DNA of 64,000 bases from Candidatus Krumholzibacteriota bacterium (GTDB lineage Bacteria; Krumholzibacteriota; Krumholzibacteriia; JAJRXK01). Every line of letters begins with the position of its first letter. Position 1 is the stretch's first letter. The notes beneath the pieces are model-generated. The model was given only the letters and a program-made list of their open reading frames with translations, had not been told where the DNA came from and ran no database searches. Both the position numbers and the translations under genes were made by a program. Shown here one piece after another: positions 1 to 64,000 of this stretch. Where the stretch lies: NCBI GenBank assembly GCA_963764625.1, contig CAVXTH010000004.1, positions 12,895 through 76,894 on the forward strand, written 5' to 3'.

Positions 1-747
1 AACTCGCATGCCCGGGCCAGCGAGCGCCGCTTCACCTACACCTACGGCTCGAGCGTTGCGAGCCCCGGTTCGATCGAGTTCGAGCCCTGGACTACCTTTC
101 GCAGCGGCCGCGACGGCTTCTACAATCGCTTCGACCACCGTTTCGAGTTCGAGCTGGGCCTCACCGATCGCCTGCAGACCGCCTGGTACTTCAACTTCTC
201 CTCGATCACCCAGGACGAGGGGGATCAGCGCGTCTCGGAGTTCGAGTGGTCCGGCATCTCCTGGGAATGGAAGTATAAGCTGCTCGATCCGGTGGCCGAC
301 CCCGTGGGGATGGGTCTGTATCTGGAGCCTCGTCTTTCCACCGGTGAGGCCGAGCTCGAGACCAAGCTCATTGTGGACAAGCGCGTCGGCAACACCTACG
401 GCGCCTTCAACGCCACGGTCGAACACGAATGGAATTTCGAGCAGCAGGACGAAACCGAGCGCGAAGTGAGTCTTGAATTCAACCTGGGCCTGGCCTACTT
501 CCTCGGCTCCTCTCTCTCGGCCGGCCTCGAGGTGCGCAACCACAACCAGTTCCCCGGAGGTGAGGGACTGGAATACTCCGCCCTCTTCGCGGGCCCAGTG
601 ATCAGCTACGCCACCAGCACTTGGTGGGCAACCCTTACCCTCATGCCCCAACTTCCCGCGCTGAAGAAAAAGGACTCCGGCGGCTCGCTCATCCTCGACG
701 AGCACGAGCGGTACAACGCGCGTCTGATTTTCGGGATAGATCTATGA
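1..747 (+). CDS. Outer-membrane beta-barrel protein, DUF6662-like (5' partial)
   Basis: Frame 1 is open from base 1 (ERRFTYTYGS...EFEPWTT...FELGLTDRLQTAWYFN) into the 292..747 ORF; amphipathic strands, ends RLIFGIDL. Confidence 0.7.
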   Translation, partial: NSHARASERRFTYTYGSSVASPGSIEFEPWTTFRSGRDGFYNRFDHRFEFELGLTDRLQTAWYFNFSSITQDEGDQRVSEFEWSGISWEWKYKLLDPVADPVGMGLYLEPRLSTGEAELETKLIVDKRVGNTYGAFNATVEHEWNFEQQDETEREVSLEFNLGLAYFLGSSLSAGLEVRNHNQFPGGEGLEYSALFAGPVISYATSTWWATLTLMPQLPALKKKDSGGSLILDEHERYNARLIFGIDL

Positions 748-1094
748 GTGGACGAGAAGCGATGCAGCTACGTGTTTTCCTCTTCAGCGTCCTTTTAATC
801 GTCACCGCGGGCTGCGCGACGACCATCATCCAACCGACGCAGGAAGATCTACGCTGGGCCCAGTCCCACTGGCCTGCCGTCACGCTTCAGGATCTTCAAG
901 ACGGCCGGAGCCTCTATGTGCAGAAGTGCGCCAGCTGTCATCACCTGCGTCAGCCCGCCAAGTACGAGCCCGAACGTTGGCCGCAGCTCGTGGCAAAAAT
1001 GCGGCCGAACGCGAAGATCGACGAAGCCCAGGCGGAGCTGCTCGTACGATACTTGAGTACCGCGAGCGAACGGCTTCGGAGCCAGGGGGAATGA
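744..1094 (+). CDS. Monoheme cytochrome c lipoprotein
   Basis: ATGA overlap with upstream stop; lipobox-like VTAG-C; CASCH heme motif; W..LV.KM segment supplies a possible Met ligand. Confidence 0.8.
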   Translation: MSGREAMQLRVFLFSVLLIVTAGCATTIIQPTQEDLRWAQSHWPAVTLQDLQDGRSLYVQKCASCHHLRQPAKYEPERWPQLVAKMRPNAKIDEAQAELLVRYLSTASERLRSQGE

Positions 1095-1187
1095 ACTGAG
1101 GAAAATCCTAGCTTTCTCTCCACATTTGTGGCCGTCGTGTTTCTTGGGTTCGATTCCGTAGGTTTCTAACCTGTCTTGCTCCTTCCC

Positions 1188-1389
1188 TGTCCCCACCATA
1201 AAGTCCATCCGCATTGCCTAATTTCGATCCCGCCGTTCCGTGATTTTGGAGTATGTCGCGCTGCGCCATCAGCTACATGTCCTCGGCCGCCACGAACAAC
1301 GCCCCGTGGTCGGAGGGCTCCATCACCGCTACTCTCGAAAGGCCGCGTAGCCGTGGATTCGATGCCGGATCGAATTAATGGAAGGGACA
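1188..1389 (+). mobile_element. MITE-like internally deleted integrase/transposase element, copy A
   Basis: Imperfect terminal inverted repeats CTGTCCCCACCATAAAGTCCATCCG / CGGATCGAATTAATGGAAGGGACAG (20/25); interior reads FRSRRSVILEYVALRHQLHVLGR joined to PVVGGLHHRYSRKAA*. Confidence 0.75.
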
Positions 1390-1469
1390 GAGGGGAACAC
1401 TTGTGACTCTGAATTGACACCGTGACGCGAGCTAATGCACTCTCTCTGAACTGACCGGAGGGAGTCGAC

Positions 1470-1736
1470 ATGAGAGTTTTTCTCAGCGTATTCGCGGCTG
1501 TGTTCATCGCTGAACTGGGCGACAAGACCCAGCTGGCCACCATGCTCTTCGCGGCCGACAAGAGTGTGAACAAGTTCGTCGTTTTTCTCGGTGCCTCCTT
1601 GGCACTCGTTCTCGCGTCGGCTATCGGAGTACTCGCGGGCGGAGTTCTCTCGAACTACGTGAGCGAACGGCACTTACATCTGGTCGCAGGACTGGGCTTC
1701 ATTGGCATCGGTCTCTGGATGCTCGTGCGGGCGTGA
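1470..1736 (+). CDS. TMEM165/GDT1 (UPF0016) family Mn2+/Ca2+ transporter, single-repeat form
   Basis: AELGDKTQ signature, 3 TM segments, GGAG RBS. Confidence 0.9.
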   Translation: MRVFLSVFAAVFIAELGDKTQLATMLFAADKSVNKFVVFLGASLALVLASAIGVLAGGVLSNYVSERHLHLVAGLGFIGIGLWMLVRA

Positions 1737-1994
1737 TAGGGGCTGTATTGGTCCACCGAATTCAATGCTCACTTTCTCGCTCAGAATCACCAGCGGGCGC
1801 GAACTTATCAACGAAGGTACTTGAGACATTCCACGGAGAGTAACGAAAGGGCTCATCTGAAATGTGGCGAAATCGCGTGGCGGCGTCTCAGAGTCTCGGT
1901 GTCTCTGCATCGGAACGGGAAAAACTTAACGCGCCCAGGATATTATGGGGTCACGCGCAGGCCGCCTTCGCATAGATGGTCACGATTGGCTCCG

Positions 1995-3050
1995 TCAGAA
2001 ACTGTAGCCAGCCGCCCCGGATGACCGCGTGGTGTCTGCCTCCATGCGCGCCCGCCGCAGCCGTCTCCATGCGCTCGGCGACACGCCGACCATCCGCTTG
2101 AACGCCCTCGAGAACGCTGCCTCGTTCTTGTAGCCTACGTCGAATGCGATCTCGATTACTTTCGCATCAGTATCACGCAGCCGCACGGAGGCCAGTTGCA
2201 TCCTCCATTGGGTCAAGTATTGCATCGGGGGTTGCCCGATAAAGTGAACGAAATGCTCGTGCAGCGTCGAGCGCGAAACTGCCGCCTCCTCGCCCAGTCG
2301 CTGGACTGTCCATGGTTCTGCGGGTCGATCGTGCATGAGCGCAAGTACGCGCCCGATGGCCTCGTCACGGAGTCCCGCCAGCCAGCTCGGCTGGCCCTGT
2401 GGCAGTGCATCTGCGTATCGGCGCACCACTTCTACAAAGAGCATTTCGCTCATACGCTCGAGGACGGCCTCTCCGCCCGGTCGTTTGCGGCTCGACTCCT
2501 CGACCACAGATCGCAGGAAGTTCGCAACCCACGAGCTGGAATCGGTGGCGATTCCCGGCATGCGCAACACTCTTGGCATCGACGCGAGAAGTGGGTTGAA
2601 GGGCCTCGCGTCGCAGCCCAAAAAGCCGCAGACCACGGTCGTCTTCTGGCCACCACCCCCATCGAGCTGAGCAACGGCAGCGCTTTCACCGGAAACATTG
2701 AGGCAGTATGGCAATTGTGGAGGGCGAGGCGCGAACTGTAGCCCGGCATCCTGGATGGTCGCCCGCAATCCCGGTGCGCTCGACATGACGTGGGCATCGC
2801 CGTGTGGAAACAGTACGACGTCGCCCTCATGCAGACGAATCGGCTCGCCGCCAATGATTGTCGCCCAACACGATCCGCTGGCGATCCCGTGGAACTCCAT
2901 CATGTGCTCGACGCCGGGCATGATTCGGGGAATGAGGTCCCGCGAATGGGAGGTTTCGACGACCCAGGGGTCGGATCCCTTGATGTAAAAGAAGAACGCG
3001 CCTCGCAGCCGAACAGCACGTAGTAAGTCGGAAAGAATATCGCGGCTCAC
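1995..3050 (-). CDS. AraC family transcriptional regulator with cupin N-terminal domain
   Basis: DILSDLLRAVRLRG start; C-terminal YLTQWRMQLA...VGYKNEAAFSRAFKR; GAGGAG RBS before GTG at 3050. Confidence 0.92.
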   Translation of the reverse strand: MSRDILSDLLRAVRLRGAFFFYIKGSDPWVVETSHSRDLIPRIMPGVEHMMEFHGIASGSCWATIIGGEPIRLHEGDVVLFPHGDAHVMSSAPGLRATIQDAGLQFAPRPPQLPYCLNVSGESAAVAQLDGGGGQKTTVVCGFLGCDARPFNPLLASMPRVLRMPGIATDSSSWVANFLRSVVEESSRKRPGGEAVLERMSEMLFVEVVRRYADALPQGQPSWLAGLRDEAIGRVLALMHDRPAEPWTVQRLGEEAAVSRSTLHEHFVHFIGQPPMQYLTQWRMQLASVRLRDTDAKVIEIAFDVGYKNEAAFSRAFKRMVGVSPSAWRRLRRARMEADTTRSSGAAGYSF

Positions 3051-3266
3051 GTGCTCCTCACATGTCCGTCCCGACCGTTGGGGGATCACTTCCGGACGAA
3101 CAGCACAATTCTACCGACACTAGGCAGTGTGTCAAGCCAACCACTTGCGGCATCTTAGGTTTGGCGCGAAGGGGAGTGACCTGATTCGCCCTAGTGGTGA
3201 GGGAATGGGCGTCCCCTCACGCGGTGTGTGTCGAACAGCAGACGCCAAACCAGGAGGATTGGAGAA

Positions 3267-3692
3267 ATGGGTCAATCGAAAATTGAGCATCGGGCACGAC
3301 TCGGGTCCGGTTCTCGAAAGAACACGAAACGGTGGGCTTCTTCTCTCTTTCTGGCCGGGGTGATCGCTGCGCTGGTGGCGTGCGGAAGCGATTACGGTGG
3401 CGGCTACACGACTGCGCCTACCTCTGGAGGCAAGGAGCTCGACTCCGGCAATATCAGCCCGGGAGCCACCTACCAGCATCGCTTCGCAAGCGCAGGTTCG
3501 TTTCCCTACCACTGTATTTATCACGCTCCGATGACCGGAACCGTCGAGGTATCGACTGGTGCGGCCGACACGCTCGTAAACGTCAGTATCACAAGCAGCT
3601 CTGCCCCATTCCCGGCGGCCTCTGTCAAACCGGGCGGGAGGGTGGTCTGGACCAACAACACGAGCGTGGTGCACACCGTCACCAGCGACTGA
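3267..3692 (+). CDS. Cupredoxin (plastocyanin/amicyanin-like) lipoprotein, circularly permuted
   Basis: LVAC lipobox; YHCIYHAPM ligand loop precedes VVWTNN...HTVTSD. Confidence 0.8.
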   Translation: MGQSKIEHRARLGSGSRKNTKRWASSLFLAGVIAALVACGSDYGGGYTTAPTSGGKELDSGNISPGATYQHRFASAGSFPYHCIYHAPMTGTVEVSTGAADTLVNVSITSSSAPFPAASVKPGGRVVWTNNTSVVHTVTSD

Positions 3693-3694
3693 GC

Positions 3695-3805
3695 TGTCCT
3701 TACCACTAAGTCCATGCGGCGACCGAGAACCCGCAGCTGATGGCAAAGGGCGATGTTCTCCAAGATGAGCGAACGGCCGCATCGATGGAGTTTTTGGTAG
3801 GGACA
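3695..3805 (-). mobile_element. MITE-like element, copy B
   Basis: Ends CTGTCCTTACCACTAAGTCCAT and ATGGAGTTTTTGGTAGGGACAG; minus-strand interior RSLILENIALCHQLRVLGRR. Confidence 0.75.
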
Positions 3806-3847
3806 GCTCGGGCGAGTCTTGTGGATCCTATAGATGAAAGGAATCGC

Positions 3848-4810
3848 ATGAAACAATTTCACGTTTTCACCCTGGCAACTTTCTTCCTGCTACTGAGCTC
3901 GACTGCCTGGGCCAGCGTCCACTTGATGCAGATTGAGAGAGTAATCGCAGGAGTCGACGGAGACGCTTCGGCACAGGCGGTCCAATTACGCATGCGCTCT
4001 GCGTTCCAGAACCAAACCCAACTCGCACGTCTGGTTGCATACGATGCGGCTGGCCTGAACCCTGTCATACTTGTCGCGCCGAGCACTACCGTCCCCAACA
4101 GTTCCGCAGGAGACCGAATCCTGTTCTGCACCAGTGCCTTCGCGGCCGATACGGATCCACTGACGGCAACCGATTTTACGATGGTGCCAATTCCCTCCTC
4201 TTACCTTGCCGCAGGTAGCCTCACTTGGGAGAGCACCACGGGAAGCATCTACTGGCGACTGAGCTGGGGCGGGTCCTCTTACACCGGTAACACCACGGGA
4301 ACCACCTTCAACGATGTGGACGGTCAATTCGCTCCGGTCTACACTTCCGAGCTGCCTTCGGCGGGGACAAATGCACTGAGCTTCCTCGGAACCGCGACGG
4401 ACCTGAGCACCAACAACGCGAACGATTACGCACTCACTGCAGACAACGCCGATTTTATGAACAACGCCGGCACCGTCTTCACGGTGCAGTCGACAGCTAC
4501 CGCCGTAGAATCGTTACCTCGTCTGTCCACTGGGGTGGAAATGCAGCCGGCGTTTCCCAATCCTTTCAATCCGCGCACTAACGTGCGCTTCGAACTGGCC
4601 GAGGAGGGTCGCGTTTCCCTGCGGATTTATGGACTGGATGGGCGACTCGTAAACGTCCTGCTCGACGGAGTGCAACCACCGGGCACCCAGCTACGAAGCT
4701 GGACTGGCACGGATCTTCAGGGACGCAGCGTGGCATCCGGGGTATACCTCATTCAGCTCGAAGTCGGGGATGGATCGGCCGCGAGCCAGAGGGTGACCCT
4801 CGTGAAGTGA
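3848..4810 (+). CDS. Secreted protein with FlgD-Ig/T9SS-like C-terminal domain
   Basis: Signal peptide MKQFHVF...AWA; C-terminal FPNPFNPRT...GRLV...WTGTDLQGRSVASGVY...VTLVK. Confidence 0.85.
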   Translation: MKQFHVFTLATFFLLLSSTAWASVHLMQIERVIAGVDGDASAQAVQLRMRSAFQNQTQLARLVAYDAAGLNPVILVAPSTTVPNSSAGDRILFCTSAFAADTDPLTATDFTMVPIPSSYLAAGSLTWESTTGSIYWRLSWGGSSYTGNTTGTTFNDVDGQFAPVYTSELPSAGTNALSFLGTATDLSTNNANDYALTADNADFMNNAGTVFTVQSTATAVESLPRLSTGVEMQPAFPNPFNPRTNVRFELAEEGRVSLRIYGLDGRLVNVLLDGVQPPGTQLRSWTGTDLQGRSVASGVYLIQLEVGDGSAASQRVTLVK

Positions 4811-4958
4811 TCCAAAACAAGGGAGAGCGCCCGCAAGTTAAGGAGTAGCATGGCCTTCTTTCCTCTATCTCCCCGTTGTGTCTCGTGCATTCAATTCCCT
4901 AGGTTTTTAGCCCGCGATTTTCTTCTCCCCGAAACTCAATGCGACAAGGAGAGGTTCT

Positions 4959-5405
4959 ATGCAACTAAAACGAATGAACAACGCGGCCCTATCCCTGGCA
5001 GTGCTTCTTGCGGCGTGCGGAAGCGATAGCAGCCCGACCTCTTCCGACAATTCCGGTAACGCTCCGCGCACGATCAAAGCCGACCCGTCCTTCGTAAATG
5101 ACGTGTTCGAAATTCTCCAGCGGAGACAATGTACCAGTAGCGGCTGTCACGGAGGTGGCACCGGAGGTCTCACCATGACTTCAGCATCCGTCGCTTTCTC
5201 CAATCTCGTGAACCAACCGGCGGTAGGAAAGACCGGAGAGATTCGCGTCATTCCCGGAGACGCCGAAGGCAGTTACATGGTCAAGAAGCTGGAGGGTGCC
5301 GCCGGAATCGTGGGTGAGCAGATGCCCCGGGGGATGACGCCCTTGGATGACATTGACATGTCAAACATCAAGAATTGGATCAACCAGGGCGCCAAGGATA
5401 ACTGA
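4959..5405 (+). CDS. Cytochrome c-like lipoprotein (CX4CH motif)
   Basis: LAAC lipobox; CTSSGCH; GEQMP; IKNWINQGA tail. Confidence 0.75.
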   Translation: MQLKRMNNAALSLAVLLAACGSDSSPTSSDNSGNAPRTIKADPSFVNDVFEILQRRQCTSSGCHGGGTGGLTMTSASVAFSNLVNQPAVGKTGEIRVIPGDAEGSYMVKKLEGAAGIVGEQMPRGMTPLDDIDMSNIKNWINQGAKDN

Positions 5406-6013
5406 TGCGCAGTCTCTCCAAGCGACTCGGCTGCGCTTTCGGGCTGGGCCTGTTTTTTCTCTTGCGGCTTTCCCCCGCGCTCGCACGCGAATACGACGTC
5501 AATCTTCAGGCCAAGCGCGAGGTCCGCTTCCGCTCGACGACCAAAGTCAACGAATTCGATGGGATCACCGATCACATCGATGGTTACGTGCTTCTTCCCG
5601 ACTCCGCCCCGCCCCTAAACGAGAACGCCAAGGGTTCAGAGCTGCACTTCGAAGTTGATCTGGCCAGCCTGGATACCGGGATCGGACTTCGCAACCGTCA
5701 CATGCGCGACAACTACCTGGAAGTGAAAAAGTATCCCTACGCCACCTTCAGTGGTAGCATTAGCGAGGTCAAGACGGCAGGCGAGGATAGCCTCGGAGTG
5801 ATGACCAAGGGAACGATGCAGATTCACGGAGTGAAGAAGGACTTGAACATTCCGTGTACCGTGAGTTCCGAAGGTTCCGGGTACAGAGTGCACGGCGAGT
5901 TCATGGTGCTCCTCTCCGACTTCGACATCCCGATTCCGAAGATTATGTTTCTCCAGCTCGACAACGAGATCCACGTGCAGGTAAACTTCGAGGTACAGCC
6001 GATCAAGAACTAG
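5405..6013 (+). CDS. YceI family protein
   Basis: VDLASLDTGIGLRNRHMR...YP.ATF...GTMQIHGVKK motifs; signal peptide. Confidence 0.92.
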   Translation: MRSLSKRLGCAFGLGLFFLLRLSPALAREYDVNLQAKREVRFRSTTKVNEFDGITDHIDGYVLLPDSAPPLNENAKGSELHFEVDLASLDTGIGLRNRHMRDNYLEVKKYPYATFSGSISEVKTAGEDSLGVMTKGTMQIHGVKKDLNIPCTVSSEGSGYRVHGEFMVLLSDFDIPIPKIMFLQLDNEIHVQVNFEVQPIKN

Positions 6014-6027
6014 CAGGGAGGCGTTTC

Positions 6028-6888
6028 ATGAAGCTGCGAAGCACGCTCGCGGCAGTTCTCATTCTGAGCTTCATCCCCACCACGCTCTATGCCATGGAAC
6101 AGTCGGTCGGGTGGCATCGCAGGGAAGAAACCACGACTCCTCCCATCACGGTTTTTCACTCTCCTCAATCGGCCAACCTTCCCACGGCCCAGACCCTCTT
6201 CAAAGGCGAGTGGCAATTCGAAATCTCGCACCGTTTCCTGCCTCCCTTTTCGGCTGGAACGAATGCGCTATGGGGACTCGATGGGCCCATCTACAATCGT
6301 CTGGGTCTCTCCTATGCGCCCAGCGATGTAGTGATGCTCACCGCGCTCAGAAGCAATCTCGATGACAACCTGGAACTCGGCGCGAAGTGGCGCTTTCGCG
6401 AGGGTCACTTCAAGGCGGTGCCGTATCAATTTGCCGTCAAGGGTGGGCTCGCTTCGAATACCGCGACAAAACCGGCAGATGGCCCCGGGTACCGGAACAA
6501 GGAAGCACAGGCCTACGCCCAACTCATTCTCGATGCGCTTCTGGCCGACCGACTCGCCGTGGGCGTAGTGAGTTCGTATCTCAACAACGCGCGGATCGCC
6601 GACTCGAGGACCCTCAATGAAGTGACGGTGGGTCTCAACGCCCAACTGTACCTTGCCCGCATGTTCAGCGTGTTTACCGAGTGGAATGCTTCCAAGAGTT
6701 ACCCTGGGCTCGAGCACGACGCCCTCAGCTTTGGACTGGAGATCGAGACCGGCGGCCACTTCTTCAAGCTGATGGCCAGCAATAGCGACCGTCCGAATCC
6801 CACCCAGTTCCTCGGGGGAACCCCCGTTGCCTTCACCCCTCACGAGTGGCGCTTCGGATTCAACCTGACCCGGATCTTGCGGTTCTGA
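6028..6888 (+). CDS. DUF5777-like outer-membrane beta-barrel protein
   Basis: FEISHRF, LWGLDG, GLEIETGGHFFKL, FGFNLTR motifs; terminal Phe; GGGAGG RBS. Confidence 0.85.
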   Translation: MKLRSTLAAVLILSFIPTTLYAMEQSVGWHRREETTTPPITVFHSPQSANLPTAQTLFKGEWQFEISHRFLPPFSAGTNALWGLDGPIYNRLGLSYAPSDVVMLTALRSNLDDNLELGAKWRFREGHFKAVPYQFAVKGGLASNTATKPADGPGYRNKEAQAYAQLILDALLADRLAVGVVSSYLNNARIADSRTLNEVTVGLNAQLYLARMFSVFTEWNASKSYPGLEHDALSFGLEIETGGHFFKLMASNSDRPNPTQFLGGTPVAFTPHEWRFGFNLTRILRF

Positions 6889-6900
6889 GCTCTGGGAATC

Positions 6901-7500
6901 ATGGGTGACTCTAACGAACCACTTCATTTCGCCGATCCCGCATTCGTGAAGAAACTGCGAGCTGGAGACTCCGCCGCTCTGGAGAATGTCGTCCACGCCT
7001 ACTTGCCGCAAATTTTGCGTGCCGCGCGCGGTGCGGGTCTGGATCGTGAGCAGGCCGAGGACGTGACCCAGTCAGTCTTTCTGACCTTCGTGGAGAGTAT
7101 TGGCCGCTTCGAGGGGCGCTCGCACGTCCGCACCTGGCTATTCGGCATTCTCTATCGGAAGATCTCGGCGGGCTGGCGCGCGAAGCGTCGAGAGATCGGG
7201 CTCGACGACATCGATGGAATCGTGGAATCGCGCTTTGCTCCCGATGGCAGCTGGCTTCGTCCCCCTCGTGAGGCCGACCGGGAGACTCTGGATGCCGAAA
7301 TTCGCGCGAATCTGGCGGAATGCCTCGAGGGGGTGCCTGAGCGGCAGAGAATGGCCTTCGTGCTACGGGAAATCGAGGCCATGCCCACGACGGAAATCTG
7401 TAATGTAATGAGTGTGACGGACACTAACTTGGGAGTCCTTCTCTACAGGGTCCGCAACCGCTTGCGAGAGTGCCTCGAAAAGCGGAGCATCAGGGGGTGA
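6901..7500 (+). CDS. ECF RNA polymerase sigma-70 factor
   Basis: AEDVTQ..FEGRSHVRTWLFGIL region 2; LREIEAM..EIC..NLGVLLYRVRNRLRECL region 4. Confidence 0.93.
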   Translation: MGDSNEPLHFADPAFVKKLRAGDSAALENVVHAYLPQILRAARGAGLDREQAEDVTQSVFLTFVESIGRFEGRSHVRTWLFGILYRKISAGWRAKRREIGLDDIDGIVESRFAPDGSWLRPPREADRETLDAEIRANLAECLEGVPERQRMAFVLREIEAMPTTEICNVMSVTDTNLGVLLYRVRNRLRECLEKRSIRG

Positions 7501-7507
7501 GCGCGAG

Positions 7508-7798
7508 ATGCTGAAATGCCGTGAAGTCACCCGAATGGTGGCTGCCGACGCGATCGGTCGCGCGGGAATCCTCCGTCGACTCGAGCTTCGCCTGCACCTC
7601 ATGATGTGCCATCGGTGCAGAGCCTACGTCAGGGAGATTGGCCTTATAGGGAACGTCGCCCGTCACCTTTGGGGAAGTGAAGCGGAAGACGTCGAGAGCG
7701 CGGCGAGTGTTGAGCAACGCGTCCTGCAGGCGATTCGCGGAGCTGCGCCAACCGACTCATCCCCTGAAGTTGATCCGGAGATCCCGCCGACCGACTGA
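7508..7798 (+). CDS. Zinc-finger (zf-HC2) anti-sigma factor
   Basis: MLKCREV...HLMMCHRC motif immediately after the ECF sigma. Confidence 0.85.
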   Translation: MLKCREVTRMVAADAIGRAGILRRLELRLHLMMCHRCRAYVREIGLIGNVARHLWGSEAEDVESAASVEQRVLQAIRGAAPTDSSPEVDPEIPPTD

Positions 7799-7811
7799 AC
7801 CGCGCTTCCGT

Positions 7812-8471
7812 TCAATTCGCTGTTTGCCAGAGTGAGTTCGAGGAAGGCCCGAGCCACTTTCGACTCAGTGACCCCAGGATCAGTCCAAAGGCAAGGTGCG
7901 CCAGCACGACCGTCAGCGGCATGGCGGGCATCTTCGCTCCCATGAAGCCGATTCCCAACGCCTGCACCGCGGGACTCAAGAGGAACCCCAGGCCGATGAG
8001 CTGCGCGTAGATGATAGCCCAGAGAATGGGCTTTCTTCCCACCAGTACGGTGAAAATAAGTCCGAAGCTGACCCCGTTCCAGAAGTGGTACGCATATCCG
8101 AGGGTATCCGACCATGGTGACGGACCGAGCATGAAGCGATTCGTCAATAGAACACCGAGAAGACGCGGCATGTCGCCGGGCATTCCCCCCAAATGGAAGC
8201 TTACATTGCGTATGGCCTCCAGTCCGAGAGTCGCGACGAATCCCACGGCCGCTCCGGTCAAAGCTCTGTGAACCAACTCCCGCCGTCCCCGCACCGCCGC
8301 AATCACGATCACTGCGATGAGCAAAACGATGGAGGGCAAGAGCACTTTCATACCGAGCACGGACATCTTGGCCAGCCCAGTCTGTGCTGCGGGAAAGAGA
8401 TTGGGCGAGACGCCGGCGAAGATCACCAGCAACCCACCCAGAATGGTTCGCTCGTTCAAGAGGTGTCGCAT
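7812..8471 (-). CDS. Multi-pass membrane protein (unknown function)
   Basis: About 6 hydrophobic segments with His residues (YHFWNG, AHLAFG); AAGGAG RBS before ATG at 8471. Confidence 0.75.
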   Translation of the reverse strand: MRHLLNERTILGGLLVIFAGVSPNLFPAAQTGLAKMSVLGMKVLLPSIVLLIAVIVIAAVRGRRELVHRALTGAAVGFVATLGLEAIRNVSFHLGGMPGDMPRLLGVLLTNRFMLGPSPWSDTLGYAYHFWNGVSFGLIFTVLVGRKPILWAIIYAQLIGLGFLLSPAVQALGIGFMGAKMPAMPLTVVLAHLAFGLILGSLSRKWLGPSSNSLWQTAN

Positions 8472-8555
8472 GGATCTGCTCCTTGAAATGGGTTTCATCC
8501 TCGGGGCCTCGGACACTCGAGTCTTTTGAACTCGCTCCGATGCAACCGCCATTTC

Positions 8556-8586
8556 GTGAGTGATCCCAAGAGAACGATTCTTACAC
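8556..8586 (-). promoter_or_regulatory. Putative ECF-sigma promoter GTGTAAGAA-N15-CACTCAC
   Basis: Identical boxes and spacing to the plus-strand copy at 8652-8682. Confidence 0.65.
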
Positions 8587-8651
8587 TCTGAATGAACAGA
8601 GGTAAGGGAGTATCGAATCCTCTACGAAATCAGACGCAGCTTGGAATTTCT

Positions 8652-8682
8652 GTGTAAGAACCTACGCACCGTGCGCACTCAC
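8652..8682 (+). promoter_or_regulatory. Putative ECF-sigma promoter GTGTAAGAA-N15-CACTCAC
   Basis: Divergent twin of 8556-8586, about 65 nt upstream of the DUF302 gene. Confidence 0.65.
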
Positions 8683-8746
8683 TGGTCGTGAGCGCGGCGT
8701 TCCAGAGGGGGCGCCCGGATCAAGTACTCTGAGAAAGGCGTAGATC

Positions 8747-9229
8747 ATGAAGACAAAGAAGAATCCTCTTTTAATGACGGGGCTGTTGAGCCTTGTCCTC
8801 TTGCTGCTGCCCTTGGCGGGGTATGCGAGCTCCAATACCTCGACCACCACCGTCAGTCAGACGATTGTCAAGGGTTCGGTCGAGCAGACGCTCGACGCCC
8901 TTCACAAGCTCGTCGCCGACAACGGAATGATGGTCATGGGAGAGTTGCACCAGGGAAAGGTGCTCACGATGACGGGCCTGAAGGTGAAGTCCGAGTCGGT
9001 GTTCTTGGGCAACCCGAACGTGGGCAAGAAACTGTTCACGATCGAGCCCGGCGCCGGTGTGGCGTTGCCTGTCCGTGTCAACATCTTCGAAAACTCAGAG
9101 GGCAAGACCGTGGTGGCCTACATCCCTCCTTCCCAGCTACTCGCCAGTTTCGACAATCCAATGTTGGAGAAAGCGGCGGGAATGCTCGACGAAAAACTGT
9201 CGGGACTCGTAGGGATGCTGGACAAGTAA
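8747..9229 (+). CDS. DUF302 domain protein, exported
   Basis: FLGNP..GKKLF..PGAGVALPVRVNIFE..G.TVVAY.PPS pattern; signal peptide. Confidence 0.85.
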   Translation: MKTKKNPLLMTGLLSLVLLLLPLAGYASSNTSTTTVSQTIVKGSVEQTLDALHKLVADNGMMVMGELHQGKVLTMTGLKVKSESVFLGNPNVGKKLFTIEPGAGVALPVRVNIFENSEGKTVVAYIPPSQLLASFDNPMLEKAAGMLDEKLSGLVGMLDK

Positions 9230-9293
9230 TCGAACGGATCCCCGTCTTCGGGCGTACACGTCCCATGGCATACACTCAATCGCTGGAGAGCCA

Positions 9294-9323
9294 AACCGGG
9301 GCGATCGCAAGACCGCCCCGGTT
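9294..9323 (+). terminator. GC-rich hairpin after the DUF302 gene (probable terminator)
   Basis: AACCGGGGCG-ATC-GCAA-GAC-CGCCCCGGTT stem with GNRA loop. Confidence 0.5.
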
Positions 9324-9396
9324 GTCTGTACCGTCCCAGCTTACCGTCTTTTGACCCGCCGGCTGGAACATCGTAGCGAATCAGCGTGCCGGGATT

Positions 9397-10034
9397 TGTA
9401 GGATAGTCAGACTCTCCGAGACACATCAGCTGTTAGATCAACGCACACTGAAAGAGGTCTCGATATGAATCAGGAGGTGCTGGATGTCCTGCGAGCTCGG
9501 CGTCGGCGAACGATTCTCGAGTTAGCCGAGACCGTAGGGAACACAGTTGAGGGGTGGGAAGGGCTGCTTCGCAAGAGGCCCGTGGCGCGCAGTCACCCAA
9601 GGCAGATTTTTCCGGAGTTTGTGGAGAAGATCCTCCATTTGAGAGCCAACTACCACCTGGAACCCCAGAGAATCGCCTGGTATCTCGAGCGTTCCCATGG
9701 CTTCGTGACCTCCTGTTCGAGTGTCTATCGCACGCTCAAGCTTAAACGACTACTGACATGTGGAAGACAAGGCCATGCGGCATGTGTATATCAAGCCGCG
9801 GTCGCCACAGTTGAATGGCAGGGTTGAGAGGTCACATCGGACCGACCAGGAGGAGTTCTACCAGCTCTTGACGTACACGGATGATGTGGATCTGAACGCA
9901 AAGCTGAGGGAGTGGGAGAGGTTTTACAACCTCAGCCGGCCGTATGGAGCGCACAACGGAAAGACGCCTTACGAAGCTCTGAAACGTCTGCTAGAATAAC
10001 TGCCAATCTGTCCCGAAGGGTCCGGAACATCACA
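9397..10034 (+). mobile_element. IS481-family element remnant, internally deleted
   Basis: TGT...ACA ends with imperfect IR (inner 12/16); HTH fragment (QRIAWYLER...SSVYRTLK) joined to integrase C-terminus (HVYIKPRSPQLNGRVERSHRTD...YNLSRPYGAHNGKTP); central DDE part absent. Confidence 0.85.
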
Positions 10035-10063
10035 CTTCCTGAACTCCCAGATTCGAGTCAAAT

Positions 10064-11062
10064 ATGTTCCGAAAATCACTGCAGCTTTTCGTGCTGACGG
10101 CCGCCGCACTCACGCTGTGGATCCAACCAGCCTTCTCAACAGAACTCGATCGCACCGATACGGGTCCCCTGCCCGGGGATGAGGCGCCAACGATCCACGC
10201 CTCGCAGTGGCTTCGCGGTGATCCCGTCGAGCACTACCTCCCGGGCCATATCTACATCGTGGATCTGTGGGCCACCTGGTGTGGTCCCTGCCTTGTGGCC
10301 ATGCCACTCTTCAGAGAGATTCAAGATCGCCATCCCGAAGAGCTCACCGTCATCGCCATGAACGTGTGGGAGATGCAGCCCAAGCGCGTTCCCGAACTCG
10401 TCGAGGCTCGCGCGGATTCCATGCCCTCGACCGTGGCCATGGACAGCATTCCCCCGGGAAAGGAATTCAACGAAGGGCTGACTGCAGTCGCGTTCCTCGG
10501 TACCGCCGACCTGGTGTCCATTCCCCGCACCTACTTGATCGACAAAAAGGGCCGCATCGCCTGGATCGGCACCCCGAACGAACTTCAAGATCCGCTCACC
10601 CAGGTCCTGACCGGCACCTGGGATCTCGAGCCCCACGCCACGAACTATGCGGGGAAACTGAAGGTGGAGCTCAGGTTTCGAAAGCTCTCCAAACCGGTGG
10701 AAGCCGCCATTACCGAAAAGCGCTGGCAAGCTGCCCTCGACGCGAGCGAGGCCGTCGTGGCCGCGGACTCTTCCTTCGGTCCTCGGATCGCCCATTCCGG
10801 ATTCATCTTTCTCGCCATGTCCGTTCTGAAGCAGGACGCGCCCGGCACGGAAGCACTCTCGATAGCCGACCGAGCTCTGAAACGATCCATGAAGCTCGAC
10901 CCCAAACCAGACTGGCGAACCTTCCTCATGGGCGCCAAGCTCGCCAAGGCCTTGGGCAAGCTCGAGGAAGCAGAGAGTCTCTTGGCGAAAGCCCGGCTCC
11001 ACGCGCCTCCTGAAAGCAAGCAACAAGTCCCCTCAACCGTAAAGGAGCTTTCGCTGAAATGA
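10064..11062 (+). CDS. TlpA/redoxin-family thioredoxin-fold protein with helical C-terminus
   Basis: DLWATWCGPC; SIPRTYLID..G.IAWIG; signal peptide. Confidence 0.88.
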   Translation: MFRKSLQLFVLTAAALTLWIQPAFSTELDRTDTGPLPGDEAPTIHASQWLRGDPVEHYLPGHIYIVDLWATWCGPCLVAMPLFREIQDRHPEELTVIAMNVWEMQPKRVPELVEARADSMPSTVAMDSIPPGKEFNEGLTAVAFLGTADLVSIPRTYLIDKKGRIAWIGTPNELQDPLTQVLTGTWDLEPHATNYAGKLKVELRFRKLSKPVEAAITEKRWQAALDASEAVVAADSSFGPRIAHSGFIFLAMSVLKQDAPGTEALSIADRALKRSMKLDPKPDWRTFLMGAKLAKALGKLEEAESLLAKARLHAPPESKQQVPSTVKELSLK

Positions 11063-11526
11063 ACGAACCCGAATACGCCTGGGCCGGCGCCCGTACACTC
11101 GTCGCCATGCACGCACACCATCTCGAGGAGTTCCTCGAGGTCTGGCGACGCGCGGACGCGTCTGATCTCGCCTTACCGGAAACCGACGATAAATCCTACG
11201 CCTCCCGCGAAGCACTGCTCGTTCACGTCATGCGGTGCGCGGCTAGTTACCTGAGCTGGATCTGCAACAACCTCGAACTTCCCCGCCCGAAGCTGGATGC
11301 GACGCCCAAAGTTGGAGGTTTCACAGAGCGCGTGGACGACTACATGCGGACGCTGCTCGAGGCGTGGGATTCCTCACTGCGGACGGTACGCTTCGAGCAG
11401 AGTGACCATCCGACCTTCGTCTCTCGTTGGGGCGTTCCCTACAGCATCGATGCGATGCTCGAACACGCGGTCATGCACCCCATGCGCCACTCCTTTCAAC
11501 TCCAGGCCCTGATGGACCAGGCTTGA
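11059..11526 (+). CDS. DinB-like protein
   Basis: LLVHV..., MLEHAVMHPMRHSFQL His pattern; ATGA overlap. Confidence 0.75.
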   Translation: MNEPEYAWAGARTLVAMHAHHLEEFLEVWRRADASDLALPETDDKSYASREALLVHVMRCAASYLSWICNNLELPRPKLDATPKVGGFTERVDDYMRTLLEAWDSSLRTVRFEQSDHPTFVSRWGVPYSIDAMLEHAVMHPMRHSFQLQALMDQA

Positions 11527-11549
11527 TCGGAGACCCGACCCGAAGGGAA

Positions 11550-11630
11550 TGAAGGCACTCACTGGCGCCAAGCTCGGCGCCTTCTTCGACCCCATCCGCG
11601 ACAAGCCTCGCTTCCGGGAGATCCTGACCG
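11550..11630 (+). pseudogene. Relic of a kinase-TPR protein C-terminal tail
   Basis: AKLGAFFDPIRDKPRFREIL resembles the FTSVRSDPRWLPFL tail of the gene at 30389-31385. Confidence 0.35.
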
Positions 11631-11648
11631 AGAGAGCGGTCTTTCGTC

Positions 11649-12887
11649 TCAGGGCAAGGCCACGGAGTGGTCGCGGCTGAATTGATAGTCACGGAAGACG
11701 TGTTCGGCGCTCAGAATTCGATAGCTTCCGTCCGGCTGGCGCGTCGTGGTGTCCTTGAGACGATACACGTAATGTCCGCAGGTAAAGCAGTTGTTCCGGC
11801 TGAAGTGGTAGCAGAGACAGACCTTCTCGTGCACGGGCCCATGGCGTCCACTCGCATCCGGGGCCGTCTTCCGATACTCGTCGAGATACGAGCAGTGGCC
11901 TTCTCCGTCGAGTAAGTACCCGAACCCTTCGCACATGGGTTTCACGTTCGAATCCAGGCAGGGACTGTTCCGCAGCATGCGGATGAGATATCCGGTGGGT
12001 GAAGTCGTCGAGACGACGACATCTTCCTCGGAGGCGCTAAAATAGCGTTGTTGCACCTCGGGTCCGAGTCCGCACTCTTTCGTCACGGTGAAGCGGGTGG
12101 CGACCTGCACTGCTCCCGCACCCGCCTCAAGGGCCTCGACAGCATCGGTGCCCGTGAAGATCCCTCCGGCGGGAATCACGGGAATGGAAAGTCCCTGCTT
12201 CTTCAGGAAATCCAGGACCTCGGCGGTGATCACCTTCAGAGAGAACCGTTTCCAATCGGCGCCGAATCCCAGATGCCCTCCGGCGAGCGGACCCTCCACC
12301 ACGACGTAGTCCGGTAGACGGGACAGTTGCTTGGCGCGCCGCAGGAAAATTTGCAGCGCGCGCGTGCTCGACACCACGATACCGAGCAGGGCGTCGTGAA
12401 AGCGCGGATGGTCGGCGATGTGTTGCAGACTGCTCGTGTGCAAACCGGCGGAGAGTGTGATGCCGTCGATCCCGCCGTCGAGCGCCGCGCGGAGTCGTGC
12501 GCGCAGGGTCCCCGCGGGGTCAGCCATGGTGAGCTTCTCCATCACGTTGATGAAGATCGCCCCCGTGCCCGTCTTCTTTTCCATGGTGCTGCGCACGTGA
12601 TTCAGCTGCGCCTGCCGGATCGACTGGAGATCGAAGTGGATGCCGGACTTGTCACTGCGAGCGCGCCAAGCCCGATGCAGAGCACGCTTGCCCTGGGTGA
12701 AGCGGGTCTTGAAATTCCGGTCCGAGACGAAGGCGATCATGGCGTCGGAGATGTGTCCGACTCCTCCGAGCCGACTGGCCTCTTGCGCAAGACCCTCGGT
12801 GGAGATGTCCACTCCCATGCCGCCGATGACGATCGGCACGAGTTCGAAGCTCCCCAGTCGCAAACGAAAATCATCGACGATGGGCAC
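11649..12887 (-). CDS. Nitronate monooxygenase/FabK-like flavoenzyme with Cys-rich C-terminus
   Basis: PIVIGGMGVDIS, ITLSAGL, VVEGPLAGGHLG, PVIPAGGI, AVQVATRF motifs. Confidence 0.9.
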   Translation of the reverse strand: MPIVDDFRLRLGSFELVPIVIGGMGVDISTEGLAQEASRLGGVGHISDAMIAFVSDRNFKTRFTQGKRALHRAWRARSDKSGIHFDLQSIRQAQLNHVRSTMEKKTGTGAIFINVMEKLTMADPAGTLRARLRAALDGGIDGITLSAGLHTSSLQHIADHPRFHDALLGIVVSSTRALQIFLRRAKQLSRLPDYVVVEGPLAGGHLGFGADWKRFSLKVITAEVLDFLKKQGLSIPVIPAGGIFTGTDAVEALEAGAGAVQVATRFTVTKECGLGPEVQQRYFSASEEDVVVSTTSPTGYLIRMLRNSPCLDSNVKPMCEGFGYLLDGEGHCSYLDEYRKTAPDASGRHGPVHEKVCLCYHFSRNNCFTCGHYVYRLKDTTTRQPDGSYRILSAEHVFRDYQFSRDHSVALP

Positions 12888-13073
12888 AGCTTACTCCTCA
12901 GTGTCTCCGCTCACGCGAAGACTAACTCGATGTAGAGAGAATCGCTAGCGGATGGGACGCGGCGGACAGGTCTTTGTCAATGACAGATCCACCGGACCGA
13001 TCGGGGCGATCTCGGGGCCTTTCGTGGGTTCCACTTCGCCAGCCTCTTCGTCAGTCTAGTCACGTGCACAACC

Positions 13074-13179
13074 CATGCCTACCACATATTCCATTCGGGC
13101 TCAAATTCACGCCTGAGCGGCCTTTCGGTAGTATCGGTGGTGCAGCCCGGCAACGTGGATCTAATGAATGGTAGGGACA
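13074..13179 (-). mobile_element. MITE-like element, copy C
   Basis: Minus strand: CTGTCCCTACCATTCATTAGATCC end, interior AGLHHRYYRKAA, degenerate far end. Confidence 0.7.
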
Positions 13180-13197
13180 GCTGAGGCATATGCTAAA

Positions 13198-14652
13198 ATG
13201 ACCGCAATTTTGTCCCATGGGGTCCGGGATATCACAGTCTTCAAGTATTTCGGTCAACTGTGCCTCGCGCTCGGCGCACTGACGCTGGTGCCGTTCGCAA
13301 TGTCGCTGATCTTCGGCGAGTGGCACATCGCCCTGAGATATACCGTTGTGGTTTGTGGGCTAATCGGCTTGGGCTTGGGGACGGTCCGGCTGCGGGCTCC
13401 TTTCCGTGTGCAGGCCAATGAGGGCCTGGTGTTGGTCGCGCTGGTGTTTTTCTTCACTCCGCTGGTGTTGTCCTACCCGATGATGGGTGCGGGGTTGAAG
13501 TTTCTGGATGCCTTCTTCGAAGCTGTTTCCGCCGTGACGACCACGGGGTTGAGCACTAAGGCGACGCTCGTTGGCGCGCCGTCGACGTTTCTTTTTGCCC
13601 GCGCCTGGATGCAGTGGTACGGAGGGCTGGGCATCGTCGTCCTCTCGCTGGCGCTCGTAATGCAACCGGGGCTGGTGGCGAAAGGCCTGACTGCCTCAGA
13701 GATCGAAACCGGGGATTAGGGCGGTAGCGCGCGGGCACACGCGCAGCGAGTCCTGAAAGTCTATGGCGTTATCACCGCTCTGGGCATCATTGGCTCCCTA
13801 ATGCTGGGAGTCGGCCTTTTCGACGCGGTATTGTACACATTCACGGCGGTATCGACCGCAGGTTTTGCACCCCATGACAATAGCCTTGCAGCCTTAGGCT
13901 TGCTCCAACAGTGGTGGATTACGCTGCTTTGCCTCGCCGGTGCGATCCCACTGGCGTTCTATCACCGAATGTTAAAGGAGAGACGGCGCGTTGCAGTGGA
14001 CTTTCTTCAACTCCAGGCCGTGGTAATCGCTTGCCTGGTCGTTTCGCTAGCGGTGGGCGCTTCCATGCGGCTGAGTGCCGGCATGACTTGGCCACAAGTA
14101 CTCCATCACGCCCCCTTGCTGTCTCTCTCGGCGCAGACAACTACGGGTTTTGCCTCGACGCCGTGTGCGCAACTCGATGCGGGTTCCAAGCTGGTTCTGA
14201 TCGTCTCGATGCTCGTGGGAGGCGGAGTGGGATCGACCGCAGGCGGATTTAAGCTGCTGCGGCTGTTGATTGCAGTGAGCGTGTTTCGATGGATAATCCT
14301 GCGGACCTGCTTGCCGAAGCACGTTGTCACCGAACCTCGGCTGGCAGGCCGCCGACTGCAGAACGAAGAGATCTACGCGACCCTGCTGCTCATCGTACTG
14401 TTTGTCGTCGTCGTCACGCTGTCCTGGCTGCCCTTTGTGGCAATGGGATACGGCCCGCTCGACTCGTTGTTCGAAGTGGTTTCGGCGGTGGCAACGGCGG
14501 GGCTTTCGGTCGGGCTGTCGAGTGAAACATTACCCGCGCTGCTCAAGGGAGTTCTATGCGCTGACATGCTGATGGGAAGACTCGAAATCATCGCATGGTT
14601 AGTGCTGCTGTATCCAGGAACGTGGTTTGGCAGGAGAATGGAGGGAACATGA
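13198..14652 (+). CDS. trkH: TrkH potassium uptake membrane protein (in-frame TAG at 13717-13719)
   Basis: FEAVSAVTTTGLS, QWYGGLG, STAGF, GSTAGGFK, MGRLE motifs; the two ORF halves are in the same frame. Confidence 0.88.
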
Positions 14653-15335
14653 GAGTTGTTCTTATCGGAGCCGGAAGAGTGAGCGTCGAAACGGCCAAGG
14701 CGCTCATTAAAAAGGGCCATGAGGTCATCATCATCGAAACCGTCAAGGCCAAGATCGATGAATTATCCGAAGAGATGGATTGCAGCTTTCTGCTGGGCGA
14801 TGGCAGTCATCCTAGCCTCCTGTGCGAAGTCAATCCCGCGCAGACCGATTTCCTGTTTTGCTTGGCGGACAGCGACCAGGATAACATCATCGCCAGTCTC
14901 GTCGGCCGTTCCCTCGGTTTCAAGCGTATCGTGACGAGCATAGGCGATCCGCAGTTCGAGGATATCTGCCATGTGTTGGAGCTGGAGGACACGATCATCC
15001 GCTCTCGCACCATCAGCCGCTACCTCGAAGACATGGTGGGCGGCAGCAAAGACACCGAAATTTCTGCGGTCATCAAAGACGAGGCCCGGTTTTTCACTTT
15101 AATTGCAAAAGAGGAAGATACGGTCGCGGCAAAGGATCTGAAATTGCCTACCGATGCCAAGGTCATCTGCTATTACCGCGATGGCGAGTTTTCACATGCT
15201 GATAAAGAAACGAAATTCCGCATAGGCGACGAGGTTGTGATTCTCACACACAGCAAAAATATACCCGCGTTGCAGGAGCGTTGGCAGCCGAAGACCGCGC
15301 AGGAGGAGCCGGCGGATGCGGGCTCGCCGGGTTGA
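14649..15335 (+). CDS. trkA: TrkA potassium uptake NAD-binding subunit
   Basis: MRVVLIGAGRV Rossmann motif, GDGS, DQDNI; ATGA overlap with trkH. Confidence 0.9.
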   Translation: MRVVLIGAGRVSVETAKALIKKGHEVIIIETVKAKIDELSEEMDCSFLLGDGSHPSLLCEVNPAQTDFLFCLADSDQDNIIASLVGRSLGFKRIVTSIGDPQFEDICHVLELEDTIIRSRTISRYLEDMVGGSKDTEISAVIKDEARFFTLIAKEEDTVAAKDLKLPTDAKVICYYRDGEFSHADKETKFRIGDEVVILTHSKNIPALQERWQPKTAQEEPADAGSPG

Positions 15336-15471
15336 TTGCAACTGTCGACAACGACGACGCACAATCATTCTGAGGTCTCCTCCATCATTCTGAGTTATCC
15401 AGGGGTTGCTACCTGCAGCCCCACCCAGTCTAAAGCCTTACGTTACAATCGATTACTTGTAGCCACACCGG

Positions 15472-15485
15472 GGCATTCCGCTTGC
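15472..15485 (+). promoter_or_regulatory. Possible sigma-54 -24/-12 promoter
   Basis: GGCATTCCGCTTGC (GG-N10-GC), about 60 nt before the PRC-barrel gene. Confidence 0.4.
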
Positions 15486-15543
15486 CTATCCCTCTAGCAG
15501 GTCTGGGATCGTTCGAAACTCGAAAAAAAGGAATACACCCACC

Positions 15544-15906
15544 ATGGTAACCACAAGGAAGCCGCAGGAGAAGTTCGGCGTTGTTTCTGCGACGACGATC
15601 AAGGGCGAGTCGGTCATCAATCACGAAAAAGAGAAGTTGGGCAAGATCGATGAGCTGATGATCGACGCAAATACGGGGCATCTGGCTTATGCGGTGCTCT
15701 CCTTCAGCGGTAATCACTACGCCGTACCCTGGAGCGCGTTCGAGTTCGCCAACACCGAGAAAGTACTCATCCTCGATGTGGACAAGGAGAAGCTCAAGGC
15801 CGCTCCCGGGTTCGACAAGAGTGAAACCTGGCCGGATTTTGCGGACCGAACCTGGGGTGGCAAAATCCACAAATACTACGGTTCCGCACCGTACTGGGGA
15901 GAGTAG
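15544..15906 (+). CDS. PRC-barrel domain protein
   Basis: SATTIKGESVIN...LGKIDELMID..G.LAYAVLSF...VPWSAF...LK.APGFD..WPD. Confidence 0.92.
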   Translation: MVTTRKPQEKFGVVSATTIKGESVINHEKEKLGKIDELMIDANTGHLAYAVLSFSGNHYAVPWSAFEFANTEKVLILDVDKEKLKAAPGFDKSETWPDFADRTWGGKIHKYYGSAPYWGE

Positions 15907-15972
15907 AGACGGATTCGATGCTCGTTGATTCCGACGACGTCGACTGGTTGGGCATTTACAAGGAGGCACCCC

Positions 15973-16047
15973 ATGGGTGAGCACATGGACAAGACCAAGG
16001 GCAAGGCCAAGAAGGCGAAGAAGTCGATTAAGGCTGCCGGCAAGTAA
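15973..16047 (+). pseudogene. CsbD-like stress protein, internally deleted
   Basis: AGGAGG RBS; MGEHMDKTKGKAK...KSIKAAGK* appears to keep only the CsbD-like termini. Confidence 0.5.
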
Positions 16048-16264
16048 CGCGATTCGACCGCGAGAAAGCAGGAACCCCATGAGTACGGGAACCCTCATCA
16101 TCGTGGTTGTCCGGTTCTATTCGCCGGCGCATCTTCTCGCAGCTCTATGGACAGGCCGCGCAGCCGAACATCAGTGATCTCTCACGCGACCCCGCCAGAG
16201 ATACGAGCGCCCGACCGTGTTGGCCGGGCGCTCTGTCAACCTCGCAGCGGAGTTTCGCTGAGAG

Positions 16265-17731
16265 TTACAGGAGGGAATCTCCGAGAGCTCTTTTGGCGAT
16301 GCCCTCGAGCATCCCTTTGAAGACGAGGCCATGGACCGGGTACAGAGCGTACCAATAGAGCAGACCGAAAAGGCCATGTGGGTCATAGACCGCGATCTGA
16401 TGAATGACCGAGCCCCTCGTCGTCGGCTCGATCTTGAATTCGAGCCAGGCTTGCCCTGGAACTCTCATCTCGGCGCGGAGCCGCAACAATCGGTTGGGTT
16501 CGACGAGTTCGACGCGCCAGAAATCGACAGCGTCACCGACGTGAAGGGCCTCCGGATCGCGGCGACCGCGACGCAGGCCGACACCACCGACCAACAGATC
16601 GAGCCAACCTCGCAGCTTCCAGAGCCACGAATAGGCGTACCAACCCTGCTCACCGCCGATGCGACGGATGGGTGCGAACGCAGCGGCTGGGGATGCATCG
16701 ACCTGCCTCGAGCGAGCGTCCAGCATCCGGTTTCCGAAGCGCATGCCGGCATGACTCTTGAGTGGGCCGGCCGAGGACACGGCATCAAACCAGCTGGTCT
16801 CGGCGTAACGCCGATCCTCATGCCGAAGCGCCAAGGCGATCGCCGCCGTCAGACCTCGCGGCCGCACGCTGAAGACTTCGGATGCCGAATCATCCATGAC
16901 GACGGTGGGATGTTCGATGCTCTGGATGAGTTTCCGGCCGATCCGCGCGTAAAGTGGGGTTACCAGGCCCAGCCAAAGACTGGATAGGCGCGGCGTGAGA
17001 ACAGGTACGGGAACCATGAGACGTCGCAGCCCGCGTTGACGTGCATATTCGCGCATCAGATCCCCGTAGGACGCGCGGTCGGCACCTCCAATCTCGACCA
17101 CCCTGCTCTCGGCCGGCAACTCCAGGGACTCGACGAGATAATCGAGGAGGTCGTCAATGGCGATGGGCTGAGCTTTCACGTCGACCCATTTGGGCGTCAC
17201 CATGGCCGGGAGGCGCTCCACGAGAGAGCGGATCATCTCAAAAGAGAGACTGCCCGAACCAAGGACGATCGAGGCCCGCAGCTCGATCGTGGGAACACCA
17301 GAGGCCCGCAGGATTCGGCCCACTTCATGTCGGCTGCGCAGGTGTGGAGAGAGCTCGTCGTTTTCGTCGGCGAGTCCGCCCAGATACACGATACGACGCA
17401 CGCTTGCCTGGCGAGCCGCCGCTGCGAAGTTCTCCGCTCCGAGCCGATCGAGTTCTTCGAACCCCTCGTCGGATCCCATGGCATGCACCATGTAGAAGGC
17501 ATCGCCGACTCCGGACAGAGCTTTGTCGAGTGAATCGGCATCGAGGACATCGCCGCGCACGACCTCGGTACCCGGCGCCACGCGACTCTCGAGTCGCTCC
17601 GGCGCACGCGCCAAACAGCGGACCAAAAGACCGAGGGACTCGAGTCGACGCAGAAGGCGCCCCCCGACATATCCGGTGGCACCCGTCAACAGGATGGGCC
17701 TGGTTCCTTTGCTGTCGTCGGAAACGATCAT
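16265..17731 (-). CDS. NAD(P)-binding SDR/epimerase with DUF2867 C-terminus (YbjT-like)
   Basis: LLTGATGYVGG; SPHLRSRHEV; GSGSLSFE; LRAEMRVPG.AWLEF; LYWYALYPVH. Confidence 0.92.
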   Translation of the reverse strand: MIVSDDSKGTRPILLTGATGYVGGRLLRRLESLGLLVRCLARAPERLESRVAPGTEVVRGDVLDADSLDKALSGVGDAFYMVHAMGSDEGFEELDRLGAENFAAAARQASVRRIVYLGGLADENDELSPHLRSRHEVGRILRASGVPTIELRASIVLGSGSLSFEMIRSLVERLPAMVTPKWVDVKAQPIAIDDLLDYLVESLELPAESRVVEIGGADRASYGDLMREYARQRGLRRLMVPVPVLTPRLSSLWLGLVTPLYARIGRKLIQSIEHPTVVMDDSASEVFSVRPRGLTAAIALALRHEDRRYAETSWFDAVSSAGPLKSHAGMRFGNRMLDARSRQVDASPAAAFAPIRRIGGEQGWYAYSWLWKLRGWLDLLVGGVGLRRGRRDPEALHVGDAVDFWRVELVEPNRLLRLRAEMRVPGQAWLEFKIEPTTRGSVIHQIAVYDPHGLFGLLYWYALYPVHGLVFKGMLEGIAKRALGDSLL

Positions 17732-17768
17732 GAAACCAGGCTAGACCAGGTCCGAGTCGAGGGCAAGC

Positions 17769-17854
17769 TGGGCCCACCGCCACACCGAATCCACGGCTAC
17801 CCGGCCTCTCGATAGTAGCGGTGGTGAAACCGCGGGGCCGCAATGGCGCGCGAA
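17769..17854 (-). mobile_element. MITE-like element, copy E (degenerate)
   Basis: Minus strand GFHHRYYREAG*; shares blocks ATCCACGGCTACCC, CGATAGTAGCGGTGGTG and AATGGCGCGCGAA with copy F. Confidence 0.65.
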
Positions 17855-17897
17855 GTGAACAGATTCGGCGCTGCCAGTGCTACTCCTTCCATTTCGC

Positions 17898-19553
17898 TCA
17901 GTGCATGTCGATGCGGGCGATCACGTAGGCATGGTCCGTCGCCTTGTCGCCAAGCTGGCCCGGCTTGACACCGATCAGCTCGTTTCCGTGCAAGATTTCG
18001 TATTCCATGCCGCGCTCTTCGGCGTGTAGCTTCGAGACAATGCCGTGCATGAGGGCCTCTGACTTGCCACGGTGGTTGTAGTCGTAGCGCTCCTCGCGCC
18101 GCACGCGGTCGACGAGGTTGATGCTCTCGTCCCCAAGCATTGCGCGAAGCGTTTCGCTGAACTCGAAGTCATTGAAATCGCCAGTGACGTAGTAATTGAT
18201 ATCGCGTTTGGTGAGATTCAAGAGCGTGTCCCGCACGAGTAACGCCTGACGTATGCGGGTCTCCATACGTGCATCGAATCCGGGGCGCTCGGGCGCGAAG
18301 ATACCGCGCTGGTGACGCTTCGATGCCAGATGTACGTTGATCACCGCGAGCTCGCGATTCGTGCTCAGCATGCGAAACCGCACCATCAGCGGCTTACGAG
18401 AATCCTCGAACGCAGCATCATCAGCGCCGATGCGTTGCACCGATCCCGACGCGATCGCGACGCGCTCAGGATTGTACAGAAACGCGTTGCGAATATTACC
18501 GCCAGGCTGGCCGCCGTCGGCTCCCGGCTGCGGCAGAACGTCCACCCAACGATACGTGGGGCCGCCGACCCTCCCAATGGCACGAACTAGTTTCTTGTAG
18601 TTTTCGTCGGCGTCCACGACATCCGTGATCTCCGCGCCGTCGTTGTCCTGCATTTCTTGAAGCGCAACGATATCGGGCGCCGCCGCATCGCGCGCGATCG
18701 CTGCGGCAAGCATCACGTAGCGGCCATCGGCATCGTCGTCGTCGATGTCGCGGCGCGGATCCTGTACGAGGCTCGGATCTTCGACGCGTGAATCGAGGTT
18801 GAACCCGTTGAGAGTGAGAATTGTAGCCTGCGTTGAGGTGGGCCCCAGCGTCGTTGGCTCGAGTTTGATGCTCGCAGGTCGCACCCGAATGCGCCCCAAC
18901 GCCGCGATCTGATACGACGAGACCCGGTAGTTCAGCGGTCCCACGACCGGAGACAGAAGTTCGGCTCCCACGTTGACCTTCGGCGCTCTCGAGTAGTCGA
19001 CGATTCGAAAACTCGGATACCAACGTTCTGGATTGTCCGGATCGACCAGCACTCCGCCGTGTCGCGTGCGCGTTGCGTTGGTTCCAGCCGGCGCGACAAC
19101 GTAGTCTCCGAACGGGTTACTCGGGGCCACAAACGTTGCCCCAGCTTCGATTCCCACGAGCATCCCCTCGATGCTATTGAGGTATGCCGCAAGCGCGTCG
19201 TTGTCGAGCGCAATGCGCTCAGCGGTAAGCCACACTGGTTTCAAGCGCGGCCCCTCGTCTGCGAGGGTTCGCGTGTCGACCGCGTGGATTTGCGTGGTGG
19301 GGCGTTCCGCTTCTTCCAAAACGAAGTCCGTTACTTGGCCCTGGACTTCGACAAGCGCGCCAACCGGGGGTTTGCGGCGAGGACTGAACACAAAGACCGC
19401 ATGCGAACAACCCGCTTCGCCGCCATCTGGATTTTGCACAAAAAACCCTTTGTGCGTGGTACCGGTAACGACACCGCGCGCGCACACCTCGGTTCCCGCG
19501 AGCGGAGACCGTAGGCCCGAGCCCTGAATGGCGTGTATGGGAGTGCACTTCAC
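17898..19553 (-). CDS. Endonuclease/exonuclease/phosphatase family protein with N-terminal OB-fold (ExeM/YhcR-like)
   Basis: IHAIQG..SPL.G..V..GVVT..GFFVQ; PDIVALQEMQDNDG; GGQPGGNIR; GDFND; TDH. Confidence 0.9.
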   Translation of the reverse strand: MKCTPIHAIQGSGLRSPLAGTEVCARGVVTGTTHKGFFVQNPDGGEAGCSHAVFVFSPRRKPPVGALVEVQGQVTDFVLEEAERPTTQIHAVDTRTLADEGPRLKPVWLTAERIALDNDALAAYLNSIEGMLVGIEAGATFVAPSNPFGDYVVAPAGTNATRTRHGGVLVDPDNPERWYPSFRIVDYSRAPKVNVGAELLSPVVGPLNYRVSSYQIAALGRIRVRPASIKLEPTTLGPTSTQATILTLNGFNLDSRVEDPSLVQDPRRDIDDDDADGRYVMLAAAIARDAAAPDIVALQEMQDNDGAEITDVVDADENYKKLVRAIGRVGGPTYRWVDVLPQPGADGGQPGGNIRNAFLYNPERVAIASGSVQRIGADDAAFEDSRKPLMVRFRMLSTNRELAVINVHLASKRHQRGIFAPERPGFDARMETRIRQALLVRDTLLNLTKRDINYYVTGDFNDFEFSETLRAMLGDESINLVDRVRREERYDYNHRGKSEALMHGIVSKLHAEERGMEYEILHGNELIGVKPGQLGDKATDHAYVIARIDMH

Positions 19554-19592
19554 TGGATTAGCTCGCTCTTCCGAAGTGGGTTACGATTAGGC

Positions 19593-19716
19593 TGTGCCAA
19601 CCCCTTCTTCCATTTGTTGTCGTATCCACGGCTACCCGACGTCCCGATAGTAGCGGTGGTGCGGCGCGCCGACCATAGGATGTTTGCGGACCGGCGGGAT
19701 CGAAATGGCGCGCGAA
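19593..19716 (-). mobile_element. MITE-like element, copy F
   Basis: Minus strand FRSRRS...PMVGAPHHRYYRDVG* then GGTTGGCACAG end. Confidence 0.65.
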
Positions 19717-19919
19717 ATAGGTTTAAATTGAGATTGAGCATCCATGAAACCTATCAGGTCGAACGCTGTAAGTTCAAGTCAGGCAACGCGGATCCAATAA
19801 ATCGGAGGGTCAGGACCAATACCCCGAGAATTGGCCTTTGAGGACTGCGTAACGCAATCCACATTTAGGATGGGGATGTTACATGAAACCGCAAGCCAGC
19901 TTGTCCATGTGAGGAGAAC

Positions 19920-21209
19920 GTGATGACGAAGCGACCGTTCAGCTCTTTCGAGATGGCCCAGCAGCAGTTCGATTCTGCGGCCGACATGCTCGGGCTCGAT
20001 CAGTCGGCCCGAGATCTATTGCGATATCCGATGAAAGAGTATTCCTTCGCAATCCCAACCCGCATGGACGATGGGGAAACTAGAATCTTCAGGGGCTTTC
20101 GTGTTCAGCACAACGATGCAAGGGGACCCTGCAAGGGGGGGATACGGTTCCATCCTCTTGAGACTTTGGACACAGTCCGGGCCCTGGCAATGTGGATGAC
20201 CTGGAAATGCGCCGTGGTCGATCTCCCCTTGGGAGGCGGAAAGGGAGGCATTGTCTGCGACCCGCACAATCTCAGTGCACGCGAGCAGGAGTCACTCTGC
20301 CGCGGATACGTGCGCCGTCTGGGACTGAACATCGGACCACATGTCGACGTGCCAGCCCCAGACATCATGACCACATCTCAGCACATGCTGTGGATGCTGG
20401 ACGAGTACGAGGCCATTCATGGAGATAGGCAGCCTGGCTTCATCACCGGGAAGCCGGTGGGGGTTGGCGGTTCTCAGGGGCGAACCGAAGCCACCGGATT
20501 CGGCCTGGTTTTCACGCTTCGAGAGGCCTTGAAAGAACTCGGACTCCGTGCCGAGGATACTACCGCCAGCGTTCAGGGCTTCGGTAATGTGAGCCGTCAC
20601 GCCATTCGGCTCTATCATCAAATCGGGGGAAGAACGATTGCTGTTGCCTGTTGGGATCAGCAGGATCAGACCAGCTACACCTACCGAAAGAAAGACGGTG
20701 TGGACCTTGACGAGTTGGTCGGCATTTCCGATCGTTTCGGCGGTTTAGACCGCGCCAAGGCCCAGGATCTCGGGTACGAAGTCCTTTCGGGGGAAGCCTG
20801 GCTCGAGCAGGACGTCGACATCCTGATCCCCGCGGCTCTCGAGAACCAGATTACAGCCGAGAACGCTGGGCAGATCCGCCCTCAAGTCAAGATCTTGGCG
20901 GAGGGAGCTAACGGTCCCACGACCCCGGAGGCCGACGAGATTCTCCAGGAACGGGGCGTGTACCTGATTCCCGATCTCCTTGCCAATGCCGGTGGTGTCA
21001 CCTGTAGCTACTTCGAGCAGGTGCAGAGCAACATGAACTACTACTGGGACCTGGATGAGGTTCTCGGAAAGCTCGACGTAAGGATGACGAGCGCCTTCAT
21101 GGCGGTGAACGGATTAGCGCAAAGGAAGAAGCTTCCCATGCGCACGGCCGCCTATGTCCTTGCACTCGATCGGGTGACCCAGGCTTGCCGCGACCGTGGC
21201 TGGATCTAG
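19920..21209 (+). CDS. gdhA: Glutamate dehydrogenase (Glu/Leu/Phe/Val dehydrogenase family)
   Basis: RVQHNDARGPCKGGIRFHP, GGGKGG, DVPAPD, GFGNV, EGANGPTT, ANAGGVTCSYFE. Confidence 0.95.
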   Translation: MMTKRPFSSFEMAQQQFDSAADMLGLDQSARDLLRYPMKEYSFAIPTRMDDGETRIFRGFRVQHNDARGPCKGGIRFHPLETLDTVRALAMWMTWKCAVVDLPLGGGKGGIVCDPHNLSAREQESLCRGYVRRLGLNIGPHVDVPAPDIMTTSQHMLWMLDEYEAIHGDRQPGFITGKPVGVGGSQGRTEATGFGLVFTLREALKELGLRAEDTTASVQGFGNVSRHAIRLYHQIGGRTIAVACWDQQDQTSYTYRKKDGVDLDELVGISDRFGGLDRAKAQDLGYEVLSGEAWLEQDVDILIPAALENQITAENAGQIRPQVKILAEGANGPTTPEADEILQERGVYLIPDLLANAGGVTCSYFEQVQSNMNYYWDLDEVLGKLDVRMTSAFMAVNGLAQRKKLPMRTAAYVLALDRVTQACRDRGWI

Positions 21210-21235
21210 CAGCGCTGCAGTAGTCGGAGTGAGGA

Positions 21236-22990
21236 ATGTCTAAAGAGTCCCAGCCGCAATCGATTCCAGCGTTCGACCGCACGTGGACGGCTTCCGGCGG
21301 CGTCAGTCGAATTGGCACCGGGGATATCGGCGGCAAGGCGCAGGGTTTGCTCCAACTCCGTGACTTGATTTCATGCATGGATTCTTCCGCATTCGAGCCG
21401 ATCGAGATTATCGTACCGACGTTCACTGTGGTCGCCACCGACGTGTTCGATGCGTTCCTCGACCGAAATGAACTCCACGGCCTTGCTCAGTCCGGGGAAT
21501 CGGATGAACGGATTGCCCATGCCTTTCAGAATGCACCGCTTCCCAGTGAGATACTCGGGGACCTGCGTGCACTGACGGAACGGGTCAAGTGGCCCCTGGC
21601 AATTCGGTCTTCCAGCCGACTGGAGGACGCGCTTCTTCGTCCCTTCGCCGGCGTCTATGAGACCAAGATGACACCCAACAACCAGCCGGATGCGAACACA
21701 AGATTCCAGAAGCTGGTAGAGGCGATCAAGTTTGTCTACGCCAGCACGTTCTTCCTCGCGGCCCGGGAGTACCTCAAGACCATACCTGACCAAACGGGTG
21801 ACGAGAAGATGGCCGTGATCATCCAAGATGTCGTGGGGGCCCGTCATCAGGAGCGTTTCTACCCCAACCTGTCCGGAGTGGCCCGCACGTTCAACTTTTA
21901 TCCCCTCGGGGACGTCGCGCGCGAGAACGGGATAGTCGACCTCGCTCTGGGGCTTGGCAAGATCATCGTGGACGAGGGGATCAGCTATCCGTACGTACCT
22001 TCTCATCCCAAACGCCCTCCACCGTTCTCATCCGTGCGTGATTTTCTGCAGAACTCCCAGACGGAGTTCTGGGCCGTCAACATGGGGAGGCCGCCGGCCT
22101 TCGACCCAACACGAGAGACGGAGTACCTCGTGCGGGCGACTCTCTCAGACGCCGAGTACGACGGCTCCCTAGCGCACGTGGCTTCAACCTACGATCCCGA
22201 GTCGGAGCGTCTTTCGCCTGGAGTCGGTCGCTTAGGCCCTCGGGTTCTGAGTTTCGCACCACTGCTCCTCCTCGACGAGTTCCCCTTCAACGCGGCCGTC
22301 TCGACTGTGATGAAAGAGTCCAGACGCAAGTTAGGAAGTGATGTAGAGATCGAATTTGCCATGACTTTTCCCGGTTCCCGACAGAGTGGGAATCCCTGTC
22401 TTGGCTTTGTCCAGGTTCGGCCTATGGTGACTTCCGACGAGATCGTCGATATCGATCCAGCCGAGCGTGAAGCTCCGAACCTCCTATTGTCCTCTGAGCG
22501 TGTGATGGGGAACGGGACTGTGGCAGACATCCGGGATGTCATCTATACCAAACCCAAGGGTTTCGACCTGTCCAATACACAGGCAATCGCCGATCAACTC
22601 ACGCAGTTCAACTCCAAACTTCTTGCGGCTGGGCGACCATACCTTCTCATCGGATTCGGGAGATGGGGTAGCTCGGATCCGTGGCTAGGAATCCCAGTCA
22701 AGTGGGGCCAGGTGAGCGGTGCCCGAGCTATCGTAGAGGCCACACTTGCGGAGCGTGTGATCGAGGCCAGTCAGGGGACGCACTTTTTCCACAATATCAC
22801 GAGCTTCGGGGTTAGCTATTTTCATGTGAGCGGCAGCGCGACCCCGGGAATCCAGTGGGATTGGCTTGACTCCAGAGTCGCTGATCTGGAGACCGAGCAC
22901 TTGCGACACATCTGCCTTGATAGGCCCCTCACCGTGAAGGTGGACGGACGGTCCGGCCTGGGCGGCATCTGGTTTCCGGAATCGGCCTGA
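21236..22990 (+). CDS. PEP/pyruvate-binding (PPDK N-terminal ATP-grasp-like) domain protein
   Basis: IGGKAQGL, AIRSSSRLED..PFAGVY, EKMAVIIQ, GFGRWGS, SQGTHFF. Confidence 0.9.
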   Translation: MSKESQPQSIPAFDRTWTASGGVSRIGTGDIGGKAQGLLQLRDLISCMDSSAFEPIEIIVPTFTVVATDVFDAFLDRNELHGLAQSGESDERIAHAFQNAPLPSEILGDLRALTERVKWPLAIRSSSRLEDALLRPFAGVYETKMTPNNQPDANTRFQKLVEAIKFVYASTFFLAAREYLKTIPDQTGDEKMAVIIQDVVGARHQERFYPNLSGVARTFNFYPLGDVARENGIVDLALGLGKIIVDEGISYPYVPSHPKRPPPFSSVRDFLQNSQTEFWAVNMGRPPAFDPTRETEYLVRATLSDAEYDGSLAHVASTYDPESERLSPGVGRLGPRVLSFAPLLLLDEFPFNAAVSTVMKESRRKLGSDVEIEFAMTFPGSRQSGNPCLGFVQVRPMVTSDEIVDIDPAEREAPNLLLSSERVMGNGTVADIRDVIYTKPKGFDLSNTQAIADQLTQFNSKLLAAGRPYLLIGFGRWGSSDPWLGIPVKWGQVSGARAIVEATLAERVIEASQGTHFFHNITSFGVSYFHVSGSATPGIQWDWLDSRVADLETEHLRHICLDRPLTVKVDGRSGLGGIWFPESA

Positions 22991-23043
22991 AGCCGGGACA
23001 AGAACTTCACGCCGGAAGCCCGAGCGTCAGGAGGAGATAGACG

Positions 23044-26000
23044 ATGCCAGCCCCCGAACGTCCAGCTGTGAAACTTCTCAAGGCTCTCCAGGAACGGGCG
23101 AAGGAACTGAACTGTCTTTACGGCGTTGACGAGGTGCTCAGCCGATCGGAAGCGCAAGAAGACGACGTTTACAAGGATCTCCTGGAAATCATCCCACCTG
23201 GCTGGCAGTACCCCGACGTGTGCCAGGCCCGAATCACGATCGGACGGCACGCCTACGCGTCCGCTGCCTACAAAGAAACAAAGTGGACTCTGAACTCAGA
23301 CATTACAGTTCGCGGCGAGAAGGTGGGGGATGTGGCCGTCTCCTACGTGGAGGAGCTCCCACACATAGACCGTGACAGTCCCTTTCTCGCTGAGGAGCGC
23401 CGACTCATTCTGGCCATCGCCGAGCGCATAAGTCTCTTCGTCCTTCAACGCCGCCTGAGGCGCGATCACGAGACTTGGGAGCGAGCAGTTCACGGAATCG
23501 AAGATCGCGGAGAGAGACCCTGGCTGGTCCTGCTCGACTTCCTCCAGCGCACCGACAAAAATCTTTTCGCCCGAATCGCACGAAAGATGGTCAATCATCT
23601 TTGTTGGAACGACGTTGCGAAGGCGCATGATCTCTTGGAGGCGAGTTTTGCGTTCATCGAAAAAGAGGGCGAATCGGACGACAACCGACCACTCGAGAAA
23701 CGTCAATTCGCCGACATGGCTACGTGGGCAAAGACCGTCTTCGAGACAGCGGCGGAGCATCTCAGTGATGCGGAGATCATTTCCAACGTTCAGGCTTGGA
23801 TCAACGAGGAGAATTCCACTTACCTGATCAAGTCGCTGGAAAACCCCGGCACGGGCTTGTCGGAATTGTCTGATGCCGTCATTCGGTTCAAGAACTCATC
23901 CATCAACGAGTCCGAGCTGTCTTTCGCCGTCAGGATGAGCCTACGAGTAGCGCTTTTGCGGCGCTTCTTCGTGGACCAACTGGACTTTATCTCTGTGGCC
24001 AAGAAACACGTCCGCGTGGAGGACTTCTACGACCTCGTCCAACGCTTGATCTATCCTGAGCGGAGCCAGGGAAAGATCGGCGGCAAGGGAGCAGGTCTGT
24101 TTCTGGCCACTCAAGTTGTTCGAAAGGCAACTGAGTACGCGGATTCCCTCCGGAACATCAAGTTTCCAAGGACCTGGTACGTCGCATCTGACGGAATCCT
24201 GGATTTCATTCAGCACAACACACTCAATGAGGTGTACAACCAAAAGTACATGGACATCGAACGAGTGCGACAGGACTACCCGCAAATCATCCAGGTGTTC
24301 AAGAACTCGCACTTTCCCACGGAAATCGAGAAAGGCCTCGCAGTAGCACTCGATGACCTCGGGGATTGTCCGATCATCGTCCGCAGTTCGAGCATCTTGG
24401 AAGATCGTCAGGGTTCCTCCTTCTCGGGAAAGTACAAGAGCCTCTTTCTCGCCAACCAGGGGTCAAAAGAGGAGCGTCTGGATGCACTGAAGGACGCCAT
24501 TGCCGAAGTATACGCCTCGGTGTTTTCCCCAGATCCGATAGAGTACCGAGCCGAACGCGGACTTCTCGACTTCCGCGAAGAGATGGGAATCCTCATCCAA
24601 CAGGTTGTGGGATCCCGTATAGGCAAGTACTTCCTGCCCGCTTTTTCGGGAGTCGCCTTTAGCAACAACGAATTCCGATGGTCTCCTCGGATCAAGCGCA
24701 GGGATGGGCTACTCCGTATGGTTCCCGGACTGGGTACTCGCGCAGTAGACCGTGTGAGCAATGACTATCCCATCCTCGTGAGCCCCGGAAACCCGGGGCT
24801 TCGAGTCAACGTCTCTCCCGACGAGACGATTCGGTACTCTCCCCGATGCGTGGACGTCATTGACTTGGAGACGGGCGTTTTCGGTACCGTCGATGCTGTT
24901 GCCCTCTTGCGCGAGACTGGGGACGAGTATCCCATGGCCCGTGAGCTCGTCTCAATCGTCGAGGGGGATCGATTGCGGCGACCGCTAGGCTTGGGCCCGG
25001 ATTGGGAGAAAGGCGATTTCGTTATCACTTTCGACGGCCTGATCAGCTCAACTCCATTTGTTGGGCAGATGAACGTCTTGTTGAAGCTCCTCCGAGAGAA
25101 GCTTGAAACACCCGTAGACTTGGAGTTCGCCTGCGATGGACAGGATATCTACATCGTCCAGTGCCGGTCGCAAAGCTCTCGCGCCGAACACGCGCCGGCG
25201 GAAATCCCGCGCGACCTGCCTAGTGATAAGGTACTCTTCTCTGTCAACCGATACGTGTCCAATGGGTATGTGCCGGGAATCTCCCATATCGTATACGTTG
25301 ATCCCGACCAATACTCCCGTCTTTCCGAACTTCGTGAGTTGGCTGATGTTGGCCGGGCGGTCGGCAAGCTGAACAAGCTGCTCCCCAGCCGCCGGTTCAT
25401 CCTCATTGGCCCGGGTAGGTGGGGAAGCCGGGGTGATATCAAGCTCGGGGTGAGTGTGACTTACTCCGATATCAACAATACGGCGGTGCTGATGGAGATA
25501 GCCCGGAAAGCCGGGAACTACCTGCCTGATCTGTCCTTCGGAACTCATTTCTTTCAGGATCTCGTAGAATCTGACATTCGTTACCTGCCGCTCTACGCAG
25601 ACGAACCGGAGACTGTCTTCAAGGAAGACATGCTCCGCCGGGCTACCAACCTTCTCCCGGAGATTCTGCCTGAGTTCACGCACATCGCCGACGTGCTGCG
25701 AGTGATCGACGTGGCGAAGGAAAGGGATGGAGAGATTCTCAGGATTCTCATGAACGCAGAGTTGCGCCAGGCGGTCGGTGTGTTCGCGAAATCAGAGGCC
25801 GTTCCGGAGCCGAGTTCGCGAACGGAAAGTGCGCCGGAGGCTCCTCCCGAGAGTCACTGGCGGTGGCGAATGCGGATGGCCGAGAAGATTGCAAGCCACC
25901 TCGATCCGACGCGTTTTGGCGTCAAGGCAGTCTACGTGCTCGGGAGCACGAAGAACGCCACCGCCCGGTCTGGCAGCGATCTCGACCTCATCATTCACTT

Positions 26001-26235
26001 TGCGGGCAGCGAGGCTCAGCGCGCAGAACTCCAACTCTGGCTGGAAGGATGGAGCCTTTCCTTGGCAGAGAGCAACTACCTTCGGACTGGCTACAGATCT
26101 CAAGGCTTGCTCGACGTCCACTTCATCAGCGATCAGGACATCGCCAACAAGACGAGCTATGCTGCCAAGATCAATGCCGTGACGGATGCCGCTAGGCAAC
26201 TCCCCATGGCGACTGCACGGAGGAAGGGATCTTAG
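23044..26235 (+). CDS. PEP/pyruvate-binding domain protein with N-terminal sensor-like region and C-terminal nucleotidyltransferase domain
   Basis: ERAKELNCLY...IPPGWQYP N-terminus; IGGKGAGL, VRSSSILED..FSGKY, GPGRWGS, SFGTHFF; C-terminal YVLGSTKNA.A..GSDLDLII. Confidence 0.9.
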   Translation: MPAPERPAVKLLKALQERAKELNCLYGVDEVLSRSEAQEDDVYKDLLEIIPPGWQYPDVCQARITIGRHAYASAAYKETKWTLNSDITVRGEKVGDVAVSYVEELPHIDRDSPFLAEERRLILAIAERISLFVLQRRLRRDHETWERAVHGIEDRGERPWLVLLDFLQRTDKNLFARIARKMVNHLCWNDVAKAHDLLEASFAFIEKEGESDDNRPLEKRQFADMATWAKTVFETAAEHLSDAEIISNVQAWINEENSTYLIKSLENPGTGLSELSDAVIRFKNSSINESELSFAVRMSLRVALLRRFFVDQLDFISVAKKHVRVEDFYDLVQRLIYPERSQGKIGGKGAGLFLATQVVRKATEYADSLRNIKFPRTWYVASDGILDFIQHNTLNEVYNQKYMDIERVRQDYPQIIQVFKNSHFPTEIEKGLAVALDDLGDCPIIVRSSSILEDRQGSSFSGKYKSLFLANQGSKEERLDALKDAIAEVYASVFSPDPIEYRAERGLLDFREEMGILIQQVVGSRIGKYFLPAFSGVAFSNNEFRWSPRIKRRDGLLRMVPGLGTRAVDRVSNDYPILVSPGNPGLRVNVSPDETIRYSPRCVDVIDLETGVFGTVDAVALLRETGDEYPMARELVSIVEGDRLRRPLGLGPDWEKGDFVITFDGLISSTPFVGQMNVLLKLLREKLETPVDLEFACDGQDIYIVQCRSQSSRAEHAPAEIPRDLPSDKVLFSVNRYVSNGYVPGISHIVYVDPDQYSRLSELRELADVGRAVGKLNKLLPSRRFILIGPGRWGSRGDIKLGVSVTYSDINNTAVLMEIARKAGNYLPDLSFGTHFFQDLVESDIRYLPLYADEPETVFKEDMLRRATNLLPEILPEFTHIADVLRVIDVAKERDGEILRILMNAELRQAVGVFAKSEAVPEPSSRTESAPEAPPESHWRWRMRMAEKIASHLDPTRFGVKAVYVLGSTKNATARSGSDLDLIIHFAGSEAQRAELQLWLEGWSLSLAESNYLRTGYRSQGLLDVHFISDQDIANKTSYAAKINAVTDAARQLPMATARRKGS

Positions 26236-27074
26236 ATAAGTCGCCGGTCAGCTCGTGCGGGATCCTCGAGATCAAAGCGCACCAATGCGAGCTCAGGGCC
26301 GTCGTGGGCGGCGCCAAACAAGTAAGTTCGACCTAGTCGTTGCCGCCACGATCCGGTTAGCCGTGCGGATTCGTGAACGTGCCCGTGCAAGCTGACATGT
26401 GGTTGCTTCAGCTCGATGAATCGGCGCACTGCGATGCTTCCGACGTGCACGTCCATCGGCACGTGGTCGATCATTCTACCGTCCAGGGCCGCTCGGTCGA
26501 GATTCGTGTCATGGGGTGGACCGTGGAATAGGAACACAGCGCGGTCTGTTGGGGAGTCCCCTACCAATTTTTCCAAGTCGGCCGCAATGGTTCCGTACCG
26601 GATATCATGGTCCCTCACTGCGACTGAGCGGTTCCCTTCCTCCGGGGACACGCAACCAGGTGGTACGTAGCGCCCAACGTCATACTTCTCCCAATCCTTG
26701 AACAGAAACGGTGTTGGGGGAACGTAGGAGTAGCCGTAGACCGCGTACTCGTCGAGAACGTGGCAGCGGCCGTGAACGTAGTGCCAAAGGCCGCCGAACT
26801 CCTGTCCGAGGAGAGCGTCTTCCTCCACCCTTCCGTCGTCATTTCCAAGAATCAATAGTACATGGGGGTAATCCTCAGCCAGGCTCTTACGAAGGCCACG
26901 AAAACCAGAGGCAAGGAAATCCCGAAGGAACTCTTCATCAGGATCCAAAAGCCAGGGAGATGGAAAAAGGTCGCCCCCGAGAAACACTACCGCGGGGCGC
27001 TCCTGACGGATGGCGTGAAAGAGCTTCTGGTACCGGTCCTTGCGACCGTGCAGATCAGAAGCGAATAGGCACAT
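26232..27074 (-). CDS. Metallophosphoesterase (calcineurin-like)
   Basis: SDLHG, GGDL, GNDD, H.PP, LHGHVHES. Confidence 0.92.
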   Translation of the reverse strand: MCLFASDLHGRKDRYQKLFHAIRQERPAVVFLGGDLFPSPWLLDPDEEFLRDFLASGFRGLRKSLAEDYPHVLLILGNDDGRVEEDALLGQEFGGLWHYVHGRCHVLDEYAVYGYSYVPPTPFLFKDWEKYDVGRYVPPGCVSPEEGNRSVAVRDHDIRYGTIAADLEKLVGDSPTDRAVFLFHGPPHDTNLDRAALDGRMIDHVPMDVHVGSIAVRRFIELKQPHVSLHGHVHESARLTGSWRQRLGRTYLFGAAHDGPELALVRFDLEDPARADRRLI

Positions 27075-27273
27075 TCTCAAGTGCACAACTCCTGGTCTAC
27101 GCTGCGAAATCCGACGCGCCATCCATCCAAGCTATTGGCGCTCCTTCTCAACGCACTGAACAGAGGACACTTCAGATAAGGTATCCCTAAGCCCTCGAAG
27201 GGAGTGTACCATGTCTGATTCTACGAGTCCCGGGGATAAAGCAACCCCTGTGCCTACCCCCCCGCGCTCATCA

Positions 27274-27777
27274 TTAGCTACCGAACTGGGCGTAGACATC
27301 CTCATAGAGTTTCTGTGACTTCTGCAGAGCGGCGTCGAGCGCGGGCTTGACGTTCTGCTGCCAGTCCTCGTCGCTGGCGTCCCTCGCCTCCACAAGTTTC
27401 GCTTTGGCCGTGGCGAGAGCCTCAGCCATCTGCTTGTCGGCGTCCTGTAGTTCGACCTTGGCTTTGTCGGTAGTCGGCGTGGCCTTAACTAGCAAAGCCT
27501 GCCAATCCTGTTCGATCTCAGCGAGCTTCTCCTGGGCGGCCTCGACGGCCTCGTCCTTCGGCTGATTCAGGAACTCGCCCGTAGCCTGTACGGCGTCGCC
27601 GAGGGCGTCGCCGGTGGTCGTTGCTGCGTCGCTGATGACATCAGCGGTTTTGTTTGCTGCATCGCCAACCGCGTCGCCGGCGGCCCTGGCCTTCTCGGCT
27701 GGCGTTTTGTTCCCGCACGCTGTCATTCCGAGCGCCAGCACGATCAGGACCATGAAAGTCCCCAGTTTTTTCCTCAT
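27274..27777 (-). CDS. Alanine-rich helical lipoprotein
   Basis: MRKKLG...MTAC lipobox; amphipathic repeats. Confidence 0.75.
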   Translation of the reverse strand: MRKKLGTFMVLIVLALGMTACGNKTPAEKARAAGDAVGDAANKTADVISDAATTTGDALGDAVQATGEFLNQPKDEAVEAAQEKLAEIEQDWQALLVKATPTTDKAKVELQDADKQMAEALATAKAKLVEARDASDEDWQQNVKPALDAALQKSQKLYEDVYAQFGS

Positions 27778-28101
27778 GAGCTTCCTCCCTTTTACGGCAA
27801 AATATCGCATGCTACTTGTCTCTTTGAAACCAGTGGTCCAACAGGACCTCAACCAGCGGGCGAATTTTCAGGCAGTAGCGAAACGTCACCGCGCCAAGAA
27901 CTCTTTGTCAGTGGAAACAGAATTTTATCTGTCGTTTGACGGTTCCTGGTCATCGACGGCCGCATTCATGATGTCTTCGCCACACAACCCAATAGCCACT
28001 ATCGTGCCCGAGCTAAGCGCTTACGAGCGCGTAGCTTAGATGGCGCAGCAGTTTGAATTGCCCATCATAATGAGGCGGAGTTGATCAAAACGAAGGAGGA
28101 A

Positions 28102-28136
28102 GCCCAGCAACGTGGATCTAATGAATGGTTGGGACA
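28102..28136 (-). mobile_element. MITE-like element end, copy D
   Basis: GCCCAGCAACGTGGATCTAATGAATGGTTGGGACAG is 34/36 identical to 13145-13180. Confidence 0.7.
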
Positions 28137-28187
28137 GGATGATAATGGTGCCTGTCAAAGTCGTGATAGGAAGTTGCGCGTTCCGCG

Positions 28188-29105
28188 CTAGTCGGCAAAG
28201 GCTGCGAGTTTGCCTTCTTCGTACACGCTGTCCTCGCCAGGATAGCGCAGGCCTTTGATCCCTTGTTGCCTAGCGAGACTCCAAAGGATGCTTTCGCCGG
28301 CGGGCAGCCCGGTGGGTTGCATCCGATACAGCGGATCGGTATAGGCCTGCTCTGGGCTTACGATGGGCCAGCCTTTGCTGCGGAACATGGCGATGATGTC
28401 GGGCAAGAAGACGGCGTTGATGGCATTGGTGTGCAACAAGATCACGTACTGAGCATGGCGTTTGAGTACTTTTTGCGCGAGCCCATCGTAGTACTGCGCG
28501 CGATCCCATAAGTGTGCAAGATAGAGCGCGCGAAATTCCGCGATGTCCGCGTTCGAATGTCGCTGGTGCCATCGTGTAAAGCGACTGCTGTAGTACCAAT
28601 CGCTGGTGTCGATGCTGACCTCGCCGGAGCGGTAGTGATGACGCTGTAGCCAGGCGCGAAAGCCGTCACGCTTTTCTGCCGTGTCGCCTTCTTTCAGGTA
28701 AGGAAAGCGAAAGCGTGGGACCCAGCCCGGCAGCGTCCTCAGCAGGGCGTCGTTGCGTGCGACGTCTGCAATGAAATCCGACAGCTGCGTTGCGTGGGCA
28801 CCGAGATTGGCATGGCTGTAGGAATGATTGCCTATTTCGTGGCCGGCGCTTCCCCAGGCCCGGACCAAATCCAGGCCCTCAGGAGAGTCGACGTTACGTC
28901 CCGCGGCAAAGAGGATGCTCTGGACTTTGGCCGACGCTAGCGCTGCCAGTATTTGCTCGTTCCATTCGGCCGCGTGCGCGTTGCTGCGCGGATCCAGACC
29001 ATCATCAAACGACAGCGCAATCGCTGGGCCGGTGTCTGCGGCCTCCGCCGGTAGCGCGAGCGCAGCAGCAGTGGCCAAAAGCAAGCCAAGCAAGCATCCT
29101 CTCAT
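28188..29105 (-). CDS. Polysaccharide deacetylase (NodB/CE4) family, exported
   Basis: LSFDDG, GNHSYSH, FRFPYL, VILLH; signal peptide. Confidence 0.92.
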   Translation of the reverse strand: MRGCLLGLLLATAAALALPAEAADTGPAIALSFDDGLDPRSNAHAAEWNEQILAALASAKVQSILFAAGRNVDSPEGLDLVRAWGSAGHEIGNHSYSHANLGAHATQLSDFIADVARNDALLRTLPGWVPRFRFPYLKEGDTAEKRDGFRAWLQRHHYRSGEVSIDTSDWYYSSRFTRWHQRHSNADIAEFRALYLAHLWDRAQYYDGLAQKVLKRHAQYVILLHTNAINAVFLPDIIAMFRSKGWPIVSPEQAYTDPLYRMQPTGLPAGESILWSLARQQGIKGLRYPGEDSVYEEGKLAAFAD

Positions 29106-29362
29106 CGTGCAATCTCCTGTCCGATCAAGCACTAACTCCTACATATAGATCGGCAGAACGTGTTCGCTGAGTCGGCATTTCCCTTTCTGTTCCGGTGAGT
29201 TTAGCGCTTCCTCATCCTCATTGTGAAGCCAGAAACCGTCGTCCATGGAGAGCTGGCGGCGTGACCAGGGGCGCATGTGATGGTACTCTTGTGACCGGGG
29301 CGGCGTCGGCGCATTTCCTGCGGCAGCGCCAAACCTATACCCTTCCTCTGGAGCTACCCGAC

Positions 29363-30328
29363 GTGCGCCGAATTCCACTGATGCTGCTCTGCCTGGCCTT
29401 CCTGTCACTCTCGATCATTTTGCCTGCGAACGCCAAACCCCTCCCCTCCTGGCGACCGGGCGCGGCACGAACGGCAATCCTGACCTTCGTGGCCGCGGTG
29501 ACCGACACAACGAGCTCGGACTTCGTTCCACGCGCTGATCGCATTGCCGTACTCGACAACGACGGGACGTGCTGGTGTGAGCAGCCGCAGTCGGTCAGCG
29601 AGGCTTTTCAGCTCTCGCTGCTGCGAGATTTGGTGGCGAGCGGGCGGGTCGATGGCGACCAAATGCCGCTGCGAGCCTGGCTTGCCCACGACGAGGGTGC
29701 CTTGCGAACATTCGGGTGGAGTGCGGCTTACGAGGGGCTGAACGCTGCATTTGAGGGCATGGACGTGGAGGCCTACCGCGATTCGTCGCTGGCCTTTCTC
29801 GGCCGGGCGCGCGACCCGCGCTTCGACCGGCCATATACCAGACTCTTCTATGCTCCCATGCTCGAGCTGAAGGCGTATCTGGAGGCCAATGGCTTCGAGG
29901 TTTGGATCGTCACGGGAGGGGAACAGGCCTTCGTGCGTGTCCTGTACGAAAGGGTGGTCGGCCTTGCCCCCGCGCGGGTGATCGGCACCTGGACGACCCC
30001 AGTCTACAGCGTGGTGGAGGGAAAGCCTCAGCTGGTACGCGGGAATGTCCGCGTGTACAACGGCCATGAGCACAAACCGGAAGATATCTCCGTGCGGATT
30101 GGCCGCCGGCCGATCTTCGCCGCGGGCAATAGCGACAACGACGAACCCATGTGCCTGTACGCCGTGACCGGCACGCATCACGGCCTTGCGATCTGGATCC
30201 AGCACGACGACCCCGACCGTGAATACGCGCTTCGCGGACACACCGACAAGATCGACGCACTGTGCCGGCGGAGTCCGACCGCCGTCCCGGTGAGCATGAA
30301 GCATGACTGGACCTGCGTGTTCCCCTAA
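29363..30328 (+). CDS. HAD-family hydrolase (nonspecific acid phosphatase-like), exported
   Basis: LPSW..G; AVLDNDGT; WIVTGG; AAGNSDND; signal peptide. Confidence 0.88.
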   Translation: MRRIPLMLLCLAFLSLSIILPANAKPLPSWRPGAARTAILTFVAAVTDTTSSDFVPRADRIAVLDNDGTCWCEQPQSVSEAFQLSLLRDLVASGRVDGDQMPLRAWLAHDEGALRTFGWSAAYEGLNAAFEGMDVEAYRDSSLAFLGRARDPRFDRPYTRLFYAPMLELKAYLEANGFEVWIVTGGEQAFVRVLYERVVGLAPARVIGTWTTPVYSVVEGKPQLVRGNVRVYNGHEHKPEDISVRIGRRPIFAAGNSDNDEPMCLYAVTGTHHGLAIWIQHDDPDREYALRGHTDKIDALCRRSPTAVPVSMKHDWTCVFP

Positions 30329-30388
30329 GCTGAAGGCTGTTCCTGTCGCTGAGTAGATTCGTGCTCGATCTTCCGCGGGAGCCCAGAT

Positions 30389-31385
30389 TTGATCGGAAAG
30401 TTTCTTGCCCACTACGAGATCACCGGTCTGCTCGGCAAGGGCGGAATGGGCGAGGTCGTGAGAGAGAATTGAAGGTGACGCTCCTCGACACAGCGCCGAA
30501 GGCGCGCACGACCGATCCGAAGGCCTATGCGCTGCACTTACAGGCGGTGCAGCTGTCACGGAAGCGAACCGCCGAAGGCTATGCGCAGTCTGACTCGCTG
30601 TATCACCAAGTATTGGCTATCGATCCCAGCTATGCCCCATCATGGGTCAATCTGGCTTCGAACCTCGTCAACGAAGTCTATATCGGGTTGCGCAGCGCCG
30701 ATAAGGGGTTCCGCCCGCCAGGGAGGCAGCAAAAAAGGCGCTCGAGATCGACCCCGGGTCGGCACAAGCACACGCTGGCCTGGGCAGCATCGCCGTCGCC
30801 GAAGGCGAGCTCGCGGACGCCGCCACGCATTTCGAGTGAGCCCTCGAACTCGATCCGACGGCTCCGATCGTCCTGGGAAACAGCTCCGCCCTGCTCAAGT
30901 CGCTGGGAAGGCTTGACGAAGCGATCGCGCTCTTTCGCACCGTGCTCAGTCTCCGTCCGGGCTATAGCGGCGCACGGTTCATGCTCGGAGAGGCCCTGCT
31001 CGAAAAAGGTGACGCCGAAGCAGCGCTGGCGGAATTTAAACAGGAGACATACGAGGCGTTCCGCATGATCGGTTTGCCAATGGCCTACCACGATCTCGGA
31101 CGCAAGGTCGAGTTCCAGACTGCGCTGGACAAACTCATTGCGAACCTGGGCCCGTCATCGCCCTACGACGTCGGGTCCGTGTTCGCCTACTGTGGCGATG
31201 CGGATCGCGCTTTCGAGTGGCTCGACAAGTCGGTCGCGGCCAACGACGGCGGAACCATTCTCATCCTCGTGGACAGGCTCTTCACGAGCGTCCGCTCCGA
31301 TCCACGCTGGCTGCCGTTTCTGCGCAGACTCGGCAAGGCACCCGATCAGGTCAAGAAAATCAAGTTCGAGGTAGTGCTGCAGTAA
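30389..31385 (+). pseudogene. Ser/Thr kinase-TPR protein relic (kinase body deleted)
   Basis: [23 protein letters not shown] joined directly to the TPR region (TDPKAYALHLQA...AFEWLDK...SDPRW); frameshifts and a TGA near 30837. Confidence 0.75.
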
Positions 31386-31508
31386 CCTGCTCGTTGCAGT
31401 TCTCCCAATTCCCCATGCTCGTGCATTCGGCTTGAAACTTCCGGATTTTTTCATGAGTCCTCGGACACGATGAGGAAGCATTGGAAACGTGAAGCCACCG
31501 GCAACCGA

Positions 31509-31523
31509 TGGCATGCGTATTGC
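31509..31523 (+). promoter_or_regulatory. Putative sigma-54 promoter
   Basis: TGGCATGCGTATTGC fits TGGCAC-N5-TTGC with exact spacing, about 110 nt before the operon's first ATG. Confidence 0.6.
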
Positions 31524-31631
31524 CTTCCCCTGGCCGAGGAAAAGCACGCAGCGGCGTCCTGAGGATTCCGCGTCGTGTCTCCACGGGAATCACCCGTACT
31601 CGACACACAACCCGTGCACTCTCAGGGTCTC

Positions 31632-34600
31632 ATGAGAATCAATCTGCGCACCCAGCTAATTGCCGTTGTGACCTTCCTCAGCGCGCTGCTCGTCGCGAAC
31701 GTGGCCGTGGCCTTCGATCATCTGGAAATCACGGTCGTAAATCCACAGATCGTGCAGGGACGACCCGCCGTCACGGCGCAGGTCGGTTTCAGTGTCCGTG
31801 TTCGCGCTGCAAATGCCGATGGAAGCACCGATACCGCCGCGGACTTCATCAACGCAGAGTTCTACACCGACGACGTTCCCGCCAATCTTCCGCCCCGCTC
31901 CTACTTGCAGGGCGGTGAGCGTCAGTTCGACAACCTGGTGCTCCTCGCATCGGGCTCACCGATCCGTCTGCGGGTGCGTGACGCCGACGATTCATCGGTA
32001 CCATTTGGTGAAATTCTCATCGATTGCTACGACTACGTGGAGTCATTCACGCTCGTAGTGCCTCCGGGCGACAAATTCGTCGACCAGGTCGTCAACGTGA
32101 CCCTCCAGGCGCGAGACATCGGGGGCGGGTTGGTATTGAATTTCCGCGATGACATCGTTCTCGACGCAGCCATCGGAGATTTTGCGAGCGGAACCACGAT
32201 CACTGTCCCCGGCACCGCTTTCAGCCTTGGTGAGGCAACCGTGCCCATCGTATTCTGGGGAACTGATCCGGTCACGCGAGAAAACACCCTGAGCGCGATA
32301 AACACCAGGGTATACCCTGGCCAAGGTTCTGCAGCCACCGGGAGCGCCATCGTCTCCCCCCTTCGTCCGGGACCCCTAGGCACTGTCGTCCTTTTGTTGC
32401 CCGGAGAATCTCTTACGCCTGGCGTGAGTCCGGGCAAGACCGGCACCCCTCTCCCTCAGATTTCCGGCAACTCCTTCAACGGGATCGATGTCTACGCCAC
32501 CGACTCGCACTGGAACCCCGTCGAACCAACCGCCTACCCCCAACTGTCCTGGAGCAGCGATGATCCCAGCGCCGGTGTAATTCTTCCACCCGGTGGAGCG
32601 ATGGCCAGCAACGCCGAACTGGACGAAACGGTCCGCCTCATCCAATCGGGCTTGCGGCGGGTAACGGTCACGGCAAGCGGCTCGCTCAACGCCAGCAGCG
32701 AAAGCAACGTGGTGGTCAATCCCGAGGGATTGGACCACTTCGTCTTCGACTATACCGCGTGGGATACCCTCGACGTTCAGGTCACCACCATTCCATTCTC
32801 GCTTCGAGTTCGAGCGGAAGACGTCAACAACAATCCATTTCCCTTCAATGGACAAGTGACGATCCGCGCCAAGCTAGGCGCAACGGATGAATCCGAAGAC
32901 TATGCGATCGTCAATAATACGAATTTTGTGAACGGACAACTCGACGCCTTGGTCCAAGTTACCAAGCGCGCATTCAGCGCGCGCGTGATCGTCGACAGCA
33001 ACGGTGGCGTCGTGGGACAGAGCGGGCACTTCCAGGTGAACTCAGGGCCGCTCAATCGTATTCTCCTTACCTTTCCTGGCGAGACTTGGGTACCGGGGCT
33101 CAACGACGAGACTTTCAGCGGCAACACTGGAACCCCCAACAATGTCATCGCGGGCCAAGAGATATTTCCGGTCACAGTGCGACCGGTCGACCGCTACGCC
33201 AATATCGTCTCTGGACTGCGTAACGTCACGATCAGTTCACCTACCGGGTACTTTGAACTTCCGGATTATCCGAACAATCTGATCTCCCTCAATAACCCCG
33301 TGGATGTCCGCGTAATTCTGCGGACTGCGGGAAGGAACAACTCGCGGCCGACGCAAGCGGGGTGAACCCGAATCTGTCTGCCCGTGTCAATGTTTCTCCC
33401 GCCCCTTACAATCGCGTTGTCGTCGAGGCGCCCGGCGAGTCCCTCGACCCGGGTATCTTCGACAGCATCGAGGATGATGGAAAAATCGGGCAACCTTCCG
33501 TGCAAGACGCAGGCGTGCCTTTCAACGTGCGCGTCTATGCGACAGATGTCTATTGGAACCCCATCACCGACTTCGACCCCGCGCTTCCGATCAGTGCCGA
33601 CTTTAGCAGCAGCGATCTGGCTGCGGTTCTACCGTCCAACCCCCAGGCGCTCAACAATAACTCCCAGGTCTTCGCGGTAACGCTGATCACTCTGGCTGAT
33701 CCGAACCAGCAGACCATCCGCGTCGACGACAATGCAGCGACAATTCGGTTTCACCACGATCCCGGTAAAGGCGGGCACCATCGATCACTTCGACATCGGC
33801 ATCAACAACCGGACGAATCCCACTCCGGGTGAGTTCTGGAGCCGATTCCCGACCATCAGGCGGGTTCCTTCCTGCCCAACGTCACCATCGTGGCGCGGGA
33901 TGTCTTCAACAACCACGTCGCGGACTACAGCGACAGCGTGACAATGTACGTCAGCCACGGTCCGAACGTCTTGCAGCCGGTGCGCGTGAGCATGGGCGAC
34001 GGCTTCGGCAGCGGTGCCTACAAGGGCGTCTGGCGCGGACCGATCCAGATCACCAAGGCTGGCACCGGACGTGCGCCTCTTCGTACGCGAGGAGGTCTTC
34101 GCGAGTACCGACAGCAGCAATACATTCACGGTCTTCCCCGGAGCCTACGAGGATCTGTCCTGCTGCTGCCGGGCGAGACCCCGACGCCGGGTATCGCGCC
34201 CGGAAAGGTCGGCACGCCGCTTCCGGTAGTGGCCGGCGATCCCATGGTGGCCACGGTGGTCGGCGACCGACCGCTTCTGGAATCCGGTGACCAGCTCGCC
34301 GACCGTGCACTTCGACAGCGACAACTACTTCCAGATGGTCTCGGCCAACGATCAGCCCCTGGATCCATCGGAACCGGGAGCTTCGACCTCTTCTTCAAGA
34401 CGGCGACCACCCACGCGGTTTCGGTCAACGACCTCATCTCGCCGGCGCAGAACGACACCTCACGGATTGGTCCAGGCAGGAACCTTCGACCGTCTCATGG
34501 TCCTGGCTCCGGGCGAAACCCCCAATCCCGGCGGACCGGATTCCGATGGAAAGGTGGGGGCGCCGGTTCCCCAGACCGCGAGCCTGGAGTTCGATCTGCA

Positions 34601-37600
34601 CGTGCTGTCGGTCGATCAGTTCTGGAACCAGGTGGACAACAGCACCGAGCACATCTCCCTCGCCAGCGACGACAACTCGCTCTCGCCGACCAATCCCGTG
34701 AACAACGGTCAGCCCCTGGTCAACGGCGAGATCGTGTTCCCGATCTTCCTGACCTCGCCGGGATTCGTCACTCTGGGCGTGGCCGGAATGGACAACACCG
34801 ATCTGCTGGGCCAGTCGGTGACCATCCCCGTGGAGCAGGGCGCGGCCTATCAGATCACGGTGCCGCCCACCGCCAACGTCGGGCCGCCGTCGACCTTCTC
34901 CATGACCATCGCGCTGGTGGACTCCAACGGGGTCCCGCTTCCCGCCGCGAACAACTACGTCACGCTGAAGGCACTCAAGAGCAACCTGGAGCCGGCCAGC
35001 TCGACCCTCTTCGTGACCGGGGCCCAGCTCCAAACGGATCGGTGACCCTCACGAACCAGGCCTACGACACCGTCGAAGACATCGTGATCCAGATCAGCGA
35101 CGTGTCGGGGCGCCTCAGCTACTCGAACATCATCCAGATGCAGCCCAACGGGCTGGAGTACGTGGTCAACGTCGAGTCGGATCCTCCGCCGCGCGTGGGG
35201 CCGCCCCACCTTCGGCATGAGCGTGCGTCTGCAGGACAGCGAGACCAAGACCCTCGTGCGCGAGGATCGTCCCCTACGTCCAGGTCTTCGATGGTCTCGG
35301 GCAGACGGGACGCGGCTCGCTGGGGGTCACCTCGCAGCGTCTCGACCACGGAAAGGTCAGCTTCCAGCAGAGCTACACCCGAGCCGAGAACATCTACATC
35401 ACCGTCACCGACAGCACCGGTCTGGCCGGCAGCAGCCCGATCTTCGCGCTGACTTCCGACGGATACAAGAAGCTCCAGATCGTCGCCCCCGGCGAAGTCG
35501 TCGAAGCCGGAGTCGACAGCTTCAGCACCACGGGCAAGAGCGGACCCCTGCGCCATCGCAGCGGCGAACTCTTCCCGCTGACGGTGCGCGCCGTGGATCA
35601 GTACTGGAATCTCGCCGACTCGACGAATTCCGGGGATCTGCGACTCGTCGCCAGCGACAACAGCTACGCGCTGCCGGGCAATCCCAACGTCAACCACGTG
35701 CCTTTCGTCAACGGCAAGCGCACCTTCAACAGTTTCCTCACCGACCCCGGCCAGGTCACGGTGACCGTGTACGACGAGGCAAATCTCGCCAGACCCGAGC
35801 AGGACGTCGTGATTCCGGTGGATCCGCCCTACCAGTACGAGATCACCGTACCGGCGACCGCGACCACGGGGTCCATCCCCGGGTTCCAGGTGGTGGTGAA
35901 GCTCGTCGATCCCTCGACGGGGAACGTCGTGCCCACCGCGCAGCATCGCTTATCTCACGCCGCTCTTCCGAGTCTGGCGCTGGCCAACGGAACCCTCGGA
36001 GACCGCCGCCCAGCTCATCGACGGAGTCGCGGTCCTCAACAACCAGAGCTACGACACGGTGGAGGACATCCTCATCCGGGTGAGCGATGCATTCGGTCGC
36101 GAGACCATGTCGAGCCTGATCCACATGGACACCGGCGGCCTCTACTTCTCCGGTGCCGTACCCGACGCCGCGGTGGGGCCGCCCGGGACCTTCCCCCTGA
36201 ACATCGAGCTGCTCGACAGCAACACCGGCCAGCGCGTGGTGACCCAGGATCGAGTCGTGGACATCCGCGTGCTCAGCGCGAGCACGGGACAGCCGGGTAC
36301 CGGCGTGTTGGGAATCGTGCAGGGACAGTTGAACGCGGGTCTGCTCTCGGTGTCCGAGAGCTACACCCGAGCCGAGGACATCTTCCTCGCGATCAGCGAC
36401 TCCTCCGGCGTCACCGGTCTGAGCAACACCTGTCGCATGCTGGCCGACGGTTTCAAACGGATGCAGATCGTGGCTCCCGGCGAGACGGTGATTCCCGGAA
36501 GCACTTCGGCCACCGGCAAGACCGGTTCGCCGGCGACCCAGCAGGCCGAGGCTCCGTTCACGGTCCGGGTCCGCGCAGTGGACCAGTATTTCAACCTCGT
36601 CGAGACGATCGACGACGGCGAGCTGCACCTGACCTCTTCTGGAAGCGGGCTCGAACTCGCCGATCCCAATCTGGATGGATCGCCATTCATCAACGGAATG
36701 CGCGACTTCGAGGTGGTCCTCGGCGACCCCGGCGTGATCCCGGTCTTCGTGACCGACGCGACGCGTCCGCAGATCAGCACCGGGCGGGTGGACATCCCCG
36801 TCAACGAGGCCGAGTACCGCATCATTCTGCCCGACCCGCCGGTGGTCACCGCGGGACCGCCCGCGACCTTCCCGGTGACCGTCCGCCTGGTCAATCCGAT
36901 CACCGACGAGCGGATCAATGCCGGCAACGACTTCACCATGCAGGCGTTACTCCGGACCGCAGCGCGGCCAGCAATATCCTCGGCATCACCGGGGGAACGC
37001 TGGTGGCCGGCGAAGCAGTCATCGGCGGTCAGAGCTACGCGACCAGCGAGCAGATCGTCATTCGAGTGAGGGACTCACGGGGCCGAGAGGCCTTCAGCGA
37101 ACCGCTCACCGTACAGCCGGTCGGCGTGACCTGGGCATTCGACGTCCCCGACACCGTGGTGGCCGGCGCGCCGTGGACGATGGCGGTCCGCCGCGTGGAC
37201 ATCGTGACCGGGCAGCTCGTCACCCTCGATGACCGGAGCTTCACTCTGCGTGCGTTCAGCGGCAACGCCGCGGCCCGATATGCTCTCACCCCGTCCGGCG
37301 CTCTGCGACACACCGGCAGCACCACCGGCGGCGAATCATCTTCACCTCCCAGTGCTACGACCGCGCCGAAGGGATCTACCTCGAACTCACCGATCTCTCC
37401 GGCGAGCGCGCGTTCAGCCCGGTCATCACCGTACTTCCCGCGGCTCCGGCCGAGGTGCAGGCTGACGGTGGAAGAAGTCCCGGGCCGCATCTTACCCGGC
37501 CGCTGCGCCAACGAACAGGGTACGCCAGGGCGCGGATCACCGACGGGGCGGGCAACCCACTGCCGGCGGTGGGAGTGGACTTTCGGATTCTCCAGGGCGA

Positions 37601-38336
37601 TGCCTGGTTGGGCAGCGGCCAGGACGTCACCCTCCATGCGACCACCAGCGCCCTCGGTGAGGCGAGCGTGGATCTGAGCGCGCGGCCCTACGCGCAGAAC
37701 GACGTGCGCCTCGTGGCCACGTGTATCCGACGAGGTCCTCGTGGACGTGGTGGGGCCGCCGCACACGAGGTCAGATTCGATCCGCCGGCCACGCCCTATC
37801 AGGGCGGTTGGTATCTGAGTCCGGACACGCGGATCACCTTGGTGGGGACCACCGAGGACGCAGCGGGGATCCAGGCCATCTTCACCGACGTCGATGTGGT
37901 GGATCCGCCGCAACCCCGGCCTCTACACCCGGCCCTTCACCTGCGCGTCGCGGCCACAACCCGGAGTTCACACGCTGCGCTTCTATTCCGAGGAAGTCTC
38001 GGGCGCCCTCGAGCCGGTCCAGTCGGTGCGACTGTACACCAGCGCGGCCTCGCGACCGAGAAGCAGGTCACCAATCGCCCCAATCCCTTCCGAGCCGGTC
38101 GAGGAGACCATCATCCTGTTCCATCCGCAGTCACCGGAACCGCGGCACTCGTGATCTACGACATCTTCGGCGCCACGGTCTTCTCGACCGAGATGCCGGT
38201 GACCGCGGGGACCACGGCCCAGTTCTCCTGGAACGGCCGCAACGGCGAGGGACACGTGGTGGCCAACGGTGGCTACATCTGTCGCATCGTCGGCTCTGGC
38301 TATGACCTTCGCCGCAAGATCGCGGTCGTGAAATAG
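31632..38336 (+). CDS. Giant (~2200 aa) secreted repetitive Ig-like protein with FlgD/T9SS-like CTD (multiple frameshifts)
   Basis: Signal peptide; seven PGE...GK.G.P...VD.YWN repeats across ORF fragments; ends NRPNPFRAG...SWNGRNGEG.VVANGGY...RKIAVVK. Confidence 0.8.
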
Positions 38337-38350
38337 GAAGGGGAGGTACG

Positions 38351-39655
38351 ATGATGCACGAACAACGACTCAATCCCCGCGCCGGCATAGCGGTCGACTT
38401 GCTCTTCGCCGCGCTGATCGTCGGACTGGCAGTCGGGCCGGTCGTCGCGGCTGAAGACGCCGGCGTACCCGGAGCGTTCCTGCGCTACGGAACGGGCGCC
38501 CGGGTTTGGCCATGGGAACGCGATGACCGCGATCGCCGACGAGCAGCGTCCTCCTATGGAATCCCGCGGGCTTCGCTCGGCTGCGGACGATGGAGTTCAC
38601 CGCGATGGGCGCCACCCTTCTCGAGGACACCCAGTACACATTTTTCGCCCTCGGCTTTCCCACCGAAAATTACGGGAGTTTCGCTCTCAACGGGGCCTAC
38701 CTCAGCAGCGGGAATTTCGAGAGGTCCACCCTGTTCGAGGACCTGCCCGAGACTTTCAAACAGGGTTCGAGTTTCCTCGGCCTGGGCTACGCCCGTACGC
38801 AGGGACGCTGGACGTGGGGAGTCAATCTCAAAACGATCTCACAAGATCTCGCCGGAAACCAGGGCACCGGCTTCGGCGTCGATTTGGGACTGTATTTAAG
38901 GCCTCACAGCAGCCTGAGCCTGGGCTTCAGTCTGCAGAACGCCATCGCTCCCACTGTGACTCTCGACCAGGAGAGCGAGCGCGACCCTCGCACATTGCGC
39001 GGCGGAATGGCCCTTCATCTTTTCCACAACCGCATGCTCGTGAGCAGTGATCTGGTCAAGACCGAGGAGATGCAGGCCAAATTGCGGAGCGGATTGGAAT
39101 TTGGCCCGCCCGTCAGTTTGCCTTGCGTAGCGGTTACGACGCGGTGCGCGACCAGCTCGGCTTCGGAGCCGCCTTCCGCTGGGAGAACTGGCAGCTCGAC
39201 TACCAATACCTAGATGACGATCTCGGGGGAACCCAGGTGGTCAGCGTGACGTTCCGTTTTGGCGTGCCTTACGGCGTGAAACTGCATTGGGATCGCACGC
39301 TATTCAGTCCTTCGGGTGAGGATCGCTCCGTGACCTTTGATGTCCAAACCGCGGTAACGGGCAAAGTCGAATCATGGAACCTCGTTATCCTCGACCACGA
39401 AGGCAATGCCGTTCGGACTCTCTCGGGAACGGATCGCCCCCGGACAACATCGAGTGGGGCGGGAAGACGACGACGGCCGTCTGGTCGCGGACGGTCATTA
39501 CGAAGTTCGCATGACCATTCTCGACGAAATGCGCGAGGAGTGGGACTACGAGACCTCGGTCGAGGCATTGGGTTTCTCATCGGACACGCTCTCCGATCAA
39601 GGTCGAGATCAGCGGCGGTGGCAAAGAAGAGAAACACAGGGAGAAGAATCGATGA
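38351..39655 (+). CDS. PorV/PorQ-like beta-barrel with C-terminal FlgD-like domain (frameshifted)
   Basis: AFLRYGTGAR..AMG..MTAIAD...WNPAG-type N-terminus; GFGVDLGLY; LRGG; C-terminal FSP.G...WNLVI...RTLSG...DG.Y.V. Confidence 0.75.
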
Positions 39656-42600
39656 GGACCCCAACATGCTCAGGCAGCGAGTACGCCGTGCACGATCACA
39701 CGGCAGGCGGCATCTACGACGTGCGCGGCCCCGGTCGCCATGGGACTCATCTTCGCCTCCCCTGCGGACCTGCCGCTTATCGGAGTTACGGGACTTGCCC
39801 ACGCTCAGAGCTTGGAGAAGAAGATCCCATCCGAGATGGCCTATGGCGAGGAGCCGGCAATGCTTTTGCCGAAGGAACCGACGAATCGGCCGCCATGCAA
39901 CAATACCGGCTCTTCGTGAAGACCTATGGTGGCAGCGAGCACGCGGCAAGCGCCCAGTACATGCTGGCTGAGTGCTACTTCGCCAGTGGTGACTACGAGA
40001 CGGCGCTACAAGAGTATGAGCGCGTCCACAAGTTCAAGGGAGATGACAAGTACATCCAGGCCTCGGTGCTATTGCGAAGCGCGGAGTGCCAGTTCAATCT
40101 TCACAAATTCGCTGCAGCCGTCAACACCTATGACCAACTCATCAGCAAGTACGAAGACAGCTTTCTGCTTGCCGAAGGCCTGTATGAGGCTGGCCGCGCC
40201 TACATTGCCAATGGCAACTGGCTCAAACTCGAGCTTAGCTACAAGCAGCTCCTCGAAGCGCGTCCTGGATATGCAAAACTACCCCAAGTTAAGTTTGCGC
40301 TCGGCCTCTTTGTGAACCGGGACCAGAACTACGAACAGGCCCTCGCGTACTTCAAGGAAGTCCCGAATGATCGCGGTCTGTTCTACATGGGCAAGACCCT
40401 CGAGGACATGGGCCAAGCACTCCTCGCCATCCAGCGCTACCGGAAGGTTCGGCTCAAGTATCCCGACAGCCCTCTGCGCCATGACTTCGTGGCTTTTACA
40501 GCGTCGGGAAGCGTTTTATCACAGTAAGCAGAACGAACTCGCTGTTCGCAGCTATCGCTCTTTCATCGACGAATATTCCTATCTTTATTTTTAAAAAAAC
40601 GCGCGCTACAAGCTTGCCTGCATCACCTACCGCGAAGGCGACTTCGATGAGAGCATTCGGCAACTCAAGGAAGTATGTGCGCTTTTCCCAGGGCAGATGG
40701 TGTGCGCGTACGCTCGCTACCTCATCGGTGACGCCTACATGCGCCTCGACGACACCTCCGATGCGATATTCTCGTACACGGACGTCGTACGCAATTTCGG
40801 AGAGATCGAAGTTGCTTCCGCCGCACTACACAAAATCGTATACGGCTACGCTCACGAGAACAACTTTGGCCAGACGATTCAAATGGCCGAAGAGTCTTCC
40901 GCGCTGCTTCCCGGGTGACCCTCTCGCCCCGCGGGTGCACGTTCTGAAGGGCTACGCCCACCTGATGCTCGATGAGCAAGACCAGGCAGTAAGAGACTTC
41001 CAAAACGTCCTGGATAAGAATGTCAATACCGACGTGGCCGAGCGGGCTCTATTCCTGTCTACCGACGCTTACTCTAAGAGTGGCCAGTACGACCGGCTAA
41101 TCACGAATTACAATTACATCGCCAAGCGACTGTTGCCAACGCCCAGCCACTGGCGCGCCCGTACCTATTACTACCTCGGTGAAGCCTATTATGCTCAGGG
41201 CTTATACAAAGCTTCCAATGCAATGTATCGCCTCGTGCTGACCGGGTATCCCCGAAGCAACGTAGCTGCCGCGTCTCTACAGGGCTTGGTCGCAAGCTAC
41301 AGCCAGATGGGTGAATACGACGTGGCGCTGGATGAGCAGCGAAAGTTCCTGCTCGCTTTGGCGAATTCTGATAGCGATGAAGGTACTAACTCACTGGCCG
41401 TGGGTTCGATCTACTTCAACCAGCATAAGTATGAAGATGCCCTTCGACAATACAAACAGGACTTCTTGTCCGCCCATCCCGACGATCCAGAGGCGGCGGG
41501 CGCGCTGCTCAACGCAGGTGACAGTTACTATCGACTGCAATACTACGACCAGGCGATCAAGAGCTGGGGAGATCTGCTTACTGGCTTCCCGGACTCCAAG
41601 GAGGCGGCGGAAGGCCTCTACCGTATTGCTGATACGCAATTCGGACTCGGCAAATTCGAGGCAGCCCACAAATCGTACAACCGCTTGGCCACTCAATACC
41701 CCAACGGCAAGTTCGCGGCGGACGCCGCCTTTGGCCTGGCGAATTGCGCCTATAACCTAGGTCAGGACGAGGCGGCAATAGCGGCCTTTGGCGCTTTTGT
41801 GAAGTCCTATCCGAAGGATCCGCGAGTTGAAGATGCCCAGCTGGGAATTCAATCCTGCTACTACCGTAGCGGCAAAGACATGGAGGAGTACCTCTCCAAA
41901 TTCCCCGACAGCGCTCTCGCGGCCGATATTTTCGGAAGAAGGGGCAAGCAGCCTTTGGAGCAGGCGACTACGCCACTGCCGCTCGCGCCTTCGAGAAAGT
42001 GACCCTCGACTATCCCGAGTCCGAAAGCGGTCCCGCTGCACTCTTATTACTTGGCCGAGAGCTACTACCGAATGGATCAGCTGGAGCCCGCTTTGGCGGG
42101 ATTCCGAAATTTCGTGACTACTCATCCCGAGCACGACTTGGCTGAGCTGGCACAATTCCGTCTGGGCACCGTGTTGTTCAAACTCGAGAAGTTTGAGGGC
42201 CGCAGCGCGCGAATATGAAACCATGCGCGACCGATTCCCCAATGGGGAGTACGCGGCACTCGGCCTATTCAACACTGCGATCTGTTACCAGCAGACCGAG
42301 GATTGGACTGCCGCGATCGCAAGCTACGAAGAATTCCTGAAGCTCTATCCGACCCATGAGAAGGCGGCGGGGCTGTGGCTCGAATTGCGTCGATCGACCA
42401 AGACGAGCTGGAGCTCTACGGGCAAGCGATTGAAGCATACGGAAAAGCTCTCGCCAATAAGGACGGCAACCCAGTCGAAATTCGTTATCGCCAAGGCGAA
42501 TGCCACGAGAAAGCGAAGGACATCGACTCCGCCATCAACAGCTATCGCGAAGCTGGCAAGGGATCCGGCGACGATCCCTTCGTCATCGCGGCTTTGGCGA

Positions 42601-42752
42601 AGGTCGGAGAATTGCTCGAAGACCGCGGAGACTTTCGCGGAGCGGTCAAGGCATACCAAGACATTCTCGCTAAAGCAACAAAGCCGGAATGGACAGCAAT
42701 GGCGCAATCCCGCGTCGACGCTCTCCAAGAGAAGGCAATGGCCGGTCGCTGA
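39652..42752 (+). CDS. Large TPR-repeat (CpoB/BamD-like) protein (frameshifted)
   Basis: Many A.Y.LA.CY / YP.S..A TPR units over four ORF fragments; ATGA overlap with the upstream gene. Confidence 0.8.
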
Positions 42753-42776
42753 CCGGCGCGTGGGAGGAAAATTAGC

Positions 42777-43493
42777 ATGATTGGTGATCTCTCGGTCCTC
42801 GACCTTTTTCGCACTTCGATCACGATGGTCGTCTTGCTTGCATGCTCGATCGTGACCGTCGGCTTCGCGGTAGAACGCTGGCTTTTCTTCGGGCGCAGCT
42901 CGACTAACGCGAAATCGTTCATGAAGAACATCCACGGAAAGCTCAAGTCCGGAAACGTGTCTGGCGCACGAGCCTTCTGCGAACAGCAAAAGAGCGCCGT
43001 AGCTCGCGTGATCGGGCAAGGTCTTGCTCACGCGCATCTACGCCGCAACGACCTACAGCAGCGGATGAACACCGCGATCGAGATCGAGCAAGTCGAAATG
43101 GAGCGCAACCTCAATGTGTTGGGGACAATGAGTAACATCGCTCCTCTGCTCGGGCTCTTCGGTACCGTAGTTGGTATCATCAGAGCTTTCGCCGCGATTG
43201 CGCGTTCAGGCTCAGGTGGAAGCCAGGTCGTCGCGATGGGTGTGGCTGAAGCACTCATGACCACTGCCGCCGGTATCATCGTGGCAGTCATTGCCACGGT
43301 CTTCTTCAACATATTCATCCGGCGGATTCGTACGCGGACTGTCGATCTCGAAGATGCACGCGAAGAACTCCTCGTATTGTTGGCGGAGGCTGCCATCCAA
43401 CAACAGCGCGCCACCAATCCCGCTCCGGCGCTTAGGAATACAGTCCGACCCGCAGTCGAACAGGAACCCGCAACCTCCGGCATTCTGAGCTAG
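42777..43493 (+). CDS. exbB: MotA/TolQ/ExbB proton channel protein
   Basis: IAPLLGLFGTVVGIIRAF; GVAEALMTTAAG. Confidence 0.93.
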   Translation: MIGDLSVLDLFRTSITMVVLLACSIVTVGFAVERWLFFGRSSTNAKSFMKNIHGKLKSGNVSGARAFCEQQKSAVARVIGQGLAHAHLRRNDLQQRMNTAIEIEQVEMERNLNVLGTMSNIAPLLGLFGTVVGIIRAFAAIARSGSGGSQVVAMGVAEALMTTAAGIIVAVIATVFFNIFIRRIRTRTVDLEDAREELLVLLAEAAIQQQRATNPAPALRNTVRPAVEQEPATSGILS

Positions 43494-43527
43494 ATCGAGC
43501 CAGAAGCGCCAAGTAAGGGAAAGCACC

Positions 43528-43974
43528 ATGACATCGCGGCACAGCATTGCACACGGTGGCATCAGCGAGGTCAACATCACGCCATTGGCCGATGTTACGA
43601 CAACTCTGATCGTTGTGTTTCTCGTTGCCTTACCGACTCTCCTTTGGAGCGGCATTCAAGTGCAGAGCAAGGCAGCAACACAGGGTTCGCAACATATCGT
43701 TCAGCCGACCAAGAATGAGAGAGTCGGATTGCTGACGGTCGCGGTAAACCCAGGAGGCATCACCCTCAATCAGAGACCCATCGCGCTGTCGGATCTCGAG
43801 GATGAGCTTCGAAGCCGCCTCGCGTCGCGGCAGAACCGCACGGTGGTCATCGTACCGAACGATCAGGTTTACCTGGGCGATGTGGTCAGCGTGCTCGACA
43901 TTGCCAAGGCGAGTGGAGCTACTGATCTGGCGTTACTCAATTTCAAGCAAACTTCCGGGGGTCGCTCTAAATGA
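43528..43974 (+). CDS. exbD: ExbD/TolR biopolymer transport protein
   Basis: EVNITPLADVTTTLIVVF with the conserved Asp; VVSVLDIAKASG. Confidence 0.9.
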   Translation: MTSRHSIAHGGISEVNITPLADVTTTLIVVFLVALPTLLWSGIQVQSKAATQGSQHIVQPTKNERVGLLTVAVNPGGITLNQRPIALSDLEDELRSRLASRQNRTVVIVPNDQVYLGDVVSVLDIAKASGATDLALLNFKQTSGGRSK

Positions 43975-44414
43975 AGATCAAACCTGATCTGGCGACAAAG
44001 ACGGACGTTGTTCCCATCATTAACGTCGCGCTGGTAATCGTACTGACGCTGATGATCATTTCCCCTTCTCTCAACCAGGTCACAACGGACGTTGATCTGC
44101 CCGAAGCGCGTGCAACACAGACCGATGAAGAGAACAAGGTTGAGATCACTTGCACCCTCGACGGTCAGATCTACTTGGCCGATATGGCGGTGAGTCCAGA
44201 AGAGATCGCTTCGATATTGGGAGAGCTCCTCGAGGAAAACCCGGGTGCGATCGCAGTGGTGCGTGCCGACAAGAATCTCGTGTACGGAAACGTGGAGCGC
44301 ATCATCGCAGAGGTCGAGAAAGCCAAACCAGCGGAAATCTCACTGGCCACCGCGCCCCCCAGGAAAGCGGTAGAGAGGAAGTTGATTCACGACCATGATG
44401 CGTTACGCCCATAG
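43971..44414 (+). CDS. exbD: Second ExbD/TolR protein (Asn at the usual TM Asp position)
   Basis: DVVPIINVALVIVL; VDLPEA; VRADKNLVYGNV. Confidence 0.85.
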   Translation: MKIKPDLATKTDVVPIINVALVIVLTLMIISPSLNQVTTDVDLPEARATQTDEENKVEITCTLDGQIYLADMAVSPEEIASILGELLEENPGAIAVVRADKNLVYGNVERIIAEVEKAKPAEISLATAPPRKAVERKLIHDHDALRP

Positions 44415-45672
44415 CCGGGCTCGTCCCACTCAGGGGGGCATGGTCACCAGCGTGATGGTGCATTCCCTGCTATTGCTCCTGCTGGGTTTGGCATTACGCC
44501 ATGGCGCGTCGCTTCCCATTCCCATGGATAAGCTGACCAAGATCACCTACATCGAGGCGCATCAGGGTGAAAATGTAGATGAAATGATACGCCTCAAGAC
44601 GATGGCCAAGCGCCATCCCAAGTTAGCCGACGGCGCAGGCATATCGACGCGCTCTGCCGTCAAGAGCAAGTCAGTGGCAGAACCGGGTCCTCTGCCACAA
44701 TTGCGAACGCCCGAGCGCAAGAGTGTTGCCGAGATCACGACGCCCCTGCCCACTCCGACTCGCATGCAGCAGCGCGAATTGGCCACCGCTCCGCAGCTCG
44801 ATGCCAAGTCGAAGGACTTGGCGCAGGTTGCAGTCTGCCTTCCTGACGCCCTGCGCAGACCCCAGCTTGAGGATGCGTCCTCCGCTACGCCCAGGCTGAC
44901 CGCGAAGTCGGCCCCGCAGAGTCTTGAAGGTGCGACTCACTCCCTCGAGAGTCGGCGGACCGAATTTGATCTCGCAGGTGGCGACGTCGACCCCGCACCT
45001 CGCTCCTCGACTGGTTCTGCCGAAGGTTTAGCTGAAACAGGAGTGGCCGGACCGGGCAAGGCCACCCTACGACCATCCAAGGGTGGCACCGGATATCGAG
45101 CGCCTCGGCCGGGTCGGCCCGCACACCGCCAGGGAGAAGCGATCGCTGATGTAGGCGCTGACGACATCGTCGGAAATGGCGAAGGCGGTGGCACGGCAGA
45201 CAAGGTGGACGCCGCACCCGTTCGACTACGGCAGTGGAAGCGGTGGCGGCTTGCGTGGGCGCGCGAGCGGAGATATCGCCCCCGATCGCAGCGCGATCAA
45301 ACCAACCCAAAAAGCCAAGGAAGACGCTCAGAAGCAACTTGCCGACACCAAGGCCACCGAACTCACTGCAAATGGCATGAACATGAGCATCACCGGAGAA
45401 TTTCAGGTCGAAAGGTTTTGCACATGGTCCCGCCGAAGTACAGCAGCTTGGCCAAGAAGAAGGGTTGGGAGGGCGTGGTAGCGGTGCACTTCACCGTGTT
45501 TCCCGATGGACGGGTCAAGGACAATCTCTACTTCGAACAGACTTCCGCCCATCGCGATCTCAATCAGGCAGCGATGACCGCGATTCGCCAGTTCAAGTTC
45601 GCCCCCCTCTCCGGCGATGACTCGCAGGTCGAGCAGTGGGGATTGATTACTTTCGTCTTCCGCTTGCACTAG
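44395..45672 (+). CDS. tonB: TonB family energy transducer (possible internal frameshift)
   Basis: SVMVHSLLL TM motif; low-complexity linker; C-terminal PKYS..AKKKGWEGVVAVHFTVFPDG...LNQAAM.AIRQFKF. Confidence 0.85.
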   Translation: MMRYAHSRARPTQGGMVTSVMVHSLLLLLLGLALRHGASLPIPMDKLTKITYIEAHQGENVDEMIRLKTMAKRHPKLADGAGISTRSAVKSKSVAEPGPLPQLRTPERKSVAEITTPLPTPTRMQQRELATAPQLDAKSKDLAQVAVCLPDALRRPQLEDASSATPRLTAKSAPQSLEGATHSLESRRTEFDLAGGDVDPAPRSSTGSAEGLAETGVAGPGKATLRPSKGGTGYRAPRPGRPAHRQGEAIADVGADDIVGNGEGGGTADKVDAAPVRLRQWKRWRLAWARERRYRPRSQRDQTNPKSQGRRSEATCRHQGHRTHCKWHEHEHHRRISGRKVLHMVPPKYSSLAKKKGWEGVVAVHFTVFPDGRVKDNLYFEQTSAHRDLNQAAMTAIRQFKFAPLSGDDSQVEQWGLITFVFRLH

Positions 45673-45737
45673 TGAGAAGCAGGAGCCAGACCCGGTACGC
45701 AGAGATGCAAAAGGAATGAACAATGTTCGGGTTCAAC

Positions 45738-46757
45738 ATGAAGAAGAGAGTGACTCCGATACGCGCCCTGCTCGTTTGGGTTTCGATGCTCTCGGAGCCC
45801 TCGCACTCACGCCCGCGGCTTCGGCACAGCCAGGTACCACCGCACGGCCAGACAGTTCGGCGACGCTAGACAGTCCGGCGCAGAAAGTCTCCGACGAGAA
45901 TGAATCCGGGAACACCTTCACCGAGCCCGGTGAGAATGGCGCTGTCCTGGACGACGTGGTCGTCGAAGCAGAGAACGAAGTGCGGCAAGGCGTCGAGAAG
46001 ACCTCCTTCGAATTCGAACTCAGTGCTGCTGTGATCGATTCCTTTCTGAGTGAGGTCGACAAGGAAGCTCTCGAGGTCAGTCCAGTGAGCGGTCTTCAGC
46101 CGTACTTGAACAACTTGCAACCCATGGCCAGCGATCAAACTCCCCATCTCTGGCTACCCGAGATACCGGGCACCCCGGTGCGACCTCTACCCCGACCCCG
46201 AACCAGGGCGACAGATGAGCCATTGGCAGCTGACGATCACGGACTTCCGAGGCTCTCCCTATCGAACTTTCGAAGGCAAGGGATCCCCCCCGACAAACTC
46301 CGCTGGGACGGACGCAGCGGTGAGGGCAAATGATCCACACCGGCTATCCTTACAGCTACGTATTCACCACGACCGACAAGGGAACTAACGCGTACAACCA
46401 TGCCGGCGTGAGTTCCGGTTGCCTGCCCTGGACTATCATGCTGGCGACGACCGTATTCTCGAACTCAGTGGTAGCGAACTCTTCGAGCGCTCGGATGTGA
46501 CACTGCTGGAGACCGGAGAGAAATGCGCTAGTACAAGCTACCGACATCATGCGCCAACACCCCTATTCGCCATTCGAGGTGGTCTGTGTTGCCGAAGACG
46601 CTGAACTAGCTCGCAAGCGGGCCGAGGTCGTGGCGAGATTTTTGGCAGATCGTATGGTTTTGCCGCGCGAGCAGGTGGAAGTCTCCTTCAACAGCAACCA
46701 GACCTACGCTCGGAGATGGACGGTCATGTGCGGATCCTAATCCAGCACGCGGAGTGA
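45738..46757 (+). CDS. Exported protein with FlgD-like and degenerate OmpA-like domains (frameshifted)
   Basis: Signal peptide; WQLTITDFRG..RTFEG...LRWDGRS; LFE...LARKRAEVVARFL OmpA-like helix. Confidence 0.6.
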
Positions 46758-46770
46758 GTGGAGTGACGGC

Positions 46771-46894
46771 TGTTCCTACCATGGGGCGCTGCTCGTAACA
46801 AGCCGAGGGCCTGAAGCTGATGACGGATTGCAATGTTCTCCAAAAATCGGTCTCGGGATCTAAAGAGAGCGACTACGTTCCTTGGGCAGGGACA
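46771..46894 (-). mobile_element. MITE-like element, copy G
   Basis: Ends CTGTTCCTACCAT / GGCAGGGACA; minus-strand interior VALFRSRDRFLENIAIRHQLQAL. Confidence 0.7.
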
Positions 46895-46940
46895 ACCCCG
46901 ATCCTGGTCCCACGGGTTCCGCCATTCGCAAACGAAATGC

Positions 46941-47120
46941 TCATGCTGCCCGTCAATCGTAGTAGTTGAACATTCCACGAAGGCGCTGCTTAAGCTCAAC
47001 CTTCCCCACTCTCTGAGGCTCTGCCCCCGCTAACGAGTTGGTTTCCAATACCTTGGTGACTGCGCTTGTCTTCATCGTGAGCCAAGAACTCGCGATGGCT
47101 CGATCAAGGGATGTTCGCCC
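46941..47120 (-). pseudogene. DDE integrase-core transposase C-terminal remnant
   Basis: Minus strand with shifts: SLDRAI/REFLAH...RSHQGIGNQLV/..GKVELKQRLRGMFNYYD*RAA*. Confidence 0.6.
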
Positions 47121-47261
47121 CGCGGTTCTCGTGCGTATCAGAAAGAAAGAGGCAGGATGGCGGCATCCCTGCCGCGATCGTAAGCGCGGGCCGACGGCCG
47201 AACGCGAGGGTCGCGGCCGTGAGGGTGCAGCGTTCTCAAAAGCCCAATGGAGTGATAAACC

Positions 47262-50081
47262 ATGAAATACTACGAACGCTCGAAGCTCGTGCGCAGCGTC
47301 CTCATCGTGCTGGGATGCACGGCATTGCTGGCATCGGGCCGTCGTCGGCCCATGCCGACTCCGGGAGATCTCGACCCCTCGTTCGGGGGCTTCAGCTACG
47401 ACGGCGTGGCGACCCAGTACGGCTATCCGATGGATGGCGGGGAACGCGGCATGGCGATCCAGCCGGACGGCAAGATCGTCATGGCTGGATACACCTCGCT
47501 GGGAATCCTCGTCATGCGCTATCTTCCAGACGGCACTCCCGATCCTACGTTCGGCGGTGGGGAGGGCGCGGTGGCCCTCCTACATCCGAGCGTGGTGACC
47601 AGGGCGACGGACGTAGCGATCCAGGCCGATGGGAGGATCGTCGTGGCCGGATGGGCCGACACGGGACCGGCCGACTATATGCTGGCCCGTCTCACCCCGA
47701 GCGGCTATCTCGATCCCTCGTTCGGCTCGGGCGGCTGGGTCCTCACCGACTTCTCGGACGACACCGATCAGGCGTACAGCGTCGTCATCCAGAGCGACGG
47801 CAAGATCATCGCCGCCGGCCGCTCGCTCATCGGCAATGACTACGATTTCTCCGCCGCCCGTTACAACCCGAACGGAACTCTGGACATGAGTTTCGGCGGT
47901 GACGGGCTCGTCACGGTCGGGTTCGGCAAGCTCGGACCCGACAACAACGAAGCCTGCTACGACATCGCTCTCGACAGCAGCGGTCGGCTAGTGATGGTCG
48001 GCGGCGGCACCGATGTCTGGACGACGGGCACGTTCGATATCGCCCGCCTGACGACGAGCGGCTCGTTGGATGTCACGTTCAACACGATCGGCAGGAAGCA
48101 CTGGGACGTCGGACCGGACAACACGCAGGCGTCGGCCGTCGCCATCGCGCCGGACGGCAAGATCGTCGTCGCAGGGTCGCAGGTTTACTTCAATTCGTCG
48201 CAGAGCGGCGAAGCCTATGCCGCTCGCTTCCTTCCGAACGGTGACTTCGACAACTCGTTCGACGACGACGGCAAGCTCAAGGTCTCGGACAACTACTTCA
48301 TCAGGGACGTCGTCGTGCAACCTGACGGCAGAATCTTACTGCTGGGCGACGCCGCGTTCTCGGCGAGTCAGTGCTCTGCGCTGTTCATGCGCCTCGCGCT
48401 GGACGGATCGCGCGATCCGACGTTCAGTGACAACGGCACGTACTACTCCGCAGAGAGCGGCTACTGCAAGGGCTATGACCTCGCCCTTTTGCCCGACGGC
48501 CGCCTGCTTGCCTACGGCGCGAAGGACCAGAACCATCTGCTCGTTCAGCTCTGGCCCGACGGCACGCTCGATGTGGCCGGCAAGCAGGCGATCGGCTTTG
48601 ATACGCCCGGATTCGGAGCCGGCACGTACTCGATCGGCTACGGCATGGCCATTCAACCGGACGAGAAGATCATCGTCGCGGGAACCGTCTATGGCCCTGC
48701 GGGGGACGCCGATTTCGGTCTGGCGCGCGTCTTTTCAACCGGGAGGATTGACGACACCTTCGGCACCTACGGACGCGCCACGTTTGCATTCGACGAGGAC
48801 GACCTCGGTACCTGCGTCGCCTTGCAAAGCGACGGCAAGATCATCATGGCCGGCGACACCCAAAACGGTTCGGATCGCGACTTCATGGTCGTGCGCTTCA
48901 ACCCCGACGGCAGCGTCGACGGATCGTTCGGATTTCTCGGCTTCTCTGTACTCGACTTCCTGGGCGGAGACGACTACGGCCGCGCGATTGCCATCGCGCC
49001 GGACGGGAAGATCGTCGTCGTCGGAACGGTTTTCAACGGCGCCCGCAACGTCTTTGGGGTGGCTCGCTTCAACAGCAACGGCACGCCCGACACCTCCTTC
49101 GACATCGATGGCAAGCAACTGGTCGAATTCGCAGTCGGACCGACCCATTGGGCGTCCAGCGTCGCCGTCCTTCCCGACAACCGGATCCTCGTCGGCGGCA
49201 GCGTCGGCGGCGACTTCGCTCTGGCACGCTTAAACGTGGACGGCAGCCTCGATACAACCTTCGGCAGCGCGTTCGGCGGATCTGGTAGGCGCACCTATGA
49301 TTTCGGCGGCAATGACTACTTGAACGCACTCAAGCTGAGTTCGGGCGGCGCGATCTATGCGGCCGGCAGCAGTGAGATCGCTGGTCACACCGTCTTCGCG
49401 ATGCTGCAGTTGCCCTCGCACGGCGGGCCGCCGACCTGCTTCCCCACTCCCTGCCCTTGGCCGAGTGGACAGGCGACCGTCGACTGGGGCGCGAGCGTGA
49501 ATGGCGCAGCCTATGCGATCGACCTGAGTGACGATGGCCAGGTGTTGGTGGGCGGAATCGCGGGCGGAAAGATGGCGTGGGCCCAGGTTCCCGCATCGTC
49601 GACGCCGATGCCGATCCTGGGCATGGCCGATTTCCCGGGCGCCAGTGACACCGCCACCGGCATCAGCTTCACCAGCTTGGGCAAACTCGTCGCGTCTGGC
49701 TACTACGATCAGAACGGAGTCAAAGCCCTGGCGCTGGCGAGCTTCGAGACGACCTTTAACGCGGTTAGCGTCCCTGACGATGGCACGACTCGGGCCTCGA
49801 CGCAGGTGCGCTTCCTCTCCGCCTACCCCAATCCCGCGTCGGGTCGAACCCTGTTCGACTTCGAGCTCCCGAGCTCCGGCACCACGCGCGTCTCGGTCTA
49901 CGATCTGGCCGGTCGACGCGTTCGGGTGCTTGCCAACGAGCCTCTCGCCGCCGGGAGACACGAGCTGGCATGGGACACGAACGACAGCCACGGGCGACCG
50001 GTGGCGGCGGGGATCTACCTGGCGCGCGTGGAGTTCGGGACCTTCCACGCGCAGAAGAAGATCATCGTATTCAGTCGCTGA
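47262..50081 (+). CDS. Delta-60 repeat (DUF5122-like) beta-propeller protein with FlgD/T9SS-like CTD
   Basis: More than 10 repeats of AIQPDGKIVVAG...ARY.PDG.LD.SFG; C-terminal AYPNP...YDLAGRRVR...WD...GRPVAAGIY. Confidence 0.93.
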   Translation: MKYYERSKLVRSVLIVLGCTALLASGRRRPMPTPGDLDPSFGGFSYDGVATQYGYPMDGGERGMAIQPDGKIVMAGYTSLGILVMRYLPDGTPDPTFGGGEGAVALLHPSVVTRATDVAIQADGRIVVAGWADTGPADYMLARLTPSGYLDPSFGSGGWVLTDFSDDTDQAYSVVIQSDGKIIAAGRSLIGNDYDFSAARYNPNGTLDMSFGGDGLVTVGFGKLGPDNNEACYDIALDSSGRLVMVGGGTDVWTTGTFDIARLTTSGSLDVTFNTIGRKHWDVGPDNTQASAVAIAPDGKIVVAGSQVYFNSSQSGEAYAARFLPNGDFDNSFDDDGKLKVSDNYFIRDVVVQPDGRILLLGDAAFSASQCSALFMRLALDGSRDPTFSDNGTYYSAESGYCKGYDLALLPDGRLLAYGAKDQNHLLVQLWPDGTLDVAGKQAIGFDTPGFGAGTYSIGYGMAIQPDEKIIVAGTVYGPAGDADFGLARVFSTGRIDDTFGTYGRATFAFDEDDLGTCVALQSDGKIIMAGDTQNGSDRDFMVVRFNPDGSVDGSFGFLGFSVLDFLGGDDYGRAIAIAPDGKIVVVGTVFNGARNVFGVARFNSNGTPDTSFDIDGKQLVEFAVGPTHWASSVAVLPDNRILVGGSVGGDFALARLNVDGSLDTTFGSAFGGSGRRTYDFGGNDYLNALKLSSGGAIYAAGSSEIAGHTVFAMLQLPSHGGPPTCFPTPCPWPSGQATVDWGASVNGAAYAIDLSDDGQVLVGGIAGGKMAWAQVPASSTPMPILGMADFPGASDTATGISFTSLGKLVASGYYDQNGVKALALASFETTFNAVSVPDDGTTRASTQVRFLSAYPNPASGRTLFDFELPSSGTTRVSVYDLAGRRVRVLANEPLAAGRHELAWDTNDSHGRPVAAGIYLARVEFGTFHAQKKIIVFSR

Positions 50082-50195
50082 GCTGGTGACGTGAAACGGT
50101 CCCAGCCGGCGACTCGTCCGGGGGGATCCCTCGCGCGCCCCATGTCGGTGCCGCTGTGCTATATTTAGCCTCCCCCAATGCGGCGGAGGCGCCCC

Positions 50196-50819
50196 ATGTC
50201 CCACGCGGCTTCCGGGGAGGGACCGGGTAATCGTGATCCGGTCCCCTCCCAGCGAACCGCCATCACGATCGAGCTTCTGGATCGCGCCAAGCAGGGCGAT
50301 GCGGAGGCCCTCTCGCAGATCATGGAGAGGTACGCTCCCCGTCTGCAACGCTGGGCCACCGCGCGGCTTCCCCGGTATGCGCGCTCGATGTTCGACACTT
50401 CCGATCTCGTTCAGGACTCCCTCGCGCGGACCCTGCAGGGCTTGGACCGGGTCGAGGTTCGCGGCCCCGGCGGCTTCGAGGCCTACGTGCGGCAGGCCAT
50501 CCTCAACGGCATCAAGGATCAGATCCGGCGCGCGCGCGTCCGCGGCAACCCTGAGAACATCTCCGACGCGATGGTCCATTCCGCACCGTCTCCCCTGGAG
50601 GAGGCCATCGGCTTCGACCTGCTCGAGCGCTTCGAGCGGGGCATGTCCGCCCTTGGTCCCGAGGATCGCCGGCTCCTGCACCTGCGCATCGAACTCGACT
50701 TCGACTTCGACGAGATCGCCGCGGCCACGGGACGACCGAGCCGCGACGCAGCTCGCATGGCCCTCCAACGCGCGCTTGCGCGGCTGTCGAAGGTAATGGG
50801 ACATGACCGACGACCGTAA
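50196..50819 (+). CDS. ECF sigma factor coupled to a Ser/Thr kinase
   Basis: LLDRAKQGD.EAL...DTSDLVQD; FDEIA...DAARMALQRAL; overlaps the kinase start. Confidence 0.88.
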   Translation: MSHAASGEGPGNRDPVPSQRTAITIELLDRAKQGDAEALSQIMERYAPRLQRWATARLPRYARSMFDTSDLVQDSLARTLQGLDRVEVRGPGGFEAYVRQAILNGIKDQIRRARVRGNPENISDAMVHSAPSPLEEAIGFDLLERFERGMSALGPEDRRLLHLRIELDFDFDEIAAATGRPSRDAARMALQRALARLSKVMGHDRRP

Positions 50820-53553
50820 GATCGAGGAACTGATCGCCAAGATGACACGCGGAGAGCCGATCGACTGGGATGCGGCGTGGAACCGCGCTACGACCGACGA
50901 GGGACGCGCCCGTCTGGAAGCGCTGCGCGGGATCGACCAGATCGCGGCTTTCAACCATGCCGAGTGGGAGCGCTTCGCGCCGCTGCTCGCACACCTGCGC
51001 GAGATGGAATCGGACGGGCCAGCGCCCGAATCCCCCACCCCCCCGCTTGCCGGCGCCACCATCGGTGCCTACACGCTGGAGTCCCCGCTGGGCGTGGGAG
51101 GCATGGGGGAAGTCTGGCTGGCGCGCCGCAGCGACGGCCGCTTCGAAGGCCGGGCGGCCATCAAGCTCCTCCGGCCACCCCTGGCGGGATCGGAAGGCCT
51201 GGCGCGCTTCGAGCGCGAGGGGCGAATCCTCGCGCGCCTGCGACACGGCAACATCGCGCAGCTTCTGGACGCGGGCGTGACACCGACCGGGCAGCCGTAC
51301 CTGTTGCTCGAGCATGTCGCCGGCGTGGCGATCGATCGCTACTGCGACCAGCATGCTCTCGAGGTGCGCGCCCGGGTCGAGCTGTTCCTCGCGGTTCTCG
51401 ACGCGGTAGCGCACGCGCAGGCCAACCTGGTTCTGCACCGCGATCTCAAGCCGTCGAACATCCTCGTCGACACCAGCGGTACCGTGAAGCTGCTGGACTT
51501 CGGCGTCGGCAAACTCCTCGAGGAGAGCAGCGGCGCCACCGCCGTGGCCGGGCCGACGACGAGCTTGGGCCGGGCACTCACTCCCGAGTTCGCGGCCCCG
51601 GAGCAGCTGCGGGGCGACCCGGTGACGACGGCGACTGATGTCTACTCCGCCGGCGTGGTGCTCTACCTACTCTTGACGCGCCGCCATCCGGCAGGCGACG
51701 TGCGCGACGCTCCGCTCAAGCGGATGCAGGCGATTCTCGAGTCCGAGCCAAGGCCGGCGAGCGAGGTGGTCGTGGAATCATCGGTCACCGCCCGGACGCG
51801 CCGCGAGCTGCAGGGTGACCTGGAAAGGATCCTGGCGAAGGCGTTGAAGAAGGATCCTCGCGAGAGATACGAGAACGCAGCCGCGTTCGCCGCGGATCTG
51901 CGGCGCTTCTTGAACCGGGAGCCCGTGACGGCCCGTGACGACACGGTCCGCTACCGGGTCGGGAAATTCGTGCGCCGCCACCGCACCTCCGTCGTCAGTT
52001 CCTGCCTGGTGTTCGTGGCGCTCGCGGCCCTGACGATCTTCGCGATGGCAGAACTCATCGAGGTGCGCCACCAACGCGATGAGGTGAGGGCGCAGATGCA
52101 GCTTGCCGAGGGGTTCAACACCGTGGTGACGAGCGTGCTCTCGCAAACCGGGCCAGGGGGGCGAGCGCTGTCCCCCGAGGAACTTCTCGATCGCGCCGTC
52201 GACGAGGTGCAGGCGCGCTATGCCGACAATCCAGGCTTCCTCGTGGACATGCTCATCCGAATCTCCGGCCGCTACTTCGACCTGGGCGATCACAACCAGG
52301 AATACGCGACGCTGGTTCGGGCCGAGGAGATCGCGCGCCAGACTGGGGATCCGTCCCTGATCTTCCTCGTCCAGTCCAACACCGTCGAGACGGAACTGTA
52401 CCTCGGAAGGCGACGGGAAGCCCATCGGCGTCTCGAGGAGGCGACGCGACTTCTGCCGGAGCTGCGACCGCCGCCTCCGCTCGTCGCCTATCAGCGGGCC
52501 GCGGCCCAGCTGGCGGAAGCCGATGGGGACTTTCCGGCTGCCATCGTCTACCTCGAGCGGGCGCGCCAAGAGATGGAGAGCACCGGCGACATTCACGGAA
52601 ACTCCTACGCCGGTCTGCTCAGCGTGCTGCGGCTGTGCCATTTCCTGGCGGGTGAGCTGCGGGAGGCGCACCGCAATGCGCTGGAGATGGTCGAAGTCCA
52701 CCGGCGACATCATCGCGAGAATTCGGTGGCCGGCATGATTTCCCGTGGCGTTCTGGCCATGAGCTGCGGCGACCTGGGGCAAGTCGCACGCTCGCGCGTC
52801 ATGCTGGAGGAGGTCTTCCCGGAGCTGACGCATCCGGATACTGCCGAACCGGGTCTGTGGCTCGTCTTTGGCTGGACCTACGGCGAGCGACTGGGTCGGC
52901 TGGGCCAGGGCGAGCGCGCGCTTCCCCTGATCCGCGCCTCGCTCGACATGGTCATCAGCGGCGGCAATCGGATGAACGAAACGCGCGCACGCTTGGCGCT
53001 GGCGCGTACCCTGCTGCAAGTTGGTCGCTTGAAGGAGGCTCGAGGCGAGCGTCGACACGGTCGCGACCTCGGCGGCAGACCGACTCGACGGCCAATCGGA
53101 TCTGGCTTGTCGAGACGGATCGGCTGCGGGCTGAGCTCGACCTGCGCCGGCAGCAGCTCGATCGCGCGGAGCTGGAGGCCACTTCGGCCCTCCGGCGGAT
53201 CGGCGAGCCCACGCCCCTGAGCGGTCCGCGGCTCGGCCCAACTGCTCCTGACGCTCGCCCGCGTGCAACTCGCCCGAGGCCACGCGGCGCAGGCGCTGGG
53301 TTCGTCGCTCCAGGCCGCCCGCGTTTTCGCATCGGCCACCGACGAGCCCTCGCAGAGCGCCGACTACGGCGAAGCGATGCTGGTAGCGGCCCGGGCTCAA
53401 CTCGCCGCTGGCAACACCGAGCAAGCGGGCCGAAGCCTCGCACTCGCCGTGCCTGCGCTCGGCAACGGCCTGGGCGCCAAGCACGAGCTGACGCGACTCG
53501 CTCGCAGTTTAGCCGCCCGGGCAGCCGACGATCCCAGCTCTAGAAAGGACTAA
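50803..53553 (+). CDS. Membrane Ser/Thr protein kinase with TPR C-terminus (frameshifts near 53050-53230)
   Basis: LGVGGMGEV, AIK, HRDLKPSN, DFG, APEQ, DVYS; one TM segment; TPR-like tail. Confidence 0.9.
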
Positions 53554-53572
53554 GCCAGTTCGTCCATCCCGA

Positions 53573-53595
53573 GCCCGCCCGTTGATCGGGCGGGC
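53573..53595. terminator. Hairpin between convergent genes
   Basis: GCCCGCCCG-TTGAT-CGGGCGGGC perfect 9-bp stem. Confidence 0.55.
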
Positions 53596-53609
53596 CAGGA
53601 TGCGGTGAC

Positions 53610-56600
53610 CTACTTCAGCAGGCTCGCTTTCTTCACCTCGACTCCGTCCGGAGTCGTCAGGCGCACGAAGTAGGTGCCGCTGGCCAGACCGCGGCCATCC
53701 TGATCAACTCCGTCGAAGACGATCTCGTGATGTCCGGCCGCACGAACCTCGTCCAGCAGTGTACGTACCCTGCGTCCCCTCAGGTCATAAACTTCCAGAA
53801 CCACATGCTCGCTGCGAGGAAGCTCGAGTTCGACGGTGGTTCGCGGATTGAAGGGATTGGGGTGTACTCCGCGCAGCCGCGCGGCGTTCAATGCCACAGG
53901 TGTCGAGGGCGCAGCGGTCGTTCCGCTGGTGATGTGCAGGTTATACTCGGCATCGGTCCCGGTGTCCTCGGTCAGGAGCTTGCGCACCGCGATGCAGTAG
54001 TAGCCCTCCTCGCCCGGGGTAATGTCGACCTGGATGGAGAGCGGCTCACCCGTATTGCTGAGGACGGAGTAGCCGCCCTCCGGAGTGTCGGCAGCGCCGA
54101 AGACCGCCGGATTTCCGCTGTTCGGGGGGTTGCCGTGCAGCGCGAGTCCGTAGTGAGTGCCCCCGCTCAGATCCTCGACGGCGATCGACCAGAGTCCCGG
54201 GTCCAGATGGACTTCGTAGAGATCGAGCAGCTCGAGCTCGGCAAGCGTGTAGGGTCCGAACACTCCCTCCGGAGAGTTGCCGAGCCAGGTGGAGGCCACG
54301 CTCTCTGCCAGGTACAGCGCGGTGCCATTGCCTGCTCGCAGCACTCCCACGTCGAAGAGGCGCGCGGCCTCTTCGCGGAAGTTCACCAGCACGTAGTCCG
54401 AGCGACCGGGGCCCTCGAAGGACCCGGCCAAGGGCGTCAGGAATCCGTCGCGTGGGCCAGTCGACGCCTCGTGCAGACGCAAATCCACGTTCGTCTTGAG
54501 ATCGGGCATCGTCGCCATGGCCAGCCAGTACCCGTTCTCACCCGCGGGTGCGGGCAGGGGCAGGCGCAGACCATCGCAGTTGGGGCCGACCTCGGGAAAG
54601 ACGGTGACATCGGAGCCCTCGGCGGACTCGCTGTTCACGGTTTCCACGTAGACGATGTCGTCGAAGCCGCCATCGGGCGCGGGCGGTGAGTTGCGAGCCA
54701 CCTCGCTTCCGCTGGGCAGGACCCCGGGCTCCCAGACCCATTGATCGGCAAAGATGTTGTCCGCCTCGCTGGCCTCGTCCACCACTTGCGTGTCGTCGAC
54801 CCGGACCGAGACAAGGTGCCGTCCACCCCGTACCGAAATCGGGCTGGGATCGTTGAAGGTATGAGCGGCTCCCGGGGCCAGACCGGGGGTCGCGACACTC
54901 CGGACGCTCTCCCCGTCCAGCCGGATGTCCGCGGTGCTCGCGCCCGCGGCCGCGGGCGCATCGTTCACTTGAGCCAGGTTGAGCCAGGTCTGGGGACCCT
55001 CCCCGATCAGATACGTGGGTTCGGAGACGGAGCTAGGGGTACCGTCCGCGGCCGGCCGTGGAATCAAGGGACCGGCCCAACCTGATGCCTCGTCATAGGC
55101 CAAAAGATTCGGCGGGGTGGCCCCGGTGGTGACACTCAGGTTCAAAGGAAGATCGGTCTTGGCTGAGGGCGACCCGAAGGGCTCGCGGTAGATCACGATG
55201 CAGTAGTAGCCGCTCGCGGTGACGTTCACGTCGAGCTGGGCCACTCCCTCCTCGTCCGAGACCACGAGATTGCTCAGGTCGCTCATGTCGCCGGTACTGA
55301 AATCCTTGTCGAGCCAACCCACGGCAACGGGTTCACTCGCGTCCGTCACAGTGACGATCACGGAGAAGAGCCCGGTATGGTCCGCATCTACGTTCACCTC
55401 GCGCAGAGCCATGTACTCGTTGGGGCCGAAGTCCACTGTGAAGCTGCCATCATAGGGAACCAGTACACTGCCCACCTGCCGCACCAGATACGAGGAGTAG
55501 GGTTGAGATGTGTCTCCGGTGAGAACTCCAACGTCATGATCCACAGTCCCCGTGTAGTTGCGATTCACGAAAACCGCGTCGAGCAGGCCGGTTCCCCGAC
55601 TAGAGTACCCACTGATGGTATCGAATCCATCTAAGGCTCCGCTCGAGGTTGCGGTGTACATGCGGATGTCCACGTCGTACACAGCTTGGGTGGGGTTCAC
55701 CACCGCGGCATGCCACCAGCTTGTCCCATCGAGTTGCATGCGATAGCCATCGGCGTTGTACCAATGCGGTCCAGATAAGTAATCGAAACCGCCGTCCTTC
55801 TGCTTGAGGTGGGTGTTGACGTGTGAAACCCCCGGCTCGAGGAGATACGGCGTCCATACGAACTGGCGGTTGTAGAAGTTGTTGAGCTCATAGCTTTCCC
55901 CGATGTCCTGGCCCCGGTCGATGTACAGGCTCACCGTGTGACGTCCCCCTGGAACCTGCAGACTCGAGGACGTCCCCACAATAAACTCCTGCGAAGCGAC
56001 GAGAACGCCGGCGGGAACCGAAGTGTCAATCCAGGTGCCGGTGCCGTCGAAGCGGAATCCGGTGTTCCAGCCGTCGTGAGAGAGGCTGGAGGGGCTGAAA
56101 TTCCTATAGGCGTAGAACACCTGGGTACCCGACTGAAAGCCGGGAAGAGTAGTAGGCTCGGGAACGTAGCTTGTGTTTCCCTCGCCGGCGGACAGACAGA
56201 CCAGGGCGTCCGACCAGAACTCCGGAACATCGGGCGCGAGGTCCACGGGTTCTGCCGGCCCGATGACGATGGGACCGAAGTTCGCGTAGGCGGTGGACCA
56301 TTTTCCGGAGCGATCCAAAGCACGGATGTTGAAGTAGTAGGTTCCCGGCACGATCGGCGCGTCGACCGTGTAGTTGTTGACCCGGCCGATGTCCATACTC
56401 GCGCTGGGCATGGAGGGAGCGCCGGCCGTCAGGGAAACGGCGTAGCCCATGATGCCCGAGGCATCGTCCTGCGCGGTGTTCCAGTAGAACTGGGGCAGGT
56501 TTGCTGGAGACGACACGCCTGCGCTGTGAGTGTTCGATCCGAGGTTCGTGACCACGCTCGGAGCCATGTCGTCGATCTCGTAGCCGTTGTTCTGTGCCGT

Positions 56601-58202
56601 CTCCCAGAGATCTTCGATGTCCTGGTCATCATAGGTGGACAAGAGTTTCATGTGCGCCTCGAGCGCATCGATGAAGTCCTGGACGTAGCGAGGATCGTAG
56701 TTGGCGGCCACGTCCAACAAGGTCTCCGGATCGATGCTCGCGACGTCCCGCCAGGTGGTGCTGAAGGCGGGGTCGTTGTCCTGGGAGGTGTCGAACATGT
56801 CCAGGCAGAATGCGGCGAAGATCCCCTCGGTGAGGAATGGATCGTCGATCGCGGAGCCACCGGGCAGCTCTGTGCAGGGTCTGATGGTCTCCGTTCGGTA
56901 TACGCCCAGGCTCAAGGTCGGCGCTCCGTAGTCAGTATTGAGTTCGACATTCATGGCCTGGGTGACGAAATCGGGAAAACCCTCCGACCACGCAGTGCCC
57001 GTGGTCTCCTGGCAGAACATGCAATGCTGGCATTCGCCCACGTCGCCGTTGCAGAATCCGTTGCAGTATTCGGGGTTCTCCTGCGCGCCGAATACGTGCA
57101 CCCATGCGTGGGTGTACTCGTGCCCAAGCGTTCCTTCGTCCCATTCATCACCGCGCGCGATGAAGACGACGCTGGTGAGGGGGCGGTAGAAGGAAGCGTC
57201 CGCCGGCCATCGGATGAGCCGGTGCGGCATGTCGTAACCTCGATAGTAAAACCATCGGTGTGCACGCTCCATGATGGTGTGGATGTACATCGCCCCGTTC
57301 ATCATCGGATCGGTGGGTATGAGTGTCCCCAAATTCAGATCGAAGGGGCCCACAAAGTCGTCCTCGCGGAACACTTCGAAGGAGTAGTTGCCCGAAACGA
57401 TCGAGGTACTCCGCACGTCCACGTGGTCGTTGCTGAGCTCCACTGACACGACAAGATCGGGTTCGGGGTCGATGAGGACTCCGTAGTTCCATGAGAAGCT
57501 CAGATCAAAACCGCCCAGCGCATCCGTGATCCCCTCGACGAGCCCGTTGCTGTACGAACCCTCGTCATCGTGGATCTTGACTTTCACCCGATCGGCGCCG
57601 ATCACCGAGCCGTCGCTACGCCGCAACGCGATCACGCCGCGGACGCGGATCACGGTGGACTTCTGACTCGAGCCATCGAGCTGGGCCTGCTCGTCGACCT
57701 TCAGGGTTTCAGGGCCGCCGACCCGCAGTTGGGTGGCCGTGGGCGCGGGGATGCTGCCGGCGGGCACTTGCACCGCGGCAACTCCCTCGACCGGACGGGT
57801 GAACTCGAGTGGCTTGTCGACTTCCTGACCGTCGATCCGAAGGCGGAGGTGCAGAGGCGCCTCCGCGCCGTCGAACACTCCCGAGATGGCAAAGCGCTGG
57901 CGACGGTAGCCCGGGAGCGACACTTTTTCGGAAGGGTTCTCCACCATCGAGTAGCTCAGATTCTGCCAACCCTTCTCGGCGCTGACGCCCAATACCTCGG
58001 CTGGAATACCCTCGCGACTGAGGAGATCGAGCACCAATCGCGTGGGTTCACCGGGCTTTCCGGGGTCACTTCGGTCGACGAGTTGAAGCGCCCAATCGTC
58101 AATGACCACGGTCGCGTGGACCGGGACGAAGGACAGGAGCAACAGCACGGTGGTGAGTGGGAGGAGTAGCTTCGTAGAGGTCTGTCGCAGGAAAGTATTC
58201 AT
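53610..58202 (-). CDS. Large secreted zinc-metallopeptidase-like protein with CARDB-like domains and FlgD/T9SS-like CTD
   Basis: GHEYTH and AWSEGF motifs; GGRH.VS..D...E..E.NN CARDB-like units; PNPFNPRT...ASGTYFVRL...LLK. Confidence 0.85.
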   Translation of the reverse strand: MNTFLRQTSTKLLLPLTTVLLLLSFVPVHATVVIDDWALQLVDRSDPGKPGEPTRLVLDLLSREGIPAEVLGVSAEKGWQNLSYSMVENPSEKVSLPGYRRQRFAISGVFDGAEAPLHLRLRIDGQEVDKPLEFTRPVEGVAAVQVPAGSIPAPTATQLRVGGPETLKVDEQAQLDGSSQKSTVIRVRGVIALRRSDGSVIGADRVKVKIHDDEGSYSNGLVEGITDALGGFDLSFSWNYGVLIDPEPDLVVSVELSNDHVDVRSTSIVSGNYSFEVFREDDFVGPFDLNLGTLIPTDPMMNGAMYIHTIMERAHRWFYYRGYDMPHRLIRWPADASFYRPLTSVVFIARGDEWDEGTLGHEYTHAWVHVFGAQENPEYCNGFCNGDVGECQHCMFCQETTGTAWSEGFPDFVTQAMNVELNTDYGAPTLSLGVYRTETIRPCTELPGGSAIDDPFLTEGIFAAFCLDMFDTSQDNDPAFSTTWRDVASIDPETLLDVAANYDPRYVQDFIDALEAHMKLLSTYDDQDIEDLWETAQNNGYEIDDMAPSVVTNLGSNTHSAGVSSPANLPQFYWNTAQDDASGIMGYAVSLTAGAPSMPSASMDIGRVNNYTVDAPIVPGTYYFNIRALDRSGKWSTAYANFGPIVIGPAEPVDLAPDVPEFWSDALVCLSAGEGNTSYVPEPTTLPGFQSGTQVFYAYRNFSPSSLSHDGWNTGFRFDGTGTWIDTSVPAGVLVASQEFIVGTSSSLQVPGGRHTVSLYIDRGQDIGESYELNNFYNRQFVWTPYLLEPGVSHVNTHLKQKDGGFDYLSGPHWYNADGYRMQLDGTSWWHAAVVNPTQAVYDVDIRMYTATSSGALDGFDTISGYSSRGTGLLDAVFVNRNYTGTVDHDVGVLTGDTSQPYSSYLVRQVGSVLVPYDGSFTVDFGPNEYMALREVNVDADHTGLFSVIVTVTDASEPVAVGWLDKDFSTGDMSDLSNLVVSDEEGVAQLDVNVTASGYYCIVIYREPFGSPSAKTDLPLNLSVTTGATPPNLLAYDEASGWAGPLIPRPAADGTPSSVSEPTYLIGEGPQTWLNLAQVNDAPAAAGASTADIRLDGESVRSVATPGLAPGAAHTFNDPSPISVRGGRHLVSVRVDDTQVVDEASEADNIFADQWVWEPGVLPSGSEVARNSPPAPDGGFDDIVYVETVNSESAEGSDVTVFPEVGPNCDGLRLPLPAPAGENGYWLAMATMPDLKTNVDLRLHEASTGPRDGFLTPLAGSFEGPGRSDYVLVNFREEAARLFDVGVLRAGNGTALYLAESVASTWLGNSPEGVFGPYTLAELELLDLYEVHLDPGLWSIAVEDLSGGTHYGLALHGNPPNSGNPAVFGAADTPEGGYSVLSNTGEPLSIQVDITPGEEGYYCIAVRKLLTEDTGTDAEYNLHITSGTTAAPSTPVALNAARLRGVHPNPFNPRTTVELELPRSEHVVLEVYDLRGRRVRTLLDEVRAAGHHEIVFDGVDQDGRGLASGTYFVRLTTPDGVEVKKASLLK

Positions 58203-58205
58203 GGC

Positions 58206-58718
58206 TTATCGCTCCCCTCCCTGCGTGCGGATCTCCTTGGTGCGTTCAACCGGCTTCGGATCGAGAGCCTTTTGGAGCTCGGCCTCGAGCGATCGGGCGA
58301 GTTCTTCCCTCCCTGCCGCGCGGGCGCGGTCGATCTGCAGTCGGAGCAGTGACAACTCGGTCTGGCGCCGTCGATCCGCCACGCGCCCCGCGAGTTCAAG
58401 CCGCTGCATCGCATCATGGGTATTCGCGATCTGCTCGCGCAGCCGCGAAATGTCTTCTGCCTCCTGGTCCAGGATCGAGTGATAGCGCTCCTCGAAGGAG
58501 TCCATGACCGCGAGAGGCCGTGCATCGGGGTCGACGCCGAAGCGCAGGGGCAGCCCCGCGGCGATCTCGTCGGCATTGATCTCCAGTTTCTCCACGGCGA
58601 CGGGGGTCGCATCCTGCGATCCGCTAGCCTTGGAATGGGGGCTTTCCGCTCCTGCGGTGGGAACGAGAAAGAGGGCGGCCAGGACCATACCGGCCACGGC
58701 TTGGGGCAATGGACGCAT
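58206..58718 (-). CDS. Small exported helical protein upstream of the peptidase
   Basis: Signal peptide MRPLPQAV...AGA; coiled-coil; stop 3 nt before the next ATG. Confidence 0.7.
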   Translation of the reverse strand: MRPLPQAVAGMVLAALFLVPTAGAESPHSKASGSQDATPVAVEKLEINADEIAAGLPLRFGVDPDARPLAVMDSFEERYHSILDQEAEDISRLREQIANTHDAMQRLELAGRVADRRRQTELSLLRLQIDRARAAGREELARSLEAELQKALDPKPVERTKEIRTQGGER

Positions 58719-59120
58719 GGGGGTTTCTCCCTTCGGAAAATCGACCCGGCGGAGGGGGAAAGTCCGGGTTGGGGCGCTTCTGGAGAAAGGTCGCGCGAGC
58801 CGCCCGAGTGTGACACGAATTCCCGTGCGGAACGGGGGACGTCCGGCTCGAGGGCGCCGGATGGGAGGTTCCATATATAGTATCGGTGATGGAGACTACG
58901 GGACCCTAAGCTCAGGTAAGACGAGACTTATGGAGTCTCTGGTAGGCTCAACATGCCACTGGGCGCATACTTCGTACGGCTTGATCCATGGGAGTTCACG
59001 GCTTCGAGGAGTTCCATTTTGCAGTGTTCGCAGGCGTTGAGTTTGGAAGATCCAAATCTGAATTATCCCTGCCCAGAAGTTTGGAAGGCCGACTCCTCGT
59101 GTCAGTACGCTGCCGGTAGG

Positions 59121-60494
59121 GTGGCGCAGTGGTGGCGCCATCCGGGATCGGTGGTGTTCAGTCTCTTGATCCTGTCTTCTCTTCTCGACTCCGACTCTCG
59201 CGCGCACGTCGACGTCACCGACTCGACTGCGTCGACCATTTCGGTCGTACCCGAGGTCACTGGGGACGAGTTCGACTACGTCTTCTTCGCCGATAGCCCA
59301 ACGCCGACCTACTACGACCCGAGTTGGAGCTTCGTCACCGCGCCGAGCACGCTCGTGCAGGACGGGGCGAAGCTTCCGGTAAGCTCCACCCGGTCGCTGG
59401 TCGGCAAGTACTCACTCTCGCTCGATTGGAACTCGCAGCCCGACGGGGATTGGGGCGCGGCGGTGGCCAGCATTGGCTGGGTCGGTCACGACCTAACGCA
59501 GGCGGACAGCCTCGTTTTCAACGTCTACACCGATCAGCTCACGGCGAAGGCCGATCTGCCGTGCATCTACCTCGAAGATCTCTCGAGCGCTCGGTCGCCG
59601 AAAATCCTGCTGTCGACTCTCACAGGCGACGTTCCGGCTGGGACATGGCACCGCGTGGCGTTGCCCGTGCAGACCTTCCTCGACGCTCCCGGCTCGACCG
59701 ACATGACGCGGGTGAAGACGATCTTCTTCGGCCAGCAGACCGCCGACGGCGTCCGGCACCGCTGGCTCCTTGACGACATGCGCATGACTGGCGTCAAAGC
59801 GGTCACTGGAGAGGACGTGCCGCTGATCGTCGTGCTCGGTTCGTCGACCGCTGCCGGTACGGGTGCTTCGCTGCCCGACAGCTCGTGGGTAGGACGCTTC
59901 CGTAACTACATCCAGAACATCAACCCAGATGCACAGGTGGTGAACCTCGCGGTCGGTGGATACACAAGCTACCAGATCCGTGAAGATGGATACGCGCCGC
60001 CACCGGGACGGCCCGCGCCGAGCCCGGAGCACAACATCACCCGCGCGCTCGCCTACAGACCATGGGGCATCATCGTGAACCTGCCCAGTAACGACGTGGC
60101 CTCGAACTACGCGCTTCAGGAGAGTCTGGACAACTACGGCGCCGTAGAGGCGCTGGCCGAGGCCGCCAACGTGCCGATTTGGTTCAGTACGGCCCAACCG
60201 CGCAATTTCGCGACCCAGACACAACGCGACGTTTTGTTGGCGCAGACCGATTCGACGTTCACGCGCTTCGGCAACTACGCGATCGATTTCTGGAACGATA
60301 TCGCGGCGGCGAATGGTACGATTCTTCCCCAGTACAACTCAGGCGACGGTATCCACCTCAACAACGGCGGACATGCTGTGCTCTACTCCCGGGTCGTGGG
60401 CGCAGCCGTTTGGGACCGGGTCATTACCCCAGTCGATTCCGGCGAGTACCACGGCTCGGTGGGCCCTGTCCCTATCACTAACTCCACCCGGTGA
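59121..60494 (+). CDS. SGNH/GDSL hydrolase with N-terminal carbohydrate-binding-like domain (start uncertain; 3' end runs into element H)
   Basis: VVLGSSTAAG, NLAVGGYT, LPSND, GDGIHLN blocks. Confidence 0.85.
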   Translation: MAQWWRHPGSVVFSLLILSSLLDSDSRAHVDVTDSTASTISVVPEVTGDEFDYVFFADSPTPTYYDPSWSFVTAPSTLVQDGAKLPVSSTRSLVGKYSLSLDWNSQPDGDWGAAVASIGWVGHDLTQADSLVFNVYTDQLTAKADLPCIYLEDLSSARSPKILLSTLTGDVPAGTWHRVALPVQTFLDAPGSTDMTRVKTIFFGQQTADGVRHRWLLDDMRMTGVKAVTGEDVPLIVVLGSSTAAGTGASLPDSSWVGRFRNYIQNINPDAQVVNLAVGGYTSYQIREDGYAPPPGRPAPSPEHNITRALAYRPWGIIVNLPSNDVASNYALQESLDNYGAVEALAEAANVPIWFSTAQPRNFATQTQRDVLLAQTDSTFTRFGNYAIDFWNDIAAANGTILPQYNSGDGIHLNNGGHAVLYSRVVGAAVWDRVITPVDSGEYHGSVGPVPITNSTR

Positions 60495-60550
60495 CAAATC
60501 CGCGGTAAGGCTGCCTCCGTATAGTACCGGTGGTGCAATCCTCCATTGAG
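60467..60550 (-). mobile_element. MITE-like element, copy H
   Basis: Minus strand NGGLHHRYYTEAA then GGAGTTAGTGATAGGGACAG end. Confidence 0.7.
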
Positions 60551-60740
60551 AAGACGAGGCCACCTCATGAGGCGGCCTCGAAGAATGGCTCCCCGTTCGT
60601 GACTCTCAACGAAAGGCTCTATGTTCGGGGGGCGACGAGACGACTCTGACGATTGCAGATCTTCAGCTCTCCTGGTGAATTTCCTTTGTGTGTGCAACCC
60701 GCTGTTCGTGTAGTAGCATCCCCTCTTTCAGGAGTATCTC

Positions 60741-63073
60741 GTGATCGGCAAGACCTTGGGCCACTATGAAGTCATCGGCTTGCTCGGCAAAGGCGGCATG
60801 GGCGAGGTCTATCGTGCGCGCGACTCGCGTCTTGGACGCGAGGTCGCTATCAAGGCTCTTCCCCCGGAGTTCTCCGCGGATCCCGAACGCCTCGCGCGGT
60901 TCGAACGCTAGGCGCGACTTCTCGCTTCTCTTTCCCATCCGAATATCGCGGGAATCTACGGGCTCGAGACCTTCGCTAACATCCCCTATCTAGCGCTCGA
61001 ATTCGTCGAAGGAGAAACCCTCGCCGACCGACTGGCGCGCGGTCCCCTATCGCTCGACGAAGTGATGGACGTGGCCGGGCAGATCGCGGCGGGTGTCGAA
61101 GCCGCCCACGAGTCTAGTCGCGGGGATCTTGCAGACCGAGCCAGACTGGAGCCGGTTGCCGGCGGCGACACCCGCGCGCGTCCGTACGATGCTCAAGCGC
61201 TGCTTTCAAAAGGATGTCAGGCAGAGGCTGCGCGACATCGGCGAGGCACGCATCACTCTTGGGGCAGCCATGGACGCGGAAGACGAGCCCGCGACTCGGT
61301 CAAGGGTCCGGGGCATCTCCTGGTGGACGGCAACCCCAGCAGTACTCGTGGTGGCGATCCTGGCGGTTCTCGCCACCCTTCGGTTTGGGCAGGGTTCGGC
61401 GTCCGGTCCCCTACGTAAGTTGGACCTGGTCGCGAAGGACGTGGTTGTCGATTGGCCCATTGCCCCACAACTTTCGCCCGACGGCTCGCGGTTCGCCTAC
61501 GCCTCGGCGAATCGGGTCTGGGTCCGCGATCTGGACCGACTCGAGCCCCGCGCCGTGGCGGACATCTCGGCCGCCAGCCCTGTTAGCTGGTCGCCGGATT
61601 CGCGCGAGCTCGTCTTCAGTGACAACAGGAAGCTGTGGAAAGTCGCGGTCGAGGGTGGACGCGCAACAGCGATCTGCGAGATCCCGAGAACGGGGAGCAT
61701 CATCGCGGCAGCCTGGAGCAGCTCCGGCAAGATCGCCTTTTCGGTCTGGCGGGACCAGATTTACGAAGTCCCCGCTAACGGTGGTACCCCCGCCGTCATG
61801 GTCGCACTCGACCCCCTCACCGAGATCGACTTTCACGCCCTGTCCTGGTTGCGAAACGGCGAACTCCTTTTCGTCACTCACTGGAAGAGCACGCGCGATA
61901 GCACGGGACATGTGGTACCCGCCCTCACCTTCTTCGACGGCAAGAAGCTGACCCGGGTTCCCGGGGATTTTGGAAGCCCTGACGACGCACCTCTCCTGAC
62001 CGCGACCGGTCAATTGCTGTATCTGACGCGCGGGGCGACACCGGGCATTTGGGCTGTTCCCTTCGATCTGGAGCAACATCAGGCGGCCGAGGCGCCGGTT
62101 CTGGTAGCGCCCGATGCCGTCACTCTGAGCGCTTCGGCAGACGGTTCGTTGCTCTATTCGGAAGGGTTGAAGGTCAGTGTGCAGCGAGAACTGGTCTGGC
62201 GAAACCGGTCGGGTGAAGACCTCGGCGCGGTGGGCTCGCCACACAGGAACCTCGGCCAGCCGCGGCTGTCCCCTGATGGTAGCCGCGTCGCGTTCAGTGC
62301 CGCCGACGGCGACAACGAGGATGTATGGGTTCTGGATCTGAAGACCGGTACCGAGACGCGGCTCACCTTCGGCCCGCAAGTGGAATCCTCGCCGGAGTGG
62401 ATGGCCTCGTCGTTGCGCCTGTCGTACGTCGAGGACAACGGCATGCAAGCCCGCGTCTTTTCGATCAATGCCGACGGGTCCGGCGAACAACGTGAATTTG
62501 CGCCGCTGATGTACTTTGGTATGCAGTCCGGCGGGGTGACCATGGCGCCGGACGGCCGGTGATCTCGTCGATCAGCGAGGGCACGGAAGCCTGCAGGTCG
62601 GACCGGTGCTGCCCGGCGGCAAGCTCGGTCCCCTGAAGCCCCTGCTGAAGCAGGTCCCGGAGCCGAACGCACGCGCGGGAAGAATCTCGCCGGACGGTCA
62701 ACTCGTCGCGTACACGACGAACGATCCGGGGCAAGTCGACGTCTTCCTGGCCCGGTTCCCCAGTGGCGAGGGGCAATGGCAGGTCGGCACCCAGGGCGGG
62801 ATGCGGCCCCGCTGGACTCGGGACAGCGGCGAGCTGATCTTCATTGCCGGCAGCGGCCCGACGGAACGCAGCATGGTCTCGGCTCGAGTGGACCCCTCAC
62901 TGGATTCGCCGCTCGGAAAACTCACCTTGCTGTTCAGCAGCCGAGGGGACGGCGACCTGCGGATTTCGACGTCGCTCCCGACGGACGACGATACCCGACT
63001 ACCCGAGCGGACGGCGGCGTCGATGGATCGGCTCGACACCTGGTCCTGGTGGAAAACTCGCGGTCGGAACTAG
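60741..63073 (+). pseudogene. Ser/Thr kinase with PD40/TolB-like repeats, catalytic core deleted
   Basis: [25 protein letters not shown]...FER*ARLL...AAHE jumps near 61113 to GILQTEPDW; HRD/DFG/APE absent; SPDG repeats follow. Confidence 0.85.
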
Positions 63074-63204
63074 CGAGATAGCTCAGTCCAGCAACGCCCG
63101 ACCATGATGGCCGGGCGCTCTGTGGAGGCGGACCCTCAAGCTCATGGGAGCCCGAGCGGTGTTGGCTCCCGGTTTTTCAGCTTGGACGCAGTTCTCAACA
63201 GCAA

Positions 63205-63775
63205 TCATCGATACATCCCCTTCACGCCCCCCCAAGATCGGGCCTGGTAATCCACCGTCCCCGCGCAGGCGGCATGGACGTTGTCGATGCTCGCACCCCA
63301 GGAGTTGTCACCGGGATCGATCACCAGAACGATTCGAGGGTATGTTGCCCGCAGGGGGCGACGAAGGTTCGGTGGTCCAGTTCGGCTGGGAATGATCAAC
63401 CAGACGGATTCGAATCCGTCGATGGTCACCGCGATCCTGGCCGTGCCAGGCTCACTCAGGAGAAGTCGAAGAGTTGGTGCTGGAAGATGATCGTGCACTC
63501 GGTCCCGCCGCGGGATCTCCGCACAGGGAGGACTGTGGACAGGCGGGCAGTACCACCGCCGTTCCGGAAAGCAAGGCGTAGGAACCAGGATCACCGCCAA
63601 TGGTCGGAAAGATGACGGCGAGAAGGTTGAGGGATCCACGCTAGTCGACCAACCGGTGGCGCCGTAGTCGAAGCTGCCGTTGATGACATCGGCGGAAGCC
63701 GTCTCCCCATGAGGATCACGGACAGGACAACGGGGAGAACCCGGTCCCGCACGGAGAGTCGGAGCGGATATCCAT
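63205..63775 (-). CDS. Small secreted protein with C-terminal SWGGVKGMYR motif (frameshifted)
   Basis: AGGAGG RBS; hydrophobic leader; VINGSFDYG..GW start; ends SIDNV...DYQARSWGGVKGMYR. Confidence 0.55.
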
Positions 63776-63900
63776 GACAGCCTCCTGAAGAAGAAGTGGA
63801 CGGGAATGATGAAGTCGCTCCCCACAAGTGCGATTTCCACGCAGGAGGACTAAATCATAGGAGTATCCGATCTATTCTTTCAAGGGGCTGACCTGCTCCC

Positions 63901-63999
63901 TGTATCCCTTCTATTGATCCCATGCGGCCGGCAATCCGCGCTTAGGCCGCCTCTCGATAGTAGCAGTGGTGTAGCCCGCCGACCATCGGACGCCGCCTG
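63901..63999 (-). mobile_element. MITE-like element or integrase 3' end, copy I (may continue beyond the window)
   Basis: Minus strand RPMVGGLHHCYYREAA* then GGGATCAATAGAAGGGATACAG end. Confidence 0.7.
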
Positions 64000-64000
64000 A

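Follow-up and report, generated by a model that had tools for sequence, protein, structure and literature searches.

Short co-oriented repeats in a Krumholzibacteriota accessory region as probable debris of a single insertion sequence

Nine short elements with similar ends and scraps of a transposase-like peptide lie scattered among unrelated gene modules in a 64-kb stretch of DNA from a Candidatus Krumholzibacteriota genome (hereafter the window, which denotes the whole stretch analysed), and they raise the question of whether the region was assembled module by module through a new cassette-like system or carries the remnants of an ordinary mobile element. An initial annotation of the DNA had proposed either a new MITE family or recombination sites loosely resembling integron attC arrays. 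All nine elements were present at or near the coordinates previously given (Table 1), with the correction that copy E runs to 19813 rather than 19716; copy F is an IRL-side fragment only.

Table 1. Coordinates of the short elements and relics in the window
Feature	Position	Strand	Description
Copy A	1187..1390	+	204-bp mini with both TIRs; TIR matches at 1187 and 1379; parent positions 109-177 and 1037-1130
Copy B	3694..3806	-	113-bp mini with both TIRs and two internal deletions; parent positions 2-25, 112-180 and 1104-1130
Second IS relic, not of this family	9402..9996	+	HTH_32 N-terminus and rve_3 C-terminus, core deleted
Copy C	13073..13180	-	Degenerate IRR, C-terminal scrap, intact IRL; parent positions 1049-1124
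Tenth relic	15342..15352	-	11-nt IRR stump, recognised by alignment with G003
Copy D	17768..17860	-	Degenerate ends, C-terminal scrap; 90% identical to E over 41 nt
Copy E	19592..19813	-	222-bp mini; parent positions 22-126 and 1042-1102
Copy F	28101..28137	-	37-nt IRL-side fragment with C-type junction; TIR match at 28126
Copy G	46770..46896	-	IRR, N-terminal scrap, degenerate IRL; TIR match at 46770; parent positions 135-174 and 1036-1053
Copy H	60466..60560	-	IRR and C-terminal scrap; parent positions 1051-1130
Copy I	63900..64000	-	IRR and C-terminal scrap, degenerate ends; cut by contig end

The 12-nt end motif, allowing up to two mismatches, occurs 10 times in the window compared to 3.0 ± 1.7 times in shuffled sequences, with 0 of 100 shuffles reaching 10. 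Eight of the 10 matches are element termini, and those at 3500 and 27248 look like chance occurrences; the ends of copies D and I are degenerate. Copy A joins the N- and C-terminal transposase scraps in one reading frame, as had been noted. A fused peptide conserved across the minis was ruled out, since only copy A is in frame; E, by a hand reading of its alignment, is out of frame. With regard to neighbouring genes, copy B begins 1-2 nt past the TGA of the ORF at 3228-3692, copy C lies directly upstream of trkH, and the tenth relic lies 6 nt past the trkA stop, where the related genome G003 carries a 78-nt mini at the same site. The placement of elements just after stop codons, described earlier as frequent, is evident for B; copy H does not follow a stop but provides one, its IRR forming the final 9 codons and the TGA stop of the GDSL-lipase ORF at 58953-60494, and the distance of 13 nt given for G depends on an unsupported frame of 50 codons (46605-46754). 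The window ends inside copy I, at the end of its contig (G000:C4:76894). A search of the window for tRNA and Rfam families returned none. The second IS relic in Table 1 showed no similarity to P0002, an intact transposase relative of the mini-element family, and no TIRs were found for it; it has decayed in the same manner as that family.

The search for a full-length parent recovered a single near-full copy in the same genome, a 1.13-kb IS at G000:C6:5017-6146 with both TIRs of ~26 nt and one reading frame interrupted by a single in-frame TAG. Every mini maps onto the two ends of this parent; the minis are derived from this IS, of which the genome holds a pseudogenised near-full copy. Programmed read-through of the TAG was ruled out, as five copies carry stops at different codons. 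Members of the family are 1.1-1.3 kb long and have ~26-nt terminal inverted repeats (CTGTCCCTACCAnnAAnTCCATC) that open with (C)TGT and close with ACA(G), and their rve DDE transposase (338-339 aa) is encoded by a single ORF. Open transposase frames are present in relatives, e.g., in G025, G010 and G015. No open (stop-free) frame of this family was detected in the assembly, which comprises 3.57 Mb in 9 contigs and is 96% complete, so that a gap could hide an intact copy.

Domain matches agree with the earlier assignment of the scraps to IS3/IS481-like rve/DDE transposases, whose elements have TGT...ACA ends. The parent pseudogene matches HTH_21, HTH_32, rve (E = 5.4e-6; its 27 bits fall short of the cut-off of 32.6) and rve_3 (22.2 bits), and P0002 carries PF00665 and PF13683 and aligns over nearly the whole of both the IS3 and IS481 NCBIfam models. 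The RNase-H-like DDE (rve) core of the IS3/IS481 superfamily is thus present, yet the intact relatives P0002 and P0024 score below the cut-offs of the IS3 model NF033516 (118.6 and 90.4 bits; cut-off, 160 bits) and of the IS481 model NF033577 (114.7 and 84.9 bits; equivalog cut-off, 224 bits). The IS3 family is marked by two ORFs joined via a -1 frameshift, a layout that the intact relatives, being single ORFs, do not match. These comparisons place the transposase between the IS3 and IS481 families. Intact relatives of 338-339 aa are plentiful, with 8000 of 8000 scored candidates at E ≤ 1e-3, and the best relatives in PLSDB (≤54% identity) are annotated merely as "integrase core domain-containing protein"; the IS family is widespread and has no name in the NCBI family models. 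Literature searches on IS481, MITEs and internal deletion, and on Krumholzibacteriota transposases, returned nothing on this element, which is not proof that it is unpublished.

We then took a census of the family by blastn with the nine copies and by nhmmer with a profile built from 14 full-length elements. Within the assembly, these searches placed family DNA in the window and at three further sites only (C6:5.0-6.1 kb, C2:83.7-83.9 kb and C9:475.9 kb). The window, 1.8% of the genome, holds 9 of the 12 copies (binomial P ~4e-14, hand calculation), and the copies are therefore not spread at random, the pattern with which the initial annotation had contrasted its proposal. Its statement that eight of the nine point the same way also proved correct: with the sole exception of A, the transposase sense lies on the minus strand, and inclusion of the trkA stump makes this 9 of 10. 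By hand calculation, the two-sided binomial probability is 0.039 for 8 of 9 and ~0.013 for the 12 of 14 obtained when pairs from relatives are added. These pairs come from the loci of full-length copies in relatives, where 5 of 6 have a second, older fragment within 20 kb; the older fragments are 73-91% identical to their neighbours (four alignable), and four of the five are co-oriented with them. With regard to a possible link between orientation and replication, GC skew on the transposase-sense strand has opposite signs in the two sets, positive at 3 of 4 loci in this genome and negative at 6 of 6 loci in relatives (near zero at one). The strong co-orientation is not predicted by pure debris and counts against that reading.

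Comparison of the deletion junctions revealed both common and private events. Copy E is collinear with the C2 mini for ~222 nt across one deletion junction (81% identity over 145 nt), and C and F have 37 nt across another junction in common at 95% identity, while the junctions of A, B, G, H and I are private to each copy. Because two junctions recur at different loci, some minis (E and the C2 mini, probably D, and C and F) would have been copied after deletion, either by MITE-like mobilisation in trans or by segmental duplication, the latter being a conceivable source of the C/F junction; copy D itself is probably a further-deleted E-type copy. The copies are also old. Mean identity of eight copies in this genome over the IRR-side 95 nt is 66%, compared to 90% over 90 nt for the ortholog pair of copy I in this genome and G003, and by hand estimate the 12-nt ends are kept no better than overall identity predicts. 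Since B, I and the relic at site A are common to G003, which is a different species, these copies are older than the species split.

Target-site duplications (TSDs) were looked for by eye in the flanks abutting minis A and B, the C2 mini and the parent, and also in the 14 full-length elements (13 from other genomes and the parent); none were seen, in agreement with the initial annotation. TSDs of 3-15 bp are typical of IS3/IS481-type families. Their absence is unexpected for transposition of this type, although old copies could have lost them. An empty-site comparison through the trkA loci showed L152 to be rearranged, with no simple insertion. The outside flanks of 61 termini revealed no target motif beyond position -1, which is C in 40 of 61 and G in 16 of 61 and is probably part of the element.

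Compared to its congeners, the window is a GC-mosaic accessory region that is largely absent from all four. GC content varies between 55 and 68.5% across 2-kb bins, the modules comprise several genes each and occupy both strands, and the interval from 20 to 60 kb has almost no nucleotide match in the four congeners. Of the four congeners, none has the NMO-like gene, one has trkH and two have the NmrA/DUF2867 gene (G003 at 69% identity over almost the full length, and G002 with a partial match at 45%), and the window GDH and ExbB are just 33-34% identical to their congener matches. None of the four congeners has the 1063-aa PPDK-like gene, yet across the phylum one is present in 142 of 208 genomes, the best being 59% identical. 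The only informative relative is G003, from a sister species; this MAG contains a pair of contigs that are almost duplicates (97.5% over 8 kb), so that some differences between the two genomes could stem from binning or strain mixtures. The copies are concentrated in this mosaic region, and synteny with G003 breaks at or inside them: homology past trkA covers the first 11 nt of the IRR and stops there, site A differs in its contents between the two genomes, and the edges of synteny blocks at 13237 and 60652 are 57 nt from C and about 90-100 nt from H, respectively. Some module boundaries and GC shifts carry no element, as between 28.1 and 46.8 kb and at the breakpoint at 6889, which counts against the debris reading. 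The G003 ortholog of copy B carries an additional 32-bp deletion, and that of copy I is a complete mini of ~214 bp, whose IRL likewise marks the exact end of its contig. The module between H and I is also found on G003 contig C5, ending at the orthologous copy I', and the nearest upstream element end in G003 (9857-9878) lies ~1.2 kb ahead of this block. No contig-end overlaps joining C4 to C6 or C2 were detected.

Do the elements then belong to a MITE family that is active now or was recently, mobilised in trans and favouring intergenic sites right after stop codons? The elements are of MITE form, with copies of 37-222 bp whose ends match the C6 parent and which contain only ORF scraps. Copies A, B and E retain both TIRs, as does the C2 mini, the junctions common to E and C2 (and D) and to C and F point to copying of a deleted form, identical ends are found on minis of 86-436 bp from other phyla (L042, L045, L047 and L064), and a distant family member in L107 lies 18 nt past another trkA stop, reminiscent of the positions of B (1-2 nt) and the trkA relic (6 nt). 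The MITE label is apt as far as these two junctions go; against it, most junctions are private, likeness among copies is only ~66%, no TSDs were seen, the assembly is devoid of an open transposase frame, the 61 flanks show no target motif beyond C/G at -1, and B, I and the site-A relic predate the split between species. We consider recent MITE activity highly improbable. The integron analogy, in which a site-specific recombinase would stack cassettes at attC-type sites, has in its favour a loose resemblance of short, co-oriented, palindrome-ended sites among modules. Contig C4 is devoid of a tyrosine recombinase, the six PF00589 matches of the genome all being on C6 and C2, and Pfam scans of 55 and 71 window frames gave no recombinase; as the sites consist of IS termini and scraps of transposase and the modules are multi-gene blocks on both strands, this analogy can for practical purposes be set aside.

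More weight, albeit still little, is due to IS-mediated module capture, by which foreign circles bearing this IS would have fused repeatedly into the region, either through homologous recombination with a resident copy or through a transposase-made cointegrate or IS-dimer junction, with later decay leaving stumps. Copies left at module boundaries by such a process would be co-oriented and have no TSDs, and directly oriented IS26 arrays among gene modules are described in two reports (PMC4196232 and PMC7885326). The co-orientation of 8 of 9 copies, or 9 of 10 with the trkA stump, single copies without TSDs, modules of mixed GC that are missing from congeners, the H-to-I module ending at I' in G003 and the several synteny breaks at elements are all consistent with capture. 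On the other hand, adjacent copies are 56-81% alike rather than the near-identical pairs expected of recent recombination or cointegration, the clearest breakpoint falls inside an element and not at its outer end, several GC shifts across 28-47 kb pass with no copy, and the transposase is an rve enzyme, not one of the IS6 family. Circles or junctions were not found: among public contigs aligned to window positions 12001-32000 in four runs, run X1 gave joints touching D and E (16236>19645, 19680>19766 and 17831>19763), all with sides <30 nt at 90% likeness, a kind often due to repeats or other organisms and not counted as evidence here. Capture is unlikely as the explanation of the whole, and it is a possible, unproven contributor. 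Little probability is also given to an unusual mode of movement of this rve IS, in which it would move without TSDs and re-insert, or fuse foreign circles, beside older copies in fixed orientation, building the island module by module; if true, IS26-like behaviour would have evolved independently in an IS3/IS481-type element, of which the window would be an old, eroded example.

Altogether, the results favour, with a probability of roughly 0.8, the view that the elements are internally deleted, non-autonomous derivatives and eroded stumps of one IS, left as debris in a long-lived plasticity zone. Under the debris reading, copies would have piled up because the stretch has long tolerated insertions, and new insertions of the IS family may tend to land close to older copies and in matching orientation. 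Later deletions would have whittled the copies down, some of them also taking out or replacing adjoining DNA, and the copies would now be inert because the assembly contains no open transposase gene.

As matters stand, the nine repeats are a familiar genome scar, ordinary mobile-element debris and not a new cassette system. They record an IS family, together with MITE-like derivatives, from a sediment phylum that is uncultured, and they mark an accessory region that is specific to the species and bears scars of this IS at its edges, which aids the reading of genome plasticity in these MAGs. For annotation, several of the window's predicted ORFs prove to be scraps of transposase, and an element supplies the end of one gene. 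Two features, the absence of TSDs and an oriented local clustering seen also at 5 of 6 loci in relatives, could justify a closer look at transposition in this family.

Among known systems, the parent element resembles IS481 and IS3 in its HTH N-terminus, rve core and rve_3 C-terminus, its TGT...ACA-type ends and its length of ~1.1-1.3 kb, and it resembles IS481 in having a single-ORF transposase; it differs from both in scoring below the two NCBIfam cut-offs and in showing no target duplications. Bacterial MITEs that arose from ISs by internal deletion, e.g., MITEAba12, have been reported (PMC6382973 and PMC11602168). The window family is like such MITEs in being short and mostly intergenic, with TIRs as in the autonomous IS, no transposase and some common junctions, and is unlike them in having no TSD, a very low copy number (11 minis or stumps), copies ~66% alike instead of a homogeneous burst, mostly private deletions and clustering in 64 kb. 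The IS26 arrays (IS6 family) cited above likewise consist of directly oriented copies among unrelated gene modules without individual TSDs; unlike them, the window family has an unrelated transposase, eroded and divergent copies, no resistance genes and no sign of targeted conservative cointegration. Integron attC arrays have just the spacing of short co-oriented sites among gene blocks in common with the window, whose contig has no IntI-type recombinase and whose sites are IS ends set among multi-gene blocks on both strands.

The nine short elements in the window (copies A to I) are minis and stumps derived from one IS family, a few of which were mobilised as MITEs, long ago. A parent was sought by six-frame motif search and blastn throughout the assembly (3.57 Mb, 9 contigs), and a 1130-bp element with the same ends as the window copies was located on contig C6. 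It contains a single frame encoding ~340 aa, broken by one TAG, whose protein matches HTH_21, HTH_32, rve, and rve_3, in agreement with the rve-type transposase origin that the initial annotation had proposed for the peptide scraps in the copies. The assembly yielded no family transposase frame that is open (stop-free). Intact 338-339-aa relatives are very abundant in metagenomes, with E<=1e-3 in 8000 of 8000 scored candidates. An intact relative scored 118.6 bits against the NCBIfam IS3 model (cut-off 160) and 114.7 bits against the IS481 model (cut-off 224), and thus sits between IS3 and IS481 on these scores; its best PLSDB matches are at most 54% identical and labelled only "integrase core domain-containing protein." The 22-nt end pattern was found at 62 loci in species-representative genomes of many phyla, with full-length elements spanning 1105-1331 bp. 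Five full-length copies (L005-L009, in G000, the source assembly, and in G033, G017, G032, and G005) carry one or two in-frame stops each, mostly TAG, and the different positions of these stops point to independent pseudogenisation across the class.

All nine elements are present in the window sequence, where the 12-nt end motif (up to 2 mismatches) has 10 matches, 8 of them element termini, compared to 3.0 ± 1.7 in shuffles, with 10 reached in 0 of 100. When aligned, the copies show two kinds of common material, an IRR-side (right-end) block with the C-terminal scrap GGLHHRY...AA* in reverse complement and an IRL-side (left-end) block encoding the N-terminal scrap FRSR..LEN.ALRHQL. Some details required revision: copy E reaches 19813, beyond the end first assigned to it; copy F is a 37-nt fragment; and the position of copy G 13 nt after a stop codon depends on a 50-codon frame without support. 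Copy H overlaps the 3' end of the ORF at 58953-60494, whose last nine codons and stop come from H.

Each mini, when mapped on the parent, retains some of the first 25-180 nt, some of the last 75-100 nt, or some of each, with deletion junctions that vary between copies (see table).

Family elements, retained parent positions, and other features (window coordinates unless a contig is named)
Feature	Location	Parent positions retained	Description
Parent	G000:C6:5017-6146		
C2 mini	C2:83706-83926		221-bp mini-element; blastn + nhmmer
Solo IRL	C9:475932		blastn + nhmmer
Copy A		109-177, 1037-1130	
Copy B		2-25, 112-180, 1104-1130	
Copy E		22-126, 1042-1102	
Copy G		135-174, 1036-1053	
Copies C, D, H, I		mostly IRR side	
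Stump 3' of trkA	15342-15352		
Second IS relic	9402-9996		HTH_32 N-terminal and rve_3 C-terminal scraps; catalytic core deleted
trkH	13168-14652		two frames, 183 and 283 aa
Kinase fragments	30361-31068; 60652-61415		truncated Ser/Thr-kinase N termini
DUF5122 gene	47262-50081		939-aa beta-propeller repeat protein, T9SS C-terminal sorting domain
C2 region	G000:C2:56000-97700		several tyrosine-recombinase fragments (PF00589) around C2 mini
Near-identical stretch 1	G000:C4:1-5338; G003:C14:13-5352		98.2% identical
Near-identical stretch 2	G000:C9:1-2097; G003:C34:1-2097		99.5% identical

Two junctions recur. Copy E is collinear with the C2 mini over ~222 nt, and copy D looks like an E-type copy that would have undergone further deletion; copies C and F have in common 37 nt spanning a second junction, at 95% identity. 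At least two deletion derivatives were therefore copied after arising, which is MITE behaviour. The proposal of a MITE family holds to this extent, while the other junctions differ and the remaining copies look like products of independent erosion. As the initial annotation had observed, target duplications are not evident: none adjoins the ends of A, B, the C2 mini, or the parent, nor those of 14 distinct full-length elements (13 from other genomes), whose flanks were inspected by eye. Outside 61 termini (L024-L084), the flanking sequence has no target motif apart from C or G at position -1 (C in 40/61, G in 16/61).

A genome census by blastn with the nine copies and by nhmmer with a profile from the 14 full-length elements placed family DNA in four places only, i.e., the window, the parent, the C2 mini, and the solo IRL, so that a stretch amounting to 1.8% of the genome holds 9 of 12 copies (binomial ~4e-14, a post hoc hand calculation). 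The 12-mer has 23 genome matches when up to 1 mismatch is allowed, 13 within family elements; the other 10 are unaccompanied, below the ~16 expected for random sequence (hand estimate). The region around the C2 mini probably represents a further island, at a contig end, rich in mobile elements.

The window copies cluster in an accessory region, probably a plasticity zone, and are probably inert now. The genes of this region are ordinary, functionally unrelated, and on both strands (AraC regulator, YceI, sigma factors, TrkH/TrkA, NmrA-like protein, nuclease-family protein, glutamate dehydrogenase [GDH], two PPDK-like proteins, ExbB/ExbD/TonB, T9SS-tailed surface proteins, and kinase), and GC in 2-kb bins ranges from 55 to 68.5%. 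Nucleotide matches of the 20-60 kb portion to four congeners are almost nil. At the protein level, the NMO-like gene is found in 0/4 congeners, trkH in 1/4, and the NmrA/DUF2867 gene in 2/4 (69% identity in the sister species G003, a 45% partial match in G002); GDH and ExbB have congener matches at 33-34% identity only, and paralogs just as distant sit on contig C9 of G000 itself. No congener (0/4) has the 1063-aa PPDK-like gene, yet 142 of 208 phylum genomes have one (best, 59% identical). These features mark the window as an accessory, mosaic region, in which neither a tRNA nor an Rfam match was found. It also holds a second, unrelated IS relic of the same N-plus-C-scrap anatomy, which does not resemble the transposase of the main family and for which a search gave no TIRs. 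The two kinase fragments have in common a 68-nt repeat (78% identity); one carries a scrap of the Pkinase profile (51-117), one continues into a PD40 ORF, and other parts of the genome carry many kinase paralogs. Internal 162-171-nt periodic repeats of the DUF5122 gene make up most direct-repeat families reported in the window.

End-pattern matches number 12 in G003, 1 in G001, and 0 in G002, G004, and G005. Blocks common to G000 and G003 are 83-90% identical, compared to the higher values of the two near-identical stretches, which suggest recent exchange, a mobile segment common to both species, or cross-binning. Block edges coincide with elements at several sites. The homology 3' of trkA enters the IRR for 11 nt and then ends, with a 78-nt mini retained in G003 and only the stump in G000. 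At site A, a solo IRR oriented like the majority of copies adjoins the left flank in G003; in G000 the site holds 91 bp, copy A (inverted), and 574 bp including a small GDT1-family ORF. The trkHA block begins 57 nt right of copy C and the 60652-64000 block about 90-100 nt right of copy H; they lie 6 kb apart in G003 and 45 kb apart in G000. Other breaks, e.g., at 6889, are without an element, and since two G003 contigs here are 97.5% identical, part of this picture may reflect strain mixtures. The G000 trkH, split here but one open frame of 494 aa in G003, has either become a pseudogene by frameshift or been misassembled.

Over the IRR-side 95 nt, eight G000 copies have a mean pairwise identity of 66%, whereas copy I is 90% identical to its G003 ortholog; B is likewise orthologous (87% column identity in an alignment that includes the flanks), with an additional 32-bp deletion in G003. 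Most insertions are thus much older than the divergence of the two species. By a hand estimate, ends show no visibly higher conservation than interiors, which fits neutral decay.

The initial annotation had also likened the elements to integron attC sites by which an island is assembled module by module. This analogy fails on every tested point: no tyrosine recombinase was found on the contig, and the elements are IS derived. Their co-orientation was upheld, with the transposase sense on the minus strand in eight of nine and copy A inverted, and GC skew, tested as its cause, gave no explanation. Among six relatives' loci with a full-length copy, five have a second, older fragment less than 20 kb away (73-91% identical to the neighbouring copy in four alignable loci), co-oriented in 4/5; together with the window, 12/14 are co-oriented (two-sided ~0.013, by hand; copies may not be independent). 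Family DNA occurs in three of 80 metagenomic trkA loci (497 kb), one having, 18 nt past the trkA stop, an inserted distant member in opposite orientation. Such co-orientation, the absent target duplications, and the mosaic modules are all consistent with a history of IS-mediated module capture in the manner of IS26, for which PMC4196232 and PMC7885326 describe arrays of directly oriented copies with gene modules between them. This explanation is weakened in that neighbouring copies are of low identity, one breakpoint falls inside an element rather than at its edge, and long stretches are free of copies, and we consider it unlikely.

Follow-up and report, generated by a model that had tools for sequence, protein, structure and literature searches.

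Within the window, the 64,000-nucleotide stretch of DNA analysed here, a gdh gene (19920..21209, + strand) encodes a cassette-type GDH of 429 aa, of the hexameric Pyrococcus/Thermococcus-like class. It is followed on the same strand by genes for a short dikinase-like protein of 584 aa (21236..22990) and a long one of 1063 aa (23044..26235, including the stop codon). The three genes are co-oriented and closely spaced, with 26 nt between gdh and the short gene and 53 nt between the short and the long gene. An ORF for a metallophosphoesterase (26232..27122, - strand; 296 aa from the first ATG) converges on the long gene, and the two ORFs have 4 nt in common (26232-26235). The probable start of the phosphoesterase is position 27074, the second Met of its ORF and the end coordinate of the original prediction, which is plausible because orthologues mostly begin level with window residue 15, 13 or 1. 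These four ORFs are real genes rather than chance ORFs. The original prediction, made from the letters of the window, had described gdhA followed by two paralogous PPDK_N proteins and a metallophosphoesterase converging with a 4-nt overlap, and the ORF coordinates, Pfam and alignment agree with that description.

The short and long proteins are paralogues (30% identity across 548 columns, E 3e-28), and the short one has at least 8000 homologues (all 8000 scored candidates at E <= 0.001). Its only Pfam domain is the ATP-grasp domain PPDK_N (PF01326, E 9e-29; residues 31-402; 21326..22441, +), which is followed by a C-terminal domain (residues 405-584; 22448..22987, +). The long protein consists, all on the + strand, of a putative GAF-like sensor domain suggested by AlphaFold and Foldseek (residues 1-135; 23044..23448), a helical linker region to which the Pfam search assigns no family (residues 136-340; 23449..24063; helices predicted at 116-333), the PPDK_N ATP-grasp domain (residues 344-724; 24073..25215; E 3e-55), a swivel-like C-terminal domain (residues 725-905; 25216..25758) and a Pol-beta-type minimal nucleotidyltransferase (NTase) domain (residues 930-1063; 25831..26235 with the stop codon). 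The C-terminal domain starts within about 5 residues of the PPDK_N end. The previously noted GRWGS, GTHFF and GS...DLD motifs are all found on direct reading: GFGRWGS at 473-479 and SQGTHFF at 512-518 of the short protein, GPGRWGS at 789-795 and SFGTHFF at 831-837 of the long protein, and LGS at 966-968 with SDLDL at 978-982 in the NTase domain of the latter.

Some sources name relatives of these proteins "phosphoenolpyruvate synthase" or "pyruvate, water dikinase", and such names, together with the PPDK_N matches, would suggest an ordinary PEP synthase or pyruvate phosphate dikinase (PPDK). However, Pfam detects neither PEP-utilizers nor the PEP-utilizers_C TIM barrel (PF02896) in the short or the long protein, so that the predicted lack of a pyruvate-binding barrel holds. 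NCBIfam PEP-synthase models score only 15-62 bits on the pair against cut-offs of 598-1063, and three canonical PEP-utilizers proteins, in frames of 896, 793 and 599 aa, are encoded elsewhere in the genome. With the barrel and a recognisable PEP-utilizers domain missing, an ordinary PEP synthase or PPDK is refuted at the level of domain content, and we leave it next to no probability.

The closest sequence relative of the ATP-grasp domain among solved structures is RPH-Lm (E 5e-5 to 7e-6), a rifampin phosphotransferase whose K22, R117 and T136 are ATP-phosphate residues (PMC4844700). Their counterparts in the short protein are K34, R124 and T143, conserved in at least 97% of 75 rows; in the long protein they align with K348, R447 and S466, for which the figure is at least 97% of 56 rows. 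The NCBIfam RPH and PigC models align with no more than the N-terminal 150-200 residues, scoring 20-45 bits where the cut-offs are at least 999. The two proteins act together, as is argued by natural fusions: all 13 homologues of 1523-1655 aa (about 1640 aa) are short-then-long fusions, with pairwise identity as low as 40%, and the short protein is 49% identical to the N-terminal half of one of them (P0129).

The structural class of the C-terminal domain is less apparent from its sequence. Neither the short nor the long version matches any Pfam family, PF00391 included, at E <= 0.1, and a comparison by hhalign with 31 canonical PEP-utilizers domains from the window's phylum yields a probability of 0.2%. 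In an alignment of 59 rows mixing short, long and receiver-fused paralogues, the invariant positions are G-R-(W)-G, E and S-x-G-x-H-x-F; the motif S-x-G-(T/S)-H-F-F stands in place of the canonical G-G-x-T-S-H. The His is invariant in all 59 rows; it is His516 of the short protein (codon 22781..22783, +; SQGTHFF) and His835 of the long protein (25546-25548). In the model of the short protein's domain (pLDDT 94) it begins a helix (111-119), preceded by a strand and a loop; in swivel domains, too, the catalytic His stands at a helix N-terminus. The domain of the long protein, which aligns with that of the short one, is assigned this fold model as well. A structural search of 48,161 chains, independent of Foldseek, places phosphohistidine swivel domains at ranks 1-4, 6, 7 and 9 with Z 5.7-7.1, where Z of about 7 is the typical best value for models without a true match in that search. 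They include the pyruvate kinase C-terminal domain (2e28, Z 7.1), the PPDK carrier (2fm4, Z 7.1), RPH (5hv1, residues 755-867, Z 6.9), maize PPDK (383-511, Z 6.8), and Enzyme I and EI-Ntr (Z 5.7-6.1; EI-Ntr His domain 5t12, Z 5.7). Foldseek also returns PPDK entries for the model (prob 0.44-0.87), and by linear interpolation the invariant His coincides with His825 of RPH. The shared C-terminal domain is thus most likely a very divergent swivel domain, as judged from the predicted model, and from secondary-structure order and position we infer that His516 is equivalent to the swivel catalytic His. The original prediction that the THFF His is a phospho-His candidate gains support from this predicted fold, and the pair is probably not simply swivel-less.

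The N-terminus of the long protein has no Pfam match to GAF (PF01590 / PF13185). The AlphaFold model of residues 1-345 (pLDDT 79) resembles, in Foldseek, the GAF domains of NifA, Nlh1/2, CodY, PtsP and phytochromes with prob 0.96-1.00, but with E 1e-2 to 0.3 and TM 0.26-0.58. A different input is found at a second locus of this genome, where a second GDH (448 aa, 32% identical) is directly followed by a 1004-aa REC-PPDK_N-C-terminal-domain paralogue, that is, by a receiver on the same ATP-grasp/His core; Pfam finds no NTase domain in it. This is an independent second link between the family and GDH. The fusion of a GAF-like or REC input to a common ATP-grasp/His core is a signalling-output layout.

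The link to GDH is widely conserved. We compared 80 related loci, which come from at least 12 phyla, with counts restricted to loci with room. The gene immediately upstream of the pair, in the same orientation, is gdh in 76 of 77, counting one (L002) where gdh is only a 37-residue fragment beside a 100-N gap. The long paralogue lies downstream of the short one in 76 of 76. None of the 14 flanking window ORFs checked across the 80 loci recurs, and the conserved unit is only these four genes. In 61 genomes of the window's phylum, drawn evenly, matches to a profile of the C-terminal domain were compared with GDH-domain matches. The profile matches 59 of these genomes; 106 of the 130 strong matches lie no more than 7 kb from a GDH-domain match, and at least one such pair occurs in 52 of the 59 domain-bearing genomes. 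The two genomes without the domain still have GDHs, and therefore GDH as such does not require it. The co-occurrence with gdhA proposed earlier as a check is hence strongly positive.

Such linkage might also arise if gdh were a co-regulated neighbour. The pair would then be a signalling kinase or small-molecule dikinase with its true target elsewhere, and gdh would be kept alongside since both respond to or supply the 2-oxoglutarate/glutamate pool. This is consistent with one locus (L080) that has the short-long pair without an upstream gdh, with the 24 of 130 domain matches that have no GDH match within 7 kb, and with the search of 62 longer GDH homologues, in which no GDH-PPDK_N fusion was found (weak evidence). 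However, 19 of those 24 matches are on contigs without any GDH match, some of them at a contig end. The linkage extends over at least 12 phyla, two unrelated GDH classes and varied gene orders (in L135 and L139, gdh is located beyond the phosphoesterase), and the linked GDHs form a separate clade, which co-regulation alone would not bring about. We regard this explanation as distinctly unlikely.

In the window GDH the catalytic residues are retained, as in the other enzymatic domains of the cassette. It matches ELFV_dehydrog_N (E 6e-54) and ELFV_dehydrog (E 2e-68) in Pfam, and among solved structures 1euz is closest to it (E 8e-122). Residues 103-111 form the glycine-rich motif of the catalytic Lys, LPLGGGKGG, in which G105, G106, G109 and G110 are invariant and K108 is kept in at least 90% of 33 rows. 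The cassette-linked GDHs form one clade in a quick tree (46 rows, SH-aLRT 100) on a stem of 2.2 changes per site. Their identity to the window GDH is 64-77%, versus 35-46% for unlinked GDHs of the same phylum, and the clade has 40 clade-specific residues and two insertions, one of which (CWDQxDQ) immediately follows the second strand in the dinucleotide fold. The NCBIfam GdhA_Arch score, 470 bits and under the equivalog cut-off of 750, would fit such a separate clade.

An intact paralogue pair co-transcribed with GDH, together with a specialised GDH clade, fits a catalytic partnership at least as well as it fits a regulator. It can be proposed that the heterodimer of short and long binds to the specialised GDH and there applies its dikinase chemistry to a small molecule bound by GDH (2-oxoglutarate, its carbinolamine or imine, or glutamate), so that the GDH reaction, or a branch from it, is ATP-coupled and GDH stands in for the missing substrate-binding domain. 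The dikinases of the superfamily, such as RPH, normally phosphorylate small molecules via the swivel His (PMC4844700). All ATP-site residues are kept in both paralogues, the pair lacks a substrate-binding domain of its own, gdh is co-oriented and tightly spaced with it, and the linked GDHs are separate and highly conserved, with the long stem, clade-specific residues and CWDQxDQ insertion described above. On the other hand, GAF-like or REC inputs and an NTase/phosphoesterase add-on are commoner in signalling than in core metabolic enzymes, and the literature search on this cassette gave no precedent for such a reaction. There is also no obvious gap for an ATP-coupled GDH to fill, because this genome has both GS and a GOGAT-like gene. 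A catalytic partnership is possible, though on the whole doubtful.

In its most far-reaching form, the heterodimer would be a catalytic add-on and not a regulator, making the specialised GDH ATP-coupled. Phosphate from the ATP-grasp site would travel on the swivel His to the active site of GDH, 2-oxoglutarate or its carbinolamine would be activated, the GAF sensor would gate the process and the NTase/phosphoesterase module would reset it. We consider this form very improbable. The observations on its side are the specialised clade of GDHs and the lack of a substrate domain. If true, it would provide a third, ATP-driven route of ammonium assimilation alongside GS-GOGAT and plain GDH.

The remaining two activities of the cassette appear to be an accessory module. 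Residues 934-1000 of the long protein give weak Pfam matches to NTP_transf_2 (PF01909, 22.2 bits vs a cut-off of 21), Polbeta and MTPAP-like, and the domain, of about 130 residues, is of the minimal type, with NTP_transf_2, Polbeta and MntA as the nearest models; its G-S motif (G967, S968), D-x-D metal pair (D979, D981) and third carboxylate (D1024) are conserved in no fewer than 97% of 56 rows. The phosphoesterase matches Metallophos (PF00149; E 2e-8, 35.5 bits vs a cut-off of 21.5), and its five metal-binding motifs, conserved in no fewer than 97% of 44 rows, are D23-x-H25, G50-D51, G93-N94, H200 and G247-H248-x-H250. The NTase domain is missing from 6 of 66 related long proteins, whose loci keep gdh, short and long, and the phosphoesterase is convergent and adjacent in 48 of the 60 NTase-bearing loci. 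Scoring NTase (N) and phosphoesterase (M) together gives 48 N+M+, 12 N+M-, 0 N-M+ and 6 N-M- (Fisher p 2e-4, uncorrected for kinship). In the NTase-less genomes, a genome-wide search found no phosphoesterase orthologue in 5 of 5, and of 5 NTase-bearing genomes that lack an adjacent phosphoesterase, 2 have a full-length copy elsewhere and 1 has a fragment. The NTase and the phosphoesterase are lost together, which strengthens the idea of a writer/eraser pair.

The original prediction inferred a writer/eraser system acting on GDH or a related metabolite. In a version of it that gives this pair the main role, the NTase would be the writer that nucleotidylates GDH, like GlnE on glutamine synthetase, the metallophosphoesterase would be the eraser, and the ATP-grasp/His parts would merely sense or supply nucleotide. 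The kept catalytic residues and metal motifs and the co-loss are in line with this, and so is the nitrogen context, since PF03710, the GlnE domain, is found nowhere in this 96%-complete genome and PII is found neither here nor in 35 of the 61 phylum-sample genomes. However, the NTase is dispensable, as the six shortened long proteins demonstrate, and it is absent beside the second GDH; what is conserved at the heart of the GDH link is therefore the ATP-grasp/His module and not the NTase. In addition, of the 60 loci with the NTase, 12 have no phosphoesterase next to it. The pairing of the two activities has thus gained ground, the parallel to GlnD/GlnE is an analogy (Pfam finds no GlnE- or GlnD-family domain in the long protein), and the NTase as main writer appears unlikely.

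The reading we prefer, with a probability of roughly 40%, is that a sensor-gated, His-autophosphorylating heterodimer controls a dedicated GDH, with nucleotidylation and hydrolysis as an add-on. The unit would comprise the dedicated GDH isoenzyme, the truncated-dikinase heteromer and the accessory NTase/phosphoesterase module. ATP would be bound by the PPDK_N domain of each dikinase-like protein, and a phosphoryl (or pyrophosphoryl) group would pass to H516 (short) or H835 (long), as in PEP synthase, PPDK, RPH and VadK. Since a domain for binding pyruvate or a drug is missing from the pair, the target proposed for the phospho-His form is the GDH of the adjacent gene, on which it would act either by phosphoryl transfer or by phosphorylation-dependent binding of the kind proposed for VadK. 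GDH activity would be set by a metabolite sensed through the GAF-like domain of the long subunit, and at the second locus a two-component signal received by the REC domain would be the input instead. The NTase and the convergent phosphoesterase would form a second, optional cycle, in which a nucleotidyl mark is written and then removed. Our search of the literature for this GDH-dikinase cassette found no paper; present in many phyla, it looks like an unstudied control of a central step of nitrogen metabolism.

Several known systems share parts of this arrangement. GlnE and GlnD control glutamine synthetase and PII by nucleotidylation, and by analogy the cassette may likewise link a central nitrogen enzyme to a Pol-beta-superfamily nucleotidyltransferase that has a removing activity as its counterpart. 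In contrast to them, its NTase is minimal and optional, and the eraser would be a separate metallophosphoesterase. Control of a GDH by an adjacently encoded protein is known from Thermus thermophilus, whose GDH, hexameric and of the same class as the cassette GDH, has the operon-encoded regulatory partner APRTh, a homologue of phosphoribosyltransferases that lacks catalytic activity and mediates activation by AMP; the structure of this GDH, 3aoe, is listed among the solved relatives of the window GDH. Unlike the cassette pair, APRTh has no ATP-grasp, His or NTase chemistry. In PtsP, or Enzyme I-Ntr, a GAF sensor is fused to a phospho-His swivel-domain enzyme with nitrogen-related control; EI-Ntr is charged from PEP via the TIM barrel, and the phosphate then goes to NPr. 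The fold matches of the cassette include both the PtsP GAF domain (3trc) and the EI-Ntr His domain (5t12), but here ATP would be the donor, via ATP-grasp, and the cassette has no HPr-like acceptor.

Among the dikinases, PEP synthase and PPDK have the PPDK_N ATP-grasp domain and, as the models suggest, the swivel-type fold of the next domain in common with the pair; in contrast, the pair has no PEP-utilizers_C TIM barrel and a His domain that PF00391 does not detect. RPH-Lm (5fbs, 5hv1) has the conserved ATP-phosphate residues and a His domain on the C-terminal side, but a 440-residue rifampin-binding domain lies between the two, whereas the His-like domain of the cassette directly follows ATP-grasp (PMC4844700). 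In architecture, VadK (Rv1127c) of Mycobacterium tuberculosis is similar to the pair: it is a PPDK cut down to ATP-grasp and the phospho-His domain, with no PEP/pyruvate barrel. It autophosphorylates on His422 and interacts with methylcitrate-cycle enzymes, and its proposed role is to control metabolic enzymes by contacting them directly and not to make PEP (PMC13400623). The VadK His domain is canonical, whereas that of the cassette is unrecognisable by sequence, about 60 residues larger and has its own GRWGS loop. Unlike VadK, the cassette has two paired paralogues, sensor or receiver inputs, an NTase domain and a phosphoesterase, and its proposed partner is GDH in place of the methylcitrate-cycle enzymes.

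The cassette consists of four open reading frames, all of which are real genes. The first, gdh (19920-21209, plus strand), encodes a 429-aa GDH with both ELFV dehydrogenase domains in Pfam, and is followed on the same strand by the genes of a short protein (21236-22990, 584 aa), in which Pfam recognizes PPDK_N alone, and of a long protein (23044-26235, 1063 aa), in which PPDK_N is joined by weak matches to Pol-beta-type nucleotidyltransferases (NTase) at residues 934-1000. The fourth gene lies on the minus strand (26232-27122), encodes a 296-aa protein with the Metallophos domain, and is convergent with the long gene, four bases being common to both. The short and long proteins are paralogues over about 548 columns (30% identity, E 3e-28), and the alignment takes in the region behind PPDK_N (here, the C-terminal domain), which carries the motifs G-x-G-R-W-G-S and S-x-G-T-H-F-F. 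Reading frames, Pfam and the paralogue alignment thus bear out the original prediction of two paralogous PPDK_N proteins with these motifs after gdh; the extra N-terminal segment and the C-terminal nucleotidyltransferase proposed for the long protein are confirmed too, as is the 4-nt overlap with a converging metallophosphoesterase, and the sole correction concerns the start of the latter, whose frame opens at an upstream ATG at 27122, orthologues starting mostly near residues 13-15. Ahead of its ATP-grasp domain, the short protein has a conserved peptide (residues 1-18, window 21236-21290; consensus L-P-x-F-D-R-x-F-F), in which F13 is invariant and at least 90% of 33 rows have R15; this peptide is a possible docking motif. 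Sigma-70-like promoters and terminators between 19400 and 27500 showed no excess over shuffled sequences, and no Rfam families were found in the whole window. Elsewhere in the window (13168-15335), two ORFs of 183 and 283 aa seem to be parts of one TrkH, broken perhaps by a frameshift or by an error of assembly, and a TrkA-like gene comes after them.

The short protein has at least 8000 homologues, which databases name only as "PEP/pyruvate-binding domain-containing protein" or "hypothetical". A scan with one genome per species gave 198 related stretches, of which the best 80 were analysed; they come mainly from Acidobacteriota, followed by Gemmatimonadota, Ignavibacteriota, Bacteroidota, Calditrichota, Zixibacteria, Planctomycetota, Fibrobacterota, Chloroflexota, KSB1, Fermentibacteria, Coatesbacteria, and unclassified MAGs. 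The anticipated linkage to gdh across genomes was found, with gdh immediately upstream and co-oriented in 76 of the 77 loci with room for it. In one locus (L002), gdh was seen only as a 37-residue end beside a 100-N scaffold gap, three other loci (L025, L039, L077) are themselves in pieces, and L080 is without gdh. The long paralogue lies downstream of the short one in 76/76 loci with room, and the phosphoesterase is adjacent and convergent in 48 of the 66 loci that could be judged. None of the 14 other window ORFs flanking the cassette recurs in any of the 80 loci, therefore the conserved unit is exactly these four genes. In an Anaerolineaceae locus (L072:9620-13194), a second GDH-like gene (34% identity) and then a long-type paralogue (39% identity) lie just downstream of a full cassette, so that two cassettes stand side by side. 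Single in-frame stops were seen in two otherwise intact long genes, at residue 831 in L001 and residue 843 in L029, near the invariant histidine motif, and for these sequencing errors, recoding, and recent inactivation are possible causes.

Since the 80 loci were chosen by similarity, an even sample of 61 genomes from the window's phylum was added. The profile of the C-terminal domain has a match in 59 of these genomes, and GDH domains are present in all 61. Of the 130 strong matches to the C-terminal domain, 106 have a GDH-domain match within 7 kb on their contig, and at least one such pair was seen in 52 of the 59 genomes; 19 of the other 24 are on contigs without any GDH match, and some are located at a contig end. 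Variant gene orders were observed in two loci, L135 (G006:C4) and L139 (G051:C1), in which the cassette-type gdh lies past the phosphoesterase, its strand being the same in L135 and the opposite one in L139. The link to GDH thus survives rearrangement.

The residues expected of active enzymes are retained. Lys22, Arg117, and Thr136 of RPH-Lm hold the ATP phosphates and His825 carries the phosphate, rifampin resistance is gone in vivo in mutants of the first three, and Lys22Ala abolishes activity in vitro as well (PMC4844700). In a HMMER alignment with RPH-Lm (5fbs), K348, R447, and S466 of the long protein are paired with Lys22, Arg117, and Thr136, and the paralogue alignment gives K34, R124, and T143 as the equivalents in the short protein. 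These residues are kept in at least 97% of rows (75 short rows, namely the window and 74 of the 80 loci with complete ORFs of 560-610 aa; 56 long rows, namely the window and 55 of 76 loci with ORFs of 1040-1090 aa). The NTase residues G967, S968, D979, D981, and D1024, the metal motifs of the phosphoesterase, and the glycine-rich catalytic Lys motif of GDH are also conserved, and nothing in these sequences looks like a pseudo-enzyme.

The C-terminal domain was aligned over 59 rows (short, long, and receiver-fused paralogues), in which G-N-G, N, G-R-(W)-G, E, and S-x-G-x-H-x-F are invariant. Pfam at E <= 0.1 gave nothing on these domains, and hhalign against 31 canonical PEP-utilizers domains of the same phylum returned a probability of 0.2%; its low-confidence local alignment, which set GRWGS opposite the canonical GG-x-TSH loop, was rejected because it is contrary to the secondary-structure order and to the position along the structural matches. 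The AlphaFold2 model (mean pLDDT 94) had no Foldseek match at E <= 0.001, and PPDK entries and the isolated PPDK phosphoryl-carrier domain were listed at probabilities of 0.44-0.87. In an independent structure search of 48,161 chains, phosphohistidine swivel domains took ranks 1-4, 6, 7, and 9: the C-terminal domain of Bacillus stearothermophilus pyruvate kinase (2e28, Z 7.1), which we take to be PEP-utiliser-like, the PPDK phosphoryl carrier (2fm4, Z 7.1), RPH residues 755-867 (5hv1, Z 6.9), maize PPDK 383-511 (1vbg, Z 6.8), and Enzyme I and EI-Ntr (5woy, 2wqd, 5t12; Z 5.7-6.1). A Z of about 7 is, by the tool's own statement, a level often reached by models without a true match, so the weight of the assignment lies in the consistency of the matches and in the order of PPDK_N followed by this domain, as in RPH. 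In the model, the invariant histidine stands at the start of a helix (111-119) after a strand and loop, arranged like the G-G-x-T-S-H helix of canonical domains, and simple interpolation along the RPH match places it on His825. Most likely, the model thus represents a very divergent, enlarged swivel domain with its histidine in the catalytic place. For residues 1-345 of the long protein, the model (pLDDT 79) consists of a helical region and, at about 1-135, a small alpha/beta domain, and Foldseek listed mostly GAF domains (NifA, Nlh1/2, CodY, PtsP, phytochromes, PDE5/6) at probabilities of 0.96-1.00 and E of 1e-2 to 0.3; the predicted fold of residues 1-135 or so is therefore described as GAF-like.

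Among longer proteins with the C-terminal domain, all 13 of 1523-1655 aa are short-then-long fusions; in one of them, the database homologue P0129, identity to the short protein is 49% over residues 6-572, and identity to the long one is 55% over residues 584-1633. The 13 fusions share as little as 40% identity in pairwise comparison, which indicates several lineages, and this Rosetta-stone pattern argues that the short and long paralogues form one complex. No GDH-PPDK_N fusion was found among 62 longer GDH homologues, which is weak evidence. GDH matches in open frames of 1445-1452 aa were considered as fusions of GDH with receiver-type paralogues and rejected, because three phylum-sample loci (L176, L177, L179) show separate genes in different frames, the long frames being open by chance in GC-rich DNA. 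A complex prediction for GDH and the short protein, run from 33-row alignments without controls and with GDH (residues 15-429) as a monomer although it is a hexamer, scored 0.01 and 0.00 (mark 0.32) and so speaks neither for nor against contact.

Six of the 66 judged long proteins (three from Gemmatimonadota, two from Acidobacteriota, and one from Ignavibacteriaceae) end at about residue 920, ahead of the NTase. An adjacent phosphoesterase is present in none of these six loci, whereas it is present in 48 of the 60 NTase-bearing ones (Fisher p 2e-4, uncorrected for kinship, with the six losses coming from three phyla), and no orthologue was found genome-wide in five NTase-less genomes. Among five NTase-bearing genomes without an adjacent copy, the phosphoesterase lies elsewhere, full-length in two and as a fragment in one. 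Among the 130 matches of the phylum sample, 37 long-type loci were picked, of which 22 have both, 11 have the NTase and no adjacent phosphoesterase, two have neither, and two are without room. In these data the phosphoesterase never occurs without the NTase, so the two together make up an optional addition to the core, which is GDH, short, and long. Sequence comparison gave no solved relatives of the phosphoesterase, which falls in the protein atlas into generic metallophosphoesterase clusters only.

The GDH of the cassette is itself distinctive. Cassette-linked GDHs of all phyla are 62-77% identical to that of the window, against 35-46% for unlinked members of this class in the window's phylum. 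A quick maximum-likelihood tree was computed from 57 rows: the window's own GDH, 27 of the 76 found in the first 80 loci, 18 of cassette type and eight unlinked ones of the same class from the window's phylum, and three of a 448-aa class. In it, all 45 linked GDHs and one cassette-type GDH without the neighbour form one group (SH-aLRT 100) on a stem of 2.2 changes per site, and within this group phyla are intermingled. Comparison of 89 in-group with 8 outgroup GDHs gave 40 private residues and two insertions, at window 20649-20666 (residues 244-249) and about 20754-20765 (about 279-282). The G-x-G-x-x-S dinucleotide fingerprint is followed by a strand, and the insertion C-W-D-Q-x-D-Q comes immediately after that strand, a placement relative to the Rossmann fold that we infer from sequence; the insertion could alter cofactor handling or serve as a docking site. 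A separate clade with private residues speaks for a GDH co-adapted with the short-long pair. It is also the main argument for a catalytic explanation, in which the pair would dock on GDH and couple its reaction to ATP.

Another locus of this kind, L081, lies on contig C9 of the same genome (3.57 Mb, 9 contigs, 96% complete). There, a second GDH (448 aa, 8072-9418, minus strand), 32% identical to that of the window, is directly followed by a 1004-aa paralogue (4983-7997, minus strand) composed of a receiver, PPDK_N, and the C-terminal domain, with a weak DUF5752 match too (E 0.0017), and then by gcpE/ispG. Two unrelated GDH classes are thus each paired with a family member, and the family core is fused to a receiver in one case and to a sensor in the other. 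A database homologue of 916 aa (P0257) unites GDH, receiver, PAS, and HD-type domains, an example from other lineages of a direct connection between a GDH and signalling domains. In two Gemmatimonadota loci (L003:12621-16247, L009:12567-16256), the gene after the NTase-less long paralogue opens with an apparent 2-oxoglutarate dehydrogenase E1 N-terminus, which, if true, would link the unit once more to the 2-oxoglutarate node.

GDH stands at the junction of carbon and nitrogen metabolism, and its control in most bacteria is poorly understood when compared with that of glutamine synthetase. The genome studied has glutamine synthetase and a GOGAT-like gene; PII (PF00543) and the GlnE domain were not found in its 96%-complete sequence. 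In the phylum sample, PII has a match in only 26 of 61 genomes, namely in both genomes without the C-terminal domain (canonical PII) versus 24 of the 59 with it, numbers too small and from genomes too related to carry weight. The cassette is no stand-in for canonical PPDK, PEP synthase, and Enzyme I-like genes, because the genome has these at other loci. The best-supported reading is that a sensor-gated pair of truncated dikinases would charge a histidine from ATP and, once charged, would act on the neighbouring dedicated GDH, to which the NTase and phosphoesterase may add an optional cycle of nucleotidylation and hydrolysis. We give GDH control by histidine phosphotransfer a probability of about 0.4. 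The earlier interpretation is in part supported. The interest lies in a four-gene unit, spread over many phyla, in which ATP-grasp/phospho-His enzymes with sensor inputs are joined to dedicated GDHs of one clade, and which is nearly universal in the window's phylum, where PII is often absent. If the reading is true, nitrogen metabolism in soil, sediment, and gut bacteria would include a major regulatory or energetic device that has so far gone undescribed. For experiments, the natural short-long fusions simplify expression, H516 (short), H835 (long), and D979/D981 are targets for mutation, and the natural variants without the NTase separate core from add-on.

No paper on the cassette was found in the literature outside subscription journals and supplements; a lookup of the candidate BT1971/BT1972 gave nothing. 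The nearest described relative of the pair is VadK of Mycobacterium tuberculosis, a PPDK reduced to the ATP-grasp and His domains (PMC13400623), and the pair would itself count among PPDK-derived regulatory kinases. In contrast to VadK, the cassette family has a His domain unrecognisable by sequence, paired paralogues, inputs, the NTase and phosphoesterase, and another partner. Its proteins do not belong to PEP synthase/PPDK, as they have neither the barrel nor PF00391, nor to RPH, as they have no drug-binding domain, and the comparison with GlnE/GlnD is one of analogy only.
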